Shown in pieces: positions 1 through 64,000 of a stretch of DNA of 64,000 nt. The position numbers and the translations under genes were made by a program. The notes below the pieces were generated by a model. That model did no database searches. It worked only from the letters and a program-made list of their open reading frames with translations, and had not been told where the DNA came from. Location of the stretch: assembly GCF_003991155.1 (NCBI RefSeq), contig NZ_CP031293.1, one strand, 5' to 3'. Source of the DNA: Escherichia coli (lineage in GTDB: Bacteria > Pseudomonadota > Gammaproteobacteria > Enterobacterales > Enterobacteriaceae). Within the stretch, counting starts at the first letter, position 1, and the number at the start of each line of letters is the position of its first letter.

Positions 1-720
1 ATGATCGCCAGTGAAATTAAGCAAAAACTGCATGTTGATGTTCAGGTCGGAGGCGCAGAAGCAGAAGCCGCCATTCAAGGGGCCTTGACTACCCCTGGAA
101 CCACACGTCCACTGGCAATTCTGGACTTAGGTGCAGGCTCTACCGATGCCTCCATCATCAATCAGAAAGGGGAAATTGTTGCCACTCACCTTGCGGGTGC
201 GGGCGACATGGTAACGATGATTATCGTTCGTGAGCTGGGCTTAAATGATCGTTATCTGGCAGAAGAAATCAAAAAGTACCCGTTGGCAAAAGTAGAAAGC
301 CTGTTCCACTTACGCCATGAAGATGGCAGCGTTCAGTTCTTCCCTACTCCCCTATCCCCCTATGTATTTGCCCGCGTCTGTGTAGTGAAACCCGACGAAC
401 TGGTGCCTATTCCCGGTGATTTGACGCTGGAAAAAGTACGCGCTGTTCGTCGCAGTGCGAAAGAGCGTGTCTTCGTAACCAATGCCCTGCGCGCGCTACG
501 TCAGGTAAGCCCTGCCGGAAATATTCGCGACATTCCGTTCGTCGTTCTGGTGGGCGGTTCTTCGCTGGATTTCGAAGTACCACAGTTAGTCACCGATGCA
601 TTGGCGCATTATCGACTGGTCGCCGGACGGGGGAATATCCGTGGTAGCGAAGGTCCGCGCAACGCGGTAGCTACTGGGCTACTCATCGCCTGGCACAAGG
701 AGTCGATTCATGGAAAGTAA
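1..720 (+). CDS. pduG: Diol dehydratase reactivase large subunit, C-terminal 239 aa (gene continues upstream of window)
   Basis: ORF runs from window edge; DLGAGSTD actin/Hsp70-like ATPase motif; followed by pduH-J-K order. Confidence 0.6.
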   Translation: MIASEIKQKLHVDVQVGGAEAEAAIQGALTTPGTTRPLAILDLGAGSTDASIINQKGEIVATHLAGAGDMVTMIIVRELGLNDRYLAEEIKKYPLAKVESLFHLRHEDGSVQFFPTPLSPYVFARVCVVKPDELVPIPGDLTLEKVRAVRRSAKERVFVTNALRALRQVSPAGNIRDIPFVVLVGGSSLDFEVPQLVTDALAHYRLVAGRGNIRGSEGPRNAVATGLLIAWHKESIHGK

Positions 721-1060
721 AGAGCGTGCACCAGCCATCGTCGTCATGGAGATCGGTAACTGCATCACTATATGGGATGAGGTGCTTCTTGGCATTGAAG
801 AGGAAGGTATTCCCTTTCGCATTCAACACATTCCGTCAGGTGAAGTTATCGATAGCGCCTGGCTGGCTGCTCGTCAATCTCCCCTGTTGGTTGGCATTGC
901 CTGCGATCAGGAAAAACTGATTGTGCATTACAAAAACTTACCACCATCAGCGCCACTGTTTACGCTGATGTATCAACAAGATAACCATGCCCGGCGCAGC
1001 ATCGGCACTAACGCTGCCCGCCTGGTAAAAGGAATTCCCTTCCGGGAATTCCACTCATAA
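710..1060 (+). CDS. pduH: Diol dehydratase reactivase small subunit
   Basis: 116 aa, start overlaps upstream stop; position between pduG and shell genes. Confidence 0.6.
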
Positions 1061-1079
1061 TCCACAGGAGAAACGCAGT

Positions 1080-1355
1080 ATGAACAACGCACTAGGACTG
1101 GTTGAAACAAAAGGGTTAGTTGGCGCAATTGAAGCTGCAGATGCCATGGTTAAATCCGCCAACGTGCAGCTGGTTGGCTATGAAAAGATTGGTTCGGGTC
1201 TGATTACGGTGATGGTCCGCGGTGATGTTGGTGCAGTAAAGGCCGCCGTGGATGCGGGGAGCGCTGCGGCAAGCGCAGTTGGCGAAGTGAAATCCTGCCA
1301 TGTCATCCCGCGCCCACACAGTGATGTTGAGGCTATTTTACCTAAATCGGCATAA
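1080..1355 (+). CDS. pduJ: BMC-H microcompartment shell protein
   Basis: 91 aa, canonical BMC domain ([25 protein letters not shown]). Confidence 0.8.
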
Positions 1356-1378
1356 CCCCATTTGCTAAGGAGCACAGC

Positions 1379-1801
1379 GTGAAGCAATCACTGGGATTAC
1401 TTGAAGTCAGTGGTCTGGCACTCGCCATCAGTTGCGCAGATGCTATGGCAAAAGCCGCGTCCATCACGCTGGTTGGCCTTGAGAAGACCAATGGCTCAGG
1501 CTGGACGCTCATCAAAATCACCGGTGACGTCGCCTCGGTTAATGCGGCGATCGCGACGGGAGCCAGTTTCGCCGGACAGCGAAATGGCCTCGTCGCACAC
1601 AAAGTGATTGCCCGTCCGGGAGACGGCATTCTGCCCCACACAACTAAAGCATTGACTGTGACGGTTGAAACAAGCGAAACACCAGCAACAACCGTCATCT
1701 CAGAGATTATCAGTTGTAATTTGTGTCTTGACCCGGCATGTCAGCGGCAAAAAGGTGAGCCCCGCTCACTTTGCCTGCACGCCAATAAGCGAGGGGAGTA
1801 A
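1379..1801 (+). CDS. pduK: BMC shell protein with Cys-rich C-terminal extension
   Basis: GTG start after AAGGAG RBS; N-terminal BMC domain; C-terminal CNLCLDPAC motif. Confidence 0.7.
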   Translation: MKQSLGLLEVSGLALAISCADAMAKAASITLVGLEKTNGSGWTLIKITGDVASVNAAIATGASFAGQRNGLVAHKVIARPGDGILPHTTKALTVTVETSETPATTVISEIISCNLCLDPACQRQKGEPRSLCLHANKRGE

Positions 1802-1803
1802 CA

Positions 1804-2436
1804 GTGGATAAACAAACCTTGCAGGAAACAGTGAGCCAGATTCTGGATGAGATGCGCGAGCGCCCTATCCCTCTGGGTGTTTCCAGTCGTCATATTCATC
1901 TTTCAACAGCGGATTATTTGCGTCTTTTTCCTGAACAACCGATTAGCGAGAAAAAGCCGTTAATGCAACCTGGCCAATTCGCTGCTGAACAGGTTGTTAC
2001 GCTGGAGGGACCAAAAGGTAAATTGCACAACGTTCGCTTGTTGGGGCCGCTACGCAATGCAAGCCAGGTGGAAATTTCCCGGACGGACGCCAGAACGTTA
2101 GGGATCACCGCCCCGCTACGCATGTCAGGCGATCTCAGCGGCACTCCAGGGATTCGTTTGGTAAGCCCATTTGCGGAACTGGAGATCACATCTGGCGTCA
2201 TTGTCGCGCAACGGCATATTCATATGTCTCCGCTGGATGCCCTGATTTATGGCGTTACGCATGGCGATAAAGTGGCGGTTGCCATTGAAGGTGATGAGCG
2301 ACGACTGATATTCGAAAACGTCGCTGTTCGCGTCTCTCCGGATATGCGTCTTGAAATGCATATTGATACCGATGAAGCCAACGCCGCAGGGGCTGATAGC
2401 CCTGACGTTTTTGCCACACTGGTGTCAGTGCCATGA
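1804..2436 (+). CDS. pduL: Phosphate propanoyltransferase
   Basis: 210 aa, GTG start; PduL-like sequence and operon position. Confidence 0.7.
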   Translation: MDKQTLQETVSQILDEMRERPIPLGVSSRHIHLSTADYLRLFPEQPISEKKPLMQPGQFAAEQVVTLEGPKGKLHNVRLLGPLRNASQVEISRTDARTLGITAPLRMSGDLSGTPGIRLVSPFAELEITSGVIVAQRHIHMSPLDALIYGVTHGDKVAVAIEGDERRLIFENVAVRVSPDMRLEMHIDTDEANAAGADSPDVFATLVSVP

Positions 2437-2924
2437 ATAACATGCTGATGCAACGTATTGTTGACGAAGTGGTTTTTCGCCTTAAACAACGTGCGGGAAA
2501 AACACTCGTGCTGACTGTTTTTCAACTGCGAGACGCCAGCGTTCAAGAGATAGTTCATCAGTATGCATCATTACAAATCCGATATGTCGATCTGCCGTTG
2601 TTACGACAACTTGCGGAGAACAAAACGTCAGATCGAGCAGCAATTCAGATACACGAAGCGTTAGCCTGGGGATTGCACATTCAATTGTCGTTGCAGCGTC
2701 ATTTCCTGAACGCCATTGAATTGAAGACTCTCGCCCGTCTACCGCTAAGCTGGTGCGACGAGCAAGGGCAACCGATCTACCTTCATCGTGATCGACTTTT
2801 AAGTTATGCCGATATTGCACAGTTAAGCTCGGGAATACTGGTGTTACAGCGAAAATGTTGTGTGACCGCACTGGCTCGTGAAGCGGCAATTACCCGAAAT
2901 ATTCAGTTAATCAGGCAGGAGTAA
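2433..2924 (+). CDS. pduM: Microcompartment structural protein PduM
   Basis: 163 aa, overlapping start; operon position. Confidence 0.6.
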   Translation: MNNMLMQRIVDEVVFRLKQRAGKTLVLTVFQLRDASVQEIVHQYASLQIRYVDLPLLRQLAENKTSDRAAIQIHEALAWGLHIQLSLQRHFLNAIELKTLARLPLSWCDEQGQPIYLHRDRLLSYADIAQLSSGILVLQRKCCVTALAREAAITRNIQLIRQE

Positions 2925-2927
2925 CCT

Positions 2928-3203
2928 ATGCATCTGGCTCGAGTCACTGGCGCGGTAGTATCCACGCAAAAATCACCTTCTCTGATCGGGAAAAAACTGC
3001 TGCTGGTTCGCCGGGTCAGTGCTGACGGCGAACTGCCTCTCACGCCATTAACCGGCGACGAAGTTGCCGTTGATTCCGTCGGCGCAGGCGTTGGTGAGTT
3101 GGTACTCCTCAGCAGTGGTTCCAGCGCCAGACATGTGTTTTCCGGCCCTAACGAGGCCATCGACCTGGCAGTGGTCGGCATTGTCGATACGCTTTCGCGC
3201 TAA
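2928..3203 (+). CDS. pduN: BMC vertex (pentamer) protein, EutN/CcmL family
   Basis: 91 aa, [16 protein letters not shown]-terminus typical of EutN/PduN. Confidence 0.75.
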
Positions 3204-3214
3204 GGAGCTGAAAG

Positions 3215-4222
3215 ATGGCAATTTATACCCGAACAGGTGATTCAGGAAGTACGTCTTTATTTACCGGACAGCGCGTCAGCAAAACTCATCTACGTGTCGA
3301 AACCTATGGCACGCTGGATGAACTGAACGCGACACTCAGTCTGTGTTATTGCGCCACCGCCATCGAAAGCCATCGCATCTTACTGGAAGCCATTCAACAA
3401 CAGATATTTTGGTTTAGCGCCGAACTCGCCAGTGAAAGCGAACAGCCGTCAGCGCAGCAGCGTTACATCGGTACGGAAGAAATTGCCGCGCTGGAAAACG
3501 CGATCGATAGCGCAATGAACGCCGTCCCCCCGGTTCACAGCTTCATTCTGCCTGGTCGATGTGAAGCTGCAAGCCGCATGCATTTCGCCCGCACGGTGGC
3601 TCGACGGGCTGAAAGACGTCTGGTTGAACTGACAACAGAAACCACCGTCCGGAATGTTTTGCTGCACTATATCAACCGACTTTCCGATTGCCTGTATGCC
3701 CTCGCCCGCGTGGAAGACAACGTTGCTCATCAAAACCTGATGATTCAGGAAATCACAAAACGTTATCACGAAGCCAACCACACACCAGCATTGAAGGAAC
3801 GCACAATGCCGCTCACTTTTCAGGATCTTCACCAGCTCATTCGTAGTGCGGCAATGCGCGCAGATGAACTGCATATTCCCGTTGTCATCAGCATTGTTGA
3901 TGCCAACGGAACAGAAAGTGTTACCTGGCGGATGCCTGATGCCCTGTTGGTCAGCAGTGAACTGGCACCGAAAAAAGCCTGGACCGCCGTGGCGATGAAA
4001 ACGGCAACCCACAAACTTGCTGATACCGTGCAACCCGGCGCGCCGCTTTACGGGCTCGAAAGCCATATGCAAGGCAAAGTCGTCACTTTTGGTGGCGGCT
4101 TCCCCCTCTGGCGTGACGGAAAATTGCTTGGCGGGCTTGGCATCAGCGGCGGTAGCGTTGAACAAGACATGGATATTGCCCAAAGCGCAATGGCGGCAAT
4201 TAACGTGGGAGTAAACCAATGA
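3215..4222 (+). CDS. pduO: ATP:cob(I)alamin adenosyltransferase with C-terminal DUF336-like domain
   Basis: 335 aa; PduO-type N-terminal domain (MAIYTRTGDSGSTSL) plus C-terminal domain. Confidence 0.75.
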   Translation: MAIYTRTGDSGSTSLFTGQRVSKTHLRVETYGTLDELNATLSLCYCATAIESHRILLEAIQQQIFWFSAELASESEQPSAQQRYIGTEEIAALENAIDSAMNAVPPVHSFILPGRCEAASRMHFARTVARRAERRLVELTTETTVRNVLLHYINRLSDCLYALARVEDNVAHQNLMIQEITKRYHEANHTPALKERTMPLTFQDLHQLIRSAAMRADELHIPVVISIVDANGTESVTWRMPDALLVSSELAPKKAWTAVAMKTATHKLADTVQPGAPLYGLESHMQGKVVTFGGGFPLWRDGKLLGGLGISGGSVEQDMDIAQSAMAAINVGVNQ

Positions 4223-5604
4223 ATAACTCTGAATTAGAAACACTGATCCGCAATATTCTGCGTGAGCAGCTTGCCCCCGCTACGCAACGAGCGCAAAGAA
4301 ACGCTATTTTCCAGACTGTTGATGAAGCGGTCTGCGCAGCGCACCAGGCCTTTTTACGCTTTCAACAGTGCCCGCTTAAAACCCGTAGCGCCATTATCAG
4401 CGCCATTCGCGAAGAATTAATGCCCCGCCTTACCGAACTGGCAGAAGAAAGCGCCAGTGAAACAGGGATGGGAAATAAAGAGGATAAGTATCTAAAGAAC
4501 AAAGCAGCACTCAATAATACGCCAGGAATTGAAGATTTAACCACCACTGCACTAACCGGTGATGGTGGCATGGTTTTGTTTGAATACTCCCCGTTTGGGG
4601 TTATTGGCTCGGTCACGCCAAGCACCAACCCCACGGAAACCATCATTAACAACAGCATCAGCATGCTGGCAGCAGGTAATAGCGTCTACTTCAGTCCACA
4701 CCCGGGAGCCAAATACGTTTCGTTAAAACTGATTACCACAATCGAAGACATCGCGTTTCGCTGTAGTGGCATTCACAACCTGATCGTTACCGTATCTGAA
4801 CCGACCTTTGCCGCCACCGAACAGATGATGGCGCACCCTAAAATCAGCGTTCTGGCGATTACCGGCGGTCCGGGGATCGTCGCCATGGGAATGAAAAGTG
4901 GCAAGAAAGTGATTGGTGCCGGTGCGGGTAACCCTCCGTGCATCGTCGATGAAACGGCGGATATTGTGAAAGCCGCCGAAGATATCATCAACGGCGCTTC
5001 ATTTGATTACAACCTGCCGTGTATCGCTGAAAAAAGCCTGATTGTCGTGGCATCAGTGGCAGAGTATTTAATTCAGCAGATGCAAAGTTTTGGCGCGCTT
5101 CTTCTTAACTATGAGCAAACGGAGAAATTGCGTGCAATTTGCCTGCCAGACGGTAGCGCCAACAAAAAACTGGTTGGGAAAAGCCCATCAGCCTTGCTGG
5201 AAGCGGCAGGCCTCCCTTTGCCCGCAAAAGCGCCGCGCCTACTGATTGCTGTTGTCGACGCCAATGATAGTTGGGTTACTTGTGAACAACTGATGCCAAT
5301 GCTGCCCATTGTGAAGGTCAACGATTTTGATAGCGCTCTCGCCCTGGCGTTGAAAGTGGAAGACGGCTTGCACCACACGGCAATTATGCACTCGCAGAAC
5401 GTCTCACGGCTCAACCTTGCCGCGCGCGTTATGCAAACCTCAATCTTTGTCAAAAACGGCCCCTCTTGGGCGGGTATTGGCGTCGGCGGCGAAGGCTTTA
5501 CGACCTTTACTATTGCAACACCGACCGGAGAAGGGACAACGTCAGCACGGACTTTTGCCCGCTCACGACGCTGTGTGTTAACCAGCGGCTTTTCAATTCG
5601 CTAG
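4219..5604 (+). CDS. pduP: CoA-acylating propionaldehyde dehydrogenase
   Basis: 461 aa aldehyde dehydrogenase family; operon position. Confidence 0.8.
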   Translation: MNNSELETLIRNILREQLAPATQRAQRNAIFQTVDEAVCAAHQAFLRFQQCPLKTRSAIISAIREELMPRLTELAEESASETGMGNKEDKYLKNKAALNNTPGIEDLTTTALTGDGGMVLFEYSPFGVIGSVTPSTNPTETIINNSISMLAAGNSVYFSPHPGAKYVSLKLITTIEDIAFRCSGIHNLIVTVSEPTFAATEQMMAHPKISVLAITGGPGIVAMGMKSGKKVIGAGAGNPPCIVDETADIVKAAEDIINGASFDYNLPCIAEKSLIVVASVAEYLIQQMQSFGALLLNYEQTEKLRAICLPDGSANKKLVGKSPSALLEAAGLPLPAKAPRLLIAVVDANDSWVTCEQLMPMLPIVKVNDFDSALALALKVEDGLHHTAIMHSQNVSRLNLAARVMQTSIFVKNGPSWAGIGVGGEGFTTFTIATPTGEGTTSARTFARSRRCVLTSGFSIR

Positions 5605-5614
5605 AGAAACGGAA

Positions 5615-6727
5615 ATGAATACTTTTTCACTGCAGACGCGTTTATACAGCGGACCAGGAAGTCTCAAGGTACTTAGCCGTTTCTCTCATAGACACATCTG
5701 GATTATTTGCGATGCCTTTCTGGCACACTCACCACTCATTGACACGTTGCATCAGGCGCTGCCAGACAGTAATCGTCTCAGTATTTTTAGCGAAATAACG
5801 CCCGACCCAACTATCCAGACCGTGGTGAAAGGCATTGCGCAAATGCAGACTTTACGCCCGGATGTGGTTATCGGTTTTGGCGGCGGTTCTGCCCTGGACG
5901 CCGCAAAAGCGATTGTCTGGTTTGGTCGCCAGTGTGGCATTGAAATTGAAACCTGCGTAGCCATTCCTACCACCAGCGGTACCGGTTCCGAAGTGACCAG
6001 TGCTTGTGTCATCAGCGATCCTGAGAAAGGGATTAAATATCCCCTTTTCGATAATGCACTTTATCCGGATATCGCGATCCTTGATCCATCTCTGGTCGTC
6101 AGCGTGCCACCGGCGATAACGGCCAATACCGGGATGGATGTTTTAACCCATGCGCTTGAAGCTTATGTTTCTCCTCGCGCCAGCGACTTCACGGATGCAC
6201 TGGTCGAAAAAGCCGTGCAAATTGTTTTTCAATACCTGCCCACTGCAGTGAAGAAAGGCGATTGTCTCGCCACCCGTGGCAAAATGCATAATGCATCGAC
6301 ACTTGCAGGAATGGCCTTTAGCCAGGCTGGACTGGGATTAAACCATGCAATTGCTCATCAACTCGGCGGACAGTTTCATCTGCCACACGGCCTGGCGAAT
6401 GCGCTCCTGCTCACGGCGGTTATCCGCTTTAATGCTGGCGATCCGCGCGCTGCCAAACGCTACGCCCGGCTGGCGAAAACGTGCCATTTATGCCCGGACA
6501 ACGCCAATGACACCGCCAGCCTGAATGCACTTATTCAACATATTGAACAGCTTAAAACAACCTGTACGCTGCCGACTCTTACCAATGCGCTGAAAGAAAA
6601 AAAAGCAGAATGGTCAATACGCATACCAGATATGGTTCAGGCGGCACTGGCGGATGCAACGTTGCGTACCAACCCGCGTGCGGCTGATGCCTCCGCGATT
6701 GCAGAACTGCTCGAGGAGTTGTTATGA
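5615..6727 (+). CDS. pduQ: Propanol dehydrogenase (iron-containing alcohol dehydrogenase)
   Basis: 370 aa, Fe-ADH motifs (GGGSALDAAK). Confidence 0.8.
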   Translation: MNTFSLQTRLYSGPGSLKVLSRFSHRHIWIICDAFLAHSPLIDTLHQALPDSNRLSIFSEITPDPTIQTVVKGIAQMQTLRPDVVIGFGGGSALDAAKAIVWFGRQCGIEIETCVAIPTTSGTGSEVTSACVISDPEKGIKYPLFDNALYPDIAILDPSLVVSVPPAITANTGMDVLTHALEAYVSPRASDFTDALVEKAVQIVFQYLPTAVKKGDCLATRGKMHNASTLAGMAFSQAGLGLNHAIAHQLGGQFHLPHGLANALLLTAVIRFNAGDPRAAKRYARLAKTCHLCPDNANDTASLNALIQHIEQLKTTCTLPTLTNALKEKKAEWSIRIPDMVQAALADATLRTNPRAADASAIAELLEELL

Positions 6728-8067
6728 ACGTCGAGTTAACCTCCTGCGACGACCAGACCATCCGCGAGCGAGTACAGGCAGCAGGTGTCGTGGGTGCTGG
6801 CGGGGCAGGTTTTCCAACCCATATTAAGCTACAAGCGCGTGTTGACACGTTCCTGGTGAATGCGGCGGAATGCGAACCCATGTTGAAAGTGGATCAACAG
6901 TTAATGGTGCAGCAAGCCAGCCGCCTGCTTCGCGGTGTTCACTATGCGATGAAAGCCACCGGGGCCAGTAGCGGAATCATCGCGCTGAAAGAGAAATATC
7001 AACGGGCAATAAACGCACTCACACCACTGTTACCACCGGATATCCGCCTGCATATTTTGCCCGATGTTTACCCCGCAGGAGACGAAGTGCTGACCATCTG
7101 GATGGCAACTGGTCGCCGCGTTCCACCCGCTGCATTACCCGTTAGCGTCGGTGTGGTGGTCAATAATGTTCAAACCGTACTTAATATTGCCAGAGCCGTC
7201 GAGCAACAGTATCCAGTGACGCGCCGCACACTCACTATTAATGGTGCAGTGGCGAAACCAATAACGGTAACCGTCCCCATCGGCATGTCTTTCCGTGAAG
7301 TCCTGGCGCTGGCGGGCGGCGCAACAGTAGATGCTCCTGGTTTTATCAATGGCGGGCCGATGATGGGAAGTTTGATCACATCGCTCGACACACCCGTCAG
7401 CAAAACCACTGGCGGCTTGCTGGTTTTACCCAACTCTCATTCACTGATCCAACGTCGAATGCAGAATGACCGCAGCGTACTTACCGTCGCGAAAACTGTT
7501 TGTGAGCAATGCCGCTTGTGTACCGATCTCTGCCCACGTCATTTAGTCGGTCACGAACTGGCCCCCCATTTATTAGTACGTGCGGTTAACTACCAACAGC
7601 TCGCTACGCCACAACTGTTACTGACGGCGCTCACCTGTTCGGAGTGCAACGTCTGCGCCAGCGTCGCCTGTCCGGTAGGAATTTTACCAATGCGCATAAA
7701 CCGCCTGCTTAAGCAGGAATTACGCGCACAAAATCTCCGCTACGAAGGTGCCTTAAATCCTGCAGATCCCTTGGCAAATTATCGACTGGTTCCCGTAAAA
7801 CGGCTGGTAACCAGACTGGGCTTAACCCCGTGGTATCAGGATGCGCCATTGTCTGAACAGGTGCCTCAGCCCGAAAAAGTGACGTTATTGTTACGCCAGC
7901 ACATCGGTGCCAGCGCAATTGCGTGTGTACAAAAAGGCGATCGCGTCGTTCATGGGCAATGTGTAGGTCAAATTCCACACGGCACATTAGGTGCCCCCAT
8001 TCATGCCAGTATTGATGGCATGGTCAGCGATGTGACAGAAAACGCGATTACGCTTGTGAGAGGTTAA
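6724..8067 (+). CDS. pduS: Cobalamin reductase, RnfC-like Fe-S flavoprotein
   Basis: 447 aa with two Cys clusters ([25 protein letters not shown]). Confidence 0.75.
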
Positions 8068-8069
8068 CG

Positions 8070-8624
8070 ATGTCGAAAGCGGTAGGTATTTTAGAACTTA
8101 GCAGTATCGCGAAAGGGATGGAAACCGGCGACGCCATGCTGAAAAGCGCCAACGTTGAGTTACTGGTCAGCAAAACGCTATGCCCCGGAAAATTTCTGCT
8201 GATGCTCGGTGGCGATGTGGGCGCGGTGCAACAGGCCATCAACAGCGGTGCTTCCCTTGCTGGTGAAATGCTGGTCGACAGTCTTGTCCTGCCGAATATT
8301 CATCCCAGTCTCCTTTCTGCAATCAGCGGACTGAACCAAGTTGAACAGCACCGGGCTGTCGGCGTAGTCGAAACCTGGAGTGTCGCCGCCTGCATTGACG
8401 CTGCCGATTGTGCTGTCAAAGCTGCGAATGTCATTCTTGTTCGCGTGCATATGGCTTTTGGCATTGGCGGTAAATGCTACATGGTGGTTGCTGGCGATAT
8501 TTCAGATGTTAATAACGCGGTCTCTGTCGCCAGCGAGCGTGCGGGAGAAAAAGGTTTGTTGGTCTATCGGTCGGTGATTGCCCGTCCACATGAAGCCATG
8601 TGGCGTCAGATGGTGGAGGGATAA
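8070..8624 (+). CDS. pduT: Tandem BMC-domain shell protein
   Basis: 184 aa, two BMC domains; stop overlaps pduU start. Confidence 0.75.
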
Positions 8625-8974
8625 TGACAACTCAGCACACAACTGAACGGATGATTCAGGAATATGTCCCTGGTAAGCAGGTCACGCTGGCACATGTCAT
8701 CGCCAATCCAGGGAAGGATCTGTTTAAGAAATTGGGTTTACCAGACACCGTTTCTGCTATTGGCATTCTGACGATTACCCCCAGCGAAGCATCTATCATC
8801 GCATGCGATATCGCCACAAAATCAGGCGCTGTAGAGATCGGTTTTCTTGATCGTTTTACCGGTGCCGTAGTGCTGACTGGTGATGTTTCTGCCATTGAAT
8901 ATGCACTTAGCCAGGTTACCCGTACGCTGGGTGAAATGATGCGCTTTACCACCTGCCCCATTACGCGGACCTGA
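8624..8974 (+). CDS. pduU: Permuted BMC shell protein
   Basis: 116 aa from ATG at 8624 (TAATG overlap with pduT). Confidence 0.7.
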
Positions 8975-8978
8975 CGTT

Positions 8979-9422
8979 ATGCAACGTATGATGCTTATCG
9001 GCCCCAGCCAGTGCGGAAAAACGTCACTCACGCAATGTCTGCGTGGCGAAAATATCCATTATCAGAAAACGCAGGCAATCGTCTGGTCCCCGACCACCAT
9101 TGATACACCAGGCGAATACCTCGAAAACCGCAGCCTCTACAGTGCATTGTTGGTCAGTGCCTGCGAAGCAGACATTATCGCGCTGGTACTTAATGCGGAC
9201 GCACCGTGGTCACCTTTTTCGCCAGGCTTTACCTCGTCAATGAATCGCCCGGTCATTGGAGTAGTAACCAAAGCAGATTTAGCCAGTATGGAACAAATAT
9301 CTTTGGTGAAATGTTGGTTACGGGAAGCTGGAGCGCACAACGTGTTAGTAACCAGTGCGGTTAATAACAATGGAGTTACAGAAGTTTTTGCCTTGCTGCA
9401 TACAGAAGAAGGCTGTCGCTAA
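8979..9422 (+). CDS. pduV: EutP/PduV-family GTPase
   Basis: 147 aa, P-loop GPSQCGKTS. Confidence 0.75.
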
Positions 9423-9481
9423 TTTCGATAGGTTCTCAGATGAGAATGATGACGGTGATACACAGATAAGAATCAATGAGC

Positions 9482-9508
9482 AATGAGGGTTGCCGGGCAA
9501 CCCTCATT
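9482..9508. terminator. Perfect 12-bp-stem palindrome between convergent pduV and yeeX
   Basis: AATGAGGGTTGCCGGGCAACCCTCATT; no strong T-run on either side. Confidence 0.45.
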
Positions 9509-9522
9509 GAATAAAACAGGAA

Positions 9523-9852
9523 TTACTTCGCTTCGCCGTTTTTCATTTCGCCCATAGCTTTCAGCTTTTTGGAGATATCGCGGCGTTCTTTGGAGAGCTC
9601 GGCATTTTTGATGATGTAATCGTCAACGCGATCTTCATAGTCACCTTTCATGCTGGCGATGATGCCCTGGATTGCTTCAACGCTCATCCCTGGCTTGATG
9701 TAATCGCTCAGGTTGTCCAGCAACAGGACGCGCTTCTGGTTGTCACGGATCTTTTTCTCAACGTCCTGAATTTCACGTTGCAGTTTGTTCTTACGACGGA
9801 ACAGACGAACAAATTCCAGTACGTCCTGGAATGAAGGCTTGGTAGTTTCCAT
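9523..9852 (-). CDS. yeeX: DUF496 family protein YeeX
   Basis: 109 aa from [11 protein letters not shown]; ORF track extension upstream judged non-coding. Confidence 0.85.
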
Positions 9853-10023
9853 TTTTATACCCCTGATAATGTGAGAGTCGGATTCGTTTAAGCAACCGCT
9901 ATTCGTTAGGGCCAACATTACTCATAGCTGCCGCAGATGACAATGCTTTTATCCCTTTTCACTATCATACCCTTTATCCTTGCTGAATCGAAGCAGCAGC
10001 AAGATGATTCTGAAGTTCAGGAA

Positions 10024-11082
10024 TTATTTGCGCAAGGCCCGGCAAATCAGATTCGATAGCAACTCAAGCTGATGTGCCGTTTCCATGTTCAGCCACACAT
10101 AACCATAGATTGGTGTTTCTACGACTTTCAGGTCATGGTGGTTATCGAGCAACTGACGCAACTCTTCCACAGCATCGTTCAATTTTTCCGTATTGGCAAA
10201 AACCGGCTGCGGATTACCTTCGTACAGCGCATGAACAAGGCTCAGCAGTATTTGCTGCATCATGTGCTGGGTATCACGAAGTTTTTGCGCGTTCAATAAC
10301 ACGAAATGGCTGGGGCGCGTGGCCCAGTATGCATTGATTTGCAACTCCAGCATACAAACCAGATTGCGATTAATGGTCTGGATACCTTCATATATCGATT
10401 TGGGAATACGGGTTTCTTTGCTGGCGGGCGCAATCAGCCCACGCATTTTCACGGCATCGGTCAGCAGTTTTTGTAGATGGCTTTCCAGACGTGGGCGTTC
10501 GAGTAAGTTCGGTGAGAATGCAGATTGATAGACCCGATTATACTCGGTCAGACTTTTCGCCAGTTGAATGCGCCAGTGGATGAACGCCCGTTGTGGCCAG
10601 ATACCGGTAAACAACATTGCCAGTAAAGAGCCGAGGATCACATCGCCGCTTCGCCACAACGCCGTATCAATTTCACCTGTCGGGGAACCCACAACAATTG
10701 CCAGCGTCACCCCAATCAATAATCCTTGATACGGTTTCTTGCCCAGCGCCAGCCAACCGCAAAGAAACATCGCCGCCGCGCACCAGACTAACATCAGCGG
10801 TAACGAAATTAACTCCAGTTGCAGAGCGATAAGACCTAAAATCGAACCCAACACCGTACCGCCAATACGTTCGAAGGCACGAGGGACAACGTTACCCCAG
10901 AACGAGATTGGCCCCATAATCACCACCATGGTGACCAGCGGCCAGGTACTTTCCGGGATAGTAAACAGGCGGATAATGAGAAAAGTGAGCAGGAATGCCA
11001 GCGCGACCCGAGTACCATGCACAATGCGGTAATGGCGGTATACCCGGATTTCAAACGGGCTTAATGACTTATCGGCACGCAC
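10024..11082 (-). CDS. yeeA: Inner membrane protein YeeA (FUSC-like)
   Basis: 352 aa polytopic membrane protein matching YeeA. Confidence 0.85.
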   Translation of the reverse strand: MRADKSLSPFEIRVYRHYRIVHGTRVALAFLLTFLIIRLFTIPESTWPLVTMVVIMGPISFWGNVVPRAFERIGGTVLGSILGLIALQLELISLPLMLVWCAAAMFLCGWLALGKKPYQGLLIGVTLAIVVGSPTGEIDTALWRSGDVILGSLLAMLFTGIWPQRAFIHWRIQLAKSLTEYNRVYQSAFSPNLLERPRLESHLQKLLTDAVKMRGLIAPASKETRIPKSIYEGIQTINRNLVCMLELQINAYWATRPSHFVLLNAQKLRDTQHMMQQILLSLVHALYEGNPQPVFANTEKLNDAVEELRQLLDNHHDLKVVETPIYGYVWLNMETAHQLELLSNLICRALRK

Positions 11083-11279
11083 GCAGAAACTCCGTAATGA
11101 AGATTAAAAGCGCTCATAACTCATCTGTCGGCCAGAAGGCGCGCCTCTGAATTATCCGACGGACATACCGGGAACAGTGTAATTTCCCGGCAGGAGCGAA
11201 AAAATTGAAAGGCGCATCTTACTCTTTTCGCTTTCAAAAAAAGAGTGGTCATCGCGTTAACACACCGCCCTGAGATGAA

Positions 11280-11753
11280 TTAGTGATGTTTTGGCTGCAC
11301 CGCAACATACATTTCGATATCCCAGTACCCATCTTCCGCGCCATTGTTCAAGTAAACCTCGAAGCAGGGCTTTGGTAACATTTCATAGGCACTGTCCTGC
11401 AAGAGGCTATTAAAGAACTGATACCAGGGTTTAGCAAAATCATCACCGACTACACGAGCCACCGCCACCGCATACTGACCACCTGAAATTTCTGTCAGAA
11501 TGACGCCCTCACTGTTTTCGGGGAGCGTAAAGTTATTCGGTACCGTCACGACGGTGTCGCAGCGTAATTTTTCGGCGGGTGTTTCATCTGGATTGTCGTA
11601 ATAGACAGCAACCCACTCCTTCGGCACAATATTTTTGCTATCTATCCACATCATCAACTGCTCAAAACCTTTCTTTACCGTCTGCTCCCACGGGCCAACA
11701 AGATGGAAACCTGCAACGGTACGTTTATCTTCCTGCTTAATCTCGTAGTTCAT
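11280..11753 (-). CDS. sbmC: DNA gyrase inhibitor SbmC (GyrI)
   Basis: 157 aa, [23 protein letters not shown]. Confidence 0.9.
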
Positions 11754-11769
11754 GACGCCTCCATTAACA

Positions 11770-11785
11770 CTGTTTTTATATACAG
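11770..11785. promoter_or_regulatory. LexA (SOS) box upstream of sbmC
   Basis: CTGTTTTTATATACAG fits CTGT-N8-ACAG immediately upstream of sbmC start. Confidence 0.6.
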
Positions 11786-11871
11786 TATAGTTGCAATATT
11801 AAAACCACAAGGAATGAGTGTTGATTATGCGAGCAGACTCGCACTCCTGCCAGTCTGCTGCAAAAGAAAGG

Positions 11872-13044
11872 TCAGGCCTTATGGTGGAAATAATCACTCA
11901 GCCGGGAAAACATGCTGCCTTCCCCGACAGATTCCAGGGTAACCAGCGGCCAGTGCGCCACCTGTTTATCACGGTCGTAAAGTTCAATTTCCCCTACCCG
12001 CTGATGGGCGCTAATTGGCGCGGTGAGTTCTTTACCATCAAGGGTATATTTGGCTTTGATATGTGGAATTTCGGCTTTCGGTAGCACCATCCAGAACTCT
12101 TGTTCCGTTCCCAGGGCGATATTTTCTTTATCGCCATACCAGATGCGTTCCGTACCAACCTTTTTCCCACGGTGCAAAATTTGCACCGTAGTAAAGTTTT
12201 GTTGCCCCCAACGCAGTAATTTTCTTGCCTCTTCCTCACGACCTTTTGCGCTGTCAGCCCCCATTACCACTGCAATGAGACGACGCTGCCCATCTACAGC
12301 CGAAGCAATGAGATTAAACCCGGCACCAGAAGTATGACCCGTTTTCAGGCCGTCAACATTCATGGTTTTATCCCACAATAACCCGTTACGGTTTTGCTGG
12401 GTGATACCGTTCCAGGTGAGGCTTTTCTCACTGTACATATGATAAAACTCGGGCTCGCCGTGGATGATAGCGCGAGAAAGCACAGCTAAATCATAAGCCG
12501 AGCTATGCTGGCCAGGTGCATCCAGACCATGCACTGTTTCAAAATGCGTATCCTTGAGATGCAGCTTCTCGGCATAGTTGTTCATCATTTCAACAAACTG
12601 CCGTTGCCCACCGGCAATATAGTCAGCCAGAGCAACACAAGCGTCATTTCCGGAATCCACAATTAAACCACGGCTTAAATCACGTACCGATACGCGATCG
12701 CCCTCTTTCAGAAACATCAGTGAAGAACCGACAAACACCGGATTATCTTTCGCCCACGCATCGCGCCCCACGGTGACAATATCGTCTGGCGTAATGCGAT
12801 GACTATCGATAGCACGATCCACGACATAGCCCGTCATCAGCTTTGTCAGGCTGGCGGGATTGCGCTGTTGATGCTCATTACCCGCGGTGAGAATCTGACC
12901 GGTGGTGTAATCCATCAATACCCAGGACCCGGCATGAATCTCTGGAGGCTGAGGTGAAAAAGGAATGTTTTCCGCCGCAAAACCAGACGATAAATTAAAA
13001 ACGAACAAAGAAGCAGCAATAATAAGACGGCGTTTCAACAGCAA
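11872..13044 (-). CDS. dacD: D-alanyl-D-alanine carboxypeptidase DacD (PBP6b)
   Basis: 390 aa with signal peptide and SLTK/SGN motifs. Confidence 0.9.
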   Translation of the reverse strand: MLLKRRLIIAASLFVFNLSSGFAAENIPFSPQPPEIHAGSWVLMDYTTGQILTAGNEHQQRNPASLTKLMTGYVVDRAIDSHRITPDDIVTVGRDAWAKDNPVFVGSSLMFLKEGDRVSVRDLSRGLIVDSGNDACVALADYIAGGQRQFVEMMNNYAEKLHLKDTHFETVHGLDAPGQHSSAYDLAVLSRAIIHGEPEFYHMYSEKSLTWNGITQQNRNGLLWDKTMNVDGLKTGHTSGAGFNLIASAVDGQRRLIAVVMGADSAKGREEEARKLLRWGQQNFTTVQILHRGKKVGTERIWYGDKENIALGTEQEFWMVLPKAEIPHIKAKYTLDGKELTAPISAHQRVGEIELYDRDKQVAHWPLVTLESVGEGSMFSRLSDYFHHKA

Positions 13045-13238
13045 ACCCTCAGGTGTTTCAAATAGCTGTTCTTTTTACGGAAATACTTATGAACTGGCTG
13101 GAATAAAGTGCAAGAAAATGTGACTACTATCTCATTTTTATCTGACATGATCTGTTGCCACTCGCTGCCAAATTGTCGCGCTAAAGCTGATTAGCACGGT
13201 GATATTTGATACTCTGGCAGACAGCAGAAACAACGGAT

Positions 13239-13306
13239 TTAACCTAATGATGAATGACGGTAAGCAACAATCTACCTTTTTGTTTCACGATTACGCGCAA
13301 CACCCC
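13239..13306 (+). pseudogene. sbcB: Displaced native 5' end of sbcB (first ~16 codons) left at prophage left junction
   Basis: ATGATGAATGACGGTAAGCAACAATCTACCTTTTTGTTTCACGATTACG encodes MMNDGKQQSTFLFHDY, then diverges into phage DNA and stops. Confidence 0.6.
13275..13287. repeat. attL core (13-bp identity with attR)
   Basis: TTTCACGATTACG identical to 53257-53269; flanks are imperfectly similar. Confidence 0.6.
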
Positions 13307-13348
13307 TGAGAACCGCCATAAACAAGGGTTTCATGATTTGTGATTTTA

Positions 13349-13375
13349 GTTTGGTACGCAATTTGGTACACAACA
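13349..13375. promoter_or_regulatory. Candidate integrase arm-type binding sites (left arm)
   Basis: Tandem TTTGGTACGC / TTTGGTACAC motifs, same motif repeated near the right junction. Confidence 0.4.
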
Positions 13376-13814
13376 CAATTTTCACTTCAGCGGGTAGTCA
13401 TCAAACTCACCATAACGCACTTCGTTGATGATGTACGTGATCACCAAAAATATCGCATCCGGACTAGTTCCATCTTCATGCGCAGGCATATGTTCATGCC
13501 TACCTGTCTGCAAACCAGTAATAAGCCATTACAGGGTGATAGTGATGCATCAACTACGTTAAGCGCAGAGAAATGATGCAGTGGTGGGCGGATTGGCTTG
13601 ATGAAAAGGTGGAGTGATCCACCTTAACCACTATCGAAGAGCACAAAGCCTTGCAATCCAGTGCAAAGCTTTGTGTGTCTCAGTTTTGTTTCATAGGTAA
13701 TCATGCGTTCACTACGATGCAAGAATCCATACCAAATTTTATTTAAAACTCACAAATACACTAGATAAAAACAATCCCGCAGTTTTCATGCGGGATATAC
13801 TGCATTTATTGCAA

Positions 13815-16292
13815 CTACATTGCCATTAATATAAACATAGCCAATTCGTCATAACGAATTCCGTAGCGTCCACCTGCTTTTTTTACAAGAATCATATTTC
13901 CTGTTTTATATTGAGAATAAATTTTCTCACCTGTATCAGGATCTGTGCTCTCTTCAGTTATCACCTCTTCATCCCATACGTCTGGCCATTCATCGTAACA
14001 CCAAAAAGCATATTGCTCAGGATTTAAACCATGCTTTCTAAGAATATCTCCTACGGTTTGAGCGCCAACTCCAAAATGATACCTTGATAACTCCAATCCT
14101 TTAAAATTAATCGACTCATTAAACCTGAACTTGCATATAATTCCCTTTATTTCCAGCGCAGCATCACGCTCTGCCTGAGTAATGTCATATATTGTTTTAA
14201 GTGTTTCATCTGATGTGCTTATAGTCCCGGATGCAGAATAAATCTGAGCCCATCTAAATGATGGTGCACCAAGAGATTTGCTGTTATCAATAATTGGTGA
14301 AAAATTACCTTTAATGGCAATATTTCCAGAGTCGCCGAATATATTAATAACTGTAGAGTCATCACCATGGTTTTTTACGCTTAAGTTTCTTGATAAAATA
14401 TTTATATCTTTGTTATACCCACTAACATTAATCCATCTTTTACCATCAATGTGATACCCGTAAATATTTCCGTTTGATTGTTCGTCAGGTGACTCTCTAA
14501 GAACAATAGCATCTACTCCAGACGACCATTGTATTTTTGTATCTGTAGGCCTCCAGTTCTTTATAATGAACGAACCATCAGTAAACTCCGTTTTTATTTG
14601 TCTATTGTCTACAAATGCGTCTCTTGGTTTAAACTCACTTGTGTTAACGCTGCTCTGAAGATCAGAAGCAAAAAATCTAAGATTTCCTGTATAACCCTGA
14701 GTCTCGGTCAGGTTATACGCAATCATAATTCCATTTTCAAACTCAGATGATGTTATTTTAACATCACGGCAATCACCAAAAATGCAATTTCCTTTATCAA
14801 ATGTTGTTTGAGCTTTGAATTTATCAAACCTTAAATTACGAACAGGGAAACCATCAACCTCTAATGCAAAGGATGCATGAAGGCCAAAGTATTCTGATGG
14901 CTTACCTGATGTATGATCAAGAGTAGTGGCTACTGTATTCTCAAAAACAGTCCCGCTAAAATTATTACCAATTGACGGAAACCTGATTACACTTATTGTA
15001 CCTTGTATTTCAGGAGAAATACCAGATAGTGTGATGTTAGTTCCATCAAATGATGCATCTGAATACGTATATACTGATTCACTGCCAGCAATTTTAAACT
15101 GTTTAACTGAAGTTATTCTCATCGACTTTTTATGTTTAAATGTCACTGAGCTTTCAGTATTACTTACAAGATCAATCTGAGGGCTATTCCTTATCGCGAT
15201 TCCTGACTGGACATAAACGTTATTAAAGTGCGTTTTTTCAGGATTTCCCTTCATTGAAAGGCTCCCGTCATTTTCTGTCAGTAGTAGTCCTTTTACCCTC
15301 CAATAGCCGACAATCTGTACGTTATCAATAACTGAATCACAGCTATCGTATACATGCAACCCTATATCCCAGTTATCACCCAATGAATAAGAATCAGGGT
15401 TATTGTATCCTTCAATACCATTTTTACTTACCATTATTCTCAGATTGCGTAACTGTGATGCCCTGTTGATACTAACAGCTACGCTCATGGCTTTTGGTGT
15501 AGCAGGAGTAACACCTACAGAATCTTCATTCGTAAACTCAGTGAACTTACAAGATATCCCTTCAACAATTTTAACCGGTCTTTCATTAGAGATGTTAAAA
15601 AAATATTTGTTTTTTTCTCCATCACCAGTAAATACAAGATGGGTTCCTTTACTCCAACTTTTTAATAATCTTTCAGGCGCTGGTCTATATGTATCCCAAT
15701 AATCAATGCCAGATCCAACCAGTGAACACCCCTCAGGAATGTTAATATTCTTCTTGATGATGCATATTCCTTCCGGAATTGTTATAACCGACCTTCCAGA
15801 GTTTAAAGCTTTAATAAAAGCATCTGAATCATCTGTTTCCCCATCTATTTTTGCTCCCCACCCTCTAACATCTCCACAATCTCTCCATCGTGCCATCTGC
15901 AACTCAGGATATTTTTTAGCGCCATCTGGATCTTCTAATTGCTGCCGTAGCTGATCGGGGTCATACTTCAGCACATTAGGAAAATAGAACTGCTGCGCAC
16001 CATATGCATCATAAACAGCCATAGAATGGCCTTGCACAGTTACAAACTTGGCTATTTGCCCGTTATATACCGGGTAACCAGCAGCGTTAATGATGATTGG
16101 TTGCGAAACAGGAACGTGAGAGCCATCTTCGTTCTCCACATAAACCTGAATCTGGTTTTCAGGATTTACAGGGTCAGTGTCAATTTTACCGATATAAATT
16201 TTGCCATTGGCAACCGCTTTAAAAGAACGTGCCATAGTGAAGAGTTGAGAAGGCATACTCACTACAACATTGGCATTTATCGAATCTGTCAT
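13815..16292 (-). CDS. Tailspike: P22 gp9-like head-binding N-domain, divergent receptor-binding domain, C-terminal intramolecular-chaperone-like domain
   Basis: 825 aa; N-terminus resembles P22 tailspike; SDETLK motif about 150 aa from C-terminus. Confidence 0.85.
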
Positions 16293-16391
16293 TTAATTTG
16301 CTCCAGATACAAGGAATCGCCGCAGCATGGCTACGGTGAATTTTGGGCATAAAAAACCCAGCCGAAGCTGGGTCGTTGCGTTGGTTATCTG

Positions 16392-17321
16392 TCAGTAGTT
16401 ATGTACTGAAGGAGGTAATTCTTTATTCTTAAGTCTCATCCATGCGGAAAGATTCGTTGGTCCGTCTGGCTCATTGATATCAACATCTCGTGTGTGATTG
16501 ATTAAAACGTCTCTCGCCATTCCGATAACATACGAGAACTCATGACCATAGTCGTAGCATCTGCCGGAATAGTTCGATTGAATTTGTTTTAATGCCGGAT
16601 ACAGTTCGCGGAATAACGCCTGTGAGCGGTTGGCATAATCCCATAACCATACAAGGCTGTTTGCTTCTTTTGCAGAAAGCTCGTTGGTTTTCTTCTCTTG
16701 TTTGCCAATGAACTCACCTTCAAGCGGAACGCGAGCAGCAAGTGACAGTGCTTCGGTAAACTGCTCATCACTGATTTCTTTGTACGAACATCCAAAATGG
16801 GATTTCAGTGACGACCACATGGTGATCATCGCCTTCGCCTGTTTTTCTTTTGGCAGAGACTGACCGCGACTCATGACGAGTTGTTTAATGGCTTCCTGCT
16901 GTTCAGTGGTGATTTTACCCGGCAACGCCTTTTTAGCTTTGCGTGGGTTAACTACATGGCCTTTAGTCCAGTACTCGTAGAGCACATCGTCACACTCTTC
17001 CTGATACTGGATTACCTTGTCGCGGATTTCAGGGCGGACTTTGTTTGGACTGATGGTTTGCAGCCAGCCAGCAAGTTTGCGAAGTGCCAAACAAATAATC
17101 TCACGGCACTGTTCATCACCAGGAAGCTGCATTGTGATTTTCACAATGGAGGTTTTAAACCGTTGCTTTATTTTCGTAAACTGTGAAGCCCAATCCATAC
17201 CCATACCTTCAACGATAGGTTTCATTGGGGTGTACGGCTCACCGTTGTGATTGACGACATAAAGCTCTGCGCCGTGGAATGGCACGTTGATAGTAGATAC
17301 TGCTGTTGCTATACTTTTCAT
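16392..17321 (-). CDS. ant: Antirepressor Ant (P22 immI)
   Basis: 309 aa, [24 protein letters not shown]22 Ant-like. Confidence 0.85.
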
Positions 17322-17386
17322 GTCAGTTTTTCCTCAAAATTTACTGGCGATTTAAGCCCGAGCTACTCGCAATAGCTTGGGCTTTA
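17318..17386 (+). ncRNA. sar: Candidate sar-like antisense RNA across the arc-ant intercistronic region
   Basis: Intercistronic hairpin GCCCGAGCTA..TAGCTTGGGC antisense to ant RBS; analogy to P22 sar; ends approximate. Confidence 0.3.
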
Positions 17387-17387
17387 C

Positions 17388-17534
17388 TCATTCTGGACAA
17401 ACAATTCCATCCTTAGCTACTGACTCCTTTAGTCTCCTCAATACCTCATTACTGAACGACCGATCATCCTTTTTCGCGGACTGCTCCAAAGCCTTTTCCA
17501 GCCATTCTGGCATCCTTAATGTCTTAACTTTCAT
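17388..17534 (-). CDS. arc: Arc-like ribbon-helix-helix repressor
   Basis: 48 aa from MKVKTLRMPEW with AAGGAG RBS; upstream of ant. Confidence 0.7.
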   Translation of the reverse strand: MKVKTLRMPEWLEKALEQSAKKDDRSFSNEVLRRLKESVAKDGIVCPE

Positions 17535-17646
17535 TTTTGCTCCTTTGCTCCTTTGTATGTGGTACGCATACATAGTATTTAGGTACGCATTGATAGTCAA
17601 TAGATACCTACATATCCTGTGGTAAATAATTATTCAGGATGCGCCG

Positions 17647-17898
17647 ATGTCTGATCGTAAGTACAAAAACCCTCAAGTGAATCTGAGGCTTCCTGTAGAG
17701 ATAAAGGAACGTCTTATTGAGCTGGCTGAGGCTAATTCTCGTTCATTAAATGCTGAGATGGTAGCAGCACTTGAGGCATGGACTGAAAAAAATAAACATA
17801 TTCAAGCACTAGATATTGCAACTATAGCATCGCGGTTGATAGAGCTTGAGCATGAGGTTGAGAAGTTAAAATGTATGCATGGCAACGGTGAAAAATGA
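17647..17898 (+). CDS. mnt: Mnt-like ribbon-helix-helix maintenance repressor
   Basis: 83 aa, NLRLPVEIKERLIELAEANSRSLNAEMVAALEAW; divergent from arc-ant. Confidence 0.7.
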   Translation: MSDRKYKNPQVNLRLPVEIKERLIELAEANSRSLNAEMVAALEAWTEKNKHIQALDIATIASRLIELEHEVEKLKCMHGNGEK

Positions 17899-18209
17899 AA
17901 CGCATCGCTATTTTGTTAATATTGTTCTTCTCTACAATAGTTTGCGCCAAACAAAAATCAGATAATGGCGATCTTAAAGGCCTGCAAGAACTCATGATAA
18001 CTTCGAAATTTGCTGGCATGTGCGGCACAATCAAACAAATGGCAACATTTCAAGAATCAACAAAAATGCCTGGCGGAGATGAGTTCTTACAGCGTTTTCT
18101 GACCACAGAGCAAGCAAGACTTGGAATGAATCCACAGGAGTTTCTTGAAGCATGCCAGAAGTCAATTTCAGCTTATACCAATTATTACAATCTAACTTCT
18201 GATAAATAA
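17895..18209 (+). CDS. Small exported protein of unknown function, translationally coupled to mnt
   Basis: 104 aa; ATGA overlap with mnt stop; signal peptide MKRIAILLILFFSTIVCA. Confidence 0.5.
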   Translation: MKRIAILLILFFSTIVCAKQKSDNGDLKGLQELMITSKFAGMCGTIKQMATFQESTKMPGGDEFLQRFLTTEQARLGMNPQEFLEACQKSISAYTNYYNLTSDK

Positions 18210-18234
18210 TAGAAAGGATTTTATAAATAACTTT

Positions 18235-18720
18235 ATGAAAAAATCACTATTAATTATCCCGCTTCTGCTGGCTGGATGCGCAAAAGTAAGTGACTACCAA
18301 GCAAGTTGCGAACAACGCTATCCAAAGCTTAGTGATATGGCTAATTGCCTTGATGCCAGCGTGAAGAACGACTCACGCATGGCATCAGCACCAACACCTA
18401 AGCTGTATGTCCTTGCTGCGAAGATGCTCGGGCAAGGTGTCGATGAAGGCAAGATAAGTGACGCACAGGCAAGACTTGAGCTTCAGAATCTTTATGTTCA
18501 ATTACAAAGCCAAGAACAAGCCCAACAAATAGCGCAAAGCCAAGCATTCCAGCAGGCTTTATTGAATTATCAGGCTGTAAACACAATGCAAGCGATCGAG
18601 CAAAAAGCGCGCCAGCCTGTTATAACTCAACCTTACCCAACACGCGTTGACACATATACAAACTGCAATTCAGGATTTGGAAACACCGTCACATGCAACA
18701 GTAGCAGCAACATTAGATAA
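18235..18720 (+). CDS. Lipoprotein of unknown function (lipobox LLAGC), Gln-rich C-terminal half
   Basis: 161 aa; MKKSLLIIPLLLAGC signal and lipobox; downstream of mnt in same orientation. Confidence 0.5.
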   Translation: MKKSLLIIPLLLAGCAKVSDYQASCEQRYPKLSDMANCLDASVKNDSRMASAPTPKLYVLAAKMLGQGVDEGKISDAQARLELQNLYVQLQSQEQAQQIAQSQAFQQALLNYQAVNTMQAIEQKARQPVITQPYPTRVDTYTNCNSGFGNTVTCNSSSNIR

Positions 18721-18722
18721 AG

Positions 18723-20885
18723 CTATTCATATTCATTCATACCGCTTAACGAGGCGACAATACCAGCTCTCGACAAGCGATTGAATTCATCGCTACCAAT
18801 AGCATCGCGTATTGCTTTTACGGCGGCTTTATTTGCCATAAATCTGCGTTCCGCCGCCGCTAATGCTTCTTTACTTCCGCCAGCTCTTACTGCTTTCGTG
18901 GCTTCCTGAACTGCTTTCTCTATCGCATATCGGCCGCTACGCGTGGTGGCAATTTTAGATACAGCACCTTTTAACCCGGCGCCAACTAAAGCACCTGCGG
19001 CAGCGCCTGCAATGCCCCCTCCTGCTCCACCAACAATGGCACCTGATGTTGAGTTGGCAATTGCATTTAACACTGTTGATGTGACGTTGGATAAACCGGC
19101 ATCCAGATCGCGTAGTACATTGGCAGTTCTCCCTGTTCTTTCAATATACTGCTGAGGCTTCACTGCTGCTCTTGCAAGAGTGCCATATGCATCAGCAATT
19201 CTTCCGAGTTCTGAGGAATATCTGCTAATGGCTTTTACATTTTGTGGGGTAAGTATCCCTGCGATATGGTTAATTCCTGCTGCATCAGCTTTGCCACCAC
19301 GTACACCATGCGAGATAGCATCTTGCAACATTGATGATATAGCAGGAACACGCTCTGATTCTGGCAGCGCGCGGATCATAGAATGGAACCCAGCAGGACC
19401 ATTAAGACCTTTAGCTGACGATGATTGAAGGGATTTTACTCCATTCGTAATCAGTGCATCTGTTGCCAAATCACGCCCGAAAACAGACTCTGCACTCTCT
19501 TGTGCTGATAACCTCGCTTTAGACAGATCATTAGCTTTCTGCCAGTCATCAAGAAATCCGCCGTTTTCCGCCATTGTGCGCATATCATCAGTAATTGCCC
19601 GGCGTATTTCCCCTGCTCTCCTTGCCGCATTTGCCTCTCCGCTACGCTTATATTTTTGCTCCGCATCAGCAAATTTCGCTCTCCATGCTTTCATGCCATC
19701 AAATGTTACCCCACCTTGATTGTTTGCCTGAACAAACTGTTTCATTTCAGGAGTAAGCGGTATGCCAGCAGATCGCTCTGCCTGAATAACGGCATTACCA
19801 TTTAGCATTCTTGCTTTTTGATTTGGCATTGTTGACCGCACGTCATCCCATGCCGCGCGCTCGGCATCCTTCATCTGATCAAGATTTTGAAGAATCCTTT
19901 GTTTTATAGCCGCACTTTTTTCTGATGCCGTTCCAGATGCGGCCCCAAATTCATCAAGGTTTCGACTTAACTTTGATGATATTTCGTTAAATGCTGCCTG
20001 ATGGGCGTCCTGAACAATTCCTGGTGTTGATGCCAATGCGCCTTCGGCTTGTGCAATTCCACGACTTCCAGATCGCATTCCTGGTGTTAATGCGTTTATA
20101 TCAATTCCAGCAGACTCAGCCGCTTTTGCTACATCTTCGGACACATTAGCGGCCTGACTGGCAATTGACTGACGCCCAGCACCTGACTTTGCCATCCTGG
20201 AAACATCATTAGCAGAATTCAGTGCTGCACCACCAAGAGCCTGTGAAACCCTTGGCGCAATAACGCGCCCGACACCTGAAAGAACGCCTTGAGCACCAAT
20301 ATTGATACCACCGTTAATGGCAGCATTTTGTGCAAAGTCGCCCTCCTGATTTGCAGCATCAGCAAGAGAACCTGCAATCATGTTTCCTGCGGAACCGATA
20401 TCTCCAGCGAGCTTTGCTGGCGCTCCAGCAGCTTTTGCCGCTGTGCCAATTGGCAGGAGATACCCACCAATTGTTTCACCGGCTTGCGCATAAGGGTCTG
20501 TCGGTCGATCGACTGGACGATAGACATCATCCAAAACCTTTGGGCCACCAAGCCCCTGGCTGATTGCATTAATCAGACTTGCGCCACCCTGCAATACGTC
20601 AAATGGTATGTTTACCAGACCACGACCAGCCTGTTCTGCAATTTGCCCTGCACTTTGACCACCTGTGAGCCAATCACCAGCTTGTTGCATCAATGATGGT
20701 TCTTCTTTCTGCTGCTGTGGCGGAGGGTATGCTGCATAAAACTGATCTCTTGCTTCAGCCCATTTGTCACCAGCCTTAGGGGCAACAACCTCATCAAAAT
20801 ATTGCGCTTGAGCCTGTGCTTTCTGTTCTTCAGTTAACGCCTGATACTGTGGAGAAGCGATAACATCTTTCCATGCTTTAGCCAT
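18723..20885 (-). CDS. Ejection/DNA-transfer protein (P22 gp16-like), enlarged
   Basis: 720 aa, Ala/Gly-rich; last gene of ejection-protein block. Confidence 0.7.
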
Positions 20886-22225
20886 TAATCACCCCATAAA
20901 GACGAGAAACCGGAATTATTGCTGTCGCTTCCTGATTTTCGCTCACTAACATATGTGTCATAACCTGATGAACTATATCCCATTGATTCAGCCTCCCTTG
21001 CTGCAACCTTTTGAAATACAGAATATTGCGATCGGATTTCAGATAACTGTTTTCTGACGACCTCTTCAGGCTGTGTTATATCGAGTTTCGCGATCAGGTT
21101 TTCCAGTTTTTGGCCTTCAGCATTGGAGAGGCTACCCATACCTCGCATAGTCTGCACGTTCTGGACAAACGCACCCGACTTTAATTCTTCTATCGCATTA
21201 CGGTTTGCAAGCCCTTCAGCACTTGTGAAGCCATCTATATTTCTTCCTTCGAAGCGACCGATACCTTCAAGCTCCTTCTTACCAAGCAAAGAATCAATTT
21301 TCTCTATCCCTCGCTCACCAGTAATCAACGCATTGTTGTAATTATTGTTGCCATCAAGCCATCTCTTAGCCTGAGACATTCTGGCTGACGTTGCAGCTTT
21401 ACCGGTTAGAGGATCAATTCCCGTCGCTGCTATCTGTGAGTTAAGAGACAAAACATCCATATCCTGAAGTTGTCCTGCTCTTTCAAGGGCCGCCTGTGAC
21501 TGCTTAAACACATACTTGTCGTGATTCAGTCTTGCCATTTGAGCCTTATAGGAAAGATCCTGCCCCCTAATAGCCCTCGCATTCGTCATGTCATTATTGC
21601 GAATGGTTTCGTTAATTCTTTGCTGTTCCTGCTGGCGACCAACCATCTTGTCCTGAACATTGAAGTAATCAATCGGACCAAGAGCAGCCATTCCGAGGTG
21701 ATCAACAAACTCACCAAATCCTGAAGGATTCTGCTGATACATCTGAGCAACGTTGTTAGGGTCAACGCCGACGCGCGCCAGTTCCTTGGCGTTGTTTTGC
21801 AGCCATGATTGCATTGCTTCTGGAGACGAGGCCGCAAGGCGTGCGCCAGCTGCTAAGGTGCCGATAGAATTACGCTGCTCTTCATCAATGAATCCCATGC
21901 CTTTACGAACGGATTCAATCTGGTCTGGATATTGAGTAGCCAACTGACGCAAAGCACCGCGATCACCAGACGCATAAGCATTAGCGTATGCCTGCTGAAA
22001 TTCTTTCTGCCGCTGAGCCTGCTTTTCCTGCTGAAACACCCCCGCAATACCTGAAAGTCCTTGCAAAGCAGTCAGCCCAACATTGTTAGCGCCTGAACGC
22101 TCAATATCATTGTTCTGCCTGATAAGCTGAAGCGTATTGCCGATGTCATTTACGCTCGGAGCGTTTGAGTTGACGCCGCCGATACCAGCCAACAATCCGC
22201 CATTTGATCCTTGCCAAGTAGCCAT
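20885..22225 (-). CDS. Ejection protein (P22 gp20-like)
   Basis: 446 aa; gene order and overlap with flanking genes. Confidence 0.65.
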
Positions 22226-22234
22226 GATTACCCC

Positions 22235-22927
22235 TTAAAACAACGAACCAAGCAATCCGATACCAGCACCAATGCCAGCGCCCCAAGGTGTTGATGTTCC
22301 CAAAAGGCTGGCAAGACCTGCACCGGCAATCGCACCGGACGTTCCGCCGCTAATTGCTGTCTGAAGACTTGATGGTTTATTGGCATTAGCAGCGGCAAGT
22401 GCTGCGCTTTGCTGTGCAATGCTGCTCATGTTGTTGGCGTACGTCTGCCCGGCGTTTGCCTGACCTTGCAGAGCACCAAGCCCAACGTTTGCCAGATTGT
22501 TGTAATTGCTCATCTGGTTTGATAACCAAGACTGACCGAGAGTCGGCGCGATCGTAGCCAGTTGATTGCTTGTGGCTGTCGAACCAAGTCCGCCAGTCGC
22601 CTCCGCAGCAGCAAGACTCTGGTAACGAGCCTGACCTGCAAGGTCTTTATACTGCTGAGAATTGTAATACTGATTAAGTGCCTTCCCCTGACCTTCTAAA
22701 CTGGAAAGATTCTGAAGCTGGTTAACATACTGCTCCGCAAGCGGCGTGAACGGAGCAAGGTTTTTCATGATCGTCTGCCACTGCTGATTTTGCAGGTCTG
22801 CGGCATACTTCTGGGCTTCTGCTGCATACTTTGCGCTTTTATCAGAACTGCCACCTTTCCCGCCTTTTTCAGGGCAATAAGGTTCCTCGCCGCGCAGTTT
22901 TCTGCCCAGCTTAAATGCATATAACAT
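22235..22927 (-). CDS. Ejection protein (P22 gp7-like)
   Basis: 230 aa, Gly/Ala-rich C-terminus; gene order. Confidence 0.6.
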   Translation of the reverse strand: MLYAFKLGRKLRGEEPYCPEKGGKGGSSDKSAKYAAEAQKYAADLQNQQWQTIMKNLAPFTPLAEQYVNQLQNLSSLEGQGKALNQYYNSQQYKDLAGQARYQSLAAAEATGGLGSTATSNQLATIAPTLGQSWLSNQMSNYNNLANVGLGALQGQANAGQTYANNMSSIAQQSAALAAANANKPSSLQTAISGGTSGAIAGAGLASLLGTSTPWGAGIGAGIGLLGSLF

Positions 22928-22929
22928 GG

Positions 22930-23385
22930 CTATCTCCCGTGATTCAGGAAGTCGATTAGTTCTTCGCGTGTGGCGCTGTAAAACGTCACGTCATCCACGC
23001 CTTTGAAGTATTTCTTGATGGTTCCTACACGCTTAAGGCCAATCATTGCGCAGTACATCTGACCGTGGCGGAATTTGCGCGCAGCGAACGATGTGACACA
23101 CTGAACAGTGGTGTTAGTCAGAATGTATCGCCAGAACGCCAGCCCGATTTCCTTGCTGAAGCCGCGAACCTCTGGCAGGTACATGGCGTGGCAATCGAAT
23201 GTCAGCGGCTGAATCTCCTGATAGTAAACAATGCCGCCGAACTGCCCGTGCACGTTAACTTCAAAGTAACGGCAATCAGGTTTGTAGCCGTATTCATCAC
23301 CGTTATTGCTCCCGGCGATAATGTCAGGGTGATTTCCGACTGCTTCTATCAGGTCGATGTTTCGCGTTGGTTTGAATGTAATCAT
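22930..23385 (-). CDS. Virion protein (P22 gp14-like)
   Basis: 151 aa; gene order. Confidence 0.6.
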   Translation of the reverse strand: MITFKPTRNIDLIEAVGNHPDIIAGSNNGDEYGYKPDCRYFEVNVHGQFGGIVYYQEIQPLTFDCHAMYLPEVRGFSKEIGLAFWRYILTNTTVQCVTSFAARKFRHGQMYCAMIGLKRVGTIKKYFKGVDDVTFYSATREELIDFLNHGR

Positions 23386-24086
23386 CAGTCAATCAGCCCA
23401 TGTAATCTAAGTGCTGTTTCAAGCGCCAGAATACGCTGCCGCGCCTGCTGCAAACCTGTAGCGAGAGCCGCGACTTCGGATTGCGTGTACGTAGTGCCGA
23501 CAGTGTATGACTGGTTAGCGTTGAATGAGCCAAGAAGTGGCGTACCTGTGGCTGCAGTCCATCCGGTCTGCCTTGCTCCAACGACCTGAATTCCATCAAC
23601 TGAATATGATGTTTTTACATCCAGCGGTGACGCAAGAGACTGCGATTCGGTTACGGTTTTCGATACGTAATCACTCTTAATGCCAGAGACATCGTTTTCT
23701 ACGTCATTCAGTCTTTGGTCAACAGTGACCAGATGCGCCTGAATATCGATAACCTCATCCAGCAAGTAATCAACATCGCTACGCAGTACGACTATCTTCC
23801 CTTCGGCAGTTGTTAACCTGACCTCAAGGAGATTTATCGCTTTTGTGTTTGCGGTGATTCTTGCGTCGTGATCAGCCAGTTCGACATCCTGTTCATCGTT
23901 TTTCACCTGAGCATCGTAAGCGCCCTGACCAGCCTGATTTGCCTTCCCGGCAATTGCGCCGACATCAGCCCCCTGATTAATGACATACAGCAGGTAAGAC
24001 TGGCTGAAGATATTGCGTGGAAGGATTGATGTATCGAGCCGCGTCGCCTGCACAATAACAGGAGTGTTGAGATTCGAATCCGCCAT
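23385..24086 (-). CDS. Tail needle protein (P22 gp26-like)
   Basis: 233 aa; N- and C-terminal sequences match gp26 as remembered. Confidence 0.9.
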
Positions 24087-25504
24087 TACTCAATCCTTAT
24101 CTGAGCGCCAGAAAGAGTTACAGGTGACTTCGTGATAACGCGCAATTTGAAGCCGACATTTTTCCTGATGCGCCCTACTCTCTTCCACAAAACACGCTTG
24201 TCGTAAACGAACGGTTCATTCTGCTCAATCATCTGCTCACGACCGTAATTGATGCCATCAGTGGTTGCCGAGAGGAACAGGCGGTCGGCGTACTGAGCGA
24301 CACCCGTCGATGATTCCACCTCCAGATCAAAGCATCTGGCGTTATCCGCTTTGAACAACGGAGTAAACAGCAGGTGTTCCTGTTGCTTGTCGTACTGGCT
24401 GCTGATATCGAATTGCAATTTCCCGGTCACGGACTCCAGCTTATCGCCGCACGTTATCTGATTGCCTTCGTAAATGAAGTCGATAGCGCGGTACACATCG
24501 TCATACAGGCCTGTTTTCAGTACACACCATTGCGGACCATTGGCGCTTGAAGATGCGTCGTACACGAGAACATGGCGCGGAAGATGGATAATCAGCAGCT
24601 CATGCGCATCAAATCGCAGAGACTCCATCACACCATCAGCCAGTTCATCAGCAGTGTAGGAGCGGAGGATTTTCTCAATGCTCGCGCTGGCGATTGGTGA
24701 TACCTGACCGGAGCCGATGATATATACAGACGGCGCACCTGTTGCCGGATTGCTGATGAACGCATAAGAATCAGCGAATGGCGTTTTGCAGTAAGTCCCG
24801 GCGATGCCTTTTTGCACCATCAGTGATGGCTGTGCGACATACAAAGCGGCACCAACGGTAGTTGATCCTGTCAGGGAGAAATATTCAATAGTCGATGAAC
24901 CAAAGCATACGATGAAGTCTCGCCATGTTCCGATGCCGATGATGCCGTCAGGCTGCGATTCTGCGCGATATTGTGCGCTGTAGCGGTCAGGGTGCGATTC
25001 GTCTTCAAGGTCAGTGATAAACCATGAATCAGTACCGTCTTTTGACCACGCATAACGCCCACGCAAGCGCGTAATGTCGCGAACAGAACCTAACTCATAC
25101 TGCGTGAATCCGCTGTCCGTAGGCCAGTTTGAGACGGTTTTAACCGTGCCATCATAGCGATACTCGACCAGTTGACCATTAACGCCTACCGCCTGTGATG
25201 TCCGACCATGCGCCATTGATACGCGACCACTTCCGGCAACATCACCGACTTCACTTTCGCCTTTGTACAGCTTGCCACCACACACACGATAAACAGCATT
25301 CTGCGCCATGTTGTACTCGACACCGCGAGATACACCGTTCACATCAGAACGTTTTGCAATGCCCGGGAATGAGCGAAGATATCCGCTGCTGTTCAGGATT
25401 TCTTTGGGTGTAGCCAACATATTCACTGGCAGATAGTCGATATAGTCGGCATTTCGGAAGTCTTTGCCGACACCTTTCATAAGCGGAAGTTGCTGAATCG
25501 GCAT
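24086..25504 (-). CDS. Tail accessory factor (P22 gp10-like)
   Basis: 472 aa; gene order. Confidence 0.8.
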
Positions 25505-26005
25505 TTATTCGCCCCCGTTATCGCAAGGTTCCTTCCGGTGGAAGTAATTCCAACCATTCCACTTCGCCAACTGGTTACCGCTACCAACAGGCATACGGTT
25601 TGGATAACCGGACTTACATTTAGCGGCTTTTGCTCTGTCCATTGCAGACAGTTTGACGAGTCGCTCTTTCCCGTATCTGGCAGTGGTTATAAGTTTTGCA
25701 GGCGCTTCCAGCGCATAATCCGGTGCAATGCGGCAGGCAAGGTTGAAAATAACAGCATTGATAGCGTTATTTGATAAACCGTGCTCATCGCCCGGATCCG
25801 GAGCGACATCTGCATCAGCAAAAATGTAGCCAACGTTGATCCCAGGTGACGCATCACCGCCAAGCCATTCAGCCATCATCATTTCAAGGTCGTTGACGCC
25901 GTCTTCCATAGACTGCGGTTCGACATCAGTTAACGTGGCATTTGATGCCACACCGAGCTTACGTAATGCCGCAAGGACTAAATCACCCTTCGTTGTCAGG
26001 TTCAT
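25505..26005 (-). CDS. Tail accessory factor (P22 gp4-like)
   Basis: 166 aa from internal ATG (MNLTTKG), matching gp4 length. Confidence 0.65.
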
Positions 26006-26219
26006 CTGATGCCGCCTTAGGTTTTCGACCAGGCTTTTTACGCTGCTTTTCTTCTGGCTCTGGCTCTTGCTTTGCAACATCCTTCAAAAGGTCATCAGGA
26101 TGTGAAAACCAGCCAGCATCCAGATATTCCTGAAGCTCTTCGGCTTTCACGATTTCAAAGTCGTAGCCAACGCCTTTCCACTTCTTCATGTCGCCATGAC
26201 GAAAGATCATGTGTGTCAT
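25983..26219 (-). CDS. Small hypothetical protein after the coat-gene terminator
   Basis: 78 aa from MTHMIF; GGAGA RBS after hairpin GGGAGCTTCGGCTCCC plus T-run. Confidence 0.3.
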
Positions 26220-26263
26220 GCTTGTCTCCAGATAAAAACGGGAGCCGAAGCTCCCTCTGGTTA

Positions 26264-27559
26264 TCACGCGGTCTGGTTAGGCAGACCAACACCAATTGCC
26301 TCTGGCCGTACAGCACATGCTGAATACCACACAGCAATACGGCACTTACCAGACAGAGTATTGATATCACCCTGCGTTGCGAAGATGCCGTTAACACCAA
26401 TACCAGGAATGCTGAAGGAAGACGTTTTCATGCCAGCAAACAGTTCATGGGTTACCGGAATCGGCTGAGACAGCAGGCGGATTGAGTCATCAGCCCAGAA
26501 CACGTTAGCGGTGGTTGTTGCCACGTTCAGAACGTTTACCGTAGTGGAATCAGCAAGAGAGGTGTTTACGTTAGCGTAAGCCTTCTCTTCTTTTGTCAGT
26601 GACGCGTCATCCAGTGCAATCGGCTTCGGCGTGATTTCGATGTGAGTACTATCGATCACACGGGTGATTGAGAAAGTTGCATCATCAGTCAGCACGTTCT
26701 TCGCCATCTGAGACAGGAATTTCACACCAGTGAAACTGATTTTGTCGCCGCGCTTAAATCCGGTGGTGGAGGATACAGTCACCGTTGCAACACGGTTGTC
26801 GACGTTCTCTTTGTTACCATCGGTATCAAGGGTGTATGCCTGCGGCTTAAACTTCTGCGCGCCAGAAACAGTTACACCAGTAGCGGTTGACTTGGTAACT
26901 GCCGGAAGTTTCGGTGAGCGAAGAATTTCATCAAAGCCAGCAATCTGACGCTGAATAGTACCGTTGTGATACGCATCTTCAGGAACGCGCCCGAAGATGT
27001 CACCATCTACAAGATTGCGGCCTGCTTTGCGGTAATCGTCAGGGTTCAGGAAGTAACTGATACCCATGTCGCGGTTGAGTTCGCGGGAGAACATCAGTCG
27101 CTCTGCATCAGACACAAAATCCCAGCCAGACAGGCCAGTAGATGGACCAATTGCGCGGGTATCGTGAACAACAAGTGAGCCCATTTCGGTTGCCTGTTTG
27201 GCAATTGCTGACTCAATGTTATTCGCCAGTTTTTTGGCGGATGCCTGGATGCGGCGACGGTAAGAACGCTCATCACGCAGGTCATCTGCACGAAGCTCGA
27301 AGAAATCGTTATCCGGATCGCCCATGTTGCACTTCACGGAGAGTTCCAGAATCCCGGTTGCGTTGCCAGTTAAATCCCAGCCAGTCTGGGTTGGCGCTTC
27401 CTGCTCAACAGGCATCCACACGGTGTTGCTTGAACGCTGCATGGATTCTGCCGGAGGGGTGTATTTTGTCACTTTGGACGCCATTGGCGTCAGGTTCTGG
27501 ACGGTTTCGATGATTTCATCCAGAGCATACGTGACCAGTTGACCTTCATTTAATGCCAT
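26264..27559 (-). CDS. Major coat protein (P22 gp5-like)
   Basis: 431 aa, [19 protein letters not shown]. Confidence 0.95.
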
Positions 27560-28470
27560 TATCGAATTCCTTTATTCAGTTGCGCCTTGAGCTTGCGGTA
27601 TGTCTCCACATCACCTTTGTTTGCTGCCGCTTCCATCTGCTTTTCAATCGCAGAGATATTTGCAGCAACAGCGTGTCCCTGAATGGGTTCATCAGGTAAC
27701 GGGGCTTCTGAAACAGGCTTTGCTCGAGGCTTGAGAGTTAAACGTTCTGACAGTCGAGTGAGTTCAATCAGCGCGGATTGCCCGTCCATCGCCAGCAACT
27801 GGCGTGTTTTCTCAGGATTAGCACCAAGGTGATACATGAGAGCGGCGGATTTCTCCGGGAAGAGGCGCATGATGTCGGCACCGACTGCTGGCGGCACCAG
27901 TTGCATGAATGCATCCTCTTTCTCCTGATAGTCAGGGATATTGAGTTTTTCCGCTGCGTCGTAGTGCTTACGGGCTGCCTCGACGTATTGCGCTGATTGC
28001 TGGGTGAACTCCTGAGTTTTGCGCCCCTGCTCGGCGACAGCCCGGCTTCGTGCGTCCATAGCCTTGATCTGCCATTCACTGTTTGCCTGCTGGAAGGCAG
28101 CCAGTGCGCGGCTCTGGTCATAGTCGTACTTAGCCAGTGCATCTTCGGAAAGATAATCGTTAGGGTCTGGTTGTTTTGGTAACTCAGGGTTCACCCGCAG
28201 GTGCTCCGGCAACTCTCCACGCTTAACCGCTTCCATCTGCTGCTCAAGCTCACGCTGGCGTTTGCGTTCGATGCGGCGACGGGCAAATTCAGCATTAGTT
28301 GCCGGGTCTTGTTTTGGTTTCTCATCGTCTTTCAGGACAATCTCGAAGCCTTCTTCCTGACCTGCGTTGTCGTTGGCATTATCGACAACTAAGCCATCAG
28401 CAGATGCCGCTGCATGATTGCCGGGCAGGGTTAATTCTTCAGAAGCCTGAATGTCGGTGGTTTGGTCCAT
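27559..28470 (-). CDS. Scaffolding protein (P22 gp8-like)
   Basis: 303 aa, charged; between portal and coat. Confidence 0.8.
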
Positions 28471-28483
28471 GATTAACTCTCTC

Positions 28484-30649
28484 TTATTGAGGTGTCTCGG
28501 CTACTCCGCCGGAGGGGATTTGAACTTGACGCATAAGATTCGCGAAATCCATGCGTTGTGAATGAGTCTGGTCTGCATCTTTAAGAAGCAGCTCAGCGTT
28601 AGCACGAGCATCTTTGCTGCGCTGTTGCTGGAATTGACCTACGAGCTTGAGGTACTCACGCAGTTCTGCCTGCTTGTCTAGGTCCATATTGTTGAAGATT
28701 TCCGCAATCTTCGCGGCGTTGAGTTGGTTTTGGGCTTCAACCTTGGCGGCTTCAACCTGAATCTGCGCCTGTTGGTTCTCTGCCTTGAGCAATTCAGCCT
28801 GACCTTGCAGAAGGATACCCTGCGCCTGAATTTGCTCTGCTGATGGCTGCTGCGGCTGCTGTTGAGCCTGCTGTACCATCTCCATCTCTTCAGGTGTTTC
28901 TGGTTTCTTCAGCCCCATCATCACCAGTTGCTTGTTCGCGTACTCTCGCATCATCTCGACGCCTTTACCGTCAAGCAGCGTGAAGTATTGCAGCATCAGC
29001 ATCTGGAACTCTGGAGTACCTTGTGGAACCTTGGTGAGTAACTCCTGAATCTCTGCGCGGTTCTGTTCCTTCATACTCTGGAAGGATGGTCCAACGTCTG
29101 TATAGCACTCATAGCGACCGCGAATGTCGTTGAGTGTGACCACATTGCCGGACTGGTAATCTACAACTTGCGCGTAGAGTTGAACGTCTTTCTCGCTTCC
29201 GTCTTCAAGAGTCAGCGTTACATGGCGAGGAACGTCATAAATATCGTTGACCATTGAGGCATAAATCTCGCCATCACGTCGCATTGCGGTAGCCAGGTTA
29301 TCCTGAAACACGTATGTCTCAAGGTCTGCCCGCATGTTCAGTTGATTGACGGTATCGAAAGCGACCTGACCATTTGCCGCCTGCGCATCAACGCCAAGAC
29401 TAGCCACCTCTTTCACTGCGTTGGTGGCTGCCTCAAGCATGTAAGCGTTGGCTTGCGGCACTTCAGGGTTTTCCATGTAGGAGATTGGACCAATCGGCAG
29501 GTCGTTACCGTTTTCATCGGTCCTGTTCTGCAGATAGTACGGATAGTCATCATTTCCACCGTACATGTATTCGTAGCCTTCGATTTGCTCAGGGAAGAAG
29601 GTCGGTTTCTTCTTCGGTGAACGAGCAACAATATCGGCGTTGAATGACATGATCATGTTACGAAGGCGCTGACCGTCTTTCGTCAGCCTTACCACTCCTT
29701 CGTAGCACTCCTTGTCACCAGCGAATGACCATTCGCCATACACTGGAACGATTGGAATATGCTCTCCGGCTATCTTCTCGCGGTCTTTCAGTATCTGCGT
29801 GCAGGTGATGATCGACTTATACACACGCCGACGCTTGACCTTACGCTCTGCCACCTTAATGAATCCACGATTAGCCAGGTCGTCGATGACGTCTTTGATA
29901 TCCTGCTGGTAATAGCTGACCGGCTCACCTGTCAGCGGGTCGCGGTAGATGAAGACTTTCTCTTTCTTCTCTTCGACCTCGTAATACTCAGCGACGTAGA
30001 CGACATCATTCGATACCCACGGAAACAGCCATGTATCGTTCGGATTCTGGAAAGATGGCAAGGTGTCAGGATCAATACCGTAATCCTCTGCGAACTCTTT
30101 CCAGCCATTGCGTGACAAAGCGTTAATCACCGTGCAGTGCTTAGCGTCGCTCTTATCCATCTGCTTGCTATTGGCGTCCCATATGACGTGTGAGCAGGCT
30201 TCATGGATTGGAAGGCGTCGGATTACCTGATTGTTGCTTGTTGGATCGTTGTCTTCGTACTGCGTGACCAGACGCCATGCACCAACGCCGGACTCTATCT
30301 GCTCACGAACGCCAACGTTAACGGCAATTTTTGCCGTGTTATGGCGCATATCAGTACGATACATCCCCATCAACACATCGGCTGCATCAGGATTAGCACC
30401 GTCTTTTGGTCGGAAGAGAACGTCGATAGGGTTCCGGCGCATCTCTGCGACCAACTTCCTGACCACCGGGCGGACAACATCGAATTGTCCGCGATATTGC
30501 AGGGTGGTGTAGTTTGATAGCCAGTCATCCCATTGCGACACTCGGCTAAAATACAGGTCATTTGTCGCCTCGGTTCTGGCTTCATCGCTCGCCATCCAGT
30601 CTGCGTCAAACTTACACAGAATGGAATTGAGTCTGTTTTCGTCGGCCAT
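28484..30649 (-). CDS. Portal protein (P22 gp1-like)
   Basis: 721 aa; Gln-rich C-terminal barrel region. Confidence 0.9.
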
Positions 30650-32149
30650 TTAAGTTCTCCGTGCGATGGGCCTGATTGGGGCTGGTATCTTTTTCTCTTT
30701 TGGCTTTTTGATGTCGCGCATCATTTTTGCGAAGCGGCGCATCATGTATGCATAGCGAACGGCGGATAGCACGTCGTCGTTAAGCTTGACGATTTTCCCG
30801 TTTTCATCACGGTGATAGAGGCGGAACTCCTCAAAGAATGGCTCACAGGTGTTGAATACTTTGAAGCGACCGTCGAGCATCATGTCTCGCAATTCAGTGA
30901 TGCCAGGCTCAACAGCGTTACCGCCATCAGGCCATGTCGCATGCTCCTGCAACATCATAAATCCAGCGTCTGCATACTGCCCTTTGAGCTGCTCACCGCC
31001 GCCCTTCTCATGCTGGTTTCCGTCATGAGGCCATGCGGTTGGCACTTTATGCGCCCATGATTTAACAGCTCCCCATGCCTGAACCGCTGTTTTTTCTTTC
31101 GCCTTCCACACGCGTGAAACGTAGATTGTGTCTGCGTCCTTATCCCACCAAAGCTGAACCTGCGCCTGTGGGTGATCCCATCCGAAATCCATCCCACCAA
31201 TTACGTAGAAGTGATCAGGACACTCGAACGGCTGACACTTAATTGTCTCTTCCGGTATCTGGAAGATTCGACCACTACCCATCGTAGGAATACCGCGAGC
31301 ACGCGCCTCTCTCTCATGCTCTGGATAGGATGCGATGATTTGCTCTTTCTGCTCGTCGGTATAGTGCTCAGCGTCATAGATGGTCATGTTGACCACTTTC
31401 TGCGACTTGCTTGGATTCTTCAGGAACTTGGTAACAACGTCAGACATCCCCATCAGCGGGGTAAACGTCAGAATTGAGAATTGACCGTATTTGTTGGTAC
31501 GGGTAAGACCTTCGCCATAAATGCTGTATGGTGGCTCTTCGTCAAACCACACGCCGTGGATTGTGTCACCCTGCCAGCGAGCACGGCCTTGCGAGTATGG
31601 TTTGAAGTAGCAGATTGAAATGCCATCTTCAACGCCATCAGCCGTGTGATGCTTAACCAGAAGATGATCAACAAGGTTCGGAAAGAAAGGAGACTTCTTC
31701 CAGCTAATGATGTCTTCTTTCGGTATGGAACCGTAGCCAGGCTCATCATTCTCTTCGATACGACCGCACAGGATGCGTTGAGTCGTTTTGGTTACAGTCT
31801 CGTTTGTCTCGCCACCAATCCAGAAGACAACGGGCTCATAGAAACGCTTACCTTTCCACTCACCGCCATATTTACCATCAGCAGGATAGCCTTTTGTGCC
31901 CGGATAACGCCCTGTAAGGTGAAACGCGACTTCAGCAGCACCAGTAAATGACTTACCAAGCTGGTTACCAGCCATAAAACATCGCTCTGGATAGTCATGC
32001 CCGGCGTCGATGAACTCACGCTGTTTGCTGTATGGCGTAAATTCATATAGCAGGTGTGTGTTCCGGTAGTTCTCTTCTTCTTCGAGTAGCTCGAGCAATT
32101 CGATTTGCTCTTCGTCGCTCAGGTTATCAAGAATCGCGTCCAGTTCCAC
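30650..32149 (-). CDS. Terminase large subunit (P22 gp2-like)
   Basis: 499 aa; gene order. Confidence 0.9.
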
Positions 32150-32621
32150 GGTTGAATAGCTCCTTGATACGAGAGCGTCGCTTATCGCGATCTCCCTTAT
32201 CAGGTGTCACGTCTTCAACTTGCGACTGCTCTTTGAGGCCCAAATCACGGGCGATGATGTTAGCGTTGAGAAGGTCAGCGGCTGCGCCAGAGAATTTCTG
32301 GTCGTAGATGACCTGCTCTGCTCGCGTAACGACTTCAGATAAATCTTCTCGCAGGCGATATGTGCGCCATGTTTCAAGCGTCACATCAATGAACAGAGTG
32401 AGTCCGGTAATAGTCATCGCTCGCATCTTGGCGATAGGCTCTTGTATCACTTCACCCTGATACGAGAACGCCTTCATCTCCCATAGCGGGTTAGCTTCTA
32501 CCCACTCGAAGTATTCACAACAAGCAGCCCACAGCGCCTCAGGCGATTCGAATTTCGGGTTTCGCCCATGACTACTGCGGGCCTCCCAAAATCGGTTGCC
32601 CTTTGGTGCCGCCATATTCAT
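32127..32621 (-). CDS. Terminase small subunit (P22 gp3-like)
   Basis: 164 aa; [23 protein letters not shown]. Confidence 0.75.
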
Positions 32622-32819
32622 CTCACTTATTTGTTATTTCAGGCTGATGACTCTTTCGCGCTTTCAATCAGTGACTGCTTCAGCAGTTCGAGTGTGCCAA
32701 TCGCCTCGCATAAACTGATTTCACCATCGTAATCATGGATGACGCTTTCAAGCCGCTCGTATAGCTCTTGAGTAATTGGGAATTTCTTCTCCTTGCCCAA
32801 ATTGATTACGCGGCTCACA

Positions 32820-33062
32820 TCATGCTCCGGTAGTGAACAGGTCTAACGCTTCCTTCGATTTACGCACCGCTTCGATAGTGCGGGTCGTGATATCTGAATT
32901 AGCGCCACCTGACTGGAAGTGAATTTTGAATAGCTCAAGCTTCAGTTCGTCAGTGCCAATGAACTGAAATGCTTCCTCTGCGGCTGCGTTCTGGTTCATG
33001 ACCAGTTTGTAAATCTCTAACTGGAATTTCTGTTCTTCAGTCATGGGAATAATCTCTGCCAT
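32820..33062 (-). CDS. Hypothetical late-region protein
   Basis: 80 aa ORF between lysis genes and terminase; a possible 59-aa GTG ORF follows at about 32641-32818. Confidence 0.35.
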   Translation of the reverse strand: MAEIIPMTEEQKFQLEIYKLVMNQNAAAEEAFQFIGTDELKLELFKIHFQSGGANSDITTRTIEAVRKSKEALDLFTTGA

Positions 33063-33365
33063 TGTTGGCTCCGTTTATCCGTTAAAAGGGATATCAGTTA
33101 AGTTATCCCGTGTAGGGTATAAGCCATTGTCGAGACCACTCATTGAATGGCCTCTGCAATAACCGATGTCTTTCCATCAGTCCGCCACCACAAAGAATCT
33201 TTTTTGCCATAAGGCTGGAGGTTCATCTTTCAGTGGCTGCCAGTGTTATTTCCCCACTTACTGGCTTGGGTTGTTTCGCTGTACTGCCGTTAATTGGTGA
33301 CCAGAAATTAACTCCGGTTTCATTATCAAGCCCACCCGTAGATGGGCTTTGTAATGACTACATGG

Positions 33366-33803
33366 TTAAATGATTTGCCAGTCTTCAGCCATCAGGTCGC
33401 CAATGGATGGAACCCATGTAGCAAGGCGGTTCTGTGAGTTTTTCAATACAAGCGTGTCATTGAAAGTTGGCTCGCCAACATATTCGCCAAAGCCATAACC
33501 CAACGCAGACGCTAATTTTTCCCCTTTCACGAGATAAACAAACTGGTCTTTCCCATTCCATCCTGCCCGCTGCAAACTTTTGCCCTGTTTTAACGCTTCC
33601 ATGGCAAGGCCGAAACTTAGCCCTGATACCGGACGATAAGCCTTCTCGAATACTTCTTTTGGACTCCAGCTAACGTAGCCATCAAAGCGATCGGTGTTAG
33701 GTTTTCCGCCATCCAGATATTCAACCAGATAGCCTTCGTCCTCGCCGTTTTCTCCGGCAGGAAGCTGCCAGCCACGAAAATCGTTATATGCCTGTCTCGT
33801 CAT
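33366..33803 (-). CDS. DUF2829-like phage protein downstream of lysis cassette
   Basis: Start taken at internal MTRQAYNDF (coordinate approximate); ORF track extends to 33968 but N-extension looks non-coding. Confidence 0.4.
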   Translation of the reverse strand: MTRQAYNDFRGWQLPAGENGEDEGYLVEYLDGGKPNTDRFDGYVSWSPKEVFEKAYRPVSGLSFGLAMEALKQGKSLQRAGWNGKDQFVYLVKGEKLASALGYGFGEYVGEPTFNDTLVLKNSQNRLATWVPSIGDLMAEDWQII

Positions 33804-34067
33804 CGGAAAGGCGTTAATCAGTTTTACGCCAATATGCTGGGTCATAAAATTACCTATGCAGTTGGGAATAAAAAGCCCCGCAAATGCGAGGCTAAATCCT
33901 GGTATTTGTAATGAACTGGCTCTTATCTCAACGCAGCCCCTTGCCGCGCGCCATATGCTTAACTTCAAGCATCAGCAATGAGATGTTTAATCTGGATTCA
34001 CTCCAGAAGTGATCACCACCCTGCCTACAGAGCCAGATGTGAAGGATGATGAGTAGAATTATCGCTA

Positions 34068-34535
34068 TCATCGAAGGCATTGCGTCCTGATGTATTCCTG
34101 AAGCGTTCTCAGTGCTGTTTGGTCGCGGATAATTCCGTCCCGGATACCGAGAACGTTTCGTCCAGCAACTGGAGAGAGTTCGACGGTGGCATCATTGCCC
34201 ATGCCGGAGGCGCTGGAGGTTTCGGCTGAGGATGGCACAGGGCATTTTCCTTTGACGAGCACCCTGCCACCATTATCAAGCTTGCGCCGAAGAGCATCAT
34301 TTTCAGCTTTCGCATCAGCTAACTCCTTCGTGTATTTAGCATCAAGTGCATCAGCAGTACGCTGGCGCTGCTGCATGTCAGTAATGGTGGCAGTCGCCTG
34401 CTTCAGCTCACTGACTTTTTTATCACGCTGTTCTTTGTAGGCGATGGCGTTATCACGGTAATGATTAACAGCCCATGACAGGCAAACGATGATGCAGATA
34501 ACCAGAGCGGAGATAATCGCGGTTACTTTGCTCAT
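34068..34535 (-). CDS. Rz: i-spanin Rz
   Basis: 155 aa, N-terminal TM and coiled coil; follows endolysin. Confidence 0.8.
34109..34315 (-). CDS. Rz1: o-spanin Rz1, embedded in Rz in alternate frame
   Basis: 68 aa, lipobox MVAGC and Pro-rich [11 protein letters not shown]. Confidence 0.6.
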
Positions 34536-35008
34536 ACCTCAATCTCTCTGACCGTTCCGCCTGCTTCTTTGAATTTTGCAATCAGGCTGTCAGCCTTATG
34601 CTCGAACTGACCATAGCCAGCGCCCGGCAGTGAAGCCCAGATATTGCTGCAACGGTCAATTGCCTGACGAATATCACCGCGATCAATCATCGGTAAAGCG
34701 CCACGTTCTTTAATCTGTTGCAATGCCACAGCGTCCTGGCTTTTCGGAGAGAAGTCTTTCAGGCCAAGCTGCTTACGATAGGCATCCCACCAACGGGAAA
34801 GAAGCTGGTAACGTCCGGCTGCTGTTGATTTGAGTTTTGGGTTTAGCGTGACAAGTTTGCGAGGGTGATCGGAGTAATCAGTAAATAGCTCTCCGCCAAC
34901 AATGACGTCATAACCATGATTCCTGGTTTTCTGTCGTCCGTTATCAGTTCCCTCTGACCACGCCAGCATATCGAGGAACGCCTTACGTTGATTATTGATT
35001 TCCACCAT
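34532..35008 (-). CDS. R: Endolysin (lambda R-like lytic transglycosylase)
   Basis: 158 aa, [24 protein letters not shown]. Confidence 0.95.
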
Positions 35009-35315
35009 CTTCTACTCCGGCTTTTTTAGCAGCGAAGCGTTTGATAAGCGAACCAATCGAGTCAGTACCGATGTAGCCGATGAACACGCTCGTTATATAA
35101 GCGAGATTGCTACTTAGTCCGGCGAAGTCGAGAAGGTCACGAATGAACCAGGCGATAATGGCGCACATCGTTGCGTCGATTACTGTTTTTGTAAACGCAC
35201 CGCCATTATATCTGCCGCGAAGGTACGCCATTGCAAACGCAAGGATTGCCCCGATGCCTTGTTCCTTTGCCGCGAGAATGGCAGCTAACAGGTCATGTTT
35301 TTCTGGCATCTTCAT
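34992..35315 (-). CDS. S: Holin/antiholin (lambda S-like, dual start Met1/Met3)
   Basis: 107 aa, [20 protein letters not shown]. Confidence 0.95.
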
Positions 35316-35605
35316 GTCTTACCCCCAATAAGGGGATTTGCTCTATTTAATTAGGAATAAGGTCGATTTCTGATAGAACAAATCCAGGCTACTGTGTTTA
35401 GTAATCAGATTTGTTCGTGACCGATATGCACGGGCAAAACGGCAGGAGGTTGTTAGCGCAGCCTCTTGCCACCCGCTTTCACGAAGCCAGCCATTGCGCT
35501 GGTTTTCTTTTATGCAAAGCACACCGCACCGTAGCCACAGCGGATAAGGTGATTATTTTGGTCTGTCTGGTATTTGGTTTGATGCGCTTTCAGAAAGGTC
35601 GTGCT

Positions 35606-35645
35606 TAAAACGCAAAAAGCCCCGAGCTATTAACTCAGGGCTTTA
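35606..35645 (-). terminator. Intrinsic terminator just downstream of late promoter (tR'-like)
   Basis: Minus-strand hairpin GCCCTGAGTTAATAGCTCGGGGC followed by TTTTTGCGTTTT. Confidence 0.45.
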
Positions 35646-35664
35646 TTTAACGAGTGCATTTATC

Positions 35665-35710
35665 CATCGTTGAGTCAAATTTACCCAACTTTATTCAAAA
35701 AGTCAATATT
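35665..35710 (-). promoter_or_regulatory. Late promoter pR' with qut-like region
   Basis: Minus strand TTGACT-N17-TAAATT followed by TTGACTCAACGATGG, closely resembling lambda pR' as remembered. Confidence 0.6.
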
Positions 35711-35748
35711 ATGCCGTTAATATGTTGCCATCCGTGGCAATCATGCTG

Positions 35749-36372
35749 CTAACGTGTGACCGCATTCAAGATATTGTCTGCGATTGACTCTTCCTTGTGG
35801 CATTGCACCACCAGAGCGTCATACAGCGGCTTAACAGTGCGTGACCAGGTGGGTTGAGTAAGGTTTGGGATTAGCATCGTTACAGCGCGATATGCGGCGC
35901 TTGCTGGCATTCTTGAATAGCCGACACCTTTGCATCTTCCGCATTCTTTCTCAACAACTCTCCCCCACAACTCTGTTTTGGCAATATCAACCGCACGGCC
36001 TGTACCGTGGCAATCTCTGCATCTTGCGCCCGGCGTCGCGGCACTACGGCAATAATCCGCATAAGCGAATGTTGCGAGCACTTGCAGTACCTTTGCCTTA
36101 GTATTTCCTTCGAGCTTTGCCACACCACGGTATTTCCCCGATACCTTGTGTGCAAATTGCATCAGATAGTTGATAGCCTTTTGTTTGTCGTTCTGGCTGA
36201 GTTCGTGCTTACCGCAGAATGCAGCCATACCGAATCCGGCTTGTGATTGCGCCATCCCCATAGCAGCCATCACATCAGTACCGGAAAGGGAGTCAGAAGC
36301 CGTGGCCCGTGGTGAGTCGCTCATCATCGGGCTTTTTGGCGAATGAAATTTAGCTACGCTTTCGAGTCTCAT
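35749..36372 (-). CDS. Q: Late antiterminator Q (lambda-like)
   Basis: 207 aa, [21 protein letters not shown]; Cys-rich zinc region. Confidence 0.95.
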
Positions 36373-37034
36373 GCGCCTTCTCCCTGTACCTTAATCAATG
36401 TGAGGTTTCCGCAGAACACTGCTCCGGTATCGATATACATTTGGTTGGCAAACTTGAGTGGTTTCACTGCTGGCGTATGACCAAAGATGAACGTGTCCGC
36501 TCCCTTGATTTCTTTTACGATCCCGTCTTGTGAGTTGCTGATTCGTTCGCGGTTCCAGATTACCTGCTGATGAACAACTGGCTTTCCAAACTCGTATTCG
36601 TCACAAGGATAATCGGCGTGGCAGATAACATATTTTTTACCTTTGCTCACCAGTTCAATGATTAACGAAAGTTCATCTGCTTTATGGGCAAGAGCTTTAG
36701 CCAGAATTTCTTTGTCGTAATCGAGATTAAAGAACCAGCCACCGCCATTAAACAGCCAGTGATTGACGTTTCCACGCTCTGATAAGCCATCAATCATCAT
36801 TTGCTCATGGTTTCCACGTACAGCTCTGAACCAGGGGAATGTGATTAATTCCAGGCATTCGACGTTCTCTGTACCGCGATCGACCAAATCGCCAACCGAG
36901 ATAAGCAGGTCTTTTTTGATGTCGAATCCTATCGTCTCCAGTTTTTTCATCAGGTTCGTGTAGCATCCGTGCAGATCGCCAACTACCCAAATATTCCGGT
37001 ATTTGCTGCCATCAATTCTTTCGTAATAGCGCAT
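36369..37034 (-). CDS. ninI: Ser/Thr protein phosphatase (lambda NinI-like)
   Basis: 221 aa from MRYYERIDG; GDLHG and GNHE motifs. Confidence 0.9.
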
Positions 37035-37218
37035 CTCTTTCACTCCATCCGCGATGAACCATGAGAACGTCGTTGACGATGGCGTGCATTTTCCCGTCTT
37101 TATCATCAACGTATTTTCTTACCGTGCCGCGACTACATTTCAGTCTGCGTGCCACTTCTGTCTGGTTTCCGTATGCTTCAACGAGCATGTCTGGAATGGT
37201 TTTTACTGAGAACGTCAT
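37012..37218 (-). CDS. ninH: NinH-like small DNA-binding protein
   Basis: 68 aa, matches lambda NinH pattern. Confidence 0.8.
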
Positions 37219-37826
37219 GCGGCCTCACTTCTGCTATTTCGCAGGTCTTTGAGTTTCTGTTGGTACTCTGCCTTGATCGCCTTGCACTCTTCGACAGTCC
37301 AGCGATGGCGGTTATGGTTTGATTCGATTTCGTCTACTGCTTCCTGCCCGATGCGATTAATCAGTTCGACGCGATACGGAACGAGATTTCCGCTTTTGTG
37401 CTGGTTGCACACCACGCATTGCTTGTGAATATTGCGTTCATCAAATCGGAGTTGAGGTGCCGCAGCAGTTGTCCGGTAATGTCCGGCATCCCACTGAGCA
37501 GACGTGAGCGTTCCGCACGAGATACATGGTAAGTCGCGGTCTCTTTCTCTGATGAAGGCGTTTACGGCTTGTTGGGCTTGTTTAATCCAGTAACTGCGGG
37601 GCTTTAAGGCGAGTTTTCGAATCTTCAGTTTATCTTTCTGTTTCTGCTCCTCTCGTCGTCGTTTCTTCTCTGCTGCTTTTTCCGCTTTTTCGCGTTCTTT
37701 ACTTCGTCGTTCGAGTGCTATCTTGGTTCCACACTCTGGAGAGCACCACCACTGATTAGCGAATGCAGGGTGAAACCATTCCCGACATTCATCGTTTTTA
37801 CATCGTCTTCGCGCTGGTTTAGCCAT
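37215..37826 (-). CDS. ninG: NinG/Rap-like recombination endonuclease
   Basis: 203 aa, Cys-rich N-terminus. Confidence 0.9.
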
Positions 37827-37995
37827 CGTCTTCTTCCTCGTACATTGAGCTATTCGGATCGCTCATCAGTTCTGCGCAGCAGTGCTCACACACGTGAACT
37901 TCCAGCACATGCAGCTTCTGACCGCAGTTAGCGCACGTTAAAGCTCGCTCGACGCTTTCTTTCTGGTATTGAAGAGATTGGGATGGACTAAGCAT
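37819..37995 (-). CDS. ninF: NinF-like small protein
   Basis: 58 aa ([27 protein letters not shown]), not in ORF track because <60 aa; overlaps ninG start. Confidence 0.65.
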
Positions 37996-38360
37996 TATTG
38001 GATTCTCTGCATCATGAGAAAGACAATCATGGCGGCGCGAAGGGGATTTTCATGTATAGCTCGCTTAGATTTACAGTAGGCCACACCGCGTGCACCCCAC
38101 TCGTCTTCATCGAGATTGATAATGCTAATCCTGTATTTTTCAATAATCGGCCATGAGTCTGCTGGGTTTGCGCATGGGTTAAAGGATCCGCGCTCAACTT
38201 CTACTTCAACTGCGTCTCCGTTTACAATGTCTCCCTCAAATGAGACAAACACCATATCGCCATTCTCACCTTCTTTGTAATCCGGTGATCCGTTATGAAT
38301 GGCTTCGAATACCGCCACGTTAATTTCAAAATCACTTAACTGTGAATAATCCATTGTCAT
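37995..38360 (-). CDS. Nin-region protein (NinX/DUF2591-like)
   Basis: 121 aa from ATG in ATGA overlap with ninE stop. Confidence 0.45.
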
Positions 38361-38533
38361 TTCCTCGCACGATGTCTTAGCCACCGGATATCCCACAGGT
38401 GAGCCGTGTAGTTGAAGGTTTTTACGTCAGATTCTTTTGGGATTGGCTTGCGTTTATTTCTGGAGCGTTTCGTTGGAAGGTATTTGCAGTTTTCGCAGAT
38501 GATGTCGGTGATGCTTCGTCGCTGTCGTCTCAT
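38357..38533 (-). CDS. ninE: NinE-like protein
   Basis: 58 aa from [20 protein letters not shown]; ATGA overlap with upstream gene. Confidence 0.8.
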
Positions 38534-39057
38534 GCCGCCCTCCTGACGCCCTGCCCGATCGCCATCAATGCCGCTTTGGATACGGTAGTAAACATCCGTC
38601 GAGGATTGATGAACGGTCGCCAAATCAGCAGCATGGAACCTTTGCTGTTTCCCTTCTTCTCCAGCCCTGTCGATGGTTCGATAAAATTAATCCGTCCATC
38701 AGTGATGATGCGAACTTCGTCAATACTCTCCAGAGCCTTGCTGAACCATCCGACAGACATATCCTCTGGCACAAGCATCACTACCGTCTGTCGCTGTTGT
38801 ATGCACTGCTCAGCGGCTTTTTCCACCCACGGCCTGATATTGCTGTACGGTGGGTTATTCCAGATTGCACCGTGGCTTACCCACTCAGAATTGAGCGCGT
38901 CGTCGGCCTCAGTTAGCCAGTGAGCACACAGAGCATTTTTGTCGCTCGCTGCCGAATCCAGCCAGAATCCAAACTCAATATCCAGTGCATCAAAAAGCCA
39001 AAGCGGCGTTTGCCAGCAGTCCTTGTCGTGTGCTGGCGTATTTGATTTGATAGTCAT
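38530..39057 (-). CDS. Orphan DNA N6-adenine methyltransferase (phage Dam-like)
   Basis: 175 aa from MTIKSN; NPPY motif (AIWNNPPYS); no adjacent restriction endonuclease. Confidence 0.7.
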
Positions 39058-39497
39058 GCAGCCCGATCTCCCCATCTCGCTTTCCACTCCAGAGCCAGTC
39101 TCGCTTCGTCTGACCACTTAACGCCACGCTCTGTACCGAATGCCTGTATAAGCTCTAATAGCTCCGCAAATTCGCCTACACGCATCCTGCTGGTTGACTG
39201 GCCTATTACCACAAAGCCATTCCCGGCAAGGTTAGGAACAACATCCTGCTGCTTTAATGCTGCGGTAAACACACACTTCCAGCTTTCTGCATCCAGCCAA
39301 CGCCCATGCCATTCAACCTGACGAGAGACGTCACCTAAGCAGGCCCATAGCTTCCTGTTTTGGTCTAAGCTGCGGTTGCGTTCCTGAATGGTTACTACGA
39401 TTGGTTTGGTTGGGTCTGGAAGAATTTTCTGGATAGCTTGAATGGCGTTCTGCTGATGGATGGGGCTTCTTAGTTCAAACGTTAGTTTCCTCACCAT
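39054..39497 (-). CDS. ninB: NinB/Orf-like recombination mediator
   Basis: 147 aa, MVRKLTFELRSPIHQQNAIQ. Confidence 0.85.
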   Translation of the reverse strand: MVRKLTFELRSPIHQQNAIQAIQKILPDPTKPIVVTIQERNRSLDQNRKLWACLGDVSRQVEWHGRWLDAESWKCVFTAALKQQDVVPNLAGNGFVVIGQSTSRMRVGEFAELLELIQAFGTERGVKWSDEARLALEWKARWGDRAA

Positions 39498-39641
39498 TTA
39501 CGCTCCTGTAATCGTCAAGTGCAGCTGCAATAGTCCCTATCGGGTCATGGTCTTGCCCGATAATCTCATTTACGTTTTCATCTTCTTCCACACCGAAAAA
39601 GAATCGCAGGGCTAACATGATTTCTTCGTATGCGCTCATAC

Positions 39642-39956
39642 TCACTCCTTCACTTTGACTCCAGCAGTGCGGATGGCCTCTACATCGCTTTCGTATTGTG
39701 ATTCTGCACCTGAGTCATAGCCAATGTGATAATCACCGGGAAGTGGGCCTTTCTTTGGCTTTTGCAGCTCAATTTCAATAGCTGCTCTCGATGCCTGCCA
39801 CGTTTGCCAGTGGCCTTGAACATCGTCCATCACGTATTGACCACCAATATTACCGCTGCCAATTTCATGGTGATTTTCAGGGTAACGGATAAGGTCTGAA
39901 GATTCGCCCCCACGTCGCAACCAACTTTCTTCAAACTGCTTTCTTGATTCGTCCAT
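39642..39956 (-). CDS. Hypothetical protein
   Basis: 104 aa ORF between helicase gene and ninB; no recognised motif. Confidence 0.4.
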   Translation of the reverse strand: MDESRKQFEESWLRRGGESSDLIRYPENHHEIGSGNIGGQYVMDDVQGHWQTWQASRAAIEIELQKPKKGPLPGDYHIGYDSGAESQYESDVEAIRTAGVKVKE

Positions 39957-39973
39957 TGATACTTACCCTCAGT

Positions 39974-40180
39974 TCAACTCACAAAACGCCACGCCATTTT
40001 TGCTACGACAACAGGCATAACACCGATAATCACCCAGACAAATGCAGCGCCAAACAACGTATACCATGGGTCTTTACCGTCATTCACAAGACGAATGTAG
40101 CTATGCAGAACAATAAAAAACGTCAGAAGAATCCATCCAACGCCAACGCATTTGAATGCGACGAGCATAAACTCAGCCAC
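39974..40180 (-). CDS. Small two-helix membrane protein, unknown function
   Basis: 68 aa, two hydrophobic segments. Confidence 0.35.
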   Translation of the reverse strand: MAEFMLVAFKCVGVGWILLTFFIVLHSYIRLVNDGKDPWYTLFGAAFVWVIIGVMPVVVAKMAWRFVS

Positions 40181-40252
40181 GATTTACCCTCCCCCAAATA
40201 AAAAGGCCTGCGATTACCAGCAGGCCTGTTATTAGCTCAGTGATGTAGATGG

Positions 40253-41629
40253 TCATACGTCCGCCCCTTGTGCATATCGTCTGCCACGCGCAGCAGGCGC
40301 ATTTGATGCTGTGCAAATCTGTCTGGCTTCATCCTGGTCACATGCAACAAAGTGTCCGTTACAGAACCGCTGGTAAACCGTACCAAGTGAGCCAAAACGG
40401 TTTTTCGTCACGATGATTTCAGCAAATGGCGCGGCGCTACTGTTCTCGTCATATACCGCTTCCCGATAGAGCATGATGATTGAGTCTGCGTCCTGCTCAA
40501 TGCTTCCTGAATCACGCAAATCTGCGTTTGTCGGGCGTTTGTTTGGTCGCTTCTCAACATCGCGCGAAAGCTGACTCAGGGAGATAACAGGCGTTTTCAG
40601 GTCTTTCGCCATCGCCTTCAGGCTTCCGGAGATGTGAGCAATTGCGAGGTCGTTGCGGTCTGCTTTCGGCTTCTCAATCAGGCCAAGATAATCCGCCATG
40701 ATTAGAGACAGGTTTGGATTTTCCTGTTTATGCCGTTCTGCGATTGAGCGTATTTCTTCGACCGATAACCGCGAGGCATCGACTACCCATACATCCAAAT
40801 CTGCAAGCTGACTCATGCCGTTAGCAACACGCGCCCAGCCTTCGTCATCCATCGATGCAGGATTTCGCAGTACGCTAACCGACATCCTCCCGGCGTTGGC
40901 AATGCTTCGCTCTGCAATCTGCAATGCGCTCATTTCCATCGAGAAAATCAACACTCCGCGCCGGACGTCAGAACCGGGAATAACGCGGCTTGCAACGCCT
41001 TCAGCAATCTTCAGCGCCAGCTCGGTTTTCCCCATACCAGGACGAGCGGCGATAATCACCAGGTCTTCCGCGTTCATCCCTCCGGTGATGGCGTCAAGTT
41101 CTTCGATTCCGGTCTTCAGGGTATCTGACTCTTCTCCGTTCCTCAGACGCCTGTCAAGCGTGTCAGTGTAGTCAGTGATGATTTCCCCTAACCGTACAGG
41201 TTTAACCTCGTCACGGGGCTTTCTGATGGCTGAAAGACGCTTTACAAGCTCGTCCATCGCCTGACTCGATGTATCGATGGTTCCGCTCTGAATTGGTTCA
41301 CGCATTTCATCCATGATTTCCAGCACCAGACGGCGGTGATAGTTATCCGCGACCATTCCGGCATATCCTTTCAGGTTTGCGGCACTCGGGCAGTTTTTGC
41401 TGGTCATCAGGATTGACGTGAAATGCTCCTCTCCGCACGCCTCGGCAACCATCAGCGCGTCGATTAGGTTTCTGTTTCTCGCCTGCTTGCGGATAACCTC
41501 GAAGGCTTTCCGGTAGAGCGGAATTGAAAACGCTTCCGGCTCCAGTGTTGCCAGAACGTCGCTGGCGGTTGGAGTTAATCCACCAATCAGCAGACCGCCG
41601 ATAACGCTCGCTTCGATATCCTGTCTCAT
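40253..41629 (-). CDS. Replicative DnaB-like helicase (P22 gene 12-like)
   Basis: 458 aa, Walker A GMGKT and DnaB C-terminal motifs. Confidence 0.9.
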
Positions 41630-42573
41630 GCAATCCCCCTGTCTGCAAACTTCCCTTCCCGTACTCCCGTTAACGAATCTTCCCTCAGCAGGTAATCAAA
41701 ATCTGCCGTCCATCCCGTGTCGTTGTCTCCGAAGTAAAACGGCTTGGCCTGATGCACAAACGCCCTGACATACGCTCTGAAACCGTCCACGTTTGGCGTT
41801 TTCAGTTGCGGGATGATTTTCTTCAGGCGGCGTTTGCGTTTCTCGTTGACCGCAACAGCGTGTGGCAGTCTGTCACCGACTTCGGTGTTGTAAGCGTTCA
41901 GGAAGGATTCGTAGTCGATTCGTTCTGCCTTGCGACGTTCAGGTTTAACCTGCCCATCGCCTCCCCCATTGGGGGGTAGGGGGGTATTATTTATATTCTT
42001 GTTAATACCTTCTTGTTCATGATGTGCGGTTGTTTGTGCGGCTTCATGTGCGCTTTCATGTGCGGCATGTACGCTGAATGCCGCGCCATTACTGGCTTCA
42101 TCATGTGCGGCATCATGTGCGGTTGTTTGTGCGGCTTCATGTGCGGGTGAACTGTCCATTTTTTGAGCATATTCATGGTAATTTGTGATGGTTATCACAC
42201 GACCTTTTTGCTTCTCCCCATCAATGGAGATCATCCCCTCTTTCACAAAAACCTGAAGCATCCGCTCAACCTGATCACGGCTTGCCGGCTTGCCATGCCT
42301 GTCGCATAACTGAAGACCTAAATCAGCTGCTGTCACAACCAGTTGACCGGGTTGCAGATGCCATTCATGACCTTTGAAATTCGCTTTGTATGGCTTTCTG
42401 GCGGCATTCAGGAGAAGGTTTTCCCACAGGGTGCGAAGATAAACATCTTTCGCCCATGACTGTTTCAGAATGCTCCGGTACAACGGAATGTAACCAGTTT
42501 TCTGGTTCTCCATCCTGTTGCTCCTGCGCTCGTGTGCGGCGCTGAAATCGTAGATTTTTGCTGTATTGCTCAT
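41626..42573 (-). CDS. Replication initiator (P22 gene 18 / O-like) containing ori iterons
   Basis: 315 aa; repeat-encoded His/Ala-rich tract; overlaps helicase start. Confidence 0.8.
42018..42150. repeat. Replication-origin iterons inside the initiator gene
   Basis: Repeated (T)CATGTGCGG units; ~30-bp block ATGTGCGGTTGTTTGTGCGGCTTCATGTGCG present twice. Confidence 0.6.
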
Positions 42574-42575
42574 AA

Positions 42576-42848
42576 CTACCTGCCTTGACGAAAGACCTTA
42601 AGAACATCGTTAAACTGACTTACGGATATGTCTTCTTTGAGAAGCTTTTCCAGAAATGCGTTTGGAATGAACGTATATCCCTCCTCTTTTGGTAGAGACG
42701 AGAGCAACGCCCTCGCCTCAGCCTTCAGAAGCTCAGTTCTGGCAACTTTCACAAAAGAGATTTGAGTTCTTTCATCAATGGAACGAAGGAAGCGCAAACG
42801 CTTAGCTTCTTTGTGTGTATCAGGTGGATTAAAGCCTTTGTTTCGCAT
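42576..42848 (-). CDS. Hypothetical protein between cII-like gene and initiator
   Basis: 90 aa from internal ATG with GAGGT RBS; long ORF-track N-extension overlaps cII in another frame. Confidence 0.4.
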   Translation of the reverse strand: MRNKGFNPPDTHKEAKRLRFLRSIDERTQISFVKVARTELLKAEARALLSSLPKEEGYTFIPNAFLEKLLKEDISVSQFNDVLKVFRQGR

Positions 42849-42870
42849 ATAATTACCTCGCTGGATGTTG

Positions 42871-43164
42871 TTAAAATTCCATTTGTATTTGATCAGAACG
42901 CTCGGTTGCCGCCGGGCGTTTTTTATTGGTGAGAATCGAAGCAACTTGTCGTGCCAATCGAGCCATATCGTCGTCAACGACGCCCCATTCAAGAACAGCA
43001 AGCAGCATTGAGAACTTTGGAATCCAGTCCCTCTTCCACCTGCTGATCTGCGACTTATCAACTCCCACAGCTTCCGCTGTCTTCTCAGTTCCAAGCATTG
43101 CGATTTTGTTAAGCAACGCACTCTCGATTCGTAGAGCCTCGTTGCGTTTGTTTGCACGAACCAT
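42871..43164 (-). CDS. cII: CII-like lysogeny establishment regulator
   Basis: 97 aa from MVRANKRNEALRIESALLNKIAMLG, lambda CII-like. Confidence 0.9.
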   Translation of the reverse strand: MVRANKRNEALRIESALLNKIAMLGTEKTAEAVGVDKSQISRWKRDWIPKFSMLLAVLEWGVVDDDMARLARQVASILTNKKRPAATERSDQIQMEF

Positions 43165-43221
43165 ATGTAAGTATTTCCTTAACAAATAAGAAGTTATGCG
43201 CATCAACTTATGCGCGTTGTA

Positions 43222-43266
43222 TTCCCGCATTTCGGCGGGAATGAGGACCATGACTGTTAAAGAGCA
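43222..43266 (-). promoter_or_regulatory. nutR (boxA + boxB hairpin)
   Basis: Minus strand TGCTCTTTAACA then hairpin TCCCGCCGAAATGCGGGA; same elements downstream of PL. Confidence 0.55.
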
Positions 43267-43272
43267 ATTTGC

Positions 43273-43458
43273 TTATGCCGCTTTGCGGTAAGCGCTTTCT
43301 TGATACTTCAGGGCGCCAGCTGTAACGACTTCCAGTCGATAGGCGTCTTTCTCTGGGATGACTTCCTTCCACTGAGAGACTGCTGCGTCGCTAATGCCTA
43401 ACGCTTTAGCTACAGCACGCTGGGTTCCGAAGTGGTCGATAACATCTTTCTTGTACAT
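43273..43458 (-). CDS. cro: Cro (P22-type)
   Basis: 61 aa, MYKKDVIDHFGTQRAVAKALGISDAAVSQW. Confidence 0.9.
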   Translation of the reverse strand: MYKKDVIDHFGTQRAVAKALGISDAAVSQWKEVIPEKDAYRLEVVTAGALKYQESAYRKAA

Positions 43459-43472
43459 AGACTCGCTCCGAA

Positions 43473-43538
43473 ATTAAAGAACACTTAAATTATCCACTAA
43501 AGGAATCTTAAGTCAAGTTTATTTAAGATGTCTTAACT
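43473..43538. promoter_or_regulatory. OR operator cluster with PR/PRM (three 18-bp P22-type operators)
   Basis: ATTAAAGAACACTTAAAT, ACTAAAGGAATCTTAAGT, ATTTAAGATGTCTTAACT between divergent cro and c2. Confidence 0.7.
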
Positions 43539-44189
43539 ATGAAAACTCAATTGATGGGAGAGCGCATTCGCGCTCGGAGAAAAGAACTCAAGATCAGGCA
43601 GGCCGCACTTGGAAAGATGGTCGGCGTGTCTAATGTTGCCATATCTCAGTGGGAACGCTCTGAGACAGAGCCAAATGGAGAGAATCTTCTCGCCCTGGCT
43701 AATGCGTTGAAGTGTTCCCCTGACTATCTGATGAAAGGAGAGGAAAGTCTTTCAAACATTGCCTATCACAGTAGGCATGATCCAAGAGGGTCATACCCTC
43801 TGATTAGCTGGGTGAGCGCAGGATGCTGGATGGAAGCTGTAGAACCATATCATAAGCGTGCAATAGATAACTGGTACGATACAACCGTAGACTGTTCAGA
43901 AGATTCGTTTTGGTTGGATGTGAAGGGAGACTCAATGACGGCTCCGGCCGGTCTCAGTATCCCTGAAGGAATGATAATACTCGTCGATCCTGAAGTAGAG
44001 CCGCGTAACGGGAAACTGGTAGTTGCAAAGCTCGAAGGAGAAAACGAGGCAACTTTCAAGAAGTTAGTTATTGATGCAGGCAGGAAGTTTCTAAAACCAC
44101 TTAACCCACAATATCCGATGATCGAGATCAACGGAAACTGCAAAATCATCGGCGTAGTTGTCGATGCAAAACTAGCAAACCTTCCATAA
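43539..44189 (+). CDS. c2: C2 repressor (P22-type, LexA-like autocleaving)
   Basis: 216 aa, HTH N-domain and S24 peptidase C-domain. Confidence 0.95.
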   Translation: MKTQLMGERIRARRKELKIRQAALGKMVGVSNVAISQWERSETEPNGENLLALANALKCSPDYLMKGEESLSNIAYHSRHDPRGSYPLISWVSAGCWMEAVEPYHKRAIDNWYDTTVDCSEDSFWLDVKGDSMTAPAGLSIPEGMIILVDPEVEPRNGKLVVAKLEGENEATFKKLVIDAGRKFLKPLNPQYPMIEINGNCKIIGVVVDAKLANLP

Positions 44190-44214
44190 GGGGGCATTCG
44201 CCCCTTTTTTTTAT
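44190..44214 (+). terminator. Intrinsic terminator after c2
   Basis: GGGGCATTCGCCCC followed by TTTTTTTT. Confidence 0.55.
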
Positions 44215-44254
44215 TTCCTTTAAAAATCAAAGCCAAACTTAAGTTACGAAAGAA

Positions 44255-44310
44255 AATTTAAGTTTTCTTCAAAAATACTCTTGACCATTAATTAAAGAGA
44301 TCTTAAATTT
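44255..44310 (+). promoter_or_regulatory. OL operators and PL promoter
   Basis: Operator-like palindrome ATTAAAGAGATCTTAAAT and TTTAAG-containing site; TTGACC -35 at 44281. Confidence 0.5.
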
Positions 44311-44355
44311 AAGCCATCAGCAGGACGCTGGAAGCCAAACGGAACAGATTGGCAG

Positions 44356-44396
44356 GCTCTTTAACATTGATGGGATTGTCCCGCCGAAATGCGGGA
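44356..44396 (+). promoter_or_regulatory. nutL (boxA + boxB hairpin)
   Basis: GCTCTTTAACA then TCCCGCCGAAATGCGGGA, inverted copy of nutR. Confidence 0.55.
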
Positions 44397-44795
44397 ACCA
44401 AAGAGTAGTTGGCTTTGGGATTGGATGAATGAGCAGGCTGATGCTCGACCAATGTATAAACAGCGCTCATGGCAAGCAGTAACCAATCTGCGCCTCAAGA
44501 CAGCGTCACTGGTAGTGCGGGCGCTCTAACCAGTAAGCCGGAGTTCAGCACCGGCCATCCAATCGCCAAAGTCAATTCCATAGGCGTTATGCAGCCGCCA
44601 CCTATTCAAGAAAGCTGCACAAGAGGTAGGAGGATTTATGTGAATACTTACATTCAATTGAGAGATTAATTAAATAGAACTGATCGAGCAGAGTCCATAA
44701 AGGCTCATAAATGCTCTTCCATCCCCGTCTAATTGGCGGGGAAGGAAACCACTTTGTAATAAAAAAATTCCAAAGTTGTTTCATCGGAGGTCAAC

Positions 44796-45095
44796 ATGAC
44801 AGTAGTCATTACATATCTAGCTGACGATAACGCCAGAAATCGCCGCAGAGCACGCAGGCAGGCTCAACGTGAACAGGCAATGCAAGAACAGCGACTGGCG
44901 CGAAAGATTGCGCTAAAGCTCTCTGGTTGCGTCAGAGCAGACAAAGCAGCATCACTCGGAAGCCTTCGCTGCAAGAAGGCAGAAGAAGTCGAGAGTAAAC
45001 AGAACCGTATTTACTACCGCAAGCCACGCAGTGAAATGGGTGTGACTTGTGTTGGTCGCCAGAAAATGAAATTAGGCAGCAAACCACTTATTTGA
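44796..45095 (+). CDS. N-like antitermination protein (P22 gene 24-like)
   Basis: 99 aa, arginine-rich motif NARNRRRARRQAQREQ. Confidence 0.7.
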   Translation: MTVVITYLADDNARNRRRARRQAQREQAMQEQRLARKIALKLSGCVRADKAASLGSLRCKKAEEVESKQNRIYYRKPRSEMGVTCVGRQKMKLGSKPLI

Positions 45096-45106
45096 GAGGA
45101 ATTAAT

Positions 45107-45730
45107 ATGTCATCAATCCGCTTAACTACGAGAATGAAAGAGAAAATCGCTCGTAACGCTTTAATTAAGTCTGGGGTTTTCACTGAACTTGAAGAAGTAA
45201 CAAAGTTAAAGAACCAGCTTGCACTTGACGCCAGAGTTATTGCGTTTGGCGGTAAAAAGAAAACTGAGGAAGTGGATCAGTTATCATCCAGGTTAGTAGC
45301 TATAAGTGAAGAACTTGAAAAGATGGGATGTTCATTTTACTCATACGATGTTCGTTCTACTTCAATTTATCTGACTGTATCTGGCAGAAGGGTTGGATGG
45401 CATTCATATGGGAAAGACGGCAACGGCGAAGATATATTGCTCCCTACTCCAACCAAAGATAAATGCATGTTTGATGCAGAACACGAAATAACAAAAAGGT
45501 TTGATGAAATCTGCGCATTGCAACAAAAACTTGAAGCCAAGAAAAAGGATATCGAATCAAATGTATGGGCTGCTTTGAACTCAGTCACAACAGTTAAGCG
45601 ACTTATTGAAGTTTGGCCTGAAAGCAAAGAATTGCTACCAAAAGAAGCAGACAAAGCAAGTACAGCACTTCCTGCTTTACGGGTAGAAGATTTGAATAAG
45701 ATGATTGGACTTCCTTCCGAGTCCGCATAG
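45107..45730 (+). CDS. Hypothetical early-left protein
   Basis: 207 aa from ATG with GAGAGGA RBS; soluble, no recognised motif. Confidence 0.45.
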   Translation: MSSIRLTTRMKEKIARNALIKSGVFTELEEVTKLKNQLALDARVIAFGGKKKTEEVDQLSSRLVAISEELEKMGCSFYSYDVRSTSIYLTVSGRRVGWHSYGKDGNGEDILLPTPTKDKCMFDAEHEITKRFDEICALQQKLEAKKKDIESNVWAALNSVTTVKRLIEVWPESKELLPKEADKASTALPALRVEDLNKMIGLPSESA

Positions 45731-45903
45731 TCGGCCTTTATTTTTGGCACTAACAACAGAATAAACACTGCACTGTGTATTCATTCCAACGAGTGAATAC
45801 ACGGAGCAATGTCGCTCTTAACTAAACAGGAGCCGACTTGTTCTGATTATTGGAAATCTTCTTTGCCCTCCAGTGTGAGGGCGATTTTTTTGATGGAGGA
45901 TAT

Positions 45904-46872
45904 ATGAGTGAAGTAACAGATTTAGTTGTTATTGAAAAAGCAAATGCAATGACTGTATTTCAGTCTGCCGACCAGATTGAAGAAATCCTTCAAAGGGTTG
46001 AACGTGAAGTTATGTCCTTTGTGCCTGATATCACAACGGCAAAGGGCAGAAAGGAGATCGCTTCTCTGGCGTATAAAGTTGCGCAGACGAAAACATATCT
46101 CGATGGTCTTGGCAAAGACCTTGTTGCTGAACTGAAGGAAATTCCAAAGCTAATTGATGCCAACCGCAAGACAGTGCGCGATCGCCTTGATGAGCTGAAA
46201 GCCAAGGCACGCCAGCCTCTTACTGATTATGAGGAAGAACAGGCGCGGATTAAAGCCGAAGAAGAAGCTAAGGCAGCAGCTGAAGCTCTCGCAAAGCAAA
46301 TTGAGTCTGACCATGAAATAGCTATTTTGATGGATCGCGAATTTGACCGCCAAAGAGAAGAGGCAAGACTCAAAGCGGAGCAGGAAAAGCGAGAGCATGA
46401 AGAACGCTTAAAAAGAGAAGCTGAAGAGAAAGCCAGAGCAGAAGCCGAAGCAAAGGCAAAAGCCGAAATTGAAGCAGCAGCAAGGCGAGAAGCAGAAGCT
46501 AAGGCCGCAGCGGAACGTGCAGAGCGTGAACGCATTGAAGCCGAGCAACGAGCACAGCGCGAAGCAAAAGAGGCAGCAGAACGAGCTGAAAGAGAAAAGC
46601 AGGCGGCAATTGAAGCAGAACGCCGAAAAGCACAGGAGGAGGCTGAACGAATCCGGCGCGAGGCTGAAGCAAAAGAGCAAGCCAGAATAGCAGAAGAAAA
46701 AAGAATCAAGGACGAAGAAGAGCGTAGAGCAAAGGATAAAGCTCACCGGAAAGAAGTAAATAACAAAATACTTGCTGACCTTATCAAGGTTGGCGCATCA
46801 GAAGATGTTGCTAAAAATATCATAACAGCCATCGTAAAAGGCGAAGTATTCGCAACAAAAATAACCTACTAA
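45904..46872 (+). CDS. Coiled-coil protein with TolA domain-II-like Ala/Glu/Lys/Arg repeats
   Basis: 322 aa from ATG with GGAGGA RBS; ~180-aa low-complexity tract. Confidence 0.5.
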   Translation: MSEVTDLVVIEKANAMTVFQSADQIEEILQRVEREVMSFVPDITTAKGRKEIASLAYKVAQTKTYLDGLGKDLVAELKEIPKLIDANRKTVRDRLDELKAKARQPLTDYEEEQARIKAEEEAKAAAEALAKQIESDHEIAILMDREFDRQREEARLKAEQEKREHEERLKREAEEKARAEAEAKAKAEIEAAARREAEAKAAAERAERERIEAEQRAQREAKEAAERAEREKQAAIEAERRKAQEEAERIRREAEAKEQARIAEEKRIKDEEERRAKDKAHRKEVNNKILADLIKVGASEDVAKNIITAIVKGEVFATKITY

Positions 46873-46895
46873 TAAACCAACATAAGGAACCACCC

Positions 46896-47027
46896 ATGAT
46901 TTACGCAATCGCGGGAGGCGCTCGCATGGGTGCCTTCCAACTAAATGAATCTTTACTTGAACGAATCACCCGTAAATTACGTGACGGATGGAAAAGAGTT
47001 GAGGTCTTATTATGCGCAATGAAATAG
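46896..47027 (+). CDS. cIII: CIII-like protease inhibitor
   Basis: 43 aa, ESLLERITRKLRDGWKR core like lambda CIII. Confidence 0.65.
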   Translation: MIYAIAGGARMGAFQLNESLLERITRKLRDGWKRVEVLLCAMK

Positions 47028-47164
47028 CCATCAATCACCAGATGCTTCGTGCTGCACAGAACAAAGCAGTAATAGCCAGATTTATTGGTGATTCAAAAAT
47101 GTGGCTTGAAGCAAATAAAGCAATGAAATCAGCTATCAACCTTCCGTGGTATCGCAGGAAATGA
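47012..47164 (+). CDS. kil: Kil-like host division inhibitor
   Basis: 50 aa, ARFIGDSKMWLEA resembles lambda Kil motif. Confidence 0.55.
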   Translation: MRNEIAINHQMLRAAQNKAVIARFIGDSKMWLEANKAMKSAINLPWYRRK

Positions 47165-47331
47165 GTTTTACAGATAACTGGTCAGACGAAGAATTCATTC
47201 GTCAGATGAAAGAATTAGTCGGTAACGAAGGAGATATGCATGTCACTTGCAACCACAGTGAAGGAGAGCAAGTTACAGAGACGCATGTACACGCAGCAGG
47301 CGTTAATGTATCGCCAGAAGGGAGATCGTGA
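47161..47331 (+). CDS. Small hypothetical protein, ATGA-coupled to kil
   Basis: 56 aa from MSFTDNW; overlaps alternative ORF 47240-47410 in another frame. Confidence 0.3.
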   Translation: MSFTDNWSDEEFIRQMKELVGNEGDMHVTCNHSEGEQVTETHVHAAGVNVSPEGRS

Positions 47332-47410
47332 AGGTGTTCGCGTATTTTTAAATGCGGCAAAGACTGAAGTATTAAATCAGCGTTATTTCCTTGGGCCGTG
47401 TCCATTCTGA
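47240..47410 (+). CDS. Small hypothetical protein immediately upstream of annealing protein gene
   Basis: 56 aa from MSLATTVKES, AAGGAG RBS, stop 9 nt before next ATG. Confidence 0.3.
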   Translation: MSLATTVKESKLQRRMYTQQALMYRQKGDREGVRVFLNAAKTEVLNQRYFLGPCPF

Positions 47411-47418
47411 GGTGAATT

Positions 47419-48126
47419 ATGGATTTGAACAAATTCGATGAACCATTCAGCCCTGAAGATATCGAATGGCGAATACAGCAAAGCGGTAAAACACGCGATG
47501 GCAAGGTGTGGGCTATGGTGCTGGCTTATGTCACGAACCGGGCAATCATGAAACGCCTGGACGATGTTTGCGGCAAAGCAGGATGGCGCAATGAATACCG
47601 CGATATTCCCAACAACGGCGGAGTTGAATGCGGCATATCAATCAAGATTGATTCCGAATGGGTAACCAAATGGGATGCTGCTGAAAACACGCAGGTAGAA
47701 GCCGTCAAAGGTGGTCGTTCCGGTGCAATGAAGCGTGCTGCCGTTCAATGGGGAATCGGTCGGTATCTGTATAACCTTGAGGAAGGTTTCGCACAAACAT
47801 CTCTCGATAAAAAGCAGGGATGGCACAGGGCAAAACTGAAGGATGGAACAGGATTTTACTGGCTCCCTCCATCGCTGCCGGGATGGGCAATCCCAGCATC
47901 AGATAACAAACCATCACCAGAAAATACCAACCAGAAATCTCCATCGGTTGACTGCGAACAAATCCTGAAAGACTTCAGCGATTATGCATCAACAGAAACT
48001 GACAAGAAAAAACTCATCGAGCGTTATCAGCGTGACTGGCAATTAATGGCTGGCAACGAGGAGGCGCAGGCTAAATGCGTTCAGGTAATGAACATCAGAG
48101 TTAACGAACTAAAACAGGCGGCATAA
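47419..48126 (+). CDS. Rad52-family single-strand annealing protein
   Basis: 235 aa; AAVQWGIGRYLY motif. Confidence 0.65.
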   Translation: MDLNKFDEPFSPEDIEWRIQQSGKTRDGKVWAMVLAYVTNRAIMKRLDDVCGKAGWRNEYRDIPNNGGVECGISIKIDSEWVTKWDAAENTQVEAVKGGRSGAMKRAAVQWGIGRYLYNLEEGFAQTSLDKKQGWHRAKLKDGTGFYWLPPSLPGWAIPASDNKPSPENTNQKSPSVDCEQILKDFSDYASTETDKKKLIERYQRDWQLMAGNEEAQAKCVQVMNIRVNELKQAA

Positions 48127-48633
48127 ATGGCAAGCAGAGGCGTAAATAAGGTGATTATCCTTGGTCGGGTAGGACAAGACCCGGAAGTTCGATACTCACC
48201 ATCAGGAACAGCGTTCGCTAACCTGACAATAGCCACGTCAGAACAATGGCGAGATAAAAATACTGGCGAGCAAAAGGAATTAACTGAATGGCATCGTGTT
48301 GCTGTATCCGGGAAACTGGCTGAGGTCGTGGGGCAGTATGTGAAAAAAGGTGATCAGATTTATTTCGAGGGAATGCTGAGAACCAGAAAGTGGAAAGACC
48401 AGTCAGGGCAAGACCGTTACACAACCGAGGTTCATGTCGGAATTAATGGCGTGATGCAAATGCTTGGCGGCATTGGCGACAGCAAACAACAAGCAGCCAG
48501 CAGGCAATCACAGAAGCCACAGCAGCAATCATCACCAGCACAACACAACGAACCTCCGATGGATTTTGACGACGATATACCCTTTGCACCAGTAACTCTC
48601 CCCTTCCCTCGTCACGCTATTCACGCAATTTAA
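48127..48633 (+). CDS. ssb: Single-stranded DNA-binding protein
   Basis: 168 aa; OB-fold N-domain, Gln-rich linker, acidic DFDDDIPF tail. Confidence 0.9.
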
Positions 48634-48646
48634 TCAGGAGAAAATC

Positions 48647-48940
48647 ATGCCAGCGCCTCTGTATGGTGCGGATGACCCGCGCCGCTGTTCCGGCAATTCC
48701 GTATCGGAGGTGCTGGATAAATTCAGGAAAAACTACGACCTGATAATGTCGCTACCGCAGGAAACGAAAGAGGAAAAGGAATTTCGCCATTGTATATGGC
48801 TTGCAGAGAAAGAAGAACGCGAGCGAATTTACCAGACATCAATCCGACCATTCCGCAAAGCCACATATACCCACTTCCCTGAAATTGACCCGCGCCTGCG
48901 TAATTACCGCTCACGCTATGGCGCTATCAGTAATGACTGA
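48647..48940 (+). CDS. Hypothetical protein
   Basis: 97 aa ORF in early-left operon. Confidence 0.4.
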
Positions 48941-49114
48941 GGAATTTACCATGAGAGGACTTGCATACAATCCCGGCATTCTTCCGGCAGAAATGATTAT
49001 TCGCCAACGTGTAAAGCCAATGCCATCGAGAGAGGAATTGCTTAAGAGAAATTCTTTTCCATCAGTAAATCAAAACAAATATCTGAATGCGATGTGGCGT
49101 AAAGGAGGTAAGCA

Positions 49115-49741
49115 GTGAGCAAGATTGATTATCAAAAGCTTCGTGAAATCGCTGAAAAAACAAAAATTGCTGGTGAAACACCCGTAATGCCTTTCGATCA
49201 GCGAATTAATGCGCTTAACGATTTTATGAAGCACTTTTCGCCAGATATCGCGCTGGCATTGTTGGATGAACGGGAAAGAAACCTGCAATACATCAAACGC
49301 CGCGACCAGGAGAACGAGGAAATTGCGCTAACGGTAGGGAAGCTGAGAGTTGAGCTGGAAGGCAAAGACAGCAAAATAGCCAATCTTACCGCCGAACGCG
49401 ATGCTCTTCGTGAAGGTGAGATGGGCGACGCTAGGCATAGCAACACACGGGCCGCAGCTGATATCTACTTCCAACTGGTCGAGGAGTGCGAAATTCCTGC
49501 TGGCGGATCTCTGGTCGAGTACGTTGACGATATGCGCGAGAAGCTGGAAGCCGCAGAGAAGCGCATTGCTGAGCTGGAGTTGCTGGAGGTTGTGCTTCCG
49601 CAATGCTATAGCATGTTGCATCGCGTCGATTTTGACGAGCCTTACCACACTGAAATGGTTTACAGGCAGCATCAGGTTCTTGAGGCACTGCACAACGCTG
49701 GAATAAACGTCACCGAAGCAGGTAAAGGAGAGGCATCATGA
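49115..49741 (+). CDS. Ead/Ea22-like protein
   Basis: 208 aa, central coiled coil. Confidence 0.5.
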
Positions 49742-50241
49742 GCACTATCACAAGAGAATGGCTGCAGCAGGCTATCAACGATTATGAAAGCGTTCGTGAT
49801 GAGCTTCCTTTCGGGCTTGATGATTACCAGGGGAATATCCTGGCTGCCCTGCGTATCGCACTGGCATCGCTGGAAGCAGAGCCGGTGGCGTGGAAGGTAA
49901 CATTCACGCAAATTGACCGTGAATATAACACGTTCACTGGTATGTATTCTGACAAAGCAGAAGTCGAACGGTGGGTGCGGCTGCATAAAGCATGTAATTT
50001 TCGGGCAGATATAACACCGCTTTATACCGCCAAGCCAGTGCCGGTAACTCCGGATGGTTGGATAAGCTGTAGTGAGCGAATGCCGAACGACGCGCAGTGG
50101 TGCGTAGTGAACACAGAATACGGGTATTACGTGCAATGCTGGTCTGAAGGTCAAGGGTGGCTTGGTGATGATATCAGCATCCCTGAATGCGATGTAATCA
50201 ATTGGATGCCGCTACCAGAACCACCGCAGGAGATGAAGTAA
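49738..50241 (+). CDS. DUF551-domain protein
   Basis: 167 aa; C-terminal WISCSERMP...NWMPLPEPP. Confidence 0.5.
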   Translation: MSTITREWLQQAINDYESVRDELPFGLDDYQGNILAALRIALASLEAEPVAWKVTFTQIDREYNTFTGMYSDKAEVERWVRLHKACNFRADITPLYTAKPVPVTPDGWISCSERMPNDAQWCVVNTEYGYYVQCWSEGQGWLGDDISIPECDVINWMPLPEPPQEMK

Positions 50242-50525
50242 TGGACTCCTTCGCGAAATATACGATTATTGACTGGATTGCCTTCCTTCAGGTTTTGCTC
50301 ATCTGGTTTTATATGGCTTACAGGAGTGGACAGTGGATTGTCAGTGTAGCCTGTAGCAGGGGATGGCGTTGGTGGAACCGAAAGAATAAAAAAGCACTGG
50401 CCTTGGATTCGTTTTACGAAGCATTCAATCTTAACAGCCTTCAGCCTGGTTCTGTCATTGTAGTCACCACTCAAAGCGGCATGACGATACAAATTCACAA
50501 GCCAAAGGAGGAAGGTCGTGGCTAA
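50241..50525 (+). CDS. Hypothetical small membrane-associated protein
   Basis: 94 aa from ATG overlapping upstream stop (TAATG). Confidence 0.35.
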   Translation: MDSFAKYTIIDWIAFLQVLLIWFYMAYRSGQWIVSVACSRGWRWWNRKNKKALALDSFYEAFNLNSLQPGSVIVVTTQSGMTIQIHKPKEEGRG

Positions 50526-50799
50526 CCTGCAACTTGCCGTCAAAGGTGAATACTTCGACGCCATGATTCGCGGGGAGAAAACGGAAGAGTATCGCCTGTG
50601 CAATGACTACTGGAATAAACGCCTCGTTAATCGTAAGTATGACCGCCTGATTATCACAAAGGGATATCCGAAGCGCGACGATTCCAGCCGCAGAATTGAC
50701 GTCCCGTATGACGGATATGAAATCAAGACAATCACACATCCGCACTTCGGCGATAAACCGGTAACGGTATTCGCGATAAAGGTGAATATCAATTGCTAA
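50518..50799 (+). CDS. DUF3850/ASCH-like protein
   Basis: 93 aa, EYRLCNDYWNKRL pattern. Confidence 0.45.
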   Translation: MANLQLAVKGEYFDAMIRGEKTEEYRLCNDYWNKRLVNRKYDRLIITKGYPKRDDSSRRIDVPYDGYEIKTITHPHFGDKPVTVFAIKVNINC

Positions 50800-50912
50800 A
50801 TTAGTAGCATAGCATAAAGATGCTTGCATTAATGAAGTGTGTATAATAATGCCTCATCAATAGTAAACTACTGAAATAGCAAAAAAAATGCATATTAAAG
50901 AGGATTCGAAAA

Positions 50913-51104
50913 TTGAAAATGTTCATGCAAATAGACAGACGCATAGATATTAATGGCAATTCATACTTAGTTAGATGCGAAGAGAGGCCTAACGGTGAGT
51001 GGCGTGTATATGATATTGACCGTAAGATCAATATCAGCACCATGAACAAAGACACTGCCTTTGATGAATGGAAAGCTGAAGCTAAAAAACAACATAATTC
51101 GTAA
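50913..51104 (+). CDS. Hypothetical protein
   Basis: 63 aa ORF in AT-rich stretch. Confidence 0.3.
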   Translation: MKMFMQIDRRIDINGNSYLVRCEERPNGEWRVYDIDRKINISTMNKDTAFDEWKAEAKKQHNS

Positions 51105-51183
51105 AATTACAAAAACCCTAACCAATTGATGGATTTCTTTTATCTGAACTCGCTACGGCGAGTTTTGTTTTATGGAGATGATA

Positions 51184-51352
51184 AATGCACTTCCGAGTCA
51201 CAGGAGAATGGAATGGAGAGCCATTCAACAGAGTTATCGAAGCGGAGAACATCAACGACTGCTACGACCACTGGATGATATGGGCGCAGATAGCACATGC
51301 AGACGTAACCAATATTCGAATTGAAGAACTGAAAGAACACCAAGCCGCCTGA
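51184..51352 (+). CDS. Small hypothetical protein followed by terminator
   Basis: ~55 aa (MHFRVTGEWNGEPF); hairpin CCGCCTGATGGCGG plus T-run after stop; coordinates +/-1. Confidence 0.3.
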
Positions 51353-51375
51353 TGGCGGTTTTTTGGGGGTAGTAG

Positions 51376-51567
51376 ATGGCTGCAATTCACATTGTATCAA
51401 TAACATGCAATGCAATTCAGATAGTTGCTTGCATTATCTTTGTTTTCTCAATCATTCGCTCCAGACGATATTCTCCAGCAATTAACCGACATCCTGCACA
51501 AGTTGAAGCCGTCAGGATGGCTATAGAGTTACGAAATGAGATGAATAAGGCATTAATGGAGATGTAG
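51376..51567 (+). CDS. Small hydrophobic hypothetical protein
   Basis: 63 aa ORF with N-terminal hydrophobic stretch. Confidence 0.25.
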   Translation: MAAIHIVSITCNAIQIVACIIFVFSIIRSRRYSPAINRHPAQVEAVRMAIELRNEMNKALMEM

Positions 51568-51691
51568 AAACCATTCACTGACAAACATTAAGAGTGGAAA
51601 TAAAGAAATCACACCGCCTCACACTCGATGAGGCCTGTTCATATCTGATAGAGCCGCTATATGGCGGTTTCTTTTTGCCTGGAGAATTAAG

Positions 51692-51883
51692 ATGACCGAT
51701 ACCAGCCTGATTCCTGAGAAAGAAGTGATGAACAAGCTCGGTGTTTCATCACGTCAGACAATCTGGAACTATACCAAACGGCACGGATTTCCGAAGCCAG
51801 TCAGAACCCACCCCAAATCATACCTTCGTGAAGCTGTTGAAGGGTGGATTCTTAACGGTGGCGTTAATCAGAAATGCTCCTGA
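51692..51883 (+). CDS. xis: AlpA-family excisionase / DNA-binding regulator
   Basis: 63 aa with HTH (LGVSSRQTIWNYTKRHGFPKP); adjacent to integrase. Confidence 0.7.
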   Translation: MTDTSLIPEKEVMNKLGVSSRQTIWNYTKRHGFPKPVRTHPKSYLREAVEGWILNGGVNQKCS

Positions 51884-53042
51884 TGTGCCAGAACAATTTA
51901 TCAGCGTGAAGCTCATACGCTTTGCGCTGAGCCTCTATCCAGTCGTGTTTATTGTATACGGACATTATCCCGCCAAGTTCATGACCGAGCATTCGCTCAG
52001 TAACATGAGGCTCGACATTCATCTCGGACAGACGTGTAACAAGCGTTCTTCTGAAATCGTGTGTTCGCCAGTAACCTAGATCCATCCCTCCCCTTATTCT
52101 ATTTACGAATCGGTTGGCTGCAGCGATGCTGATCGGTTTGTTTATGTCTTCTCCAGGGAAAAGAACATCATTGTACGTTGTCATGGCCTTTTCGAGGAAA
52201 GGCTTAATTTGTTCGAAGATTGGACGGCGGATAGCATTACCCATCTTGCTATGCTCTTTCGGTACGGTCCATACGTTTTCCAGCAGGTCAAATTCTGTCT
52301 TTTTTGCCAGCCTAAGCTCTGAGAGCCTCGCCCCCCACAGCATAAGCATCTGATGAAGTAGCTTATTTGACGTAGACGCACGGCTTCTTTCAATAGCAAG
52401 CCAAATCTTAGCCAGTTCGTGATACGACAGTACACGATCCCCTACCTCAGCGCGGGAGCCGAAGTCCCTTGGTTGGATGCTCATAATTGCGCAACTATCT
52501 ATCAACTGACGCCGCATGCACCAACTTATTGCTGATCTTAGTTGACTTAGCACCTGCCTTGCTCGGCGTGGATTATCTCTTTCTTCTTCGGTAAGCAGGT
52601 CAACCCATTGCTTAACCGTGATAGAAGATGCCGGACGATTAGGGAAGGCGTCATGCATGCGCTTCATAACCGTTGATCGGTAAAGTGCCTGGGTCTTTTC
52701 TCTGAGAGTTGTAGAGACGTAGTTGTCGAACCAGTAGTCGAGACACTGGGCGACCGTCATGGAGTTCTCCACCTTCTCTTCAAAATAAGTGCGTGGATCC
52801 GTTCCTGAGAAATAGAGCTTTCGCAAGTCAGCAGTGATCTGTCTGGCATCCTTCAAAGACATGGATGGGTATCGACCAAGCCCAAGTCGATTAGGCTTGC
52901 CATGCCAGCGATAGCGGTACTGGAACTGGATGACCCCCTTCGGTGAAATTCGTACGCTGAGGCCATCGGCATCAGCCACTTCTTGTGGGCCCGAATATGG
53001 TTTACCATAAATAGTACGAAGTTTTGTGTCGCTTATAGCCAT
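51864..53042 (-). CDS. int: Tyrosine site-specific integrase
   Basis: 392 aa; C-terminal HDFRRT...LGH catalytic region; next to right junction. Confidence 0.9.
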   Translation of the reverse strand: MAISDTKLRTIYGKPYSGPQEVADADGLSVRISPKGVIQFQYRYRWHGKPNRLGLGRYPSMSLKDARQITADLRKLYFSGTDPRTYFEEKVENSMTVAQCLDYWFDNYVSTTLREKTQALYRSTVMKRMHDAFPNRPASSITVKQWVDLLTEEERDNPRRARQVLSQLRSAISWCMRRQLIDSCAIMSIQPRDFGSRAEVGDRVLSYHELAKIWLAIERSRASTSNKLLHQMLMLWGARLSELRLAKKTEFDLLENVWTVPKEHSKMGNAIRRPIFEQIKPFLEKAMTTYNDVLFPGEDINKPISIAAANRFVNRIRGGMDLGYWRTHDFRRTLVTRLSEMNVEPHVTERMLGHELGGIMSVYNKHDWIEAQRKAYELHADKLFWHIRSISD

Positions 53043-53050
53043 AAATAATA

Positions 53051-53097
53051 TTTGGTACGCTCAGAAATAATGGTTTGGTACACATCTGGTACACAAT
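53051..53097. promoter_or_regulatory. Candidate integrase arm-type binding sites (right arm)
   Basis: Repeated TTTGGTACGC / TTTGGTACAC / TGGTACACAA motifs between int and core. Confidence 0.4.
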
Positions 53098-53223
53098 ATC
53101 ACATGGACAACAGCGCACAGTAAACAACTATATTTGACGTTCGTAGACATACTCAGGTGAAAAAATGGTTGTTTTTCGAGTTATAACAGACAGTTAATTA
53201 ACTACAGTGGACAATGCTAGACA

Positions 53224-54648
53224 ATGACAGACACAGATAAACAACCTACCTTCCTCTTTCACGATTACGAAACCTTTGGAACGCACCCCGCGTTAGATCG
53301 CCCTGCACAGTTCGCAGCCATTCGCACTGATAACGAATTCAATGTCATCGGCGAACCCGAAGTCTTTTACTGCAAGCCCGCGGATGACTATTTACCCCAG
53401 CCTGGAGCAGTATTAATTACCGGTATTACCCCGCAGGAGGCACGGGCGAAAGGAGAAAACGAAGCCGCGTTTGCCGCCCGTATTCACTCGCTTTTTACCG
53501 TACCGAAGACCTGTATTCTGGGCTACAACAATGTGCGTTTCGACGACGAAGTCACACGCAACGTTTTTTATCGTAATTTCTACGATCCTTACGCCTGGAG
53601 CTGGCAGCATGATAACTCGCGCTGGGATTTACTGGATGTTATGCGTGCCTGTTATGCCCTGCGCCCGGAAGGAATAAACTGGCCTGAAAATGATGACGGT
53701 CTACCGAGCTTTCGCCTTGAGCATTTAACCAAAGCGAATGGTATTGAACATAGCAACGCCCACGATGCGATGGCTGATGTGTACGCCACTATTGCGATGG
53801 CGAAACTGGTAAAAACGCGTCAGCCACGCCTGTTTGATTATCTCTTTACCCATCGTAATAAACACAAACTGATGGCGTTGATTGATGTTCCGCAGATGAA
53901 ACCCCTGGTTCACGTTTCCGGAATGTTTGGGGCATGGCGTGGCAATACCAGCTGGGTGGCACCGCTGGCGTGGCATCCTGAAAATCGCAATGCCGTAATT
54001 ATGGTGGATTTGGCAGGAGACATTTCGCCATTACTGGAGCTGGATAGCGACACATTGCGCGAGCGTTTATATACCGCAAAAGCCGATCTTGGCGATAACG
54101 CCGCCGTTCCGGTTAAGCTGGTGCATATCAATAAATGTCCGGTACTGGCCCAGGCGAATACGCTACGCCCGGAAGATGCCGACCGACTGGGAATTAATCG
54201 TCAGCATTGCCTCGATAACCTAAAAATTCTGCGTGAAAATCCGCAAGTGCGTGAAAAAGTGGTGGCGATATTCGCGGAAGCCGAACCGTTTACGCCTTCA
54301 GATAACGTGGATGCACAGCTTTATAATGGCTTTTTCAGTGACGCCGATCGTGCAGCAATGAAAATTGTGCTGGAAACCGAGCCGCGTAATTTACCGGCAC
54401 TGGATATCACTTTTGTTGATAAACGAATTGAAAAACTGTTGTTCAATTATCGAGCGCGCAACTTCCCGGGGACGCTGGATTATGCCGAGCAGCAACGCTG
54501 GCTTGAGCACCGCCGCCAGGTCTTCACGCCAGAGTTTTTGCAGGGCTACGCTGATGAATTGCAGATGCTGGCACAACAGTATGCCGATGACAAAGAGAAA
54601 GTGGCGCTGTTAAAAGCGCTTTGGCAGTACGCGGAAGAGATTGTCTAA
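53224..54648 (+). CDS. sbcB: Exodeoxyribonuclease I; first ~11 codons supplied by the prophage
   Basis: 474 aa; N-terminus MTDTDKQPTFLFHDYETFG differs from the remnant MMNDGKQQSTFLFHDY at attL. Confidence 0.9.
   Translation: MTDTDKQPTFLFHDYETFGTHPALDRPAQFAAIRTDNEFNVIGEPEVFYCKPADDYLPQPGAVLITGITPQEARAKGENEAAFAARIHSLFTVPKTCILGYNNVRFDDEVTRNVFYRNFYDPYAWSWQHDNSRWDLLDVMRACYALRPEGINWPENDDGLPSFRLEHLTKANGIEHSNAHDAMADVYATIAMAKLVKTRQPRLFDYLFTHRNKHKLMALIDVPQMKPLVHVSGMFGAWRGNTSWVAPLAWHPENRNAVIMVDLAGDISPLLELDSDTLRERLYTAKADLGDNAAVPVKLVHINKCPVLAQANTLRPEDADRLGINRQHCLDNLKILRENPQVREKVVAIFAEAEPFTPSDNVDAQLYNGFFSDADRAAMKIVLETEPRNLPALDITFVDKRIEKLLFNYRARNFPGTLDYAEQQRWLEHRRQVFTPEFLQGYADELQMLAQQYADDKEKVALLKALWQYAEEIV
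53257..53269. repeat. attR core (13-bp identity with attL)
   Basis: TTTCACGATTACG inside sbcB codons 12-16. Confidence 0.6.
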
Positions 54649-54655
54649 TGTGAAG

Positions 54656-54681
54656 CCTCCGCCGCTGGTACGGCGGAGGAC
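54656..54681. terminator. Bidirectional hairpin between convergent sbcB and yeeD
   Basis: CCTCCGCCGCTGGTACGGCGGAGG. Confidence 0.5.
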
Positions 54682-54690
54682 AATTTTGAG

Positions 54691-54918
54691 TCAGGCTTTT
54701 TGAACGGTGATGCTCCACGTAGCATCACCAATCTGCTGATAATCGGTGATGGCATGTCCTTCTTCTGCCGCCCACTGTGGGATTGCTTCAGTTGCCTGGG
54801 TGCAATCAAACTCAATTACCAACTCATCGCCGCTGGCCATTTCTGCCAGTGCTGCTTTTGCTTCTATGAGTGGAAACGGACAGACCTGCGTCACCACATC
54901 CAGCTTTTTAATCGCCAT
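54691..54918 (-). CDS. yeeD: TusA-family sulfur carrier protein YeeD
   Basis: 75 aa with CPFP motif. Confidence 0.85.
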   Translation of the reverse strand: MAIKKLDVVTQVCPFPLIEAKAALAEMASGDELVIEFDCTQATEAIPQWAAEEGHAITDYQQIGDATWSITVQKA

Positions 54919-54931
54919 CTTTACACCTTAC

Positions 54932-55990
54932 TTAATTTGCCGCAGCAGTTGCCAGTCGCGCCTTACGCTGCGGTCGAACATACACAAGCCAGGACGCAGT
55001 CCAGACTCCGAGAATCATAAATACAAGGCCAATCCAGCCCTGCCAGGTCATCATTGCAGTCATTACCAGTCCATTACCGATAGAGCAACCACCTGCAATG
55101 CTGGCACCGAAGCCCATCAGTACACCACCTAACCCGCTACGTAATGTTGTTTGTGCATCAGCAGCGCGAACGCGGAACTCACGGCTCGCTTTGGCGGCAA
55201 TAAATGACCCCACGAAGATCCCTAACACCAGGAAAACGCCCCAGTTAATGTATTTCACGTCACCCGCGACCAGAAATTGCAGAATATTGGCCGTTGGGGA
55301 AGTGATGCCTAACCCAAACATACGTCCGGTTGCTTCACTCAGGGGCCAGGCTAAAAGCGCAATCAAACCGATGAGTACAGCTGTGACAAAGGGATGCCAG
55401 CGTTTTTCAAACATAATATGAGCGATCCCAGTTCGGCGCGGCGGTAAGGTCGCGACTTTGAGTTTTGGCTTCTTCAACTCTTTCATCACCACCCAGAGCG
55501 TTATCACCAGCAAAACGGCAACCAACGGCCACACAGACAAATTAAAAGTCTCAGCAATAGAGTTATGTTCAGTACTGTAGTGCTGCAAGGTTTGATTTAA
55601 ACCACTGGCATGTGGAGAACGCATCACCGCACTCATCACCATATAAGTGAAAAGCGCGATCCAACTGCCGATCAATCCCTCACCCGCGCGATACCAGGTC
55701 CCGGTAGCACATCCACCCGCCAGAACAATTCCCAGCCCGAAGATATACCCACCGATAACAGTGCCAAGCCACGGGAACGCCCCGGCTTCGTAAGTCAGTA
55801 GACCCGCCTGAATTAACGCAAAAACCCCCACGCTTTGTACCGAAATTGCAATCAGCAGGGCGTAAAACATGCGATTATTTTTCGCGATATACATATCGCG
55901 AAAACCACCTGTCAGGCAAAAACGCCCACGCTGCATGACAAATCCCAGCAGAGCACCACAAATTAGCCCGCTTAATATCATTGAAAACAT
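54932..55990 (-). CDS. yeeE: Thiosulfate transporter YeeE
   Basis: 352 aa polytopic membrane protein. Confidence 0.85.
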   Translation of the reverse strand: MFSMILSGLICGALLGFVMQRGRFCLTGGFRDMYIAKNNRMFYALLIAISVQSVGVFALIQAGLLTYEAGAFPWLGTVIGGYIFGLGIVLAGGCATGTWYRAGEGLIGSWIALFTYMVMSAVMRSPHASGLNQTLQHYSTEHNSIAETFNLSVWPLVAVLLVITLWVVMKELKKPKLKVATLPPRRTGIAHIMFEKRWHPFVTAVLIGLIALLAWPLSEATGRMFGLGITSPTANILQFLVAGDVKYINWGVFLVLGIFVGSFIAAKASREFRVRAADAQTTLRSGLGGVLMGFGASIAGGCSIGNGLVMTAMMTWQGWIGLVFMILGVWTASWLVYVRPQRKARLATAAAN

Positions 55991-56118
55991 AAATTAATTA
56001 ACCAGATGAATGTTAATGAGGAAATTATTCATGACTGGTGGAATGCAGACCAATAACCAAATTCTCTAAATTAGAACAAATGGTTATTAATGAGGATTTC
56101 GATAAAAAAGAATAAAAA

Positions 56119-56155
56119 AACCGGAGCCAAATATTCATTCGACTCCGGTTGATTA
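56119..56155 (-). terminator. Intrinsic terminator after plaP
   Basis: Minus-strand hairpin AACCGGAGTCGAATGAATATTTGGCTCCGGTT then T-run. Confidence 0.6.
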
Positions 56156-56168
56156 TTAGAAAAGATGA

Positions 56169-57527
56169 TTATGCTACGTCTTCGTACTGCGGAACCGGGT
56201 TACGGAAGCTCTTGGTGACGCAAGCCAGGTAAATCAGACCGATAGCAGCCCAGATCAGACCCAGAACCATTGAGCTTTCTTCCAGGTTAACCCACAGCGC
56301 ACCAACGGTCAGCGCACCACACATCGGCAGGAACAGATACTGGAAGTGATCTTTCAGCGTCTTGTTACGCTTCTCACGGATCCAGAACTGCGAGATAACC
56401 GACAGGTTAACGAAGGTGAACGCCACCAACGCACCAAAGTTAATCAGCGCCGTAGCCATTACCAGGTCGAAGTTGATTGCCAGCAGGGCAATCGCGCCAA
56501 CCAGGATGATGTTCATCGCCGGAGTACGCCATTTCGGGTGTACATAACCGAAGAAGCTTTTCGGGAATACGCCGTCACGACCCATTACGTACATCAGACG
56601 CGCTACGCCTGCGTGCGCCGCCATACCGGACGCCAGTACGGTAATGGTGGAGAAGATCAGCGCGCCAACCTGGAACGCTTTACCCGCAACGTACAGCATG
56701 ATTTCAGGCTGTGACGCATCCGGATCTTTAAAACGAGAGATATCCGGGAAGTACAGCTGCAGGAAGTAAGTTGCAAAGATGAAGATCATGCCGCCGATCA
56801 GCGCGGTCAGGAAAATCGCACGCGGGATCACGCGCTCTGCATCTTTGGTTTCTTCCGACAGGTTGCTGATGCCGTCAAAGCCGGTAAAGGAGAAGCACAG
56901 GATTGTCGCCCCGGTAATCATCGGGATAACATGCGCATCGCCAGACCAGAACGGACGAGTGCTCGCCAGCGTACCCGCGCCTTCACCTTCAAATACGCCA
57001 TAAACAACCATGCCCAGGATCACCGCGATCAGCACTACCTGCAACACGACGATTACAGTGTTGAAGTTCGCTACGGATTTCAGACTACGCAGGTTAAAGG
57101 CGGTCATAAAGGCCACCAGCGCCACCACAAACATCCACGATGGAATGGAAGGCACCAGAGCTTCAAAATAGATTTTCGCCAGCAGAATGTTGATCATCGG
57201 CGCGAACAGATAGTCGAGCAGAGAAGACCAACCCACCATAAAGCCGACGGTCGGGCTAATGGATTTCTGGGCGTAAGTGTATGCAGAGCCAGCAGAAGGA
57301 TAGCGGCGGACCAGCTTCCCGTAGCTCAGAGCCGTAAACAGGATCGCAATCAATGCGAACGCATAGGCTGTCGGCACATGACCATCCGTGAGGCCTGAAA
57401 CGATACCAAATGTATCAAACAGCGTCATCGGCTGCATATAGGCAAGACCCATCATTACAACCGGAACTAACGTAAGCGTTTTACGCAATTCCACGCGAGA
57501 GGTGTTTGGAGTAACGTTATGCGACAT
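56169..57527 (-). CDS. plaP: Putrescine importer PlaP (YeeF)
   Basis: 452 aa APC-family permease from [14 protein letters not shown]. Confidence 0.85.
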
Positions 57528-57793
57528 GGTCATTCTCCTTTACGGTGATAACCGTCGCGTAAGCAAAAAATTGCCCCATTTTTTTGGATTCCTCAGCGAC
57601 AACAACTGTCGATTTTTAGTAAATATCTATCCGGTACGAAGCCCGGCCTCTTGGTATGAATGATTGGTTTGAAGCAAAAAATAACCGACGCTAATTAAAC
57701 GTCGGTTTTTAGTCATTTTTTGACAGCGGCGCATTGTGCCTAAATGGGGGGGAAATGACAAGAGAATGAGAGGCTTGTCATAATAATTTTTCT

Positions 57794-58723
57794 TTAAATG
57801 GCTGATTTTCCGTCATCAGATTTTGCATAAACACCGGCGATCGCACTATTTGCTAAAATCTCGTCTCGCCACCAGGCGCTGGCAAGTCCTGCGGTCTGTT
57901 CGTTCCAGCCAATCCAGACAGGTTCAAAGAGAGTTTGGGCGACCACTTTCTTCTCGATTAACGCGCCACTATCGAGAAAACGTTGCGCCAGATAACGGGG
58001 TAAATAGCCGCAGCCGAGGCCGCTAATTTGCAGCTCCAGCTTGGTTTTAAAATCGAAAACGGTAATGGCTTCTTGTTCGTCGAGAAGTTGCGAGGCCGTA
58101 GAAGCGCCGGCCTGCGCAGTATCCCCTACCACAATCGCCCTATATTGCTTAATGATACGACGGTTTAACGGTTCTTCTTCCTGGGCTAACGGATGATGGG
58201 GCGCGACCGCAAAGACTTGTTCAAGATCGCCCAACCGCGAGAAACCAAACTCACTGGAAGATGGTGGCTCATGCATCGCGCCAACAATAATATCCGCTCG
58301 TCCCTGAGTCAGGGCATCCCAGGAACCACCGAGCACGCCATTGATAAACTTCAGGCGCGTCACACTATGATGTTGATAAAAAGCTTCAATAAGTGGCGCG
58401 AGAAGAGAAAAAGGGAAGGTATCGTCCACGCCAATCACCAGCTCGTTTTCCCAGCCTTCATGCAGTTTGATCGCCTGCTTTTCCAGTTCTCGCACGGTAT
58501 GCAGAACTTCCCTCCCTTTCTCTAATAACATTTTTCCGGTGCGGGTGAATTTAGCGCGGTGTCCGCTACGATCAAGCAATTGAATATTAAGGTCGCTTTC
58601 CAGCTTGTGAACGGTGTAACTCAGAGCGGACGGCGTCTTGTAGAGTTTGGCCGACGCCGCCGCAAAACTGCCCTCTTTTTCTAAGGCATCGAGGATCATC
58701 AACACATCCAGCAGTGGTTTCAT
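57794..58723 (-). CDS. yeeY: LysR-family transcriptional regulator YeeY
   Basis: 309 aa from MKPLLDVLMILDALEKEGSF, HTH N-terminus. Confidence 0.85.
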   Translation of the reverse strand: MKPLLDVLMILDALEKEGSFAAASAKLYKTPSALSYTVHKLESDLNIQLLDRSGHRAKFTRTGKMLLEKGREVLHTVRELEKQAIKLHEGWENELVIGVDDTFPFSLLAPLIEAFYQHHSVTRLKFINGVLGGSWDALTQGRADIIVGAMHEPPSSSEFGFSRLGDLEQVFAVAPHHPLAQEEEPLNRRIIKQYRAIVVGDTAQAGASTASQLLDEQEAITVFDFKTKLELQISGLGCGYLPRYLAQRFLDSGALIEKKVVAQTLFEPVWIGWNEQTAGLASAWWRDEILANSAIAGVYAKSDDGKSAI

Positions 58724-58768
58724 ACACGCCCCCTTGCAGTGCATGCGGCGTCCTGCTGGCGTGATCGT

Positions 58769-59593
58769 TTACTCCAGCGGCATTACCAGCGGATCGGGAT
58801 ACTGGTATTCAAATCCCAGTTCATTACAAATCCGACTGCCATCAATAATCTTACCTTTTCCGCTGTCCAGACTATTTCTGAACTGCGGAGGCTCCAGCCC
58901 CAGTAAACGGGCCATCTGCGGATAGAAAACATTACGCGCAGGGTGAGCTGGCGCACATATATTATAGATGTGTCCGCCTTTAGGTGCCTGTAACAACAGG
59001 GTGATAGCGCCAATAACATCTTCTAAATGGACTAAATTGACACCATGTTCACCATCAGGGGCGGTTTTTCCGGCAAAGAAGCGTCCCGGATGACGTCCCG
59101 GTCCGACCAGGCCCGCAAGACGCAGAATATCGACCGAAGTACCGGGTAAATTGTGCAGCCAGTCTTCGAGTTCTTCTAATACTCGTCCACTGTTGGTTAC
59201 CGGATTACGCGGGGTGGTTTCTTTCACCGTGCCTTGCGCGTCGCCATAGACAGATGTTGAGCTGGTAAAAATAATGCGGGGAATACGATGGGCCAGCGCG
59301 CTATCTACTAACTCTTGTACCGCTTGTAAATAGAACTCATCGCCGGGGCCGCTACGACGTGCCGGAAGCGTAATGACCAGCGCATCGGCATCCATCAGGG
59401 CATCCAGATCGTCAGAATCGCAAACTAACTCAGGCTCCATGCGAAGCAGATAGCTATCAATCCCACTCATTCGGGCCGCTTCGACACCATCTTGTGTGGT
59501 TTTACTCCCGGTGACTTGCCAGCCTCGCGCTGAAAGTGACATCGCCAGCGGCATGCCTAACCACCCTAACCCGACAATTGCGACCTTTTTCAT
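58769..59593 (-). CDS. yeeZ: NAD-dependent epimerase/dehydratase family protein YeeZ
   Basis: 274 aa, Rossmann GxxGxxG N-terminus. Confidence 0.85.
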   Translation of the reverse strand: MKKVAIVGLGWLGMPLAMSLSARGWQVTGSKTTQDGVEAARMSGIDSYLLRMEPELVCDSDDLDALMDADALVITLPARRSGPGDEFYLQAVQELVDSALAHRIPRIIFTSSTSVYGDAQGTVKETTPRNPVTNSGRVLEELEDWLHNLPGTSVDILRLAGLVGPGRHPGRFFAGKTAPDGEHGVNLVHLEDVIGAITLLLQAPKGGHIYNICAPAHPARNVFYPQMARLLGLEPPQFRNSLDSGKGKIIDGSRICNELGFEYQYPDPLVMPLE

Positions 59594-59697
59594 CCGTTAT
59601 CTCCTGATACACCTTAGATCTATAAGGCTACGCTAGCGTATCAAAACTGACAATTCATTCTATGAATGAAATCGAAACTGTTAGCAAATATACAATT

Positions 59698-59796
59698 GCC
59701 TGATGTGCTCCGCTTATCAGTCCTACAAAAACATCAATACATTGAATTTAGGCAATATTTGTAGACCTGATAAGGCATTCACGCCGCATCCGGCAG
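59698..59796. repeat. REP/BIME elements in yeeZ-hisL intergenic region
   Basis: GCCTGATG..CGCTTATCAG..CCTAC and inverted GTAGACCTGATAAGGCATTCACGCCGCATCCGGCAG. Confidence 0.5.
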
Positions 59797-60019
59797 GAAC
59801 AAAGCCCACTTTAGTTACAGAACACAATGTTCTTGAGGGTTTTAAAGACATATTTTCACGATTACTTTTTTAACGTAGCCACTCCTGGCCCCCTCCTTTC
59901 CCCGCTCATTCATTAAACAAATCCATCGCCATAAAATATATAAAAAAGCCCTTGCTTTCTAACGTGAAAGTGGGTTAGGTTAAAAGACATCAGTTGAATA
60001 AACATTCACAGAGACTTTT

Positions 60020-60070
60020 ATGACACGCGTTCAATTTAAACACCACCATCATCACCATCATCCTGACTAG
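60020..60070 (+). CDS. hisL: his operon leader peptide
   Basis: MTRVQFKHHHHHHHPD with seven consecutive His codons. Confidence 0.9.
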   Translation: MTRVQFKHHHHHHHPD

Positions 60071-60170
60071 TCTTTCAGGCGATGTGTGCTGGAAGACATT
60101 CAGATCTTCCAGTGGTGCATGAACGCATGAAAAAGCCCCCGGAAGATCACCTTCCGGGGGCTTTTTTATT
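60071..60170 (+). promoter_or_regulatory. his attenuator including terminator hairpin
   Basis: Hairpin AAAGCCCCCGGAAGATCACCTTCCGGGGGCTTTTTT at 60132-60170. Confidence 0.8.
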
Positions 60171-60215
60171 GCGCGGTTGATAACGGTTCAGACAGGTTTA
60201 AAGAGGAATAAGAAA

Positions 60216-61115
60216 ATGACAGACAACTCTCGTTTACGCATAGCTATGCAGAAATCCGGCCGTTTAAGTGATGACTCACGCGAATTACTGGCGCGCTGCG
60301 GCATTAAAATTAATCTTCACACCCAGCGCCTGATCGCGATGGCAGAAAACATGCCGATTGATATTCTGCGCGTGCGTGACGACGACATTCCCGGTCTGGT
60401 AATGGACGGCGTGGTTGACCTTGGGATTATCGGCGAAAACGTGCTGGAAGAAGAGCTGCTTAACCGCCGCGCCCAGGGTGAAGATCCGCGCTACTTTACC
60501 CTGCGTCGTCTGGATTTCGGCGGCTGCCGCCTTTCGCTGGCAACGCCGGTTGATGAAGCCTGGGACGGCCCGCTCTCCTTAAACGGTAAACGTATCGCCA
60601 CCTCTTATCCTCACCTGCTCAAGCGTTATCTCGACCAGAAAGGCATCTCTTTTAAATCCTGCTTACTGAACGGTTCTGTTGAAGTCGCCCCGCGTGCCGG
60701 ACTGGCGGATGCGATTTGCGATCTGGTTTCCACCGGTGCCACGCTTGAAGCTAACGGCCTGCGCGAAGTCGAAGTTATCTACCGCTCGAAAGCCTGCCTG
60801 ATCCAACGCGATGGCGAAATGGAAGAATCCAAACAGCAACTGATCGACAAACTGCTGACGCGTATTCAGGGCGTGATCCAGGCGCGCGAATCAAAATACA
60901 TCATGATGCACGCACCGACCGAACGTCTGGATGAAGTCATCGCCCTGCTGCCAGGTGCCGAACGCCCAACCATTCTACCGCTGGCAGGTGACCAACAGCG
61001 CGTAGCGATGCACATGGTCAGCAGCGAAACCCTGTTCTGGGAAACGATGGAAAAACTGAAAGCGCTGGGTGCCAGTTCAATTCTGGTCCTGCCGATTGAG
61101 AAGATGATGGAGTGA
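60216..61115 (+). CDS. hisG: ATP phosphoribosyltransferase
   Basis: 299 aa from [17 protein letters not shown]. Confidence 0.95.
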
Positions 61116-61120
61116 TCGCC

Positions 61121-63491
<2,371 letters not shown>

Positions 63492-63492
<1 letters not shown>

Positions 63493-64000
63493 TGAGTCAG
63501 AAGTATCTTTTTATCGATCGCGATGGAACCCTGATTAGCGAACCGCCGAGTGATTTTCAGGTGGACCGTTTTGACAAACTCGCCTTTGAACCTGGCGTGA
63601 TCCCGGAGCTGCTGAGGCTGCAAAAAGCGGGCTACAAGCTGGTGATGATCACTAATCAGGATGGTCTTGGAACACAAAGTTTCCCGCAGGCGGATTTTGA
63701 TGGCCCGCACAACCTGATGATGCAGATCTTCACCTCGCAAGGCGTACAGTTTGATGAAGTGCTGATTTGTCCGCACCTGCCCGCCGATGAGTGCGACTGC
63801 CGTAAGCCGAAAGTAAAACTTGTGGAGCGTTATCTGGCTGAGCAAGCGATGGATCGTGCCAACAGTTATGTCATTGGCGATCGCACGACCGACATTCAAC
63901 TGGCGGAAAACATGGGCATTAATGGTTTACGCTACGACCGCGAAACACTGAACTGGCCGATGATTGGCGAGCAACTCACTAAACGAGACCGTTACGCCCA
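63492..64000 (+). CDS. hisB: Bifunctional histidinol-phosphatase / imidazoleglycerol-phosphate dehydratase, N-terminal part (runs off window)
   Basis: [17 protein letters not shown]-type phosphatase N-terminus; TGATG overlap with hisC. Confidence 0.9.

Follow-up and report, generated by a model that had tools for sequence, protein, structure and literature searches.

Regarding the known forms of the pdu locus, the closest described system is PDU1B, which was reported for E. coli E24377A, LF82 and UMN026 and for Shigella sonnei (Axen, Erbilgin & Kerfeld 2014, PMC4207490 supplement). According to that supplement, PDU1B loci lack PduX and PduW but otherwise have homologs of every PDU1A pdu gene, and of the cob operon they carry cobSTU alone (PMC4207490). 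PDU1A, found in Salmonella enterica and Citrobacter (pduABCDEGHJKLMNOPQSTUVWX), occupies the same site as the E. coli locus (cobUST...pocR-pduF-pdu...tmaR-yeeA-sbmC-dacD) and shares with it the gene order up to pduV and a hairpin beside tmaR. PDU1A differs in carrying pduW (404 aa) and pduX (288–300 aa) before tmaR, a pduX-tmaR spacer of only 33–50 bp and a full cbi operon. Both PduW and PduX reside in the cytosol, outside the compartment (PMC7181861), and E. coli was described as having no PduW equivalent (Chittori et al. 2012, PMC3475010). A third point of reference is E. coli K-12, which has a spacer and hairpin identical to those of the present locus along with the last 60 pduV codons; the remainder of pdu is missing through deletion, and this fragment borders directly on the CP4-44 prophage region.

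The window, that is, the whole 64-kb stretch of E. coli DNA that was analyzed, opens inside the pdu operon and reads pduG'(3' part)-H-J-K-L-M-N-O-P-Q-S-T-U-V, as judged from the ORF list and profile matches. Gene names were taken from an annotated, near-identical E. coli locus (L001, NZ_CP029747.1), with the window coordinate equal to the L001 coordinate minus 11401; pduA-F are present in L001 and lie upstream of the window. The 1401-bp junction at 8600–10000 is 100% identical to L001 and to strain 2016C-3878. The last gene of the operon is pduV, and its stop at 9422 is separated from the stop of the convergent tmaR (yeeX) at 9523 by exactly 100 bp. The features of the locus are as follows.

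1–720, plus strand: 3' part of pduG, diol dehydratase reactivase alpha (ORF list; position matches the annotated gene in L001)
1804–2436, plus strand: pduL, phosphate propanoyltransferase (ORF; RefSeq annotation of the L001 equivalent)
4219–5604, plus strand: pduP, CoA-acylating propionaldehyde dehydrogenase (NF011927, E=7.6e-216; L001 annotation)
5615–6727, plus strand: pduQ, 1-propanol dehydrogenase (Fe-ADH family matches; L001 annotation)
6724–8067, plus strand: pduS, RnfC-like 4Fe-4S cobalamin reductase (TIGR01945, E=2.5e-76; L001 annotation)
8070–8624, plus strand: pduT, shell protein (TIGR02526, E=4e-46; annotation)
8624–8974, plus strand: pduU, shell protein (EutS/PduU family NF012012, E=1.6e-39; annotation)
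8979–9422, plus strand: pduV, 147 aa, final gene of the operon (EutP/PduV TIGR02528, E=2.9e-55; alignment of the 3' end and C-terminus)
9423–9522, no strand: pduV-tmaR spacer, 100 bp, site of the proposed deletion of about 2.2 kb (pduW and pduX) (homologous Escherichia spacers of 100–108 bp)
9481–9509, no strand: hairpin, perfect 14+14 palindrome (folding; cross-genus consensus structure)
9481–9486, plus strand: CAA TGA within the left arm of the hairpin, putative relic of the pduX stop (alignment; anchored identity)
9523–9852, minus strand: tmaR (yeeX), DUF496 PTS regulator, convergent with pduV (NF003844, E=4.7e-59; NF040881, E=4e-56; annotation)
10024–11082, minus strand: yeeA, FUSC family (tblastn synteny table; annotation)

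A tblastn search with Citrobacter PduW and PduX as queries (E<=1e-10) gave zero matches across all 64 kb of the window and likewise none in the Escherichia loci, bearing out the original prediction that the pdu operon ends at pduV with neither gene before yeeX. In comparison with PDU1B, homologs of the PDU1A pdu genes up to pduV are present (pduA-F from L001), PduW and PduX are absent from the locus, and the host is Escherichia/Shigella, with the junction segment found in 5417 of 5426 complete E. coli genomes. The cobUST adjacency of PDU1B lies outside the window and is seen in L001. Every PDU1B feature that can be checked inside the bounds of the window is present, and nothing substantive sets the two apart. 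The E. coli locus devoid of pduW and pduX is already published as PDU1B, and E. coli and its sister species ordinarily have the operon without these genes. This reading as a whole, together with the ancestral deletion proposed below, has a probability of roughly 0.9. What the present analysis adds to PDU1B is a junction common to E. whittamii and E. albertii, which implies a genus-wide age, a putative pduX stop relic in a conserved hairpin, and a proposed link to the loss of the cbi genes.

In loci other than those of Escherichia, tblastn detected both pduW and pduX in every case compared, except for contigs L018 and L028, which stop before or within pduX. About 20 Citrobacter, Pseudocitrobacter and related loci read pduV-pduW-pduX-tmaR-yeeA, and a Salmonella-type locus with phs genes beyond dacD (L040) reads pduV-pduW-pduX-tmaR-yeeA-sbmC-dacD, so that the Salmonella-type order given in the original prediction was found as described. 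In L040 and in most loci of the Citrobacter group, about 2.2 kb separate the pduV and tmaR stops; the gap is larger in two loci that contain additional sequence (about 2.25 kb in L019 and about 2.9 kb in L027). PduW in these genera is a 404-aa acetate/propionate kinase (NF009063, E=1e-252), the ATG of which overlaps the pduV stop, and PduX is a GHMP kinase of 288–300 aa, named L-threonine kinase by NCBI. Where the downstream flank is covered by the contig, the Citrobacter, Pseudocitrobacter, Pluralibacter and Salmonella-type loci have both genes between pduV and tmaR-yeeA, the sole exception being the Pluralibacter contig L020, in which no tmaR was found. As yeeA is the conserved right-hand neighbor in all the genera compared, the locus lies at the same chromosomal site. 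Klebsiella-type loci read pduV-pduW-pduX-cobD at another chromosomal site, adjoining amiC-argA-recD. Of the genera compared, Escherichia is thus the only one in which pduW and pduX do not travel with the pdu operon.

During this comparison, sequence P0103 was ruled out as Salmonella PduX because it belongs to a Klebsiella-type locus adjoining cobD-amiC-argA; the Salmonella-type locus was obtained with P0064. In one soil metagenome-assembled genome (Proteobacteria bacterium CTSoil_132), pduW and pduX are separated by a gene for a uroporphyrinogen-III methyltransferase of the cobA/cysG type (L027:8643-9386).

The spacer of the window contains a perfect palindrome with arms at 9481–9494 and 9496–9509, each of 14 nt, 100% complementary and separated by 1 nt; the original prediction of about 100 bp with a perfect palindrome between the two stops was accurate. 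On either strand, the predicted fold is a stem of 13 bp closed by a triloop, at about -22 kcal/mol (z = -4.7 to -6.0), and none of 200 shuffles folded as well. The palindrome lies 58 nt past the pduV stop, and its distance to the stop of tmaR is 13 nt. On the tmaR strand, a stem-loop a few bases past the tmaR stop is common to 20 loci of Escherichia, Citrobacter, Pseudocitrobacter and the Salmonella type, and the consensus stem shows compensatory changes in 9 of 11 pairs. Paired cells amount to 89%, versus 34–59% in controls with the partners slid by 1–3 columns, and the observed values were reached by 0 of 500 shuffles. The element has the stable, G+C-rich stem-loop of a canonical intrinsic terminator. 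It has no canonical U-run directly 3' of the stem, and a consensus terminator scan with the simple T-run rule does not call it on either strand; the bases that follow the stem are CUCAUUGAUUCUUAU (tmaR strand) and AAUAAAACAGG (pdu strand). The Rfam 15 covariance models gave no match in 9200–10100 up to E=1. Position and covariation together suggest that the hairpin is probably a transcript 3'-end or terminator structure of the convergent genes. A short ORF in the spacer, ATGAGAATGATGACGGTGATACACAGATAA, was considered as a coding sequence and dropped, since it is unconserved in E69, E. whittamii and E. albertii.

The hairpin also offers a clue to the fate of pduX. In pduX-bearing species, the distal arm of the hairpin holds the last pduX codon and the stop (CAG TGA or CAA TAA); for example, the arm of C. 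amalonaticus reads CAG TGA GGATC...GATCC TCACTG. At the position of the pduX stop, E. coli has CAA TGA GGGTTGCC and E. albertii has CAG TGA GGATTG. With the stop codons anchored, the window and C. braakii are identical at 17 of 29 bases without gaps, a level reached at 9e-5 of window positions, the anchor having been picked after the alignment was seen and the relic signal being short. Profiles of the pduX end (last ~120 nt of pduX) were built with and without the intergenic region and run with nhmmer on the whole window; the profile of pduX end and intergenic region was placed at 9475–9529, correctly for the hairpin part only, with E=0.75 for the whole window. These comparisons provide moderate evidence that CAA TGA at 9481–9486 is a relic of pduX. 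The nhmmer profiles detected no homology to pduW or pduX in the remainder of the spacer, 9423–9475, and the whole spacer is accordingly not claimed as decayed pduX. On the left side, homology to the other genera spans the ribosome-binding and start region of pduW at the end of pduV and then stops. Past the pduV stop, MAFFT aligns the left junction ambiguously, which puts the left breakpoint within a few codons of the pduW start. The C-terminus of PduV in the window ends with LLHTEEGCR, and that in the pduW-bearing genera with KEPSCLTK. In E. albertii (L006:7001-7432), pduV is four codons shorter (143 aa, ending with LLHSE), with a TAA within the otherwise conserved 3' end.

Since the hairpin is conserved across genera and CAA TGA is kept at the position of the pduX stop, the best reading of the junction is a deletion of about 2.2 kb in an Escherichia ancestor that would have removed pduW and pduX; both the direction of the change and its ends are reconstructed from aligned loci, and the breakpoints are approximate because 9423–9475 has no detectable homology to either gene. 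The ancestor would have carried the Salmonella/Citrobacter order pduV-pduW-pduX-tmaR, and a single deletion would have begun just inside pduW, whose start overlaps the end of pduV, and finished shortly ahead of the pduX stop. Such a deletion would have spared pduV as well as the hairpin, which straddles the pduX stop and is located immediately past the end of tmaR. As the hairpin was kept, the convergent transcripts are proposed to have retained their 3'-end structure. The hairpin by tmaR may also, as a conserved element, have limited the choice of the final pduX codons and set the point at which a deletion was able to stop.

The opposite direction, in which the short Escherichia form would be ancestral and pduW-pduX would have been inserted in the Salmonella, Citrobacter and Klebsiella lineages, would account for a mid-spacer (9423–9475) devoid of detectable pduW or pduX homology. 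This scenario is nevertheless very unlikely, as pduW-pduX follow pduV in every other genus, even in the Klebsiella-type loci on the argA-recD side, and pduW also comes after pduV on the mobile island of E. coli strain 48 described below. Their presence after pduV in other genera and at other sites indicates that pduW-pduX belong to the operon wherever it travels. The overlap of the pduW start with the pduV stop, the pduX stop lying in the conserved hairpin and the CAA TGA found there in E. coli likewise argue against an insertion and in favor of the deletion.

The distribution of the junction was investigated with a 1401-base query (window 8600–10000). Of 5426 complete E. coli genomes, 640 have the pduU-pduV-tmaR junction in full, and 5417 have the part comprising the pduV 3' end, the spacer and tmaR, including the pduV fragment of K-12, with at least 95% identity in all but one of them. 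Nearly all of the partial matches begin at query base 641 (window 9240) and consist of the last ~60 pduV codons, the spacer and tmaR; about 88% of complete E. coli genomes thus retain merely a pduV fragment. In K-12, the fragment is 183 bp long, is annotated as EutP/PduV family, adjoins tmaR and abuts CP4-44 prophage genes. A PduV scan with one genome per species revealed spacers of 100–108 bp in E. coli, E. whittamii, E. albertii and Escherichia sp., all of which align with the window over the full length, and the identity of PduV across Escherichia species is 87–93%, with 87–90% for E. whittamii and E. albertii. Because the spacer is common to the Escherichia species and to the fragments of pdu-negative E. 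coli, the pduV-tmaR junction is genus-wide and predates the disappearance of pdu in the majority of E. coli. The shared left end of the fragments at 9240 suggests one ancestral deletion or insertion that removed pdu and then spread, as opposed to many independent losses, and the junction of the pduV fragment with tmaR shows that the pdu-negative state of most E. coli derives from an ancestor lacking pduW and pduX. In a few pdu-negative E. coli, the pduV fragment starts instead at window 9124, 9246, 9249 or 9497.

This distribution bears on the suggestion in the original prediction that the locus may be a lineage-specific form of the E. coli pdu island. The form is real, and the lineage in question is the genus Escherichia, not this E. 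coli strain alone. Reference E. coli loci that also end at pduV, which had been named as evidence against that reading, exist in the 640 complete genomes, and the absence of the two genes itself stands. The original reading is partly supported.

The large share of genomes with only a pduV fragment, together with the disappearance of the cbi genes, would also be expected if the E. coli pdu locus were a decaying, non-functional remnant and the loss of pduW and pduX one step of the decay. This view is as unlikely as the insertion: the pdu ORFs in the window are all intact and equal in length to the annotated genes, PduV is conserved across Escherichia species, and 1,2-propanediol growth of a pdu-positive E. 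coli depends on pduC (PMC9220930).

Relocation of pduW and pduX to another place in the source genome, e.g., a second pdu or cob island, is less probable again. It has a rare precedent in E. coli strain 48, isolated from deer (L032, NZ_CP166879.1:5243959-5275121), in which a pduA-pduW block lacking pduX precedes a cdiA region and fragments of IS66, IS21 and IS4. The IS66/IS21-flanked block indicates a second pdu island, apparently acquired horizontally. Moreover, a Klebsiella-type pdu...pduV-pduW-pduX-cobD block adjoining amiC-argA-recD-recB occurs in a few assemblies, drafts among them, that bear the label E. coli or Shigella flexneri (L036-L039; e.g., GCA_022423985.1 JAHTJD010000013.1). Either the block was gained, as a rare event, at a different place in the chromosome, or these assemblies are contaminated or wrongly labelled. 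Against relocation, blastn at "distant" sensitivity with Citrobacter pduW and pduX DNA revealed a pduW-like match in 1 of 5426 complete E. coli genomes and pduX-like DNA in none of the 5426, and the 64-kb window contains no PduW or PduX match. Apart from strain 48, the Citrobacter DNA matches E. coli genomes merely in a 63-nt patch of tdcD. The source strain is not one of the complete RefSeq genomes, among which the highest coverage of the first 25 kb of the window is 81%. Judged from this population, the rest of the genome of the source strain is predicted to lack pduW and pduX as well. Finally, a recent strain-specific deletion or an assembly artefact confined to the source genome, for which nothing speaks beyond the bare absence, has a negligible probability, given the same junction in 640 complete genomes with its tmaR-side part in 5417 of 5426, the same spacer in E. 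whittamii and E. albertii despite 87–90% PduV identity, and the description of the form for E24377A, LF82, UMN026 and S. sonnei (PMC4207490).

With the deletion in an Escherichia ancestor as the preferred reading, tolerance of the loss of pduX may be considered in terms of B12 metabolism. PduX phosphorylates L-threonine, CobD decarboxylates the product, and CbiB attaches the result to adenosylcobyric acid; E. coli has only the nucleotide-loop salvage enzymes CobU/S/T/C, and de novo B12 synthesis required the addition of pduX, cobD and cbiB (PMC6249242). L-Threonine phosphate, the product of PduX, serves only the aminopropanol linker in de novo or cobyric-acid-based B12 synthesis, and Escherichia, having lost the cbi genes, salvages cobinamide via CobUST alone. 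We propose that PduX became dispensable because no CbiB, CobD or cbi genes were left to use its product, a point that the original prediction left aside. L001 reads cobT-cobS-cobU, CbiG fragment, B12 riboswitch and pocR. The "hypothetical protein" of 145 aa between the cobalamin riboswitch and cobU (L001:2906-3343) corresponds to the N-terminal third of CbiG (E=1e-19). This fragment of CbiG (cobalt-precorrin 5A hydrolase) is apparently all that pdu-positive E. coli retain of the cbi operon, and their B12 supply depends on corrinoid salvage.

Regarding PduW, the reaction converts propionyl-phosphate, made by PduL, and ADP to propionate and ATP, and the paralogs TdcD and AckA could take over this step. 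Of the 5426 complete E. coli genomes, 5391 contain tdcD, and AckA is also present in E. coli. In Salmonella, PduW and AckA reportedly overlap in function (Palacios et al. 2003). The PduW step is most likely covered by TdcD or AckA; in a pduL-positive Crohn's isolate, TdcD was the sole PduW homolog found (PMC7360682). A stronger version holds that pdu-positive E. coli, including Crohn's-associated AIEC, must route the propionyl-phosphate made by PduL via AckA or via TdcD, which is regulated by threonine and anaerobiosis, and that the physiology thereby differs measurably from that of Salmonella. Taken jointly with the idea that the hairpin constrained the deletion, this version is doubtful. If it were true, E. 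coli using 1,2-propanediol would differ from Salmonella in the size of its propionyl-phosphate pool, in ATP yield and in protein modification that depends on acyl phosphates. As the native E. coli locus supplies neither a propionate kinase nor a threonine kinase, ATP recovery would rest on housekeeping kinases, which is relevant to modelling and engineering of the pathway in AIEC, EPEC and ETEC. Beyond correct annotation, the significance of the missing genes is slight.

Farther along the window, a P22-like prophage of about 40 kb (approximately 13297–53270) separates dacD from sbcB, having integrated into the latter at its 5' end. Among phages, it is matched best by Escherichia phages APC_JM3.2 and IME10, with about 96% identity over 63–66% of 13100–38000, and its integrase ORF is at 51864–53042 on the minus strand. 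The left junction retains the native sbcB start and codons 1–16 (13248–13296), and at the right junction phage DNA provides a new sbcB start, giving the N-terminus MTDTDKQP as compared with MMNDGKQQS. As the remainder of SbcB is 99% identical, sbcB stays intact with the phage-supplied start. The sequence TTTCACGATTACG is common to both prophage junctions.

Follow-up and report, generated by a model that had tools for sequence, protein, structure and literature searches.

What a temperate phage does to a host gene when it integrates within the coding sequence is the question raised by a 64-kb stretch of Escherichia coli DNA, analysed here as a whole and referred to as the window. A start of sbcB, the gene for exonuclease I (ExoI), is present at one place, whereas a full-length sbcB with another start is found about 40 kb further on. 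The explanation preferred here, at a probability of roughly 85%, is that a P22-like phage with an attachment module of the phage 2851 type has inserted in sbcB and that a phage-borne start restores a full-length ExoI gene. The features needed for the argument are the following.

11872-13044, minus strand: dacD, the chromosomal gene left of the attachment site (open reading frame; annotated dacD in matching genomes)
13045-13246, plus strand: native dacD-sbcB intergenic region, collinear with K-12 up to the core
13247-13309, plus strand: stranded native sbcB 5' end followed by phage P' DNA, a 20-codon stub reading frame, MMNDGKQQSTFLFHDYAQHP and a stop codon
13283-13295, plus strand: attL copy of the 13-bp core TTTCACGATTACG, encoding F-H-D-Y and the first base of E within the Exo I active-site motif
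13296-53256, no strand: P22-like prophage body (39,974 bp for the insert with one core copy)
13351-13371, plus strand: P' arm with two direct TTGGTACRC repeats (copies at 13351 and 13363), putative arm-type integrase (Int)-binding sites
13815-16292, minus strand: tailspike, the first phage gene at the left end (phrog_1171, E = 2e-203; annotated as phage tailspike in strain DP051)
43539-44189, plus strand: CI/C2-type prophage repressor (phrog_4, E = 3e-64)
47419-48126, plus strand: Erf
51692-51883, plus strand: AlpA-family excisionase (Xis) or regulator (phrog_66), convergent with int, with a 20-bp overlap of the 3' ends (51864-51883)
51864-53042, minus strand: tyrosine integrase of the phage 2851 type, 392 aa (phrog_1), abutting attR
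53043-53223, plus strand: phage-derived P arm, the whole new sbcB upstream region, from the left edge of which int starts divergently
53052, 53075 and 53086, plus strand: three arm-type repeats of the P arm
53224-53256, plus strand: phage-borne mimic of the sbcB 5' end, ATG and 10 codons (MTDTDKQPTFL)
53224-54648, plus strand: chimeric full-length sbcB, exodeoxyribonuclease I, 474 aa, starting MTDTDKQPTFLFHDYETFG
53257-53269, plus strand: attR copy of the core, an exact match

Junctions and body of the prophage

At the left junction, the native sbcB start (ATGATGAATGACGG..., ATGATGAATGACGGTAAGCAACAATCTACC...) is indeed stranded as proposed in the preliminary description, except that it begins at 13247, eight bases later than the 13239 given there. 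The stub reads MMNDGKQQSTFLFHDY before running into phage DNA (AQHP), up to a stop codon at 13307-13309. The core TTTCACGATTACG is found in exactly two exact copies in the 64-kb window; when one mismatch is allowed, three matches are obtained versus 0.07 expected, a number reached in none of 100 shuffles. The same description placed these two copies at both junctions together with imperfect flanking homology, and this is what is found. In megablast comparisons with empty-site E. coli genomes, homology ends exactly at 13295 on the left; on the right, owing to imperfect homology in the flanks, it restarts at 53240.

A three-way alignment of both junctions with the uninterrupted K-12 locus, the check that had been suggested, gives K-12 sequence through the last core base on the left and K-12 sequence from the core on to the right. 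In-silico deletion of 13296-53269 (39,974 bp) regenerates the K-12 dacD-sbcB locus without gaps, 12700-13295 joined to 53270-54700 forming a single ungapped alignment of 2027 bp with 43 mismatches, in agreement with the claim that the prophage lies within the sbcB coding sequence. The preliminary description had itself raised the reverse reading, in which the native start would be that at 53224 and the sequence at 13247 an unrelated duplication. This is refuted, as homology breaks exactly at the core and as the 13247-type start is contiguous with the sbcB body in about 4800 prophage-free genomes. The native sbcB promoter and ribosome-binding site (RBS) presumably lie within 13045-13246 and are now split from the gene body.

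The insert is a complete P22-like prophage with the usual mosaic structure, and its GC content is 47.3% versus 51.2% for the flanks. PHROG matches include a P22-type tailspike, Ant, portal, large terminase, C2/CI-type repressor, DnaB-like helicase, Erf, AlpA-family excisionase and tyrosine integrase. The virion module, the tailspike with its conserved head-binding N-terminus, Ant, the C2-type repressor and Erf are those of a temperate podophage of the Lederbergvirus type. The late region shares 93.8-96.9% DNA identity over 45-66% with APC_JM3.2, IME10 and other E. coli P22-like phages, and the early region 94.2-97.8% over 40-55% with CUS-3, HK544 and relatives. Taken by halves, identity is about 96% in the late one (APC_JM3.2 and IME10) and about 97% in the early one (CUS-3, HK544 and relatives). 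The int and xis genes and both core copies are intact in the window, which includes no tRNA gene.

Between attL and the tailspike stop codon, the approximately 520 bp of 13296-13814 hold no open reading frame longer than 78 codons; HK544 has a hypothetical reading frame in the matching stretch. A minus-strand terminator hairpin stands at 13774-13796, just downstream of the tailspike gene. A 161-aa reading frame at 18235-18720 (plus strand) is carried on the strand opposite to the surrounding late genes and matches PHROG 6067, of unknown function, over its full length (E = 2.6e-110); it may be a moron or a cargo gene of the lysogenic-conversion type.

On the chromosomal side, the left flank (1-10000) includes the propanediol-utilisation (pdu) cluster with pduO, pduP, pduQ and others, and 1-12700 is covered to at least 80% in 636 of 5426 complete E. 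coli genomes. An IS621 insertion interrupts the left flank in two of the five best-matching genomes and is absent from this window. The right flank carries the enterobacterial small RNA STnc240 (RF02074, 57674-57748, minus strand, 69.3 bits) and the histidine operon leader (RF00514, 60046-60169, plus strand, 132.9 bits), both expected for the sbcB-his region.

The chimeric gene and its phage-borne start

The intact sbcB at 53224 starts with MTDTDKQPT and not with MMNDGKQQST, whereas the K-12 protein used for comparison has 475 aa and starts MMNDGKQQSTFLFHDYETFG. An in-frame ATG opens a 474-aa reading frame through the core, so that the different N-terminus and the conserved exonuclease I frame are both as first described. 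The exchange of the first 11 or so residues needs a more precise wording: 11 phage codons do precede the core, but the residues that change are only the first nine native ones, now eight (MMNDGKQQS to MTDTDKQP). Over the 33 nucleotides ahead of the core, the phage sequence aligns without gaps with native sbcB from its second ATG and is identical at 21 positions, and the F and L codons beside the catalytic motif differ only synonymously (TTT/TTC and TTG/CTC).

The product scores 814.9 bits against NCBIfam NF008746 (cutoff 260), the ExoI equivalog. Its residues 1-474 align end to end with crystallised E. coli ExoI (PDB chains), and the FHDYETFG motif with the catalytic D and E is intact. The predicted tryptic peptide from the chimeric start is QPTFLFHDYETFGTHPALDR. 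A short-query protein search, which gave mainly gene fragments, served to catalogue N-termini. Among SbcB orthologues, the leader preceding FLFHDYETFG is hypervariable, both in length (4-15 residues) and in sequence; the N-terminal substitution is therefore likely neutral for catalysis.

Leaders of this kind exist as native ones. Indeed, the native SbcB of another enterobacterium, encoded next to dacD, has the leader MTDSAAQPT, and the mimic corresponds in length and pattern to such MTDSAAQPT-type leaders of other enterobacteria. The search for a donor species returned none: among about 100,000 species genomes, the codons TTCCTCTTTCACGATTACGAAAC are matched in only two, those of Pantoea stewartii and Tenebrionibacter. 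The former carries an Int remnant and is therefore itself phage-derived. In Tenebrionibacter intestinalis (locus L009, 8700-8940), sbcB contains the phage-type codons TTCCTCTTTCACGATTACG, preceded upstream by several repeats of the TGTAC type that resemble the arm sites of Salmonella phage SEN34; no integrase match is found on the 13.9-kb contig.

The attP site was rebuilt by joining 52700-53269 to 13296-13900. The reconstructed sequence is contiguous in the free phages Sf101, E212, EC.P3, mEp234, HK140, HK544 and APC_JM3.2, and in HK544, read directly, the attP region consists of ATGACAGACACAGATAAACAACCTACCTTCCTCTTTCACGATTACG followed by phage sequence, giving a 19-codon reading frame, MTDTDKQPTFLFHDYAKHP and a stop codon. 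The location of attP inside a phage-borne mimic of the sbcB 5' end, which had been proposed from the window, is thus borne out in free phages. A target-gene-restoring attP is one with a diverged copy of a gene end that restores the frame of the target, and this prophage carries such a copy.

The following course of events would account for these observations. A complete P22-like temperate phage would integrate by tyrosine-integrase site-specific recombination at TTTCACGATTACG, which covers sbcB codons 13-17, its own attP being placed in a short diverged sbcB 5' copy with an ATG and 10 codons ahead of the core. Integration would leave the native promoter, RBS and first 16 codons at attL as the 20-codon stub, whereas at attR the phage-borne start would be fused in frame to the remainder of sbcB. 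The lysogen would keep a full-length exonuclease I, with transcription and translation signals supplied by the phage P arm.

A phage 2851-type attachment module

The integrase, the core at both junctions and in attP, and the insertion in the sbcB 5' end between dacD and the sbcB body are those of the phage 2851-type module, and the system is, judged by its sequence, a member of that published int/attP family. Over all 392 aa (tblastn), the integrase shares 99.5% identity with that of the Stx2c phage Stx2_EH1904 and 98.5% with the phage 1717 enzyme. At the DNA level, the match to the int region of phage 2851 is 98.9%, and the int-side half of the reconstructed attP is 98.8-99.5% identical to phage 2851, phage 1717 and many Stx-converting phages. 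In HK544 and mEp234, the 13 bp are annotated as "attP; prophage attachment site (type 2851)".

The Stx2c phages 2851 and 1717, the Stx2a_WGPS phages and HK544, mEp234, HK140, Sf101 and APC_JM3.2 share with this prophage the sbcB target, the core, the P arm and the 5' mimic. The remaining genome of the 2851-module phages is a different mosaic, whereas here the module belongs to a P22-like podophage devoid of stx and oacB. The attP region of Sf101, a serotype-converting phage of Shigella flexneri, matches 82% of the reconstructed attP at 94.7% identity, but Sf101 has the O-acetyltransferase gene oacB, which is absent from the window. The primary report on phage 2851 is reportedly that of Strauch et al. 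in 2008.

Some phages are known to keep their target gene intact through gene-end copies borne on attP, as do e14 and phage 21 in icd and many phages in the 3' ends of tRNA genes. As in the present case, attB lies within the gene, a diverged copy of the gene end is carried on a phage arm and a full-length gene is regenerated. In these classic cases, it is the 3' end that is exchanged and the native promoter stays in place, whereas here the 5' end is replaced, so that the promoter, RBS and start codon are phage-derived. The finding is already known in kind and correct in detail, as the site, the core and the attP-borne gene restoration are all established.

An sbcB attachment site with the same 13-bp core, printed as CGTAATCGTGAAA, the reverse complement of TTTCACGATTACG, has been published for phage 2851, Stx2c phages and Sf101, a correspondence that the preliminary description did not recognise, and the relevant passages of the Sf101 paper cite phage 2851 as the primary source (PMC4159516). 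Those passages make no mention of the replacement N-terminus (PMC4159516). A full-text literature search, the coverage of which does not extend to the original phage 2851 report, found no discussion of this replacement or of 5'-end replacement in general.

The xis and int genes converge with overlapping 3' ends, a layout of AlpA-type xis and int also found in HK544 and SEN34. Consequently, int must be transcribed from within the P arm of attP and toward the phage interior. In lambda and P22, int is read from the early-left operon, whereas here the convergence with xis precludes this. The motif TGGTACRC has seven matches in the window, of which five stand beside the two junctions, all on the plus strand; these five copies are read as putative arm-type Int-binding sites. 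Neither an IHF consensus nor core-type inverted repeats were found around attP.

Of 5426 complete E. coli genomes, 580, or about one in ten, carry the 227-bp P arm together with the core, at an identity of at least 97.8% in all but one, the exception being at 90.7%. Among the matches listed, it overlaps an annotated sbcB in all 40, and in the four loci inspected the sbcB coding sequence has 474 aa from the ATG equivalent to that at 53224. The chimeric protein is already a routine RefSeq annotation: that of strain 2013C-4991 is WP_040090339.1, and the exact protein of the window is found on 125 contigs in a large protein collection. The P22-like left junction is present in 308 genomes versus 580 for the right end, and genomes with the P arm but without this left junction carry other mosaics, including Stx phages.

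Possible expression of the restored gene, and its relatives beside decayed phages

The exchange of the whole sbcB upstream region, put forward in the preliminary description, is evident at attR, where the P arm (53043-53223) replaces 13045-13246; the promoter and RBS must therefore be phage-derived. A promoter scan of 52950-53350 returned no sigma-70 consensus promoter, the best candidate of a relaxed scan being TGGACA-19-TATATT at 53104-53134, with an over-long spacer. The Shine-Dalgarno complementarity at the chimeric start is weak (-3.0 kcal/mol). The same scans of the native sbcB upstream region gave no convincing sigma-70 promoter or Shine-Dalgarno sequence either and, since the native region is equally featureless, these absences argue little either way.

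An alternative explanation is that integration silences or strongly lowers sbcB and leaves lysogens deficient in ExoI. In O157, sbcB counts among the four standard insertion sites of Stx prophages and was occupied in 26.9% of 346 strains, and the literature speaks of its "disruption" or "occupancy" (PMC8309913). This wording favours silencing, as does the lack of a consensus promoter or a strong Shine-Dalgarno sequence in 53043-53223, but the native upstream region scores no better. Moreover, a silenced gene would be expected to decay, whereas sbcB is intact and annotated behind the P arm in all the matches listed and all the inspected loci of the 580 E. coli genomes. It is likewise intact in Salmonella enterica and S. 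bongori, in which only a fossil P arm is left, and the position of the start codon is conserved in diverged P arms. Silencing is accordingly judged improbable compared with a restored, full-length gene.

Wherever the P arm has diverged, the mimic retains its start codon and frame. In FDAARGOS_1277 the mimic reads ATG GCA ... CTA, that is, a T2A change and a synonymous L change, and in phage 1717 only a K codon differs, synonymously. Strain Z1323, in which int is truncated next to IS100, has a 1-bp deletion in the non-coding part of the P arm and encodes the same chimeric protein as strain 2013C-4991. A metagenomic relative with an Int 86.7% identical has MADTDKQPS and two further synonymous changes. 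In this relative (L012), sbcB is split into two gene calls, which could be due to a sequencing error or reflect a pseudogene. In P. stewartii, TTG stands at the position of the ATG, and a 33-aa Int remnant accompanies an intact sbcB.

A more distant system is that of Salmonella phage SEN34, whose Int is 60.5% identical and whose AlpA/int layout is the same convergent one. The SEN34 attP contains TTCCTCTTTCACGATTACGAAA with an in-frame GTG start. Its mimic MTVKNNSVQNT differs from the present one and is two codons longer, and its arm-type repeats are of the TGTAC type, unlike the TGGTACRC found here. In S. diarizonae, a SEN34-type module lies upstream of sbcB, and gene callers take the GTG as the sbcB start. 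In S. enterica, only a 37-41-aa N-terminal remnant of a SEN34-type Int is left between sopA and an intact sbcB, and S. bongori shows the same fossil arm with an intact sbcB. Beside dacD, S. enterica has neither a native sbcB stub nor a core, which leaves the gene with the phage-type start alone. The conservation of start and frame in diverged P arms, together with an intact sbcB behind a decayed phage, argues that the replacement start is functional. On these comparisons, the chimeric gene would be expressed and active, and the mimic would be maintained so that lysogeny spares host ExoI.

The Salmonella loci compared come from public assemblies and are L014 (2243-2560), L018 (1-11431) and L020 (3316-3570). 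The gene order in S. enterica is yeeA-sbmC-dacD-phsCBA-sopA-int remnant-sbcB, the Int remnant and a fossil P arm standing directly upstream of sbcB, and its sbcB has a phage-type leader, MTVKNDSIQST, with a GTG start. In S. bongori, IS fragments and an OspG-kinase-like gene lie upstream of the fossil arm. An arrival of the phs operon in Salmonella with an sbcB-integrated element was considered and is not supported, as S. enterica has no stub or core next to dacD. Salmonella sbcB appears to depend for good on a 5' end of phage origin, with the effector gene sopA abutting an old attR.

The sbcB-like sequence in attP could also be a by-product of the homology required for Int crossover, or else be left over from an imprecise excision in the past. 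Identity peaks beside the core and falls off further upstream, and no IHF consensus or core-type inverted repeats were found that would delimit what Int needs. As for maintenance of the mimic, conservation of the P arm within E. coli is too high for selection on it to be shown specifically. Yet recombination needs just the core and its immediate flanks, whereas an in-frame start is placed 33 nucleotides upstream. Furthermore, at least four diverged lineages retain a start codon (ATG, TTG or GTG) and are free of stop codons, and the codons closest to the catalytic motif vary only synonymously (F, TTT/TTC; L, TTG/CTC/CTA/CTT). A by-product origin is unlikely on this evidence, although a little less so than silencing.

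The preliminary description suggested that ExoI expression may come under phage-derived control, which is possible. A further possibility is that the promoter swap is adaptive and couples ExoI to the prophage state, via Int/Xis occupancy of the P arm or early-left read-through upon induction, in aid of phage recombination or replication. The upstream region is entirely phage-derived, the arm-type sites are located no more than about 170 bp ahead of the new start, and the repressor, Erf and Xis are encoded on the plus strand and point toward sbcB, the repressor orientation placing early-left transcription on that strand and in that direction. This reading is purely inferential, however. Three plus-strand terminator-like hairpins (51146, 51651 and 52185) intervene between the early genes and sbcB, int is read oppositely across the interval, and phage-free fossil P arms accompany an intact sbcB, so that no phage factor is required. 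Adaptive coupling appears about as improbable as silencing.

The simple restoration of a full-length gene by a phage-borne start remains the preferred explanation. A broader proposal is that the P arm changes the amount or timing of ExoI in about 10% of E. coli, in a way tied to the prophage state, and that a relative of the same module has permanently replaced the promoter and 5' end of Salmonella sbcB. This is tentative and on balance doubtful, although less so than the alternatives discussed above; if true, lasting promoter turnover in a DNA-repair gene would originate from phage attachment sites. The practical consequence would be modest unless ExoI expression differs. At an occupied site, sbcB is not destroyed, and lysogens carry a full-length ExoI gene whose start and upstream region come from the phage, which bears on the recombination and repair phenotypes of lysogens and on the status of sbcB as a marker in O157 typing.

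Follow-up and report, generated by a model that had tools for sequence, protein, structure and literature searches.

Evidence for a Single Mosaic P22-like Prophage with a Type 2851 Integration Cassette at the 5′ End of Escherichia coli sbcB

Introduction

The Q proteins of P22 and epsilon34 have been given as 99% identical to that of lambda, and the same report calls early operons "highly mosaic" and names thrW as the P22 integration site (PMC2629481). The int and xis genes of P22 run co-linearly with PL; those of lambda share a transcript from PL, and lambda attP lies downstream of int. In the KplE1/HK620 IntS-TorI and P4 Int-Vis systems, as described in a study of integrase regulation, int and the gene for the recombination directionality factor (RDF) are not co-transcribed, and there is overlap between the int promoter region and the att arm with the Int arm-type sites (PMC2951348). 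Experiments on KplE1 demonstrated that Int and the RDF repress the att-overlapping promoter, and such promoters were predicted for 61.5% of tRNA-associated integrases. The study also credits P4 int, by citation, with an autoregulated promoter of its own (PMC2951348).

Here we compare with these systems a prophage found in a window of 64,000 nucleotides of E. coli DNA (contig NZ_CP031293.1). We consider it highly probable that this is one mosaic P22-like prophage of 39,974 bp at the 5′ end of sbcB, made of interchangeable modules and integrated by a type 2851 cassette. Mosaicism was measured by blastn per 500 bp, by a map of HSPs, by identity per protein, and by coverage with a greedy cover, coverage being the share of the prophage covered at 90% nucleotide identity or more.

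The Element and Its Insertion Site

The prophage occupies 13283-53269 of the window (length 39,974 bp), between dacD and sbcB, which are usually chromosomal neighbours of each other. It is apparently a single, complete P22-like prophage of 40 kb at the start of E. coli sbcB. The limits in the initial annotation (13275-53269) agree with an imperfect direct repeat of 30 nt, 26/30 identical, found at both ends. The left copy and its surroundings are:

13266..13295, +: attL; the imperfect 30-nt repeat, with the exact 13-bp core TTTCACGATTACG (13283-13295) at its end
13351..13371, +: two arm-type direct repeats, TTGGTACGC and TTGGTACAC, on the arm adjoining the attL core

The right copy lies at 53240-53269 and its core at 53257-53269, a spacing of 39,974 bp between cores. 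Reverse-complemented, the attL core reads as the attP core published for Sf101/2851, CGTAATCGTGAAA (PMC4159516); it falls within sbcB codons F-H-D-Y. On the attL side the original start of sbcB, ATGATG at 13247 (encoding MMNDGKQQSTFLFHDY), is left stranded, and a phage-borne start lies at 53224. The start codon and N-terminus of sbcB are rebuilt by the phage.

There is one att pair only. Each essential gene is present in one copy, in the canonical lambdoid/P22 order and with full-length homologue matches, and the size is typical of reference P22-like genomes (38.3-41.7 kb). Neither IS elements among the ORFs nor tRNA genes were seen.

Mosaicism

Shares of the prophage covered at 90% nucleotide identity or more were:

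APC_JM3.2 (MG197996, Lederbergvirus): 54%
CUS-3 (CP000711): 43%
Dewey: 43%
Sf101: 31%
HK544: 28%
Sf6: 26%
HK620: 13%
lambda (NC_001416): 12%
P22 (AF217253): 1%; 48% at any identity, mostly 70-88%

Six known phages combined make up 84% of the prophage in the greedy cover; neither half of it is covered to at least 80% by any phage record or by any of 5,426 E. coli genomes. The modular architecture proposed in the initial annotation is borne out: the modules are exchangeable, the best-matching reference changes along the prophage, and the genes named there are present. Uniform similarity to a single phage was not found, the best reference covering 54%.

APC_JM3.2 matches at 96% nt in the procapsid, packaging and connector genes (21689-32621) and in the block of lysis genes, pR′, Q and nin (33868-38526), and at 99% in the convergent AlpA/int/attP cassette (51652-53269), but differs in the tailspike body, gp16, immI, the replication genes (primase/helicase type), immC and most of the PL operon. 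CUS-3 is close in N, O and the DnaB-type helicase (99-100% aa), gp16 (99%), gp26 (97%), ant (91%) and mnt (93%), whereas its coat, portal and terminase are of its own types (25-34% aa or no match to the prophage), its Q is of phage 21 type, its tailspike is an endosialidase, and its integrase is of IntS type, at argW, with attP between xis and int. P22 has the same gene order throughout, although only 1% of the prophage resembles it at 90% nt or more. Unlike P22, the prophage has no gtrABC, sieA or sieB, its N is of a different type, and its endolysin is of the lambda R type rather than P22 gp19. Lambda is 95-99% nt identical over 12% of the prophage, agreeing in Q, S, R, ninB/E/F/G/H/I and cII (89-100% aa), pR′/qut and the cII box; the two have no virion genes in common and differ in immunity, N, replication protein P and recombination genes.

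The description of the element as P22-type joined to lambda-type modules captured the mosaicism, but the junction is not special, since P22 itself has lambda-type Q, pR′/qut, S and ninB/E/F/G, and since the combination of virion, lysis/Q/nin and the same integrase is already present in APC_JM3.2. Of three proposed junctions two hold up, one at 33301-33867 and one between 51364 and 51615; the third, 35316-35748, is not a P22/lambda junction and holds a small swap of P22/HK544 type after pR′ (35487-35648). The patchwork, including the "backwards" integrase, is the normal and already described architecture of the P22-like group.

The prophage would have been assembled by recombination from interchangeable functional modules of a shared enterobacterial lambdoid gene pool. 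The modules are P22-type procapsid and packaging genes with an exact P22 pac site; ejection and needle genes of the CUS-3, HK620 and Sf6 types; a tailspike that joins a conserved head-binding domain to a divergent receptor-binding body; a P22-like immI; a lambda/P22-type Q-pR′-qut switch; lambda-type S/R lysis genes; a mixed nin region; CUS-3-type replication genes; an immC of P22 specificity; a mosaic PL operon; and the type 2851 integration cassette.

Virion, Lysis and Early Regions

The virion cluster (13815-32621, − strand) is in P22 order: TerS, TerL, portal, scaffold, coat, gp4, gp10, gp26, gp14, gp7, gp20, gp16, tailspike. Within and beside it are:

13774..13796, −: intrinsic-terminator-like hairpin directly 3′ of the tailspike stop codon; end of the late operon
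13815..16292, −: tailspike, 825 aa, with head-binding, pectate-lyase-like and Peptidase_S74 chaperone domains
16392..17898, both strands: immI-type region (ant, sar-like RNA, arc-like ORF, mnt)
16392-17321, −: ant, with Pfam P22_AR_N/C domains
17322-17388, +: sar-like antisense RNA (Rfam sar 29.3 bits, under the gathering score of 43)
17388-17534, −: arc-like ribbon-helix-helix ORF (Pfam Arc domain)
17647-17898, +: mnt, 93% match to CUS-3
17895..18720, +: two secreted/lipoprotein ORFs, in the position of sieA in P22
18723..26080, −: gp16, gp20 and gp7 (ejection), gp14, gp26 (needle), gp10, gp4
26264..32621, −: P22-type procapsid/packaging genes coat, scaffold, portal, TerL, TerS
33366..33968, −: orf200 (PHROG 872), a module on its own, set between the virion block and the lysis block

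Identity to P22 is 72% aa for coat, 85% for scaffold, 78% for portal, 93% for TerL and 100% for TerS (P22 gp3); to Dewey it is 98-100% for the first four and 82% for TerS. The P22 pac site occurs exactly at 32327-32348. The ejection and needle block is itself mosaic (gp16 99% aa to CUS-3; gp7 99% to Sf6, Dewey and Sf101; gp26 97% to CUS-3), and the ejection proteins, initially taken as P22-like, include gp16 and gp20 of CUS-3, HK620 or Sf6 types instead. Of the tailspike, likewise taken as P22-like, this applies to the head-binding domain (aa 4-114) and not to the remainder. The receptor-binding body is divergent and of low GC.

The immI region has also diverged and carries a sar-like RNA (fold z-score -5.9); a promoter-like site lies at 17287-17315. 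Ant is 58% identical to that of P22 and 91% to that of CUS-3. The neighbouring ORF pair encodes 104 aa with a signal peptide and 161 aa with the lipobox LAGC. Save for its 3′ end, orf200 is absent from all nine reference phages.

The lysis, late-control and nin genes follow:

34068..35315, −: lysis cassette S, R, Rz and embedded Rz1
35611..35706, −: pR′ (TTGACT-17-TAAATT) with qut, aligned with lambda, P22 and HK544
35749..39497, −: Q and nin region (ninI, ninH, ninG, ninF, ninX, ninE, DNA methyltransferase, ninB)

S, with a dual start MKM, and R, a lambda-type transglycosylase, are both 99% aa identical to lambda; Rz1 lies at 34109-34315 (lipobox VAGC). Rz is chimeric, lambda-like in only about the first 250 nt. 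The claim that the lysis, Q and nin genes are lambda-like holds at 95-100% aa except for Rz (61% to lambda, 92% to HK620). For Q, S, ninB/E/F/G and pR′/qut the label could equally be P22: Q (35749-36372) is 100% aa identical to lambda and 96% to P22, S is 90% and ninB/E/F/G are 91-97% identical to P22. In the three-way alignment the early terminator after pR′/qut is of P22/HK544 type. Among the nin genes (36369-39497), ninX is P22-type (52%) and the DNA methyltransferase Sf6/HK544-type (97-98%).

The early regions are:

40253..42573, −: replication genes, DnaB-type helicase and O-like initiator
42871..44189, both strands: immunity region (cII on −, cro, OR, cI/c2)
43273-43458, −: cro
43459-43538: OR
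43539-44189, +: cI/c2
44796..51567, +: PL operon, highly mosaic

The helicase is of P22 gp12 type (90% aa; 100% to CUS-3), and iterons lie at 42018-42145 within the O-like initiator gene. The immunity region is 100% identical to that of CUS-3, as are the cII, cro and cI proteins. Its assignment as P22-type is correct: P22 c2 and cro share 92% and 95% aa identity with cI and cro here, and OR, nearly identical, differs from that of P22 at 3 intergenic positions. The cII box, TTGCGTTTGTTTGC, is exact at 43142-43155 (+). The PL operon comprises N (CUS-3 type), a TolA-like coiled-coil gene, kil/cIII-region ORFs, erf (100% aa to Sf6), an ssb-like gene, abc2 (95% to P22) and ea-type ORFs.

The Integration Cassette and a Candidate int Promoter

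The right end of the prophage contains:

51651..51670, +: terminator-like hairpin with T-run, 21 nt 5′ of the AlpA-like start codon
51692..51883, +: AlpA-like helix-turn-helix ORF, 63 aa, presumed RDF
51864..53042, −: P4-type tyrosine integrase, 392 aa (Pfam Arm-DNA-bind_3 and Phage_integrase)
53043..53269, no strand: int-proximal arm of attP/attR, with three arm-type repeats, candidate Pint, sbcB start and core

As the initial annotation had it, int is convergent with the AlpA-like gene and opposite to the PL operon; the 3′ ends overlap by 20 nt. Together with attP, the two genes are the known "type 2851" sbcB-targeting cassette; the HK544 record carries the annotation "attP ... type 2851". 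Copies with 98-99% nt identity are found in 27 phage records, among them 2851, 1717, HK544, mEp234, HK140, Sf101 and APC_JM3.2, and the cassette occurs at 80% coverage or more in 527 of 5,426 complete E. coli genomes, adjoining sbcB among the matches listed. In Sf101, 2851, 1717, HK544, mEp234 and HK140 Int is 98% and the AlpA-like protein 100% aa identical, but elsewhere these carriers are HK97-like siphoviruses, Stx phages or have CUS-3-type virion genes (Sf101), with only 28-31% of the prophage in common at 90% nt or more.

In Int, motifs at R239, H328, R331, H354 and Y363 match the catalytic residues of tyrosine recombinases. The AlpA-like ORF is presumed to be the RDF from its homology and position: it scores 17.8 bits with Pfam Phage_AlpA, under the cut-off of 21, matches PHROG 66 ("excisionase and transcriptional regulator", E 1.9e-8), and is identical to HK544 and Sf101 proteins annotated as AlpA family. 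Five arm-type repeats TTGGTACRC flank the core on both att arms, those of the int-proximal arm at 53052-53060, 53075-53083 and 53086-53094; four of the five exact matches in the 64-kb window lie at most about 205 bp from one or other att core, and all are on the + strand. As in IntS-TorI and Int-Vis (PMC2951348), transcription of int is separate from that of the putative RDF gene. With the IntS type, Int shares only 22% aa identity. In KplE1/HK620 the RDF gene and int stand on either side of attP, and integration therefore places them at the two ends of the prophage; in the present element both remain at one end. attP is upstream of int, whose 5′ end faces it.

Since int is opposite to PL and has no co-oriented prophage gene upstream, it would need its own promoter in the 197-bp interval between int and the core. 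The need for such a promoter had been stated correctly. A scan of the interval gave no site close to the sigma-70 consensus, none reaching 9/12. The best candidate, TTTACT-18-TG-GATATT (53124-53095, − strand), has an extended -10 and scores no more than 8/12. Regulatory elements cannot be located by conservation, since the available copies of the cassette all agree at 98-99%. Integrase promoters that overlap att are common and have been established by experiment (PMC2951348). By analogy with KplE1 IntS, a private int promoter overlapping att would be the expected, published arrangement, given the P4-type int, its 5′ end facing attP and the five arm repeats flanking the core.

Alternative Readings

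The abrupt and repeated shifts of the best-matching reference, and the fact that no phage and no E. coli genome covers 80% or more, might suggest two adjacent or nested prophages or an assembly chimera. We regard this as very improbable: a single att pair delimits a typical P22-like length, each essential function occurs once in canonical order, the dacD and sbcB flanks are normal neighbours, and long blocks across the supposed junctions are contiguous in APC_JM3.2, an isolated phage, and in HK544 and Sf101. A cryptic, non-inducible remnant, such as a dead P22-like prophage that gained a type 2851 int cassette, is also unlikely, if a little less so. The virion, lysis, regulatory, replication and integration genes all align over about 100% of homologue length, IS elements among the ORFs and tRNA genes were not seen, pac, pR′/qut, OR and the cII box are intact, and the plaque-forming Sf101 and APC_JM3.2 bear the same int cassette on P22-like genomes.

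Alternatively, int might have no private promoter, being expressed only by late read-through from the tailspike gene across attP in the circular form and silent in the prophage. The tailspike gene, attP and int are on one strand in the circular permutation, no promoter near the consensus lies upstream of int, and Q-modified polymerase passes terminators, as in lambda. However, Int is needed for excision of the prophage, in which the sequence upstream of int is sbcB in the opposite orientation; transcripts leaving the tailspike gene would have to cross the hairpin terminator and another palindrome (13642-13675) before reaching attP; and for the analogous att-proximal int of KplE1, and by citation for that of P4, an autoregulated promoter of its own is described (PMC2951348). 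We consider this possibility improbable, though the least so of the three.

Proposed Control of Excision

We prefer the view that int has its own promoter. The P4-family tyrosine integrase recombines the 13-bp core within sbcB, and TTGGTACRC repeats are present on both arms; int would be transcribed from a weak promoter inside the int-proximal att arm. From this location, int is probably repressed by Int itself and possibly also by the RDF, as in KplE1 IntS and P4 Int. Lying behind a terminator at the distal end of the PL operon, the AlpA-like gene would be expressed only under N-antiterminated PL transcription after induction. Excision would then be controlled by the supply of RDF, in contrast to the co-transcription of xis and int in lambda. 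In the circular phage form int is downstream of the tailspike gene in the same orientation, and read-through of the late transcript could also reach int.

Extent and setting of the prophage

The prophage, a P22-like mosaic element of the Lederbergvirus type, has sbcB as its insertion site, at the 5′ end of the gene. Two imperfect copies of a 30-nt direct repeat, at 13266-13295 and 53240-53269 between dacD and sbcB, share an exact 13-bp core, TTTCACGATTACG (13283-13295 and 53257-53269; spacing 39,974 bp). This core is the reverse complement of the attP core CGTAATCGTGAAA, published for phages 2851 and Sf101 (PMC4159516). Since the att repeat and its core coincide with them, the limits 13275-53269 first given to the mosaic region are the true ends of one prophage. 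The chromosomal setting is ordinary on both sides. The left flank (1-13044) carries PduL, PduO, PduP, PduQ and PduS by Pfam, together with neighboring ORFs of sizes compatible with pduJ-V, and then yeeX, yeeA, sbmC and dacD; the presence of pdu genes makes the host a pdu-positive E. coli. The right flank holds sbcB, yee genes, and the his leader and operon. Outside the prophage, Rfam matches at gathering level are to the sRNA STnc240 (57674-57748, -) and the histidine operon leader (60046-60169, +), both ordinary chromosomal features.

A new combination of known modules

The prophage was compared with nine reference phages in 500-bp steps, by a map of high-scoring segment pairs (HSPs), protein by protein, and by coverage.

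Share of the prophage covered at 90% nucleotide identity or above, by reference phage
APC_JM3.2: 54%
CUS-3: 43%
Dewey: 43%
Sf101: 31%
HK544: 28%
Sf6: 26%
HK620: 13%
lambda: 12%
P22: 1% (48% at any identity)

Six phages combined account for 84% of the prophage, and none of the nine is uniformly similar to it, so that the mosaicism proposed in the initial annotation is borne out by measurement. Neither a phage record nor any of the 5,426 complete genomes of E. coli compared covers at least 80% of either prophage half. That the mosaic reflects tandem prophages is unlikely; this reading was rejected, as was that of an assembly chimera, on the grounds that only one pair of att sites is present and no essential gene is duplicated.

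The gene content also agrees with the initial description: virion genes, ant, an arc-like gene and mnt, the lysis genes S, R, Rz and Rz1, Q/nin, the replication genes O and a DnaB-type helicase, cII/cro/cI, N and a long PL operon. The lambdoid order (int/xis - recombination - N - cI - cro - cII - O/P - nin - Q - lysis - virion) is present, with divergent PL and PR and a Q-dependent pR′ as in lambdoid phages, and the inverted int is the sole deviation from it; OR, a cII box and qut are in place too. It is unlikely that the prophage is a dead remnant.

The pairing of P22 and lambda modules is not in itself new. It already exists in APC_JM3.2, which shares the virion block (21689-32621) and the lysis/Q/nin block (33868-38526) at 96% nucleotide identity each and the int cassette at 99%. 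The junctions proposed between modules fared unevenly. Two are real breakpoints: one (33301-33867) is an orphan module, orf200, and the other lies between 51364, where similarity to lambda, CUS-3 and Dewey ends, and 51615, where similarity to HK544 starts. The third, 35316-35748, contains only a 160-bp swap downstream of pR′ (35487-35648).

The prophage is thus a new combination of known modules, in a thoroughly described kind of phage with a known integration cassette, and the literature already describes exactly such an architecture. Exchange with lambdoid phages at large is reported to have left the early operons "highly mosaic" (PMC2629481), and Sf101 is likewise "highly mosaic," most of its proteins being more than 90% identical to those of 12 lambdoid phages (PMC4159516). 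Lambdoid mosaicism has been described for decades; the prophage is one more example of it, and the region needs no new biology. The mosaic matters little beyond annotation, where it fixes the boundaries and the type (Lederbergvirus) and leads to predictions: immunity of P22/CUS-3, packaging from P22 pac, and integration of type 2851 at sbcB.

Lysis, Q and nin genes

The division of genes into P22-like and lambda-like ones, as initially drawn, fails in this region, where Q, S, ninG, ninF, ninB and pR′/qut are close to both phages. Q is 100% identical in amino acid sequence to lambda Q and 96% identical to P22 gp23; Q of P22 and epsilon34 has been reported to be 99% identical to lambda Q (PMC2629481).

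Amino acid identity of other lysis and nin proteins to their lambda and P22 counterparts
S: 99% to lambda, 90% to P22
ninG: 99% to lambda, 95% to P22
ninF: 89% to lambda, 97% to P22
ninB: 95% to lambda, 91% to P22

The -35, -10 and qut elements of pR′ are common to lambda, P22, HK544 and the prophage. From about +20 of pR′ onward, the prophage resembles P22 and HK544, early terminator included, and departs from lambda. Rz is 61% identical to lambda Rz vs. 92% to HK620 Rz at the amino acid level, and in the HSP map similarity to lambda in the Rz region begins only at 34288. The nin region lacks lambda ninC and ninD, and also carries a P22-type ninX and a methyltransferase of the Sf6/HK544 type.

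Virion, packaging and tailspike

All 13 virion genes stand in P22 order (3-2-1-8-5-(orf)-4-10-26-14-7-20-16, then the tailspike; 13815-32621, -), each matching its P22 counterpart at 43-100% amino acid identity by tblastn. Except for TerS, the "P22 type" procapsid proteins are 72-93% identical to those of P22 as against 98-100% to those of coliphage Dewey. Among the ejection proteins, gp16 is of the CUS-3 type and gp20 is a chimera of CUS-3/HK620 and Sf6.

TerS, the small terminase subunit, is 100% identical to gp3 of Salmonella phage P22, and in the 3′ portion of the TerL gene the nucleotide identity to P22 is 96-98% (31500-32621, -); the adjoining portal, scaffold and coat genes are only ~70-82% identical. 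The 22-bp P22 pac sequence, confirmed in the P22 record, occurs exactly at 32327-32348 inside the TerS gene, at the same relative place as in P22. The prophage is accordingly predicted to package by the headful mechanism from this site in the small-terminase gene. An identical TerS and an exact pac next to such divergent neighbors suggest that the segment for packaging specificity was exchanged recently.

Likeness of the tailspike to P22 is confined to the head-binding domain (Pfam Head_binding, E 1.2e-65, residues 4-114). The receptor-binding body (13815-15935, -) has a low GC content of 36-38% and combines a pectate-lyase-like domain with a C-terminal intramolecular-chaperone domain of the Peptidase_S74 type. 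The best of its matches in 50,697 phage records is Phi05_1387 B (79% amino acid identity), followed by a protein of Escherichia phage SD2 (57%) and a Vectrevirus tailspike (46%). This divergent domain could define a new host-range specificity.

Immunity, replication and accessory genes

The cI and cro products are 92 and 95% identical to those of P22, and the CUS-3 immunity region is identical. The 80-bp OR region differs from that of P22 by three intergenic substitutions, the surroundings of OR1 being identical. Judged by sequence, the prophage would have P22 immC specificity, with a c2-type repressor and P22 operator sequences.

The immI-like region agrees in organization with mnt-arc-ant and sar of P22, with diverged sequences (42-58% amino acid identity). 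Pfam recognizes the two P22_AR domains in Ant (E 7e-45 and 5e-30), an Arc-like domain in Mnt (E 3e-10) and, upstream of ant, an arc-like ribbon-helix-helix ORF (17388-17534, -; E 3.9e-5). Downstream of a promoter-like site, TTGATA-17-TATACT (17287-17315, +), comes a match to sar RNA at 17322-17388 that is full-length and well placed but reaches only 29.3 bits, the Rfam gathering score being 43; the fold of the sar-like RNA has a z-score of -5.9. At gathering thresholds Rfam matched no phage RNA in the prophage, and below threshold, at E ≤ 0.5, it matched sar only.

Two exported ORFs, co-oriented with mnt, occupy the P22 sieA position (17895-18720, +). The product of orf104 has a signal peptide and that of orf161 a lipobox (LAGC), making it a lipoprotein. 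They match only PHROGs 19844 and 6067, families without assigned function, and gave no match in Pfam, in PADLOC or in the nine reference phages. It is possible that they are superinfection-exclusion or conversion genes. Pfam also had no match for orf78 or orf82, and PADLOC found no defense system among ten accessory ORFs. A further ORF of ~205-227 codons (45047-45730, +; PHROG 1965, likewise without assigned function), placed between N and a TolA-like gene in DNA of 40% GC, matches only APC_JM3.2 among the nine references. Inside the O-like gene, repeats of the CATGTGCGG type, spaced by 12 nt and clustered at 42018-42145, are presumed to be the iteron array of the replication origin, as in lambda and CUS-3.

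The integration cassette

Near the right end of the prophage, the AlpA-like ORF, int and the attP arm make up the cassette.

51692-51883, +: AlpA-like ORF, convergent with int
51864-53042, -: int, overlapping the AlpA-like ORF by 20 nt at its 3′ end

Int is a P4-type tyrosine recombinase (Arm-DNA-bind_3 PF13356, E 4.4e-18; Phage_integrase PF00589, E 3.2e-17), in which R239, H328, R331, H354 and Y363 match the catalytic R..H-x-x-R..H..Y motifs, and it is 98% identical to Int of HK544 and Sf101. The 5′ end of int faces the att core, the ATG being 214 bp away. The motif TTGGTACRC occurs in five exact copies in the 64-kb window, four of which adjoin att cores. The repeats flanking the cores, at 13351, 13363, 53052, 53075 and 53086, comprise these four and one single-mismatch copy, all in one orientation, and are expected to be arm-type Int sites. 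The AlpA-like protein, the presumed recombination directionality factor (RDF), scores 17.8 bits against Pfam Phage_AlpA PF05930, below the cut-off of 21, and matches PHROG 66, "excisionase and transcriptional regulator," at E 1.9e-8; it is identical to proteins that RefSeq names "AlpA family."

The sbcB integration module of type 2851 has been defined (PMC4159516) by the 13-bp attP core CGTAATCGTGAAA ahead of int, an Int sharing ~99% of its sequence with Int of phage 2851, HK544 or Sf101, and a prophage at the start of sbcB. The prophage belongs to this type: it has the core, its Int is 98% identical to that of HK544 and Sf101, and sbcB directly adjoins it. The facts on phage 2851 are drawn from that Sf101 paper and from GenBank records. 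The cassette is 98.8% identical to that of phage 2851 in nucleotide sequence, and over its whole length (51615-53239) 27 phage records agree with it at 98-99% identity, among them 2851, 1717, several Stx1 and Stx2 phages, HK544, mEp234, HK140, Sf101 and APC_JM3.2. It is present, at 80% coverage or above, in 527 of 5,426 complete E. coli genomes (~10%), adjoining sbcB among the matches listed; Stx2c prophages are among the carriers. In the HK544 record, "attP ... (type 2851)" is marked upstream of int, and a convergent "AlpA family" gene is annotated as well. Given this annotation and the near identity of the copies available, the convergent AlpA-like/int layout is fixed in this very common module and already annotated there.

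The rebuilt 5′ end of sbcB

The att core encodes F-H-D-Y of SbcB. The left site, attL (13247-13295), retains the native sbcB start (MMNDGKQQSTFLFHDY) and the region upstream, and the intact 474-aa sbcB at the right site, attR (53224-53269), opens with phage-borne codons (MTDTDKQPTFLFHDY). Because its start is phage-borne, sbcB in the lysogen must draw its promoter and ribosome-binding site from the phage (53043-53223). As the phage thus supplies the promoter, the start codon and the first 11 codons, exonuclease I may be altered and under phage control in ~10% of E. coli strains. Some residual interest attaches to whether the rebuilt 5′ end changes sbcB expression.

Expression of int

Some residual interest also attaches to the regulation of int where it converges on its presumed RDF gene. 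The prophage DNA upstream of int has no co-oriented gene and sbcB is divergent; Int for excision would therefore have to come from a promoter within the arm, 53043-53256. A scan of 51300-53400 for consensus promoters gave no site at 9/12 or above, and a relaxed scan gave only 7-8/12 candidates. The best, TTTACT-18-(TG)GATATT (53124-53095), abuts the arm repeats, three of which lie 10-52 bp upstream of the int ATG, and transcription from it would begin at these repeats, with a start predicted near 53088. In the case of KplE1 IntS, the promoter of the integrase gene overlaps att and is under repression by Int and the RDF, and the supply of RDF governs excision; an att-overlapping int promoter is predicted for 61.5% of tRNA-associated integrases, P4 Int/Vis being cited as similar (PMC2951348). 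The geometry of int, core and arm repeats in the prophage agrees with the KplE1 paradigm, and we infer a candidate autoregulated promoter of this kind.

Other sources of Int were weighed. In the circular form the tailspike gene is co-oriented with int, and int could be expressed only by read-through from it, which is unlikely: a palindrome (13642-13675, ACAAAGCCTTGCA...TGCAAAGCTTTGT) separates the tailspike terminator from attP, and is homologous to HK620/CUS-3 sequence annotated as the terminator of the excision transcript. A cII-dependent int promoter acting across attP was rejected. In HK620 and Sf6 such a promoter is annotated on the far side of attP, and the prophage has TTGCN6TTGC at 13653-13666, exact and on the correct strand, yet this forms half of the palindrome, which makes the match to a cII box spurious, and it has no -10 at cII-type spacing.

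The KplE1-like candidate leaves the supply of RDF to be considered. A terminator-like hairpin (51651-51670) lies 21 nt upstream of the AlpA-like start. As the last gene of the PL operon, behind this terminator, the AlpA-like gene would be expressed only after induction and N antitermination. N-antiterminated PL transcription after induction would cross the AlpA-like gene and then run antisense over the whole of int, where transcriptional interference or cleavage by RNase III would reduce Int synthesis or set its timing. The conserved, convergent, 20-nt-overlapping pair may thus have a regulatory function of its own. We nevertheless regard it as rather improbable that int is under such antisense or transcriptional-interference control by PL read-through, or that sbcB expression is altered in lysogens. 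If the antisense reading holds, sib retroregulation in lambda would be a functional analog of different geometry.

Follow-up and report, generated by a model that had tools for sequence, protein, structure and literature searches.

The interval of about 520 bp between the attL core and the stop codon of the tailspike gene (positions 13296-13814 of the 64-kb window, by which the whole stretch of DNA analysed is meant) most probably marks the left border of an sbcB-integrated, P22-like prophage and is made up of stacked leftovers of successive module exchanges. We put the probability of this reading at roughly 0.85. Nothing about it is unusual for a junction between phage modules: it is composed of putative integrase-binding arm DNA, the end-fragments of three dead genes and two facing, predicted terminators, and as such it is a fully explainable mosaic of a kind already known. 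Table 1 gives the segments, their boundaries and the structure of the attachment site as observed. The window is E. coli chromosome, and its host context, dacD-sbcB, is annotated in identical genomes. As judged by a domain search, the prophage is P22-like, since the tailspike carries the P22 head-binding domain and a P22 antirepressor adjoins it. Identical DNA is already present in RefSeq with the pseudogene annotated.

An ORF survey found no intact gene in the interval, and all ORFs of at least 30 aa in it are short, which agrees with the original prediction of a non-coding stretch between attL and the tailspike gene. That prediction had further proposed that the stretch might consist purely of attachment-site arm and terminator sequence. 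Both the arm repeats and the tailspike terminator are indeed present, but the description is incomplete, as ~260 bp are made up of recognisable gene fragments, namely the 3' part of a umuD/humD-like gene, the 3' end of an IntS-type gene and eight terminal codons (counting the stop) of a gene for a small membrane protein.

Table 1. Features at the two ends of the prophage, with positions in the 64-kb window
Feature	Position	Strand	Remarks
dacD	11872-13044	minus	host gene ahead of the sbcB start (13247)
host sbcB stub	13247-13309	+	native start and first 16 codons (MMNDGKQQSTFLFHDY) fused to phage DNA; stop after 20 codons
attL core (crossover region)	13283-13295		TTTCACGATTACG, 13 bp; identical 13-mer at 53259-53271
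P' arm of attachment site	13296-13381		two tandem TTTGGTACRCAA repeats
arm-type repeat TTTGGTACGCAA	13350-13361		in tandem with the 13362-13373 copy
arm-type repeat TTTGGTACACAA	13362-13373		in tandem with the 13350-13361 copy
UmuD/HumD-like S24 peptidase pseudogene, 3' part	13382-13556	-	~residues 46-129 of the HK140 protein; frameshifted, N-terminus missing
IntS (KplE1/Sf6/HK620-type) integrase 3' relic	13557-13617	+	last 18 codons (KRREMMQWWADWLDEKVE) and TGA stop
spacer, 197 bp	13618-13814		99.5% identical, ungapped, to argW prophages with intact intS
14-bp-arm hairpin, then U-rich tract	13642-13693	+	hairpin 13642-13675; U-rich tract TTTTGTTT (13684-13691)
small membrane-protein gene relic (phrog_1443)	13712-13735	-	last 7 codons (LVWILAS) and stop
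predicted intrinsic terminator of the tailspike (late) transcript	13764-13796	-	8-bp GC-rich stem 13774-13796, then T-run
tailspike gene, P22-type, 825 aa	13815-16292	minus	PF09008 Head_binding, E 1.2e-65; "phage tailspike" in identical genomes; bounds the interval
partner end of attachment site	51692-53271		xis candidate, integrase, P arm, sbcB promoter/5' end, attR core
AlpA-like excisionase candidate	51692-51883	+	attR side
2851-type tyrosine integrase, 392 aa	51864-53042	-	attR side
P arm	53053-53094		three TGGTACRC repeats; attR side

Attachment site and integrase in sbcB

The 13-bp core TTTCACGATTACG recurs at the far end of the prophage as the attR core, and host sbcB sequence lies outside both copies. 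Read on the other strand, this core is CGTAATCGTGAAA, which has been published as the attP core of 2851 and Sf101, two phages with their insertion point in the 5' end of sbcB (PMC4159516). The attL assignment made in the original prediction is therefore confirmed by the second copy of the 13-mer beside the integrase gene and by its identity with the published core. A search for tRNA and tmRNA genes found none within the window, and hence the attachment site is not tRNA-based.

At attL, the sbcB frame breaks past TTTCACGATTACG and meets a stop codon 14 bp on, and a complete sbcB gene, the first codons of which come from the phage, is located at 53224-54648. At attR (53100-53300), a substitute promoter region and the 5' coding end come from the phage, so that the gene is intact, and the N-terminus of the product is changed to MTDTDKQPTFLFHDYE in place of MMNDGKQQSTFLFHDYE. 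The original sbcB promoter and the 20-codon stub (MMNDGKQQSTFLFHDYAQHP followed by a stop) are left behind at attL, aimed into the prophage.

The arm-type integrase repeats that had been predicted in the interval are present as a tandem pair in the P' arm (Table 1). Their common motif, TGGTACRC, has seven copies in the 64-kb window, five of which are in the same orientation and within ~220 bp of the att cores, at 13352 and 13364 in the P' arm and at 53053, 53076 and 53087 in the P arm; this clustering has a binomial P of ~4e-10. The same arm repeats are found in attP of Sf101, HK140, mEp234 and EC.P3, bar a single A/G change in Sf101 at the variable R position. When the left part of attR is joined to the right part of attL, the free-phage attP of HK140, mEp234, Sf101 and EC.P3 is rebuilt at 93-95% column identity. 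The integrase encoded on the attR side includes the domains PF13356 (Arm-DNA-bind_3, E 4.4e-18) and PF00589 and is 98.5% identical to the Sf101 Int. Thus, attL has the make-up of a tyrosine-integrase site on the lambda paradigm, with paired cores at the host/phage boundary, a rebuilt attP, an adjacent heterobivalent, arm-binding integrase and, in both arms, repeats distinct from the core. When both arms were scanned with the IHF consensus (WATCAANNNNTTR, at most one mismatch), the P' arm showed no match and the P arm a single weak one; the arm architecture is to that extent incomplete, although such a scan says little for or against IHF binding.

The P' repeats are the predicted binding sites of the 2851-type integrase, which would contact them through its N-terminal arm-binding domain. 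At excision, these and the three P-arm repeats, together with the integrase and the AlpA-like protein, would recombine the 13-bp cores.

The integration module of the window is like that of 2851, Sf101, mEp234 and HK140 in its identical core, in P and P' arms that are 87-95% identical, and in the same insertion in the 5' end of sbcB with restoration of the gene by a phage-supplied 5' end. However, the tailspike module to which it is attached in the window is a different one. Sf101 carries oacB, whereas the window carries none, and HK140 has an intact umuD-like gene where the window has a relic with an extra 67-bp deletion.

Gene remnants between the attachment site and the tailspike gene

The first remnant past the P' arm is that of the umuD/humD-like gene. 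Residues 46-129 of the HK140 UmuD-like protein, which matches PF00717 and phrog_811, align by tblastn to positions 13385-13566 in two frames, with a combined E of 9e-14. The relic keeps its stop codon at 13382-13384. Its ~45 N-terminal residues are replaced by intS sequence, and no intact frame with a start codon was found. As compared with Sf101, mEp234 and EC.P3, a further 67 bp are deleted at 13514/13515, and the deletion is flanked by the microhomologies TCTGCAAA and TCTACAAA. In other strains, identical DNA is labelled by RefSeq (PGAP) as a frameshifted and incomplete S24 peptidase/HumD pseudogene.

The longest ORF of the interval (13340-13576, plus strand, 78 aa) lies antisense to this pseudogene, and it is hardly credible that it represents a real small gene. 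An ORF with the same start position is open for 78-82 codons in M160133, EC11, Sf101, mEp234 and EC.P3, and the counterparts in two phage records are annotated as hypothetical proteins (Sf101 orf17 and BTP1 gp17). However, the ORFs of the interval had no family match in Pfam or PHROG, nor did the Sf101 and BTP1 counterparts of the 78-aa ORF. Its start is a GTG inside the arm-type repeats, and it has only 49 codons in HK140, in which the umuD-like gene that it opposes is intact. Because of the 67-bp indel, the C-terminal half is wholly different in the window and in Sf101; many of the substitutions are non-conservative, and the ORF is not called by RefSeq. Belonging to no family and cut short where the umuD-like gene is intact, it was rejected as a shadow ORF.

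In BTP1 (locus L009, 3001-3181), two relics occur in the reversed order, the hairpin segment being followed by a umuD-like 3' fragment. The pair sits between int/attP and gtrA and overlaps the hypothetical gene gp17 (STMMW_03931), which may be a spurious gene call.

The second remnant belongs to an integrase other than the one that the prophage encodes. All 18 residues of the IntS relic are identical to residues 368-385 of K-12 IntS, the integrase of the KplE1/CPS-53 prophage. No full-length IntS ORF was found, only the last 18 codons and the stop codon being left. Homology to argW prophages with an intact intS begins exactly at 13557. From this position to 14300, the window is 98.9-99.5% identical, with no gaps, to the argW prophages of E. 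coli W4, FDAARGOS_1256 and NCCP12480, in which an intact intS converges directly on the same tailspike gene, with 197 bp from stop to stop as in the window. These are the three prophages inspected among the 27 genomes that carry this tailspike end, most of which have the cassette-free form. As the same 197-bp spacer is collinear in W4, FDAARGOS_1256 and NCCP12480, the right part of the interval is assigned as the int-tailspike junction of an argW-type phage. As read from the alignments, an argW-type junction is cut inside intS at 13556/13557 and joined there to a 2851-type att module.

In the argW-type recombination module, attP is located between int and xis, and the cargo, if any, between int and the tailspike gene (Kapi1 preprint; PMC2951348). 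Like the argW junctions of P22-like phages (KplE1/Sf6/HK620/Kapi1 type), the window is collinear from 13557 on, with both hairpins and the tailspike gene. In contrast to them, it keeps only 61 bp of intS and is integrated by an unrelated integrase elsewhere on the chromosome.

With a query that included the arm and the umuD-like segment, approximately 2,800 of the 5,426 complete E. coli genomes searched gave a match to at least a portion of the interval; among the genome hits sampled, the commonest match was the intS 3' end with its hairpin.

The third remnant, 24 bp long, lies between the two hairpins. The corresponding proteins of EC11, JEP4, 19AR1724 and SW070919 all end in IGCLLVWILAS and match phrog_1443 at E ~1e-53. 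In these four relatives, the gene is located between the 14-bp-arm hairpin and the tailspike gene, and the homology of the window to their loci stops at 13735. The phrog_1443 product is a conserved hydrophobic protein of 95-99 aa, encoded in several P22-like prophages directly downstream of differing tailspike genes, that is in the cargo position. The genes are found at 4613-4900 of locus L002, 3156-3455 of L008, 3070-3357 of L011 and 3156-3443 of L012, all on the minus strand.

The cargo position is also that of serotype-conversion genes. The gtrABC genes of P22 and BTP1, oac of Sf6 and oacB of Sf101 are found at the equivalent place, past the attachment site and before the tailspike gene, and the hairpin segment upstream of them is the same. 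To this extent the original prediction was correct in associating this position with the conversion genes of related phages: relatives have oacB (Sf101), gtrA/gtrC (BTP1) or gtrA-gtrB (K-12 CPS-53) at this point. Unlike these loci, the window holds neither a conversion gene nor a fragment of one. The accompanying suggestion, that a cassette for O-antigen conversion (gtrABC or oac, as in P22, BTP1 or Sf101) was lost from the interval and left a scar, is very improbable. It draws on the finding that the segment 13557-13694 lies directly upstream of oacB in Sf101 and of gtrA in K-12 CPS-53, and near gtrA/gtrC in BTP1; moreover, the 24-bp membrane-protein relic shows that some cargo gene was lost at the site, and EC.P3, which has K-12-like gtrA-upstream sequence but no gtr gene, indicates that such scars exist in the family. 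However, no gtr or oac coding or upstream sequence was found in the interval, the DNA matches being to flanks common to Sf101, K-12 and BTP1, and past the hairpin the window follows the sequence type of JEP4 and W4, not the gtrA-upstream type of K-12 and EC.P3. Furthermore, the spacer has the same length and 99.5% identity in prophages in which an intact intS faces the same tailspike gene, and hence the cassette-free arrangement is an established genome form. As judged by the remnants, the genes lost at the interval are the umuD-like gene, an earlier integrase gene and the small membrane-protein gene, and not gtr or oac.

In EC.P3 (locus L006), the sequence after the hairpin, at ~3997-4042, is of the type that precedes gtrA (yfdG) in K-12 CPS-53, and no gtr gene is present before the tailspike gene. 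Here, in contrast to the window, a gtr cassette does seem to have been lost and to have left a scar.

Hairpins, terminators and the small-RNA alternative

A terminator scan of positions 13000-14000 gave a single terminator-like site, which is on the minus strand and follows the tailspike gene. Its arms, ATCCCGCA and TGCGGGAT, form eight pairs, five of them GC, and are followed by TTGTTTTT with the tail TGTTTTTATC, as in an intrinsic terminator; the predicted folding energy is -15.1 kcal/mol (z = -2.76). A terminator hairpin had been predicted at 13781-13804; the element exists, but its stem is on the minus strand and ~7 bp further left. In another phage (H156), it accompanies the tailspike 3' end, with homology from ~13765 on.

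The inverted repeat predicted near 13650-13690 is also real but larger than had been thought. The arms of CACAAAGC...GCTTTGTG, each of 14 nt (13642-13655 and 13662-13675), are complementary at 13 of 14 positions and enclose a 6-nt loop. The plus-strand structure has a predicted energy of -20.6 kcal/mol (z = -2.97). This hairpin begins 25 nt past the stop codon of the intS relic and is found 25-30 nt past intact intS in K-12 and in dozens of viral contigs. It belongs natively to the 3' end of integrase genes of the intS type, and it is a probable weak intrinsic terminator on the plus strand. It is not of the canonical form: the stem is stable, but the U-run TTTTGTTT begins only 3 nt past the bulged, extended stem, the scan made no call there, and a U-run is missing altogether from the lambda and 434 counterparts.

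A third structure spans the stop codon of the relic intS at 13606-13625; this hairpin (AAGGTGGA gtga TCCACCTT) has eight perfectly paired positions and the loop GTGA (-12.4 kcal/mol, z = -3.5). It is not conserved in the K-12 copy.

The original prediction had also allowed for a small RNA in the interval, and this proposal is unsupported: no Rfam match, no promoter-like site and no covariation of the hairpin across 55 variants were found. The corresponding reading, that the conserved segment of intS 3' end and hairpin is a functional small RNA or another structured RNA, for example a sib-like integrase retroregulator, is highly unlikely. A search of positions 13000-14000 against Rfam at a permissive E-value returned only a chance snoRNA hit (E 0.63), and a scan of the same positions for sigma-70-like promoters found none where 2.9 would be expected. 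In favour of a selected RNA, the 14-bp-arm hairpin is stable whichever strand is folded (z = -3.0 and -4.1), it is kept beside at least four unrelated integrase types (IntS, lambda-type, 2851-type and BTP1-type), and its single mismatch is repaired in a few variants. Yet in the 55 distinct variants, drawn from viral contigs, E. coli prophages and lambda, many substitutions break pairs, the paired fraction (85.8%) equals that of the shuffled control (85.7%), and covariation likewise equals the shuffled expectation (0.038 versus 0.036). Hence, selection on the RNA structure of the hairpin is not demonstrated.

Retroregulation of the sib type was considered because the hairpin adjoins tI in lambda. 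The hairpin of the window (13640-13677) has 37 of 38 nt in common with lambda 27473-27510 (int-sense strand), and its position in lambda, 434 and JEP4, like that of sib, is on the far side of attP from int. It is distinct from tI/sib proper, which lies 28 nt upstream in lambda. In the window, the integrase gene is transcribed away from attP (core at 53259), and no int transcript reaches the hairpin. Therefore, sib-like retroregulation is excluded in this prophage and was rejected. The copies of the hairpin are located at 974-1011 of locus L014 (lambda, = 27473-27510) and at 2584-2617 of locus L015 (phage 434), and the lambda record has no annotation there.

Origin of the junction and recurrence of the intS relic

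In the mosaic-junction reading, the ancestor would have been an argW-integrating phage with the order intS → ← tailspike, the integration module of which was replaced by an sbcB-specific one; this direction of the exchange is what we infer. The 2851-type module already holds the same intS 3' relic, and this common relic would have served as homology for the exchange. A 4.3-kb query from the right end, directed at the other boundary of the swap, gave at most 75% coverage in 3-7 pieces, the early-left region being too mosaic.

The P' arm of attL and the pair of facing transcription stops, and only these two, are likely to be active today. The stops, with their predicted terminator activity, would keep the late, minus-strand transcription of the tailspike gene apart from transcription on the plus strand. 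The orphaned sbcB promoter is the only evident plus-strand source in the lysogen; assuming that it is transcribed into the prophage, the old integrase hairpin with its U-rich tract would catch the transcripts. The remainder, consisting of the umuD/humD-like gene of the 2851-type att module, 61 bp of intS and 24 bp of the membrane-protein gene, would be inert.

The intS relic with its hairpin also occurs elsewhere. It is found at the attP-proximal edge of the cargo in phage 434 and in O55:H7 CB9615, ahead of nleD-type effector genes, and likewise in JEP4 and 19AR1724 at the lambda attachment site; the JEP4 integrase (356 aa) is unlike IntS. All 2851-type elements include the relic and the hairpin, BTP1 has the hairpin without the IntS coding relic, and lambda too has only the hairpin. 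Such recurrence is consistent with integration modules having been replaced repeatedly, one of the crossovers falling at or close to the 3' end of intS.

A further reading is that the 61-bp intS relic and its hairpin are a linker kept, on the attP side of the cargo, in lambdoid phages with four or more unrelated integrases, where it would act as a homology patch for module exchange, as an insulating terminator, or as both. This is unlikely, and the lack of covariation in the hairpin argues against a selected RNA structure. If it were true, whole integration modules, and hence chromosomal insertion sites, would be swapped through the homology patch; alternatively or in addition, the terminator would insulate the att region from cargo transcription. 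The integrase relic and hairpin that recur beside many integrases are the only part of the interval that might repay study, in relation to phage mosaicism.

For annotation, the labels appropriate to the interval are attL P' arm, umuD-like pseudogene, relic of an integrase gene and terminators, and not small-RNA candidate or conversion locus. The interval also provides a worked example of a change of insertion site in a temperate phage, with the seam readable to the base (13556/13557).

Elsewhere in the window, at 42018-42145, five overlapping copies of a 35-nt repeat with a ~12-nt unit (CATCATGTGCGG / TTGTTTGTGCGG) are located in the ORF 41626-42573 (minus strand). This cluster has the look of an iteron array, as at the replication origin of lambdoid phages, inside the O-like gene.

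Follow-up and report, generated by a model that had tools for sequence, protein, structure and literature searches.

The window analysed here, a stretch of 64,000 nucleotides from Escherichia coli (contig NZ_CP031293.1), holds a P22-like prophage in the 5' end of sbcB, with an intact tailspike gene at the end of the prophage (Table 1). The locus raises the question of which surface structure this tailspike recognises and from what parts it is made. The tailspike is a three-module mosaic of a head-binding domain, a beta-helix body and a C-terminal chaperone domain of the peptidase S74 type. Taken as a whole, we regard as quite probable the reading that this sbcB prophage tailspike, with its three modules, is directed at the K14 capsule and carries a chaperone that removes itself.

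A three-module tailspike at the end of an sbcB prophage

A preliminary description had proposed a chimeric tailspike, and the proposal holds: an intact ORF for 825 aa occupies exactly 13815..16292 on the minus strand and comprises three modules. Genes of 97-99% nucleotide identity carry the RefSeq label 'phage tailspike protein' in 19 genomes; a search of the tailspike against NCBIfam returned no family. The gene is the last of the virion module and lies beside the immI (ant/arc/mnt) region, as expected for a P22-like tailspike. Ant, two Arc-like repressors and an integrase (51864-53042, minus strand; PHROG 1, E=9e-74) are recognised in the window, and the annotation of DP051 places a DNA-transfer (ejection) protein upstream of the tailspike.

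Table 1. Coordinates, in the window, of the tailspike gene, its modules and the flanking elements.
Feature	Position	Strand	Remarks
Tailspike CDS, complete	13815..16292	-	ATG-to-stop ORF; 825 aa, 91.9 kDa; PHROG 1171 tail spike, E=2e-203
Module 1 (aa 1-119), head-binding domain for attachment to the tail hub	15936..16292	-	Pfam, PDB phmmer
Linker plus beta-helix N-terminal cap, aa 120-194	15711..15935	-	Pfam, PDB 9vvr, breakpoints
Module 2, receptor-binding body, aa 195-653	14334..15710	-	right-handed parallel beta-helix; predicted K14 capsule-binding/depolymerase
C-terminal stalk, aa 654-693, ending in ASGTIST ahead of the predicted cleavage site	14214..14333	-	Pfam, 4hiz alignment
Module 3, intramolecular chaperone (peptidase S74 type), aa 694-825	13818..14213	-	132 aa, 15.3 kDa; phmmer, Foldseek
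SDETLK motif, aa 694-699	14196..14213	-	predicted nucleophile Ser694, general base Lys699
Terminator-like hairpin between ant and the tailspike start	16355..16374	-	pattern scan
Intrinsic-terminator-like hairpin and T-run, just past the tailspike stop codon	13774..13796	-	pattern scan; sequence read
attP arm of the prophage, non-coding	13296..13773		no CDS in DP051 annotation
att core copy, tailspike end, TTTCACGATTACG	13283..13295		in displaced 5' stub of sbcB; empty K-12 site comparison, exact-repeat search
att core copy 2, int end	53257..53269		empty K-12 site comparison, exact-repeat search

The similarity of the first ~115 residues to the capsid-binding domain of P22 gp9, also noted earlier, is borne out. 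Pfam Head_binding (PF09008) spans aa 4-114 (E=3.9e-65), and phmmer against the PDB matched Sf6 gp14 (7sg7) to aa 1-119 (E=2e-63) and P22 gp9 (E~1e-48). Divergence from P22 after the N-terminus had likewise been predicted, and similarity to P22 and Sf6 does end at about aa 119; N-terminal identity is 94% to HK620 up to aa 125 and 87% to CUS-3 up to aa 164. The linker and helix cap that follow are matched by Pfam Pect-lyase_RHGA_e at aa 142-197 (E=2.6e-5) and by PDB entry 9vvr_A at ~aa 117-197 (E=4e-16; positions 4-84 when the body alone is the query), and in some phages (CUS-3, Gally, 683R2) this segment moves together with module 1.

The body is predicted to fold as a right-handed parallel beta-helix, as is characteristic of P22-like tailspikes; in the AF2 monomer model, whose pLDDT averages 76, most of the body and of the C-terminal domain exceeds 80. 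Sequence identity between the body and its nearest solved beta-helices amounts to just 10-17%. No homology to the catalytic beta-helix of P22 gp9 was detected, and the body-only search of the PDB returned no chain of P22, Sf6 or HK620. The GC content of module 2 is 35.9%, compared with 47.3% for the prophage. The GH58 sialidase domains PF12217, PF12218 and PF12195 have no Pfam match in the protein, and End_tail_spike is matched only over its final 40 positions, in the stalk; since none of the GH58 families match, the tailspike is not an endosialidase.

The prophage is integrated in sbcB, not in a tRNA gene, it supplies sbcB with a new start codon at 53224, and no tRNA genes were found in the window. 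A non-coding interval of ~500 bp had been described between the tailspike and attL. Both its size and its non-coding nature stand, with 519 bp separating the att core (13283-13295) from the tailspike stop codon (13815) and no supported gene, but the name does not: under the lambda/P22 convention the prophage end distal to int is attR. A 78-aa ORF with a GTG start (13340-13576) was considered as a gene and rejected as spurious, because it has no PHROG match and is situated within an att arm that is conserved. Positions 13296-13694 of the window are 88-91% identical to the mostly unannotated ends of sbcB-integrating mEp234, Sf101 and the Stx phages 1717 and 2851. No Rfam family reached the gathering threshold in the arm. 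P22 has gtrABC downstream of its tailspike and Sf6 has oac; here, in agreement with the preliminary description, the interval from tailspike to att has no conversion gene of the gtr, oac or neuO type, and none is annotated in DP051.

The C-terminal chaperone domain and the exchange of modules

The last 132 residues are related to the intramolecular chaperones of the peptidase S74 type. The Pfam match to Peptidase_S74 (PF13884) is weak (E=7e-4); phmmer comparison with solved chaperone domains gave 7y5s (2e-17), 9vvr (7e-15), T5 pb1 4uw8 (6e-13), 6eu4 (8e-12), endoNF 3gw6 (3e-10) and GA-1 3gud (1e-6). SDETLK is aligned with TADARLK in 4uw8, TANGERK in 3gw6 and TSDARLK in 7y5s, such that Ser694 and Lys699 coincide, in the crystallised 3gw6 and 4uw8 mutants, with the Ser replaced by Ala and with the Lys, and both residues are invariant in 38 homologues (36-98% identity). 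The Ser-x4-Lys dyad thus stands at the start of the domain, as it does in S74 proteins, and the earlier assignment to this class is upheld by the phmmer matches, the alignment and the invariance of the dyad. The motif, which lies at aa 694-699, had been correctly read as SDETLK, but its stated distance of 'about 150 aa' from the C-terminus is too long: because 131 residues follow Ser694, the predicted released domain has 132 aa. The T5 pb1 chaperone, at 133 aa, is of similar size (PMC4690869). Fold similarity to S74 chaperones, on which the preliminary description had staked the assignment beforehand, was found with Foldseek: 3gw6 was matched with E=9e-10 and probability 1.0, 4uw8 with 3e-9 and 3gud_B with a TM score of 0.76 over 133 columns. 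The pLDDT is 75-92 across aa 700-825 of the monomer model.

The stalk that precedes the motif matches positions 121-160 of the 160 in Pfam End_tail_spike (E=2e-3) and can be aligned with residues 645-683 of 4hiz, the phi92 endosialidase, where the mature chain ends in GTINT; by both comparisons it ends at the cleavage site, as in other S74 proteins. In the AF2 monomer model, aa 666-693 of the stalk have a pLDDT below 50. Judging from these alignments, the C-terminal domain is predicted to be released by autocleavage between T693 and S694.

Moreover, the modules have been exchanged among phages. Over aa ~195-686 the protein is ~99% identical to the tail fibre of a T7-like prophage, an identity that collapses exactly at the cleavage motif, and the two proteins have different chaperone alleles. 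The body is also fused to other virion adaptors (PF18668, PF03906, PF12236 and PF12571) and is present in epsilon15-like, phi92-like and Vectrevirus phages. Endosialidase chaperone domains are said to act as interchangeable folding aids, and the swapping of the chaperone as a cassette, with the break at the motif, fits such a role. If the proposed reading is confirmed, the locus would offer a natural and clean example of recombination breakpoints located exactly at an S74 cleavage motif.

Host association and the likely receptor

We surveyed 5426 complete E. coli genomes, a set separate from the window's own genome. The body is carried by only 28, in P22-like prophages (19 genomes) or T7-like prophages (10), with one genome having both; four carriers have two copies of the body, and the pair in ECE170 consists of a P22-like tailspike and a T7-like fibre. 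The carrier prophages occupy sbcB, argW (next to intS) or yfgI. A large genome rearrangement is seen in the argW-site carriers W4 and E50. At least four types of O-antigen cluster (O5, O6, O15 and O83) are represented among the carriers. The same group-2 kps region 2, containing galE, a gene for a 760-aa glycosyltransferase and one for an O-acetyltransferase, is present in 27 of the 28, including all 19 with the P22-like form, against a background of 106 of the 5426 genomes; the figure of 27 reflects GF43, the one carrier with no entry among the K14 matches listed. The Fisher p for region 2 in carriers versus all genomes is ~6e-47, a value inflated by phylogenetic non-independence, and ~2e-27 after probable clones are collapsed by eye. 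The association does not derive from a single clone, because region 2 falls into at least four allele groups in the carriers and the prophages occupy several sites. Conversely, about three quarters of the K14 genomes lack the body, which thus is not the sole route to K14 hosts.

We identify the shared region 2 as that of K14 because strain JJ1886 carries it (97.4% identity, full coverage) and has a capsule locus labelled K14 (Fig. 2 legend in PMC10866875). The K14 reference strain is O6:K14:H31, and for the reference cluster, of 13.9 kb, the 761-aa ORF K14_8 and a Kdo-transferase-like domain are described (PMC13171606). The classical O15:K52 pairing made K52 a candidate for the common capsule; it was rejected, as the kTYPr tables number at least 13 genes for the K52 cluster, compared with three K-specific genes here, and JJ1886 points to K14. 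The K14 capsule is a Kdo-containing polymer, with a repeat that is reportedly GalNAc-Kdo.

The earlier prediction of a receptor unlike that of P22 agrees with these results, the body being unrelated to gp9 and the host data pointing elsewhere. Of the two targets then put forward, O-antigen or capsule, only the capsule is retained, as O-types vary and kps region 2 is constant in 27 of 28 carriers. From the host association we conclude that the tailspike is specific for the K14 capsule; it is probably a depolymerase. No K14 depolymerase was found in the literature searched, and we lean towards the view, held with modest confidence, that the body is the first molecularly identified depolymerase of the E. 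coli K14 capsule, a Kdo-glycan-cleaving member of an uncharacterised sequence family that passes as a cassette between temperate prophages of the P22-like and T7-like kinds.

In the mechanism that we envisage, aa 1-119 would attach the trimer to the tail hub, as the head-binding domains of P22 and Sf6 do, and aa ~195-693 would recognise, and probably cleave, the group-2 K14 capsular polysaccharide. By this degradation, probably hydrolytic, the virion would be able to bore through the capsule and reach the outer membrane. The last 132 residues would nucleate trimerisation and the folding of the C-terminal stalk; upon trimerisation, the chaperone would then remove itself through a cut between T693 and S694 catalysed by Ser694 and Lys699, leaving a mature subunit of 76.7 kDa.

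Most characterised P22-like tailspikes target O-antigen, and three carriers have O15 in common. The tailspike could accordingly be an O-antigen-specific endoglycosidase like those of P22, Sf6 and HK620, with the K14 link a by-product of lineage structure. However, bodies 99% identical to one another occur in O5, O83, O15 and O6 hosts, DP051 is the sole carrier among 35 O5 genomes, and the O15 carriers are only three among the ~84 listed of 100 O15 genomes. K14 region 2, on the other hand, accompanies the body with several alleles and in three prophage contexts, and we consider an O-antigen target highly improbable. Colanic acid, or another widely shared exopolysaccharide, is judged just as unlikely a substrate, although wca clusters are found in all carriers examined and PHROG 8280, 'tail spike protein with colonic acid degradation activity', is the second-best label of the tailspike (aa 2-369, E=2e-117).

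Even with K14 as the ligand, the spike might act as an adhesin that binds the capsule without enzymatic activity. No catalytic residues have been pinpointed in the body, and adhesins without enzymatic activity, PfbA for instance, share the beta-helix fold. Yet seven carboxylates (D306, D309, E352, E478, D499, E519 and D562) are near-invariant across homologues, the close structural neighbours of the body among phage proteins are all depolymerases, and a short-tailed podovirus has to get through the capsule layer; pure adhesion is thus unlikely, and enzymatic degradation of K14 is what we infer. As to the C-terminal domain, the weak Pfam S74 score could suit a tip that is retained for structure or receptor binding, a reading that appears decidedly unlikely given that the invariant Ser and Lys align with proven dyad positions, that the residues ahead of the Ser align with the mature, post-cleavage end of 4hiz, and that cassette exchange of the domain has its breakpoint at the motif. 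A self-cleaving chaperone thus remains the preferred reading of module 3.

In E. coli lineages that are unrelated, and in two types of prophage, the body goes together with the K14 group-2 capsule. K14 has been reported among the K types most tied to invasive disease, including in multidrug-resistant CC131 and CC69 (PMC13171598). Should K14 specificity be borne out, the mature protein of 77 kDa could serve directly as a reagent for K14 typing and as an enzyme to strip the capsule, and the body as a sequence marker with which to predict the host range of temperate phages.

Relation to known tailspikes

The architecture is ordinary: modular tailspikes with a P22-type adaptor, a swapped body and an S74 chaperone have been known since CUS-3, and proteins that combine Head_binding with S74 form large database clusters. 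What is new is the likely receptor, the K14 target being a testable prediction. P22 gp9, Sf6 gp14 and the HK620 tailspike share the head-binding domain (~69-75% identity for P22, ~94% for Sf6 and HK620), the trimeric beta-helix design (the trimer being predicted here) and the gene position, but their bodies are O-antigen endoglycosidases with no detectable sequence similarity past aa ~119-125, and they lack a cleaved S74 domain. The solved chaperones of the K1F endosialidase (3gw6), T5 pb1 (4uw8), GA-1 gp12 (3gud) and Klebsiella phage Kp7 gp51 (7y5s) resemble module 3 in sequence (E 2e-17 to 1e-6), Ser-x4-Lys dyad and fold; they are, however, attached to different mature proteins and share only ~20-35% identity, and cleavage in the present case is predicted. 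PDB entry 9vvr_A, 'Tail spike protein' (843 aa, 18 chains), for which the literature search found no paper, is similar in the linker and helix cap and in the chaperone, but its body has no detectable sequence similarity.

The body and stalk find their closest relative in the T7-like prophage 'tail fiber domain-containing protein' (cluster P0006, 918 aa; for example in ECONIH2, at yfgI), whose hosts also carry the K14 kps region; this fibre differs at its N-terminus, where the adaptor fits a T7-type tail, and in its chaperone allele (TSDGREK...). As a whole, the design is that of the endosialidase tailspike of CUS-3 (siaK1, 981 aa), a P22-like prophage of E. coli RS218 that is specific for K1. 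Both have the P22-type N-terminal domain, a capsule-specific middle part and a C-terminal S74 chaperone, with TSDGTLK of CUS-3 aligned to TSDETLK here, and both genes occupy the same place after ant. In CUS-3, however, the body is a GH58 sialidase beta-propeller (PF12217/PF12218 in the cluster) directed at K1, and the capsule-modifying gene neuO lies downstream; the tailspike described here has a pectate-lyase-like beta-helix with K14 as its predicted target, a chaperone only 34% identical, and a non-coding att arm in the place of neuO.

Modules and predicted maturation of the tailspike

Among PDB sequences, Sf6 gp14 (E=2e-63) and P22 gp9 (E~1e-48) match residues 1-119 of the tailspike, where the similarity ends, and Pfam places Head_binding (PF09008) at residues 4-114 (E=3.9e-65); the P22 gp9-like N-terminus, diverging afterwards, of the preliminary description is thus borne out. 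A pectate-lyase-like cap (residues 142-197; Pfam, E=2.6e-5) follows, and the middle of the AlphaFold2 model (mean pLDDT 76) is a right-handed parallel beta-helix with pLDDT mostly 80-96. Of 5426 complete E. coli genomes, 19 carry a gene that is 97-99% identical along its whole length and is labelled 'phage tailspike protein' in RefSeq.

Judged by sequence comparison, the body is a mobile cassette. Strain ECONIH2 has, at yfgI, a T7-like prophage whose 'tail fiber domain-containing protein' shares ~99% amino-acid identity with the body over residues ~195-686; remoter copies (46-80% identity) occur in one epsilon15-like phage, one phi92-like phage and one Vectrevirus, and in a large protein database several other virion adaptors are joined to it. 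At 35.9%, the GC content of the body is lower than that of the prophage (47.3%) and of the window (48.7%), which would fit acquisition of the cassette from a foreign source. Identity between the tailspike and its T7-like counterpart breaks off precisely at the cleavage motif, where the fibre reads …NGSINTSDGREK, so that the chaperone domain represents a third, independently exchanged module. The ECONIH2 prophage (L008; NZ_CP014667.1 2696315-2712379), a temperate T7-like element adjoining yfgI with the K14-associated body, also has holin/endolysin genes and encodes an SLT transglycosylase and a core protein of the T7 gp14 family; this record annotates the fibre gene as a pseudogene ('missing C-terminus').

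The SDETLK motif noted previously is present at residues 694-699, but not about 150 residues from the C-terminus: 131 residues lie beyond the Ser, giving a C-terminal domain of 132. Pfam assigns residues 694-756 to Peptidase_S74 (E=7e-4) and residues 654-693 to the last 40 positions of End_tail_spike (E=2e-3). Moreover, the C-terminal ~175 residues show sequence similarity to six solved chains bearing intramolecular chaperone domains, those of Kp7 gp51 (7y5s, 2e-17), 9vvr (7e-15), T5 pb1 (4uw8, 6e-13), AS12 gp42 (6eu4, 8e-12), K1F endosialidase (3gw6, 3e-10) and GA-1 gp12 (3gud, 1e-6). TSDETLK aligns with TSDARLK (7y5s), TADARLK (4uw8) and TANGERK (3gw6); the 4uw8 and 3gw6 crystal proteins are reportedly Ser-to-Ala nucleophile mutants (T5 S1264, endoNF S911), the general base Lys being K1269 in T5 and K916 in endoNF. 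S694 and K699 are among only 11 invariant columns in an alignment of 38 homologues (36-98% identity). A Foldseek search with the model, whose pLDDT is 75-92 across residues 700-825, returned 3gw6 (E=9e-10, probability 1.0), 4uw8 (3e-9) and 3gud (TM 0.76), in line with the S74-type fold proposed earlier. The stretch preceding Ser694 aligns with the very end of the mature phi92 endosialidase (4hiz), and we infer cleavage between T693 and S694; self-cleavage there would leave a mature subunit of 76.7 kDa and release a fragment of 15.3 kDa.

Probable receptor of the body

The tailspike, from a temperate P22-like phage, is most likely specific for the K14 capsule, which it is predicted to bind and probably to cleave. 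The O-antigen, the default expectation for a receptor, was tested first, but the hosts of bodies sharing 99% identity have four or more unrelated O-antigens, which speaks against an O-antigen as the target. The body is rare (28 of 5426 complete E. coli genomes) yet present twice in four of its 28 carriers, NZ_CP196906.1 (ECE170), NZ_CP019243.1 (Combat2C1), NZ_OZ040490.1 and NZ_CP121153.1 (E57), which points to a rare receptor common to the hosts; ECE170 has one copy in a P22-like tailspike, the other in a T7-like prophage fibre. The same host can be lysogenised twice by phages with the same predicted receptor, suggesting no receptor-level superinfection exclusion.

DP051 has a group-2 kps locus adjoining yghD, with a region 2 made up of galE, a 760-aa ORF, which many genomes annotate as 'LipB/KpsS family', and a CatB-like O-acetyltransferase. 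Region 2 of this type is found in 131 genomes (106 at full length). Among the matches listed are at least 27 of the 28 carriers, every one of the 19 that have the P22-like tailspike among them; GF43 is the sole carrier not seen there. Fisher's exact test for the association of body and region 2 gives p=6e-47, or 2e-27 with probable clones collapsed by eye, both values ignoring phylogeny. The carriers cover several O types, three integration sites and two phage types, and their region 2 falls into at least four allele groups (100/99.9%, 97.6%, 97.4% and 96.4% identical to that of DP051). The suggestion of a receptor specificity other than that of P22 is supported, and the evidence favours a capsule over an O-antigen. 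Colanic acid is suggested as the target by a PHROG label of the tailspike, but the narrow restriction of the body to K14 and the separate colanidase of phage SD2 make it improbable. An endosialidase is excluded by the lack of GH58 domains (Pfam); nor is the body homologous to that of the P22 endorhamnosidase, PDB sequence similarity to P22 being limited to the N-terminus.

The common locus is called K14 because JJ1886, whose locus is given as K14 in the legend of Fig. 2 of PMC10866875, has DP051-type region 2 (97.4% identity, full coverage), and on the strength of the kTYPr paper (PMC13171606): the K14 reference cluster (reference strain O6:K14:H31) is 13.9 kb, as is the kpsM-to-kpsF locus of DP051, K14_8 is a 761-aa ORF with an N-terminal GT-A domain, and a Kdo-transferase-like domain is ascribed to several K types, K14 being one of them. 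K52, guessed from the classical O15:K52 pairing, was dropped, its cluster being larger. The K14 repeat, reportedly described by Jann et al. in 1983 as GalNAc-Kdo with O-acetylation, fits the epimerase, two-domain transferase and acetyltransferase of region 2.

In two K14 lysogens an insertion sequence separates galF from the start of the O-antigen genes: IS1 in DP051 (locus L003, 24752-25449) and ISAs1 in M160133, which also has a frameshifted fnlA (locus L007, 6385-7521, 11097-12130). Some encapsulated K14 lysogens may thus express their O-antigen poorly.

Prophage ends and chromosomal flanks

Comparison with K-12, whose dacD-sbcB site is unoccupied, places the prophage inside the 5' end of sbcB, at ~13.3 to 53.3 kb; no tRNA genes were found within the window. 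The 13-bp att core falls in sbcB codons 12-16. A replacement start codon and N-terminus come from the phage end (MTDTDKQPTFLFHDY... for MMNDGKQQSTFLFHDY...), so that sbcB stays intact, and the original codons 1-16 are left as a stub at the opposite junction. Ant and two Arc-like repressors are encoded directly upstream of the tailspike, a layout that is also that of P22 and CUS-3.

The 519 bp from the tailspike stop codon to the att core contain no gene annotated in DP051, no Rfam family at gathering threshold and a sole ORF (78 aa, GTG start) without PHROG match, as expected of the non-coding interval of ~500 bp without gtrABC described before; the end then named attL is int-distal, hence attR by convention. 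The att-proximal part of the interval has 88-91% identity to mostly unannotated ends of phages with a known sbcB site (mEp234, Sf101 and Stx phages 1717 and 2851), and is taken to be the attP arm.

Features of the prophage and its flanks (window coordinates)
Feature	Position	Strand	Remark
Propanediol-utilisation operon, 3' part	1-9422	+	chromosomal flank
Junctions	13247-13295 and 53224-53269		
att core	13283-13295 and 53257-53269		exact 13-mer repeat TTTCACGATTACG at both prophage junctions
Putative attP arm	13296-13694		
Tailspike CDS	13815-16292	-	single intact ORF, 825 aa
Low-GC body	14230-15710	-	
Terminator-like hairpins			both sides of tailspike gene
Integrase	51864-53042	-	
sRNA STnc240	57674-57748	-	Rfam, 69.3 bits; chromosomal flank right of prophage
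His operon leader	60046-60169	+	Rfam, 132.9 bits; chromosomal flank right of prophage

The microcompartment operon lies upstream of tmaR/yeeX, yeeA, sbmC and dacD, and NCBIfam recognises in it PduG reactivase, PduL phosphate propanoyltransferase, PduO adenosyltransferase, PduT, PduV, a PduP-type aldehyde dehydrogenase, an Fe-alcohol dehydrogenase and a PduS-like RnfC-type protein; near this position K-12 has the CP4-44 region instead. In the argW-site carriers W4 and E50 (loci L010 and L011), elf-ompA-helD occupies the expected place of rfb, ~347 kb from the prophage, which indicates a major chromosomal rearrangement relative to O15_8X and NCCP12480.

Comparison with known tailspikes

The architecture of the tailspike is already known: there are large clusters of Head_binding+S74 proteins, such as a CUS-3-like one with 3581 members and another with 264, and tailspike module exchange among unrelated phages, capsule-targeting P22-like ones included, has been described (bioRxiv 10.64898/2026.05.19.726188). 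The added value lies in the K14 prediction. This K type, present in CC131 and CC69, is reported to be one of those with the highest invasive potential (PMC13171598). No K14 depolymerase was found in the searched literature. The genes following the tailspike are gtrABC in P22 and oac in Sf6, and CUS-3 has the surface-modifying neuO, whereas this prophage has no surface-modifying gene there. The protein, predicted to form a trimer, would act in the manner of the CUS-3 K1 tailspike, with a beta-helix depolymerase in place of the sialidase; the N-terminal modules of the two are 87% identical up to residue 164, but their chaperone domains just 34%.

Follow-up and report, generated by a model that had tools for sequence, protein, structure and literature searches.

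The immI region of the prophage

The window, i.e. the whole 64-kb stretch of Escherichia coli DNA analysed here, contains a P22-like prophage of approximately 40 kb located between dacD and sbcB. The following genes and regulatory features of this prophage surround the spacer between arc and ant:

16355-16374, minus strand: intrinsic terminator after ant, an 8-bp stem followed by TTTTAT (terminator scan)
16392-17321, minus strand: ant, antirepressor of 309 amino acids and putative target of the antisense RNA described below (Pfam P22_AR_N, E 7e-45; P22_AR_C, E 5e-30)
17388-17534, minus strand: arc-like gene, 48 amino acids, ribbon-helix-helix repressor (Pfam Arc, PF03869, 25.1 bits, cut-off 20.4)
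17551-17630, both strands: divergent control region between arc and mnt (promoter scan and repeat search)
17600-17572, minus strand: candidate Pant, TTGACT-17-TACTAT
17590-17618, plus strand: candidate Pmnt
17647-17898, plus strand: mnt-like gene, 83 amino acids, diverging from arc and ant (Pfam Arc, E 3e-10)

With ant, arc and mnt together, this is a P22-type immI region. The ant gene is an intact open reading frame with both Pfam domains present, and the P22 record (BK000583) annotates an ant terminator at the place equivalent to 16355-16374. The start codon of ant (ATG, 17321-17319) and the stop codon of arc (TGA, 17390-17388) are both on the minus strand. The control region contains a 21-bp tandem direct repeat (17561-17581 and 17582-17602), an 18-nt inverted repeat (17576-17593 and 17597-17614) and a 9-nt inverted repeat (17551-17559 and 17567-17575). 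All three overlap candidate Pant and Pmnt, which were assigned by analogy with P22. On the same grounds the repeats are probably the operators of Arc and Mnt, although the operators of P22 have sequences unlike them.

A predicted antisense RNA in the arc-ant spacer

The plus strand of the spacer, opposite to arc and ant, harbors a predicted small RNA together with a promoter-like site located within ant:

17287-17292, plus strand: -35 hexamer of the putative promoter Psar, TTGATA, within ant codons 10-12 (sigma-70-like site scan)
17307-17315, plus strand: extended -10 of Psar, TGcTATACT, over ant codons 3-5 (Ser-Ile-Ala, AGT ATA GCA) (sigma-70-like site scan and alignment)
17322-17388, plus strand: predicted sar-like antisense RNA, approximately 67 nt (Rfam RF00262, covariance model R2, fold z-score)
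17322-17348, plus strand: stem-loop I, GUCAGU (17322-17327) paired with ACUGGC (17343-17348) around a 15-nt loop (17328-17342) (minimum free energy structure)
17331-17335, plus strand: anti-Shine-Dalgarno sequence UCCUC in loop I (read from the sequence)
17354-17384, plus strand: stem-loop II, the putative sar terminator hairpin, 12 bp with one G·U pair and loop CUCGCAA, followed by UUUACU (fold, repeat search and covariation)

The 5' end of the predicted RNA follows from the geometry of the promoter, and its 3' end (+/-2 nt), which overlaps the arc stop codon, was placed by analogy with the 68/69-nt RNA of P22. The 67-nt plus-strand sequence has a minimum free energy of -24.8 kcal/mol, compared to -11.5 +/- 2.3 kcal/mol for shuffled sequences (z -5.9; 0 of 200 dinucleotide shuffles as good), and its minimum free energy structure consists of exactly two helices, in agreement with the Rfam consensus and the fold of P22 sar. 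The UCCUC of loop I complements the Shine-Dalgarno sequence of ant (GAGGA, minus strand, 9 nt upstream of the ATG); the predicted RNA as a whole is fully complementary to ant positions -1 to approximately -67, the Shine-Dalgarno sequence included.

The initial annotation, made by eye, had reported a spacer of 66 bp with a stable hairpin antisense to the ribosome-binding site of ant. The spacer indeed measures 66 bp (17322-17387, between arc stop and ant ATG), and the hairpin was found as described, with GCCCGAGCTA at 17356-17365, loop CTCGCAA at 17366-17372, TAGCTTGGGC at 17373-17382 and one G·U pair, G17360·T17378. Two further A-T pairs lengthen it to the 12 bp listed above. The repeat search likewise returned this hairpin. 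The assignment to the plus strand of the spacer holds, but the hairpin lies at the arc-proximal end of the spacer and not opposite the ribosome-binding site. It is another hairpin, at the 5' end (17322-17348) and missing from that annotation, whose loop displays the complement of the Shine-Dalgarno sequence.

Stem-loop II exhibits compensatory changes in 8 of 13 pairs among relatives, and the homologous stretch of P22 is annotated in BK000583 as the sar terminator. The hairpin was not called by the terminator scan because its U-run is too short: no more than three U come after the stem. This is a weak point, but the short U-run is also found after the terminator of P22 sar, and we therefore do not count the missed call against a sar homologue.

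Between 16300 and 18000, no sigma-70-like site is better than the putative promoter (TTGATA-17-TATACT, extended by TG), which has 10 of 12 matching positions; the region contains 4 promoter-like sites against 2.9 expected, which is no enrichment of the class. The putative promoter occupies nucleotides 7-35 of ant, so that the predicted +1 falls on G17322, directly beside the ATG. A four-way alignment of the window, P22, SEN22 and CUS-3 shows TTGCTATACT to be invariant, with flanking codons that vary. The -10 hexamer is likewise conserved in 78 of the 80 loci that were collected by similarity to the Ant protein, a few loci having TAAACT or TACACT. Read on the other strand, this hexamer corresponds to ant codons 3-4 (AGT ATA). 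ATA is the rarest isoleucine codon in E. coli, and its retention at codon 4 fits a second constraint on these bases.

Comparison with sar of P22 and related phages

The reference for this interval is sar of the Salmonella phage P22 (Rfam RF00262; Liao et al. 1987, Wu et al. 1987 and Schaefer & McClure 1997, as cited in PMC2629481). Sar of the window and of P22 are alike in being antisense to the arc-ant intercistronic region, in an identical extended -10 (TGcTATACT), and in a body of two stem-loops with the anti-Shine-Dalgarno sequence in loop I and a terminator hairpin that abuts the arc stop codon. According to BK000583, P22 sar begins at the base that precedes the ant ATG and reaches two bases into the arc stop codon, and its terminator is located in the arc-proximal half of the spacer, as in the window. 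Psar of P22 lies at ant nucleotides 7-35 with the sar 5' end at ant nucleotide -1, and the offsets in the window are the same. The lengths are also close, approximately 67 nt predicted for the window and 68/69 nt for P22 (PMC12197685).

The initial annotation had regarded the P22 arrangement as conserved, and had named promoter prediction in the 5' end of ant and alignment to P22 sar as checks. Both bear it out: the plus-strand prediction returned the Psar-like site at 17287-17315, the aligned RNAs are homologous with 71% identity, and sar, Psar, terminator and ant start occupy homologous positions in both elements.

The differences concern sequence. Stem I, loop I, and the stem and loop of the terminator all differ between the window and P22. 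The -35 hexamer of the window (TTGATA) is better than the one of P22, which reads GTGTTA at the equivalent position, because ant is two codons shorter there. Arc of the window is divergent and has 48 amino acids, compared to 53 in P22, and the host of the window element is E. coli instead of Salmonella. Among other Salmonella phages, epsilon34 harbors the same module with sar and Psar annotated by similarity to P22; its sar is of the P22 type, unlike that of the window. The closest arc-sar region among deposited phages is found in the Salmonella phage SEN22 (85% identity over the region, 90% over the sar RNA). No sar is annotated in SEN22, whose copy also scores below the Rfam gathering score (32.4 bits).

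Homology search and sampling of relatives

The Rfam sar model yields a full-length match (model positions 1-68) at 17322-17388 on the plus strand with 29.3 bits and an E-value of 0.0069. This is less than the gathering score of 43 bits, a cut-off that is operational and not a biological feature. The clade formed by the window, SEN22 and locus L012 scores 28-32 bits with this model, compared to 62-98 bits for relatives of the P22, CUS-3 and GUCAAUA types. For a second covariance model (R2), 56 relatives were used and the clade of the window, i.e. all window-type sequences, was omitted. Searched against the whole 64-kb window, R2 identifies 17322-17390 (40.9 bits, E 2e-7); apart from the mirror image of this match, the next one has an E-value of 0.31. 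The window RNA is a divergent member of the known sar family, agreeing with it in every structural and positional feature and falling short only of the Rfam score cut-off.

Relatives were collected in two ways. A scan of IMG/VR for the Psar -10 together with the ant start (TTGCTATACTNNTCATGT, 16 specified bases) gave 120 loci with approximately 66 distinct sar-like sequences. These loci were fished with the motif and are hence no test of its conservation; a second sample of 80 loci was therefore drawn by similarity to the N-terminal part of the Ant protein. In 64 loci of the latter sample a model match on the antisense strand ends at the base before the ATG, and by inspection 78 loci have the two-hairpin body together with the -10. 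Nine loci of the motif scan (L043, L045, L051, L053, L060, L061, L062, L068 and L092) are without a sar-like body and were treated as chance matches to the pattern. A crude filter also removed L030, L049 and L075, of which L030 is sar-like and was restored by hand. L049 contains a window-type copy (3591-3656) whose identity lasts as far as the 3' arm of the terminator (…CAATAGG) and is lost beyond it, as though the terminator hairpin had been broken by a deletion or by recombination.

The closest complete E. coli genome (NZ_OZ040490.1, 2075315-2078707) is 98% identical over the region. In this genome ant is split into a pseudogene and a separate C-terminal open reading frame, arc, mnt and the spacer are kept, and the RefSeq record annotates no RNA at the position of sar.

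Structural conservation

All 66 distinct variants, folded singly and thus independently of any alignment, give two hairpins, and in each of them helix I starts at the predicted +1. The arms of helix I differ between variants (GUCAGU/ACUGGC, GUUGGU/ACUGAC, GUCAAUA/UGUUGAU, GUCGU/ACGAU and GUCUU/GGGAC). When 58 distinct sequences are aligned under guidance of the model, 98.2% of the cells are paired, and both partners vary in 14 of the 19 pairs, all 6 of helix I included. None of 500 shuffles reaches the observed values, and partners slid against each other are only 18-52% paired; these covariation statistics are inflated, since A5 and A6, the alignments used, had been fitted to the structure of the model and consist of related sequences. 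An earlier model alignment (A4, E <= 1) was discarded for mirror-image terminator matches on the opposite strand. RNAalifold applied to a MAFFT-only alignment of 40 variants recovered helix II and missed helix I, the 3' arms of which were misaligned by MAFFT.

Proposed function and alternative explanations

We conclude, with a probability of about 0.85, that a homologue of P22 sar, i.e. a small cis-antisense RNA, is encoded in the interval. The conclusion is based on homology, anatomy, promoter position, conserved structure and strand. Its transcription, exact ends, translational block and biological role we infer from the work on P22, where sar has been detected by small-RNA sequencing (PMC13397905) and pairs with the arc-ant mRNA to block initiation of Ant translation (PMC12197685, PMC7968456, PMC11016777 and PMC2629481). 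By analogy, RNA polymerase would start at Psar, opposite the first codons of ant, initiate at G17322, and produce a transcript of approximately 67 nt that crosses the whole arc-ant spacer and ends at the terminator hairpin. The RNA would fold into the two stem-loops and present UCCUC, the complement of the ant Shine-Dalgarno sequence, in loop I. Pairing with the arc-ant mRNA would cover ant positions -1 to approximately -67 including the ribosome-binding site, and would prevent initiation of antirepressor translation. The C2-type repressor of the prophage (43539-44189) would thereby be spared from inactivation, and sar would constitute a post-transcriptional layer beneath the transcriptional control by Arc and Mnt.

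Three other explanations were considered. It is unlikely that the interval is a sar homologue by descent which is inert in this prophage, either untranscribed or no longer needed. The split ant of the nearest RefSeq relative in E. coli, with arc and spacer kept, indicates that immI modules do decay. Ant of the window is nevertheless intact, with 309 amino acids and both Pfam domains; neither the helices nor the TG motif nor the promoter hexamers are damaged; and the exact sar sequence of the window recurs in 13 of the 80 independent IMG/VR loci, with the region present at 90-98% identity in 34 complete E. coli genomes.

The second explanation, quite improbable in our view, does without an antisense RNA and lets the hairpin work solely within the arc-ant mRNA, where it might stabilise the intercistronic region, be processed by an RNase or partially terminate transcription between the two genes. 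Every antisense structure has its counterpart in the complementary transcript, and the hairpin forms on the minus strand as well (-19.6 kcal/mol, z -2.7). However, this fold is weaker than the one of the plus strand (-24.8 kcal/mol, z -5.9) and is not followed by a U-run. In the mRNA, C and A face each other unpaired where sar has its G·U pair, and across the relatives 191 cells are G·U on the sar strand, compared to only 2 A·C cells, which correspond to G·U on the mRNA strand. Moreover, a strong conserved promoter is directed from ant into the spacer, and its predicted +1 is exactly where helix I begins in all variants. It is on the plus (sar) strand that the structure is selected. A chance palindrome in the AT-rich spacer, suggested by nothing beyond the general frequency of short hairpins, can be dismissed in view of the z-score of -5.9 with 0 of 200 shuffles as good, the full-length matches to two independent covariance models and the position identical to that of P22 sar. 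A REP-like element was also considered, and was rejected on the basis of strand asymmetry, promoter and exclusive immI context.

The working of the immI region is textbook knowledge, to which the sar homologue of the window adds nothing new. Its significance is one of annotation and diversity: at the gathering score the Rfam sar model misses the clade of the window, although this clade is recurrent in E. coli prophages and would be recovered by a broader Rfam seed. The sar family is much more diverse than the curated model, and sar control appears to reach well beyond the Salmonella P22-type sequences.

Relation to other phage antisense RNAs

Two further small RNAs of phages resemble sar in function. 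The c4 RNA of P1 and P7 also blocks the ribosome-binding region of an ant mRNA; its complementary bases are shown in loops, and differences in sequence define heteroimmunity (PMC12197685). Unlike sar, c4 is encoded upstream in the transcript of its own target and acts through short complementary patches, whereas sar is a convergent cis-antisense RNA with full complementarity. No relationship in sequence between c4 and sar was found, sar being the only Rfam family that matches the interval. The OOP RNA of lambda is, like sar, a short cis-antisense RNA with its own promoter and terminator that lowers a regulator of the lysis-lysogeny decision (PMC12197685). In contrast to sar, OOP overlaps the 3' end of cII and does not occlude a ribosome-binding site; its action involves RNase III-dependent decay according to the title of Krinke & Wulff 1987, as given in the reference list of PMC3134472.

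Mosaic junctions and an array of antirepressors

Among the 80 loci of the Ant-similarity sample (L125-L204), identical 42-nt segments comprising Psar and the 5' end of ant are followed, from exactly +1 onward, by at least three unrelated sar bodies. This junction is sharp, and a second one is found just past the terminator, where the 3' end of arc, or other DNA, switches type. The junctions are at positions of approximately 560-745 of each locus, corresponding to 17280-17400 of the window. The calculated duplexes between a sar and a non-cognate leader have less than half of the cognate energy.

An IMG/VR contig (L073, IMGVR_UViG_2839585306_000004, positions 1-6000) combines at least four sar-like units with four antirepressor genes that follow them. 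The antirepressors have the architectures P22_AR_N, Bro-N, KilA-N+ANT and KilA-N+P22_AR_C, which indicates that sar-type control is not tied to one antirepressor family. The two-hairpin units are on the strand opposite the antirepressor genes, with model matches at 1012, 2158, 3070 (weaker) and 5006. A further match at 5683 precedes an open reading frame of 85 amino acids without a Pfam match, and three Arc-like genes are located among the array.

Taken together, the junctions, the energies of non-cognate duplexes and the array of L073 raise the possibility, which we regard as tentative and rather doubtful, that sar and the matching ant leader form an exchangeable specificity cassette. If this were the case, antisense 'immunity classes' would be set by the sar type, much as by c4 in P1 and P7, and the variant of the window would represent one such class, insulated from sar of the P22 type. 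The mosaic junctions and the multi-antirepressor array are thus a lead on the evolution of antisense specificity in phage immunity regions.

Prophage and chromosomal surroundings

The following features of the prophage and its flanks are located elsewhere in the window:

11872-13044: dacD
43539-44189: C2-type repressor of the prophage
51864-53042: integrase of the prophage
53224-54648: sbcB
57674-57748, minus strand: STnc240 sRNA
60046-60169: his leader

The tailspike of the prophage carries the P22 head-binding domain. No tRNA gene was found anywhere in the window, hence the prophage is not inserted at a tRNA attachment site. The flank bearing sbcB is 99.3% identical to E. coli chromosomes. 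A group of pdu-type genes at 3215-8067 encodes a PduO-like adenosyltransferase, aldehyde and alcohol dehydrogenases, and an RnfC/Complex1_51K protein. Directly after mnt, two open reading frames on the plus strand (17895-18209 and 18235-18720), both without a Pfam match, have N-termini resembling signal peptides, and the second contains a lipobox-like LLAGC. At the place of these two open reading frames, P22 has sieA and the hkc genes within the 'ant moron'.
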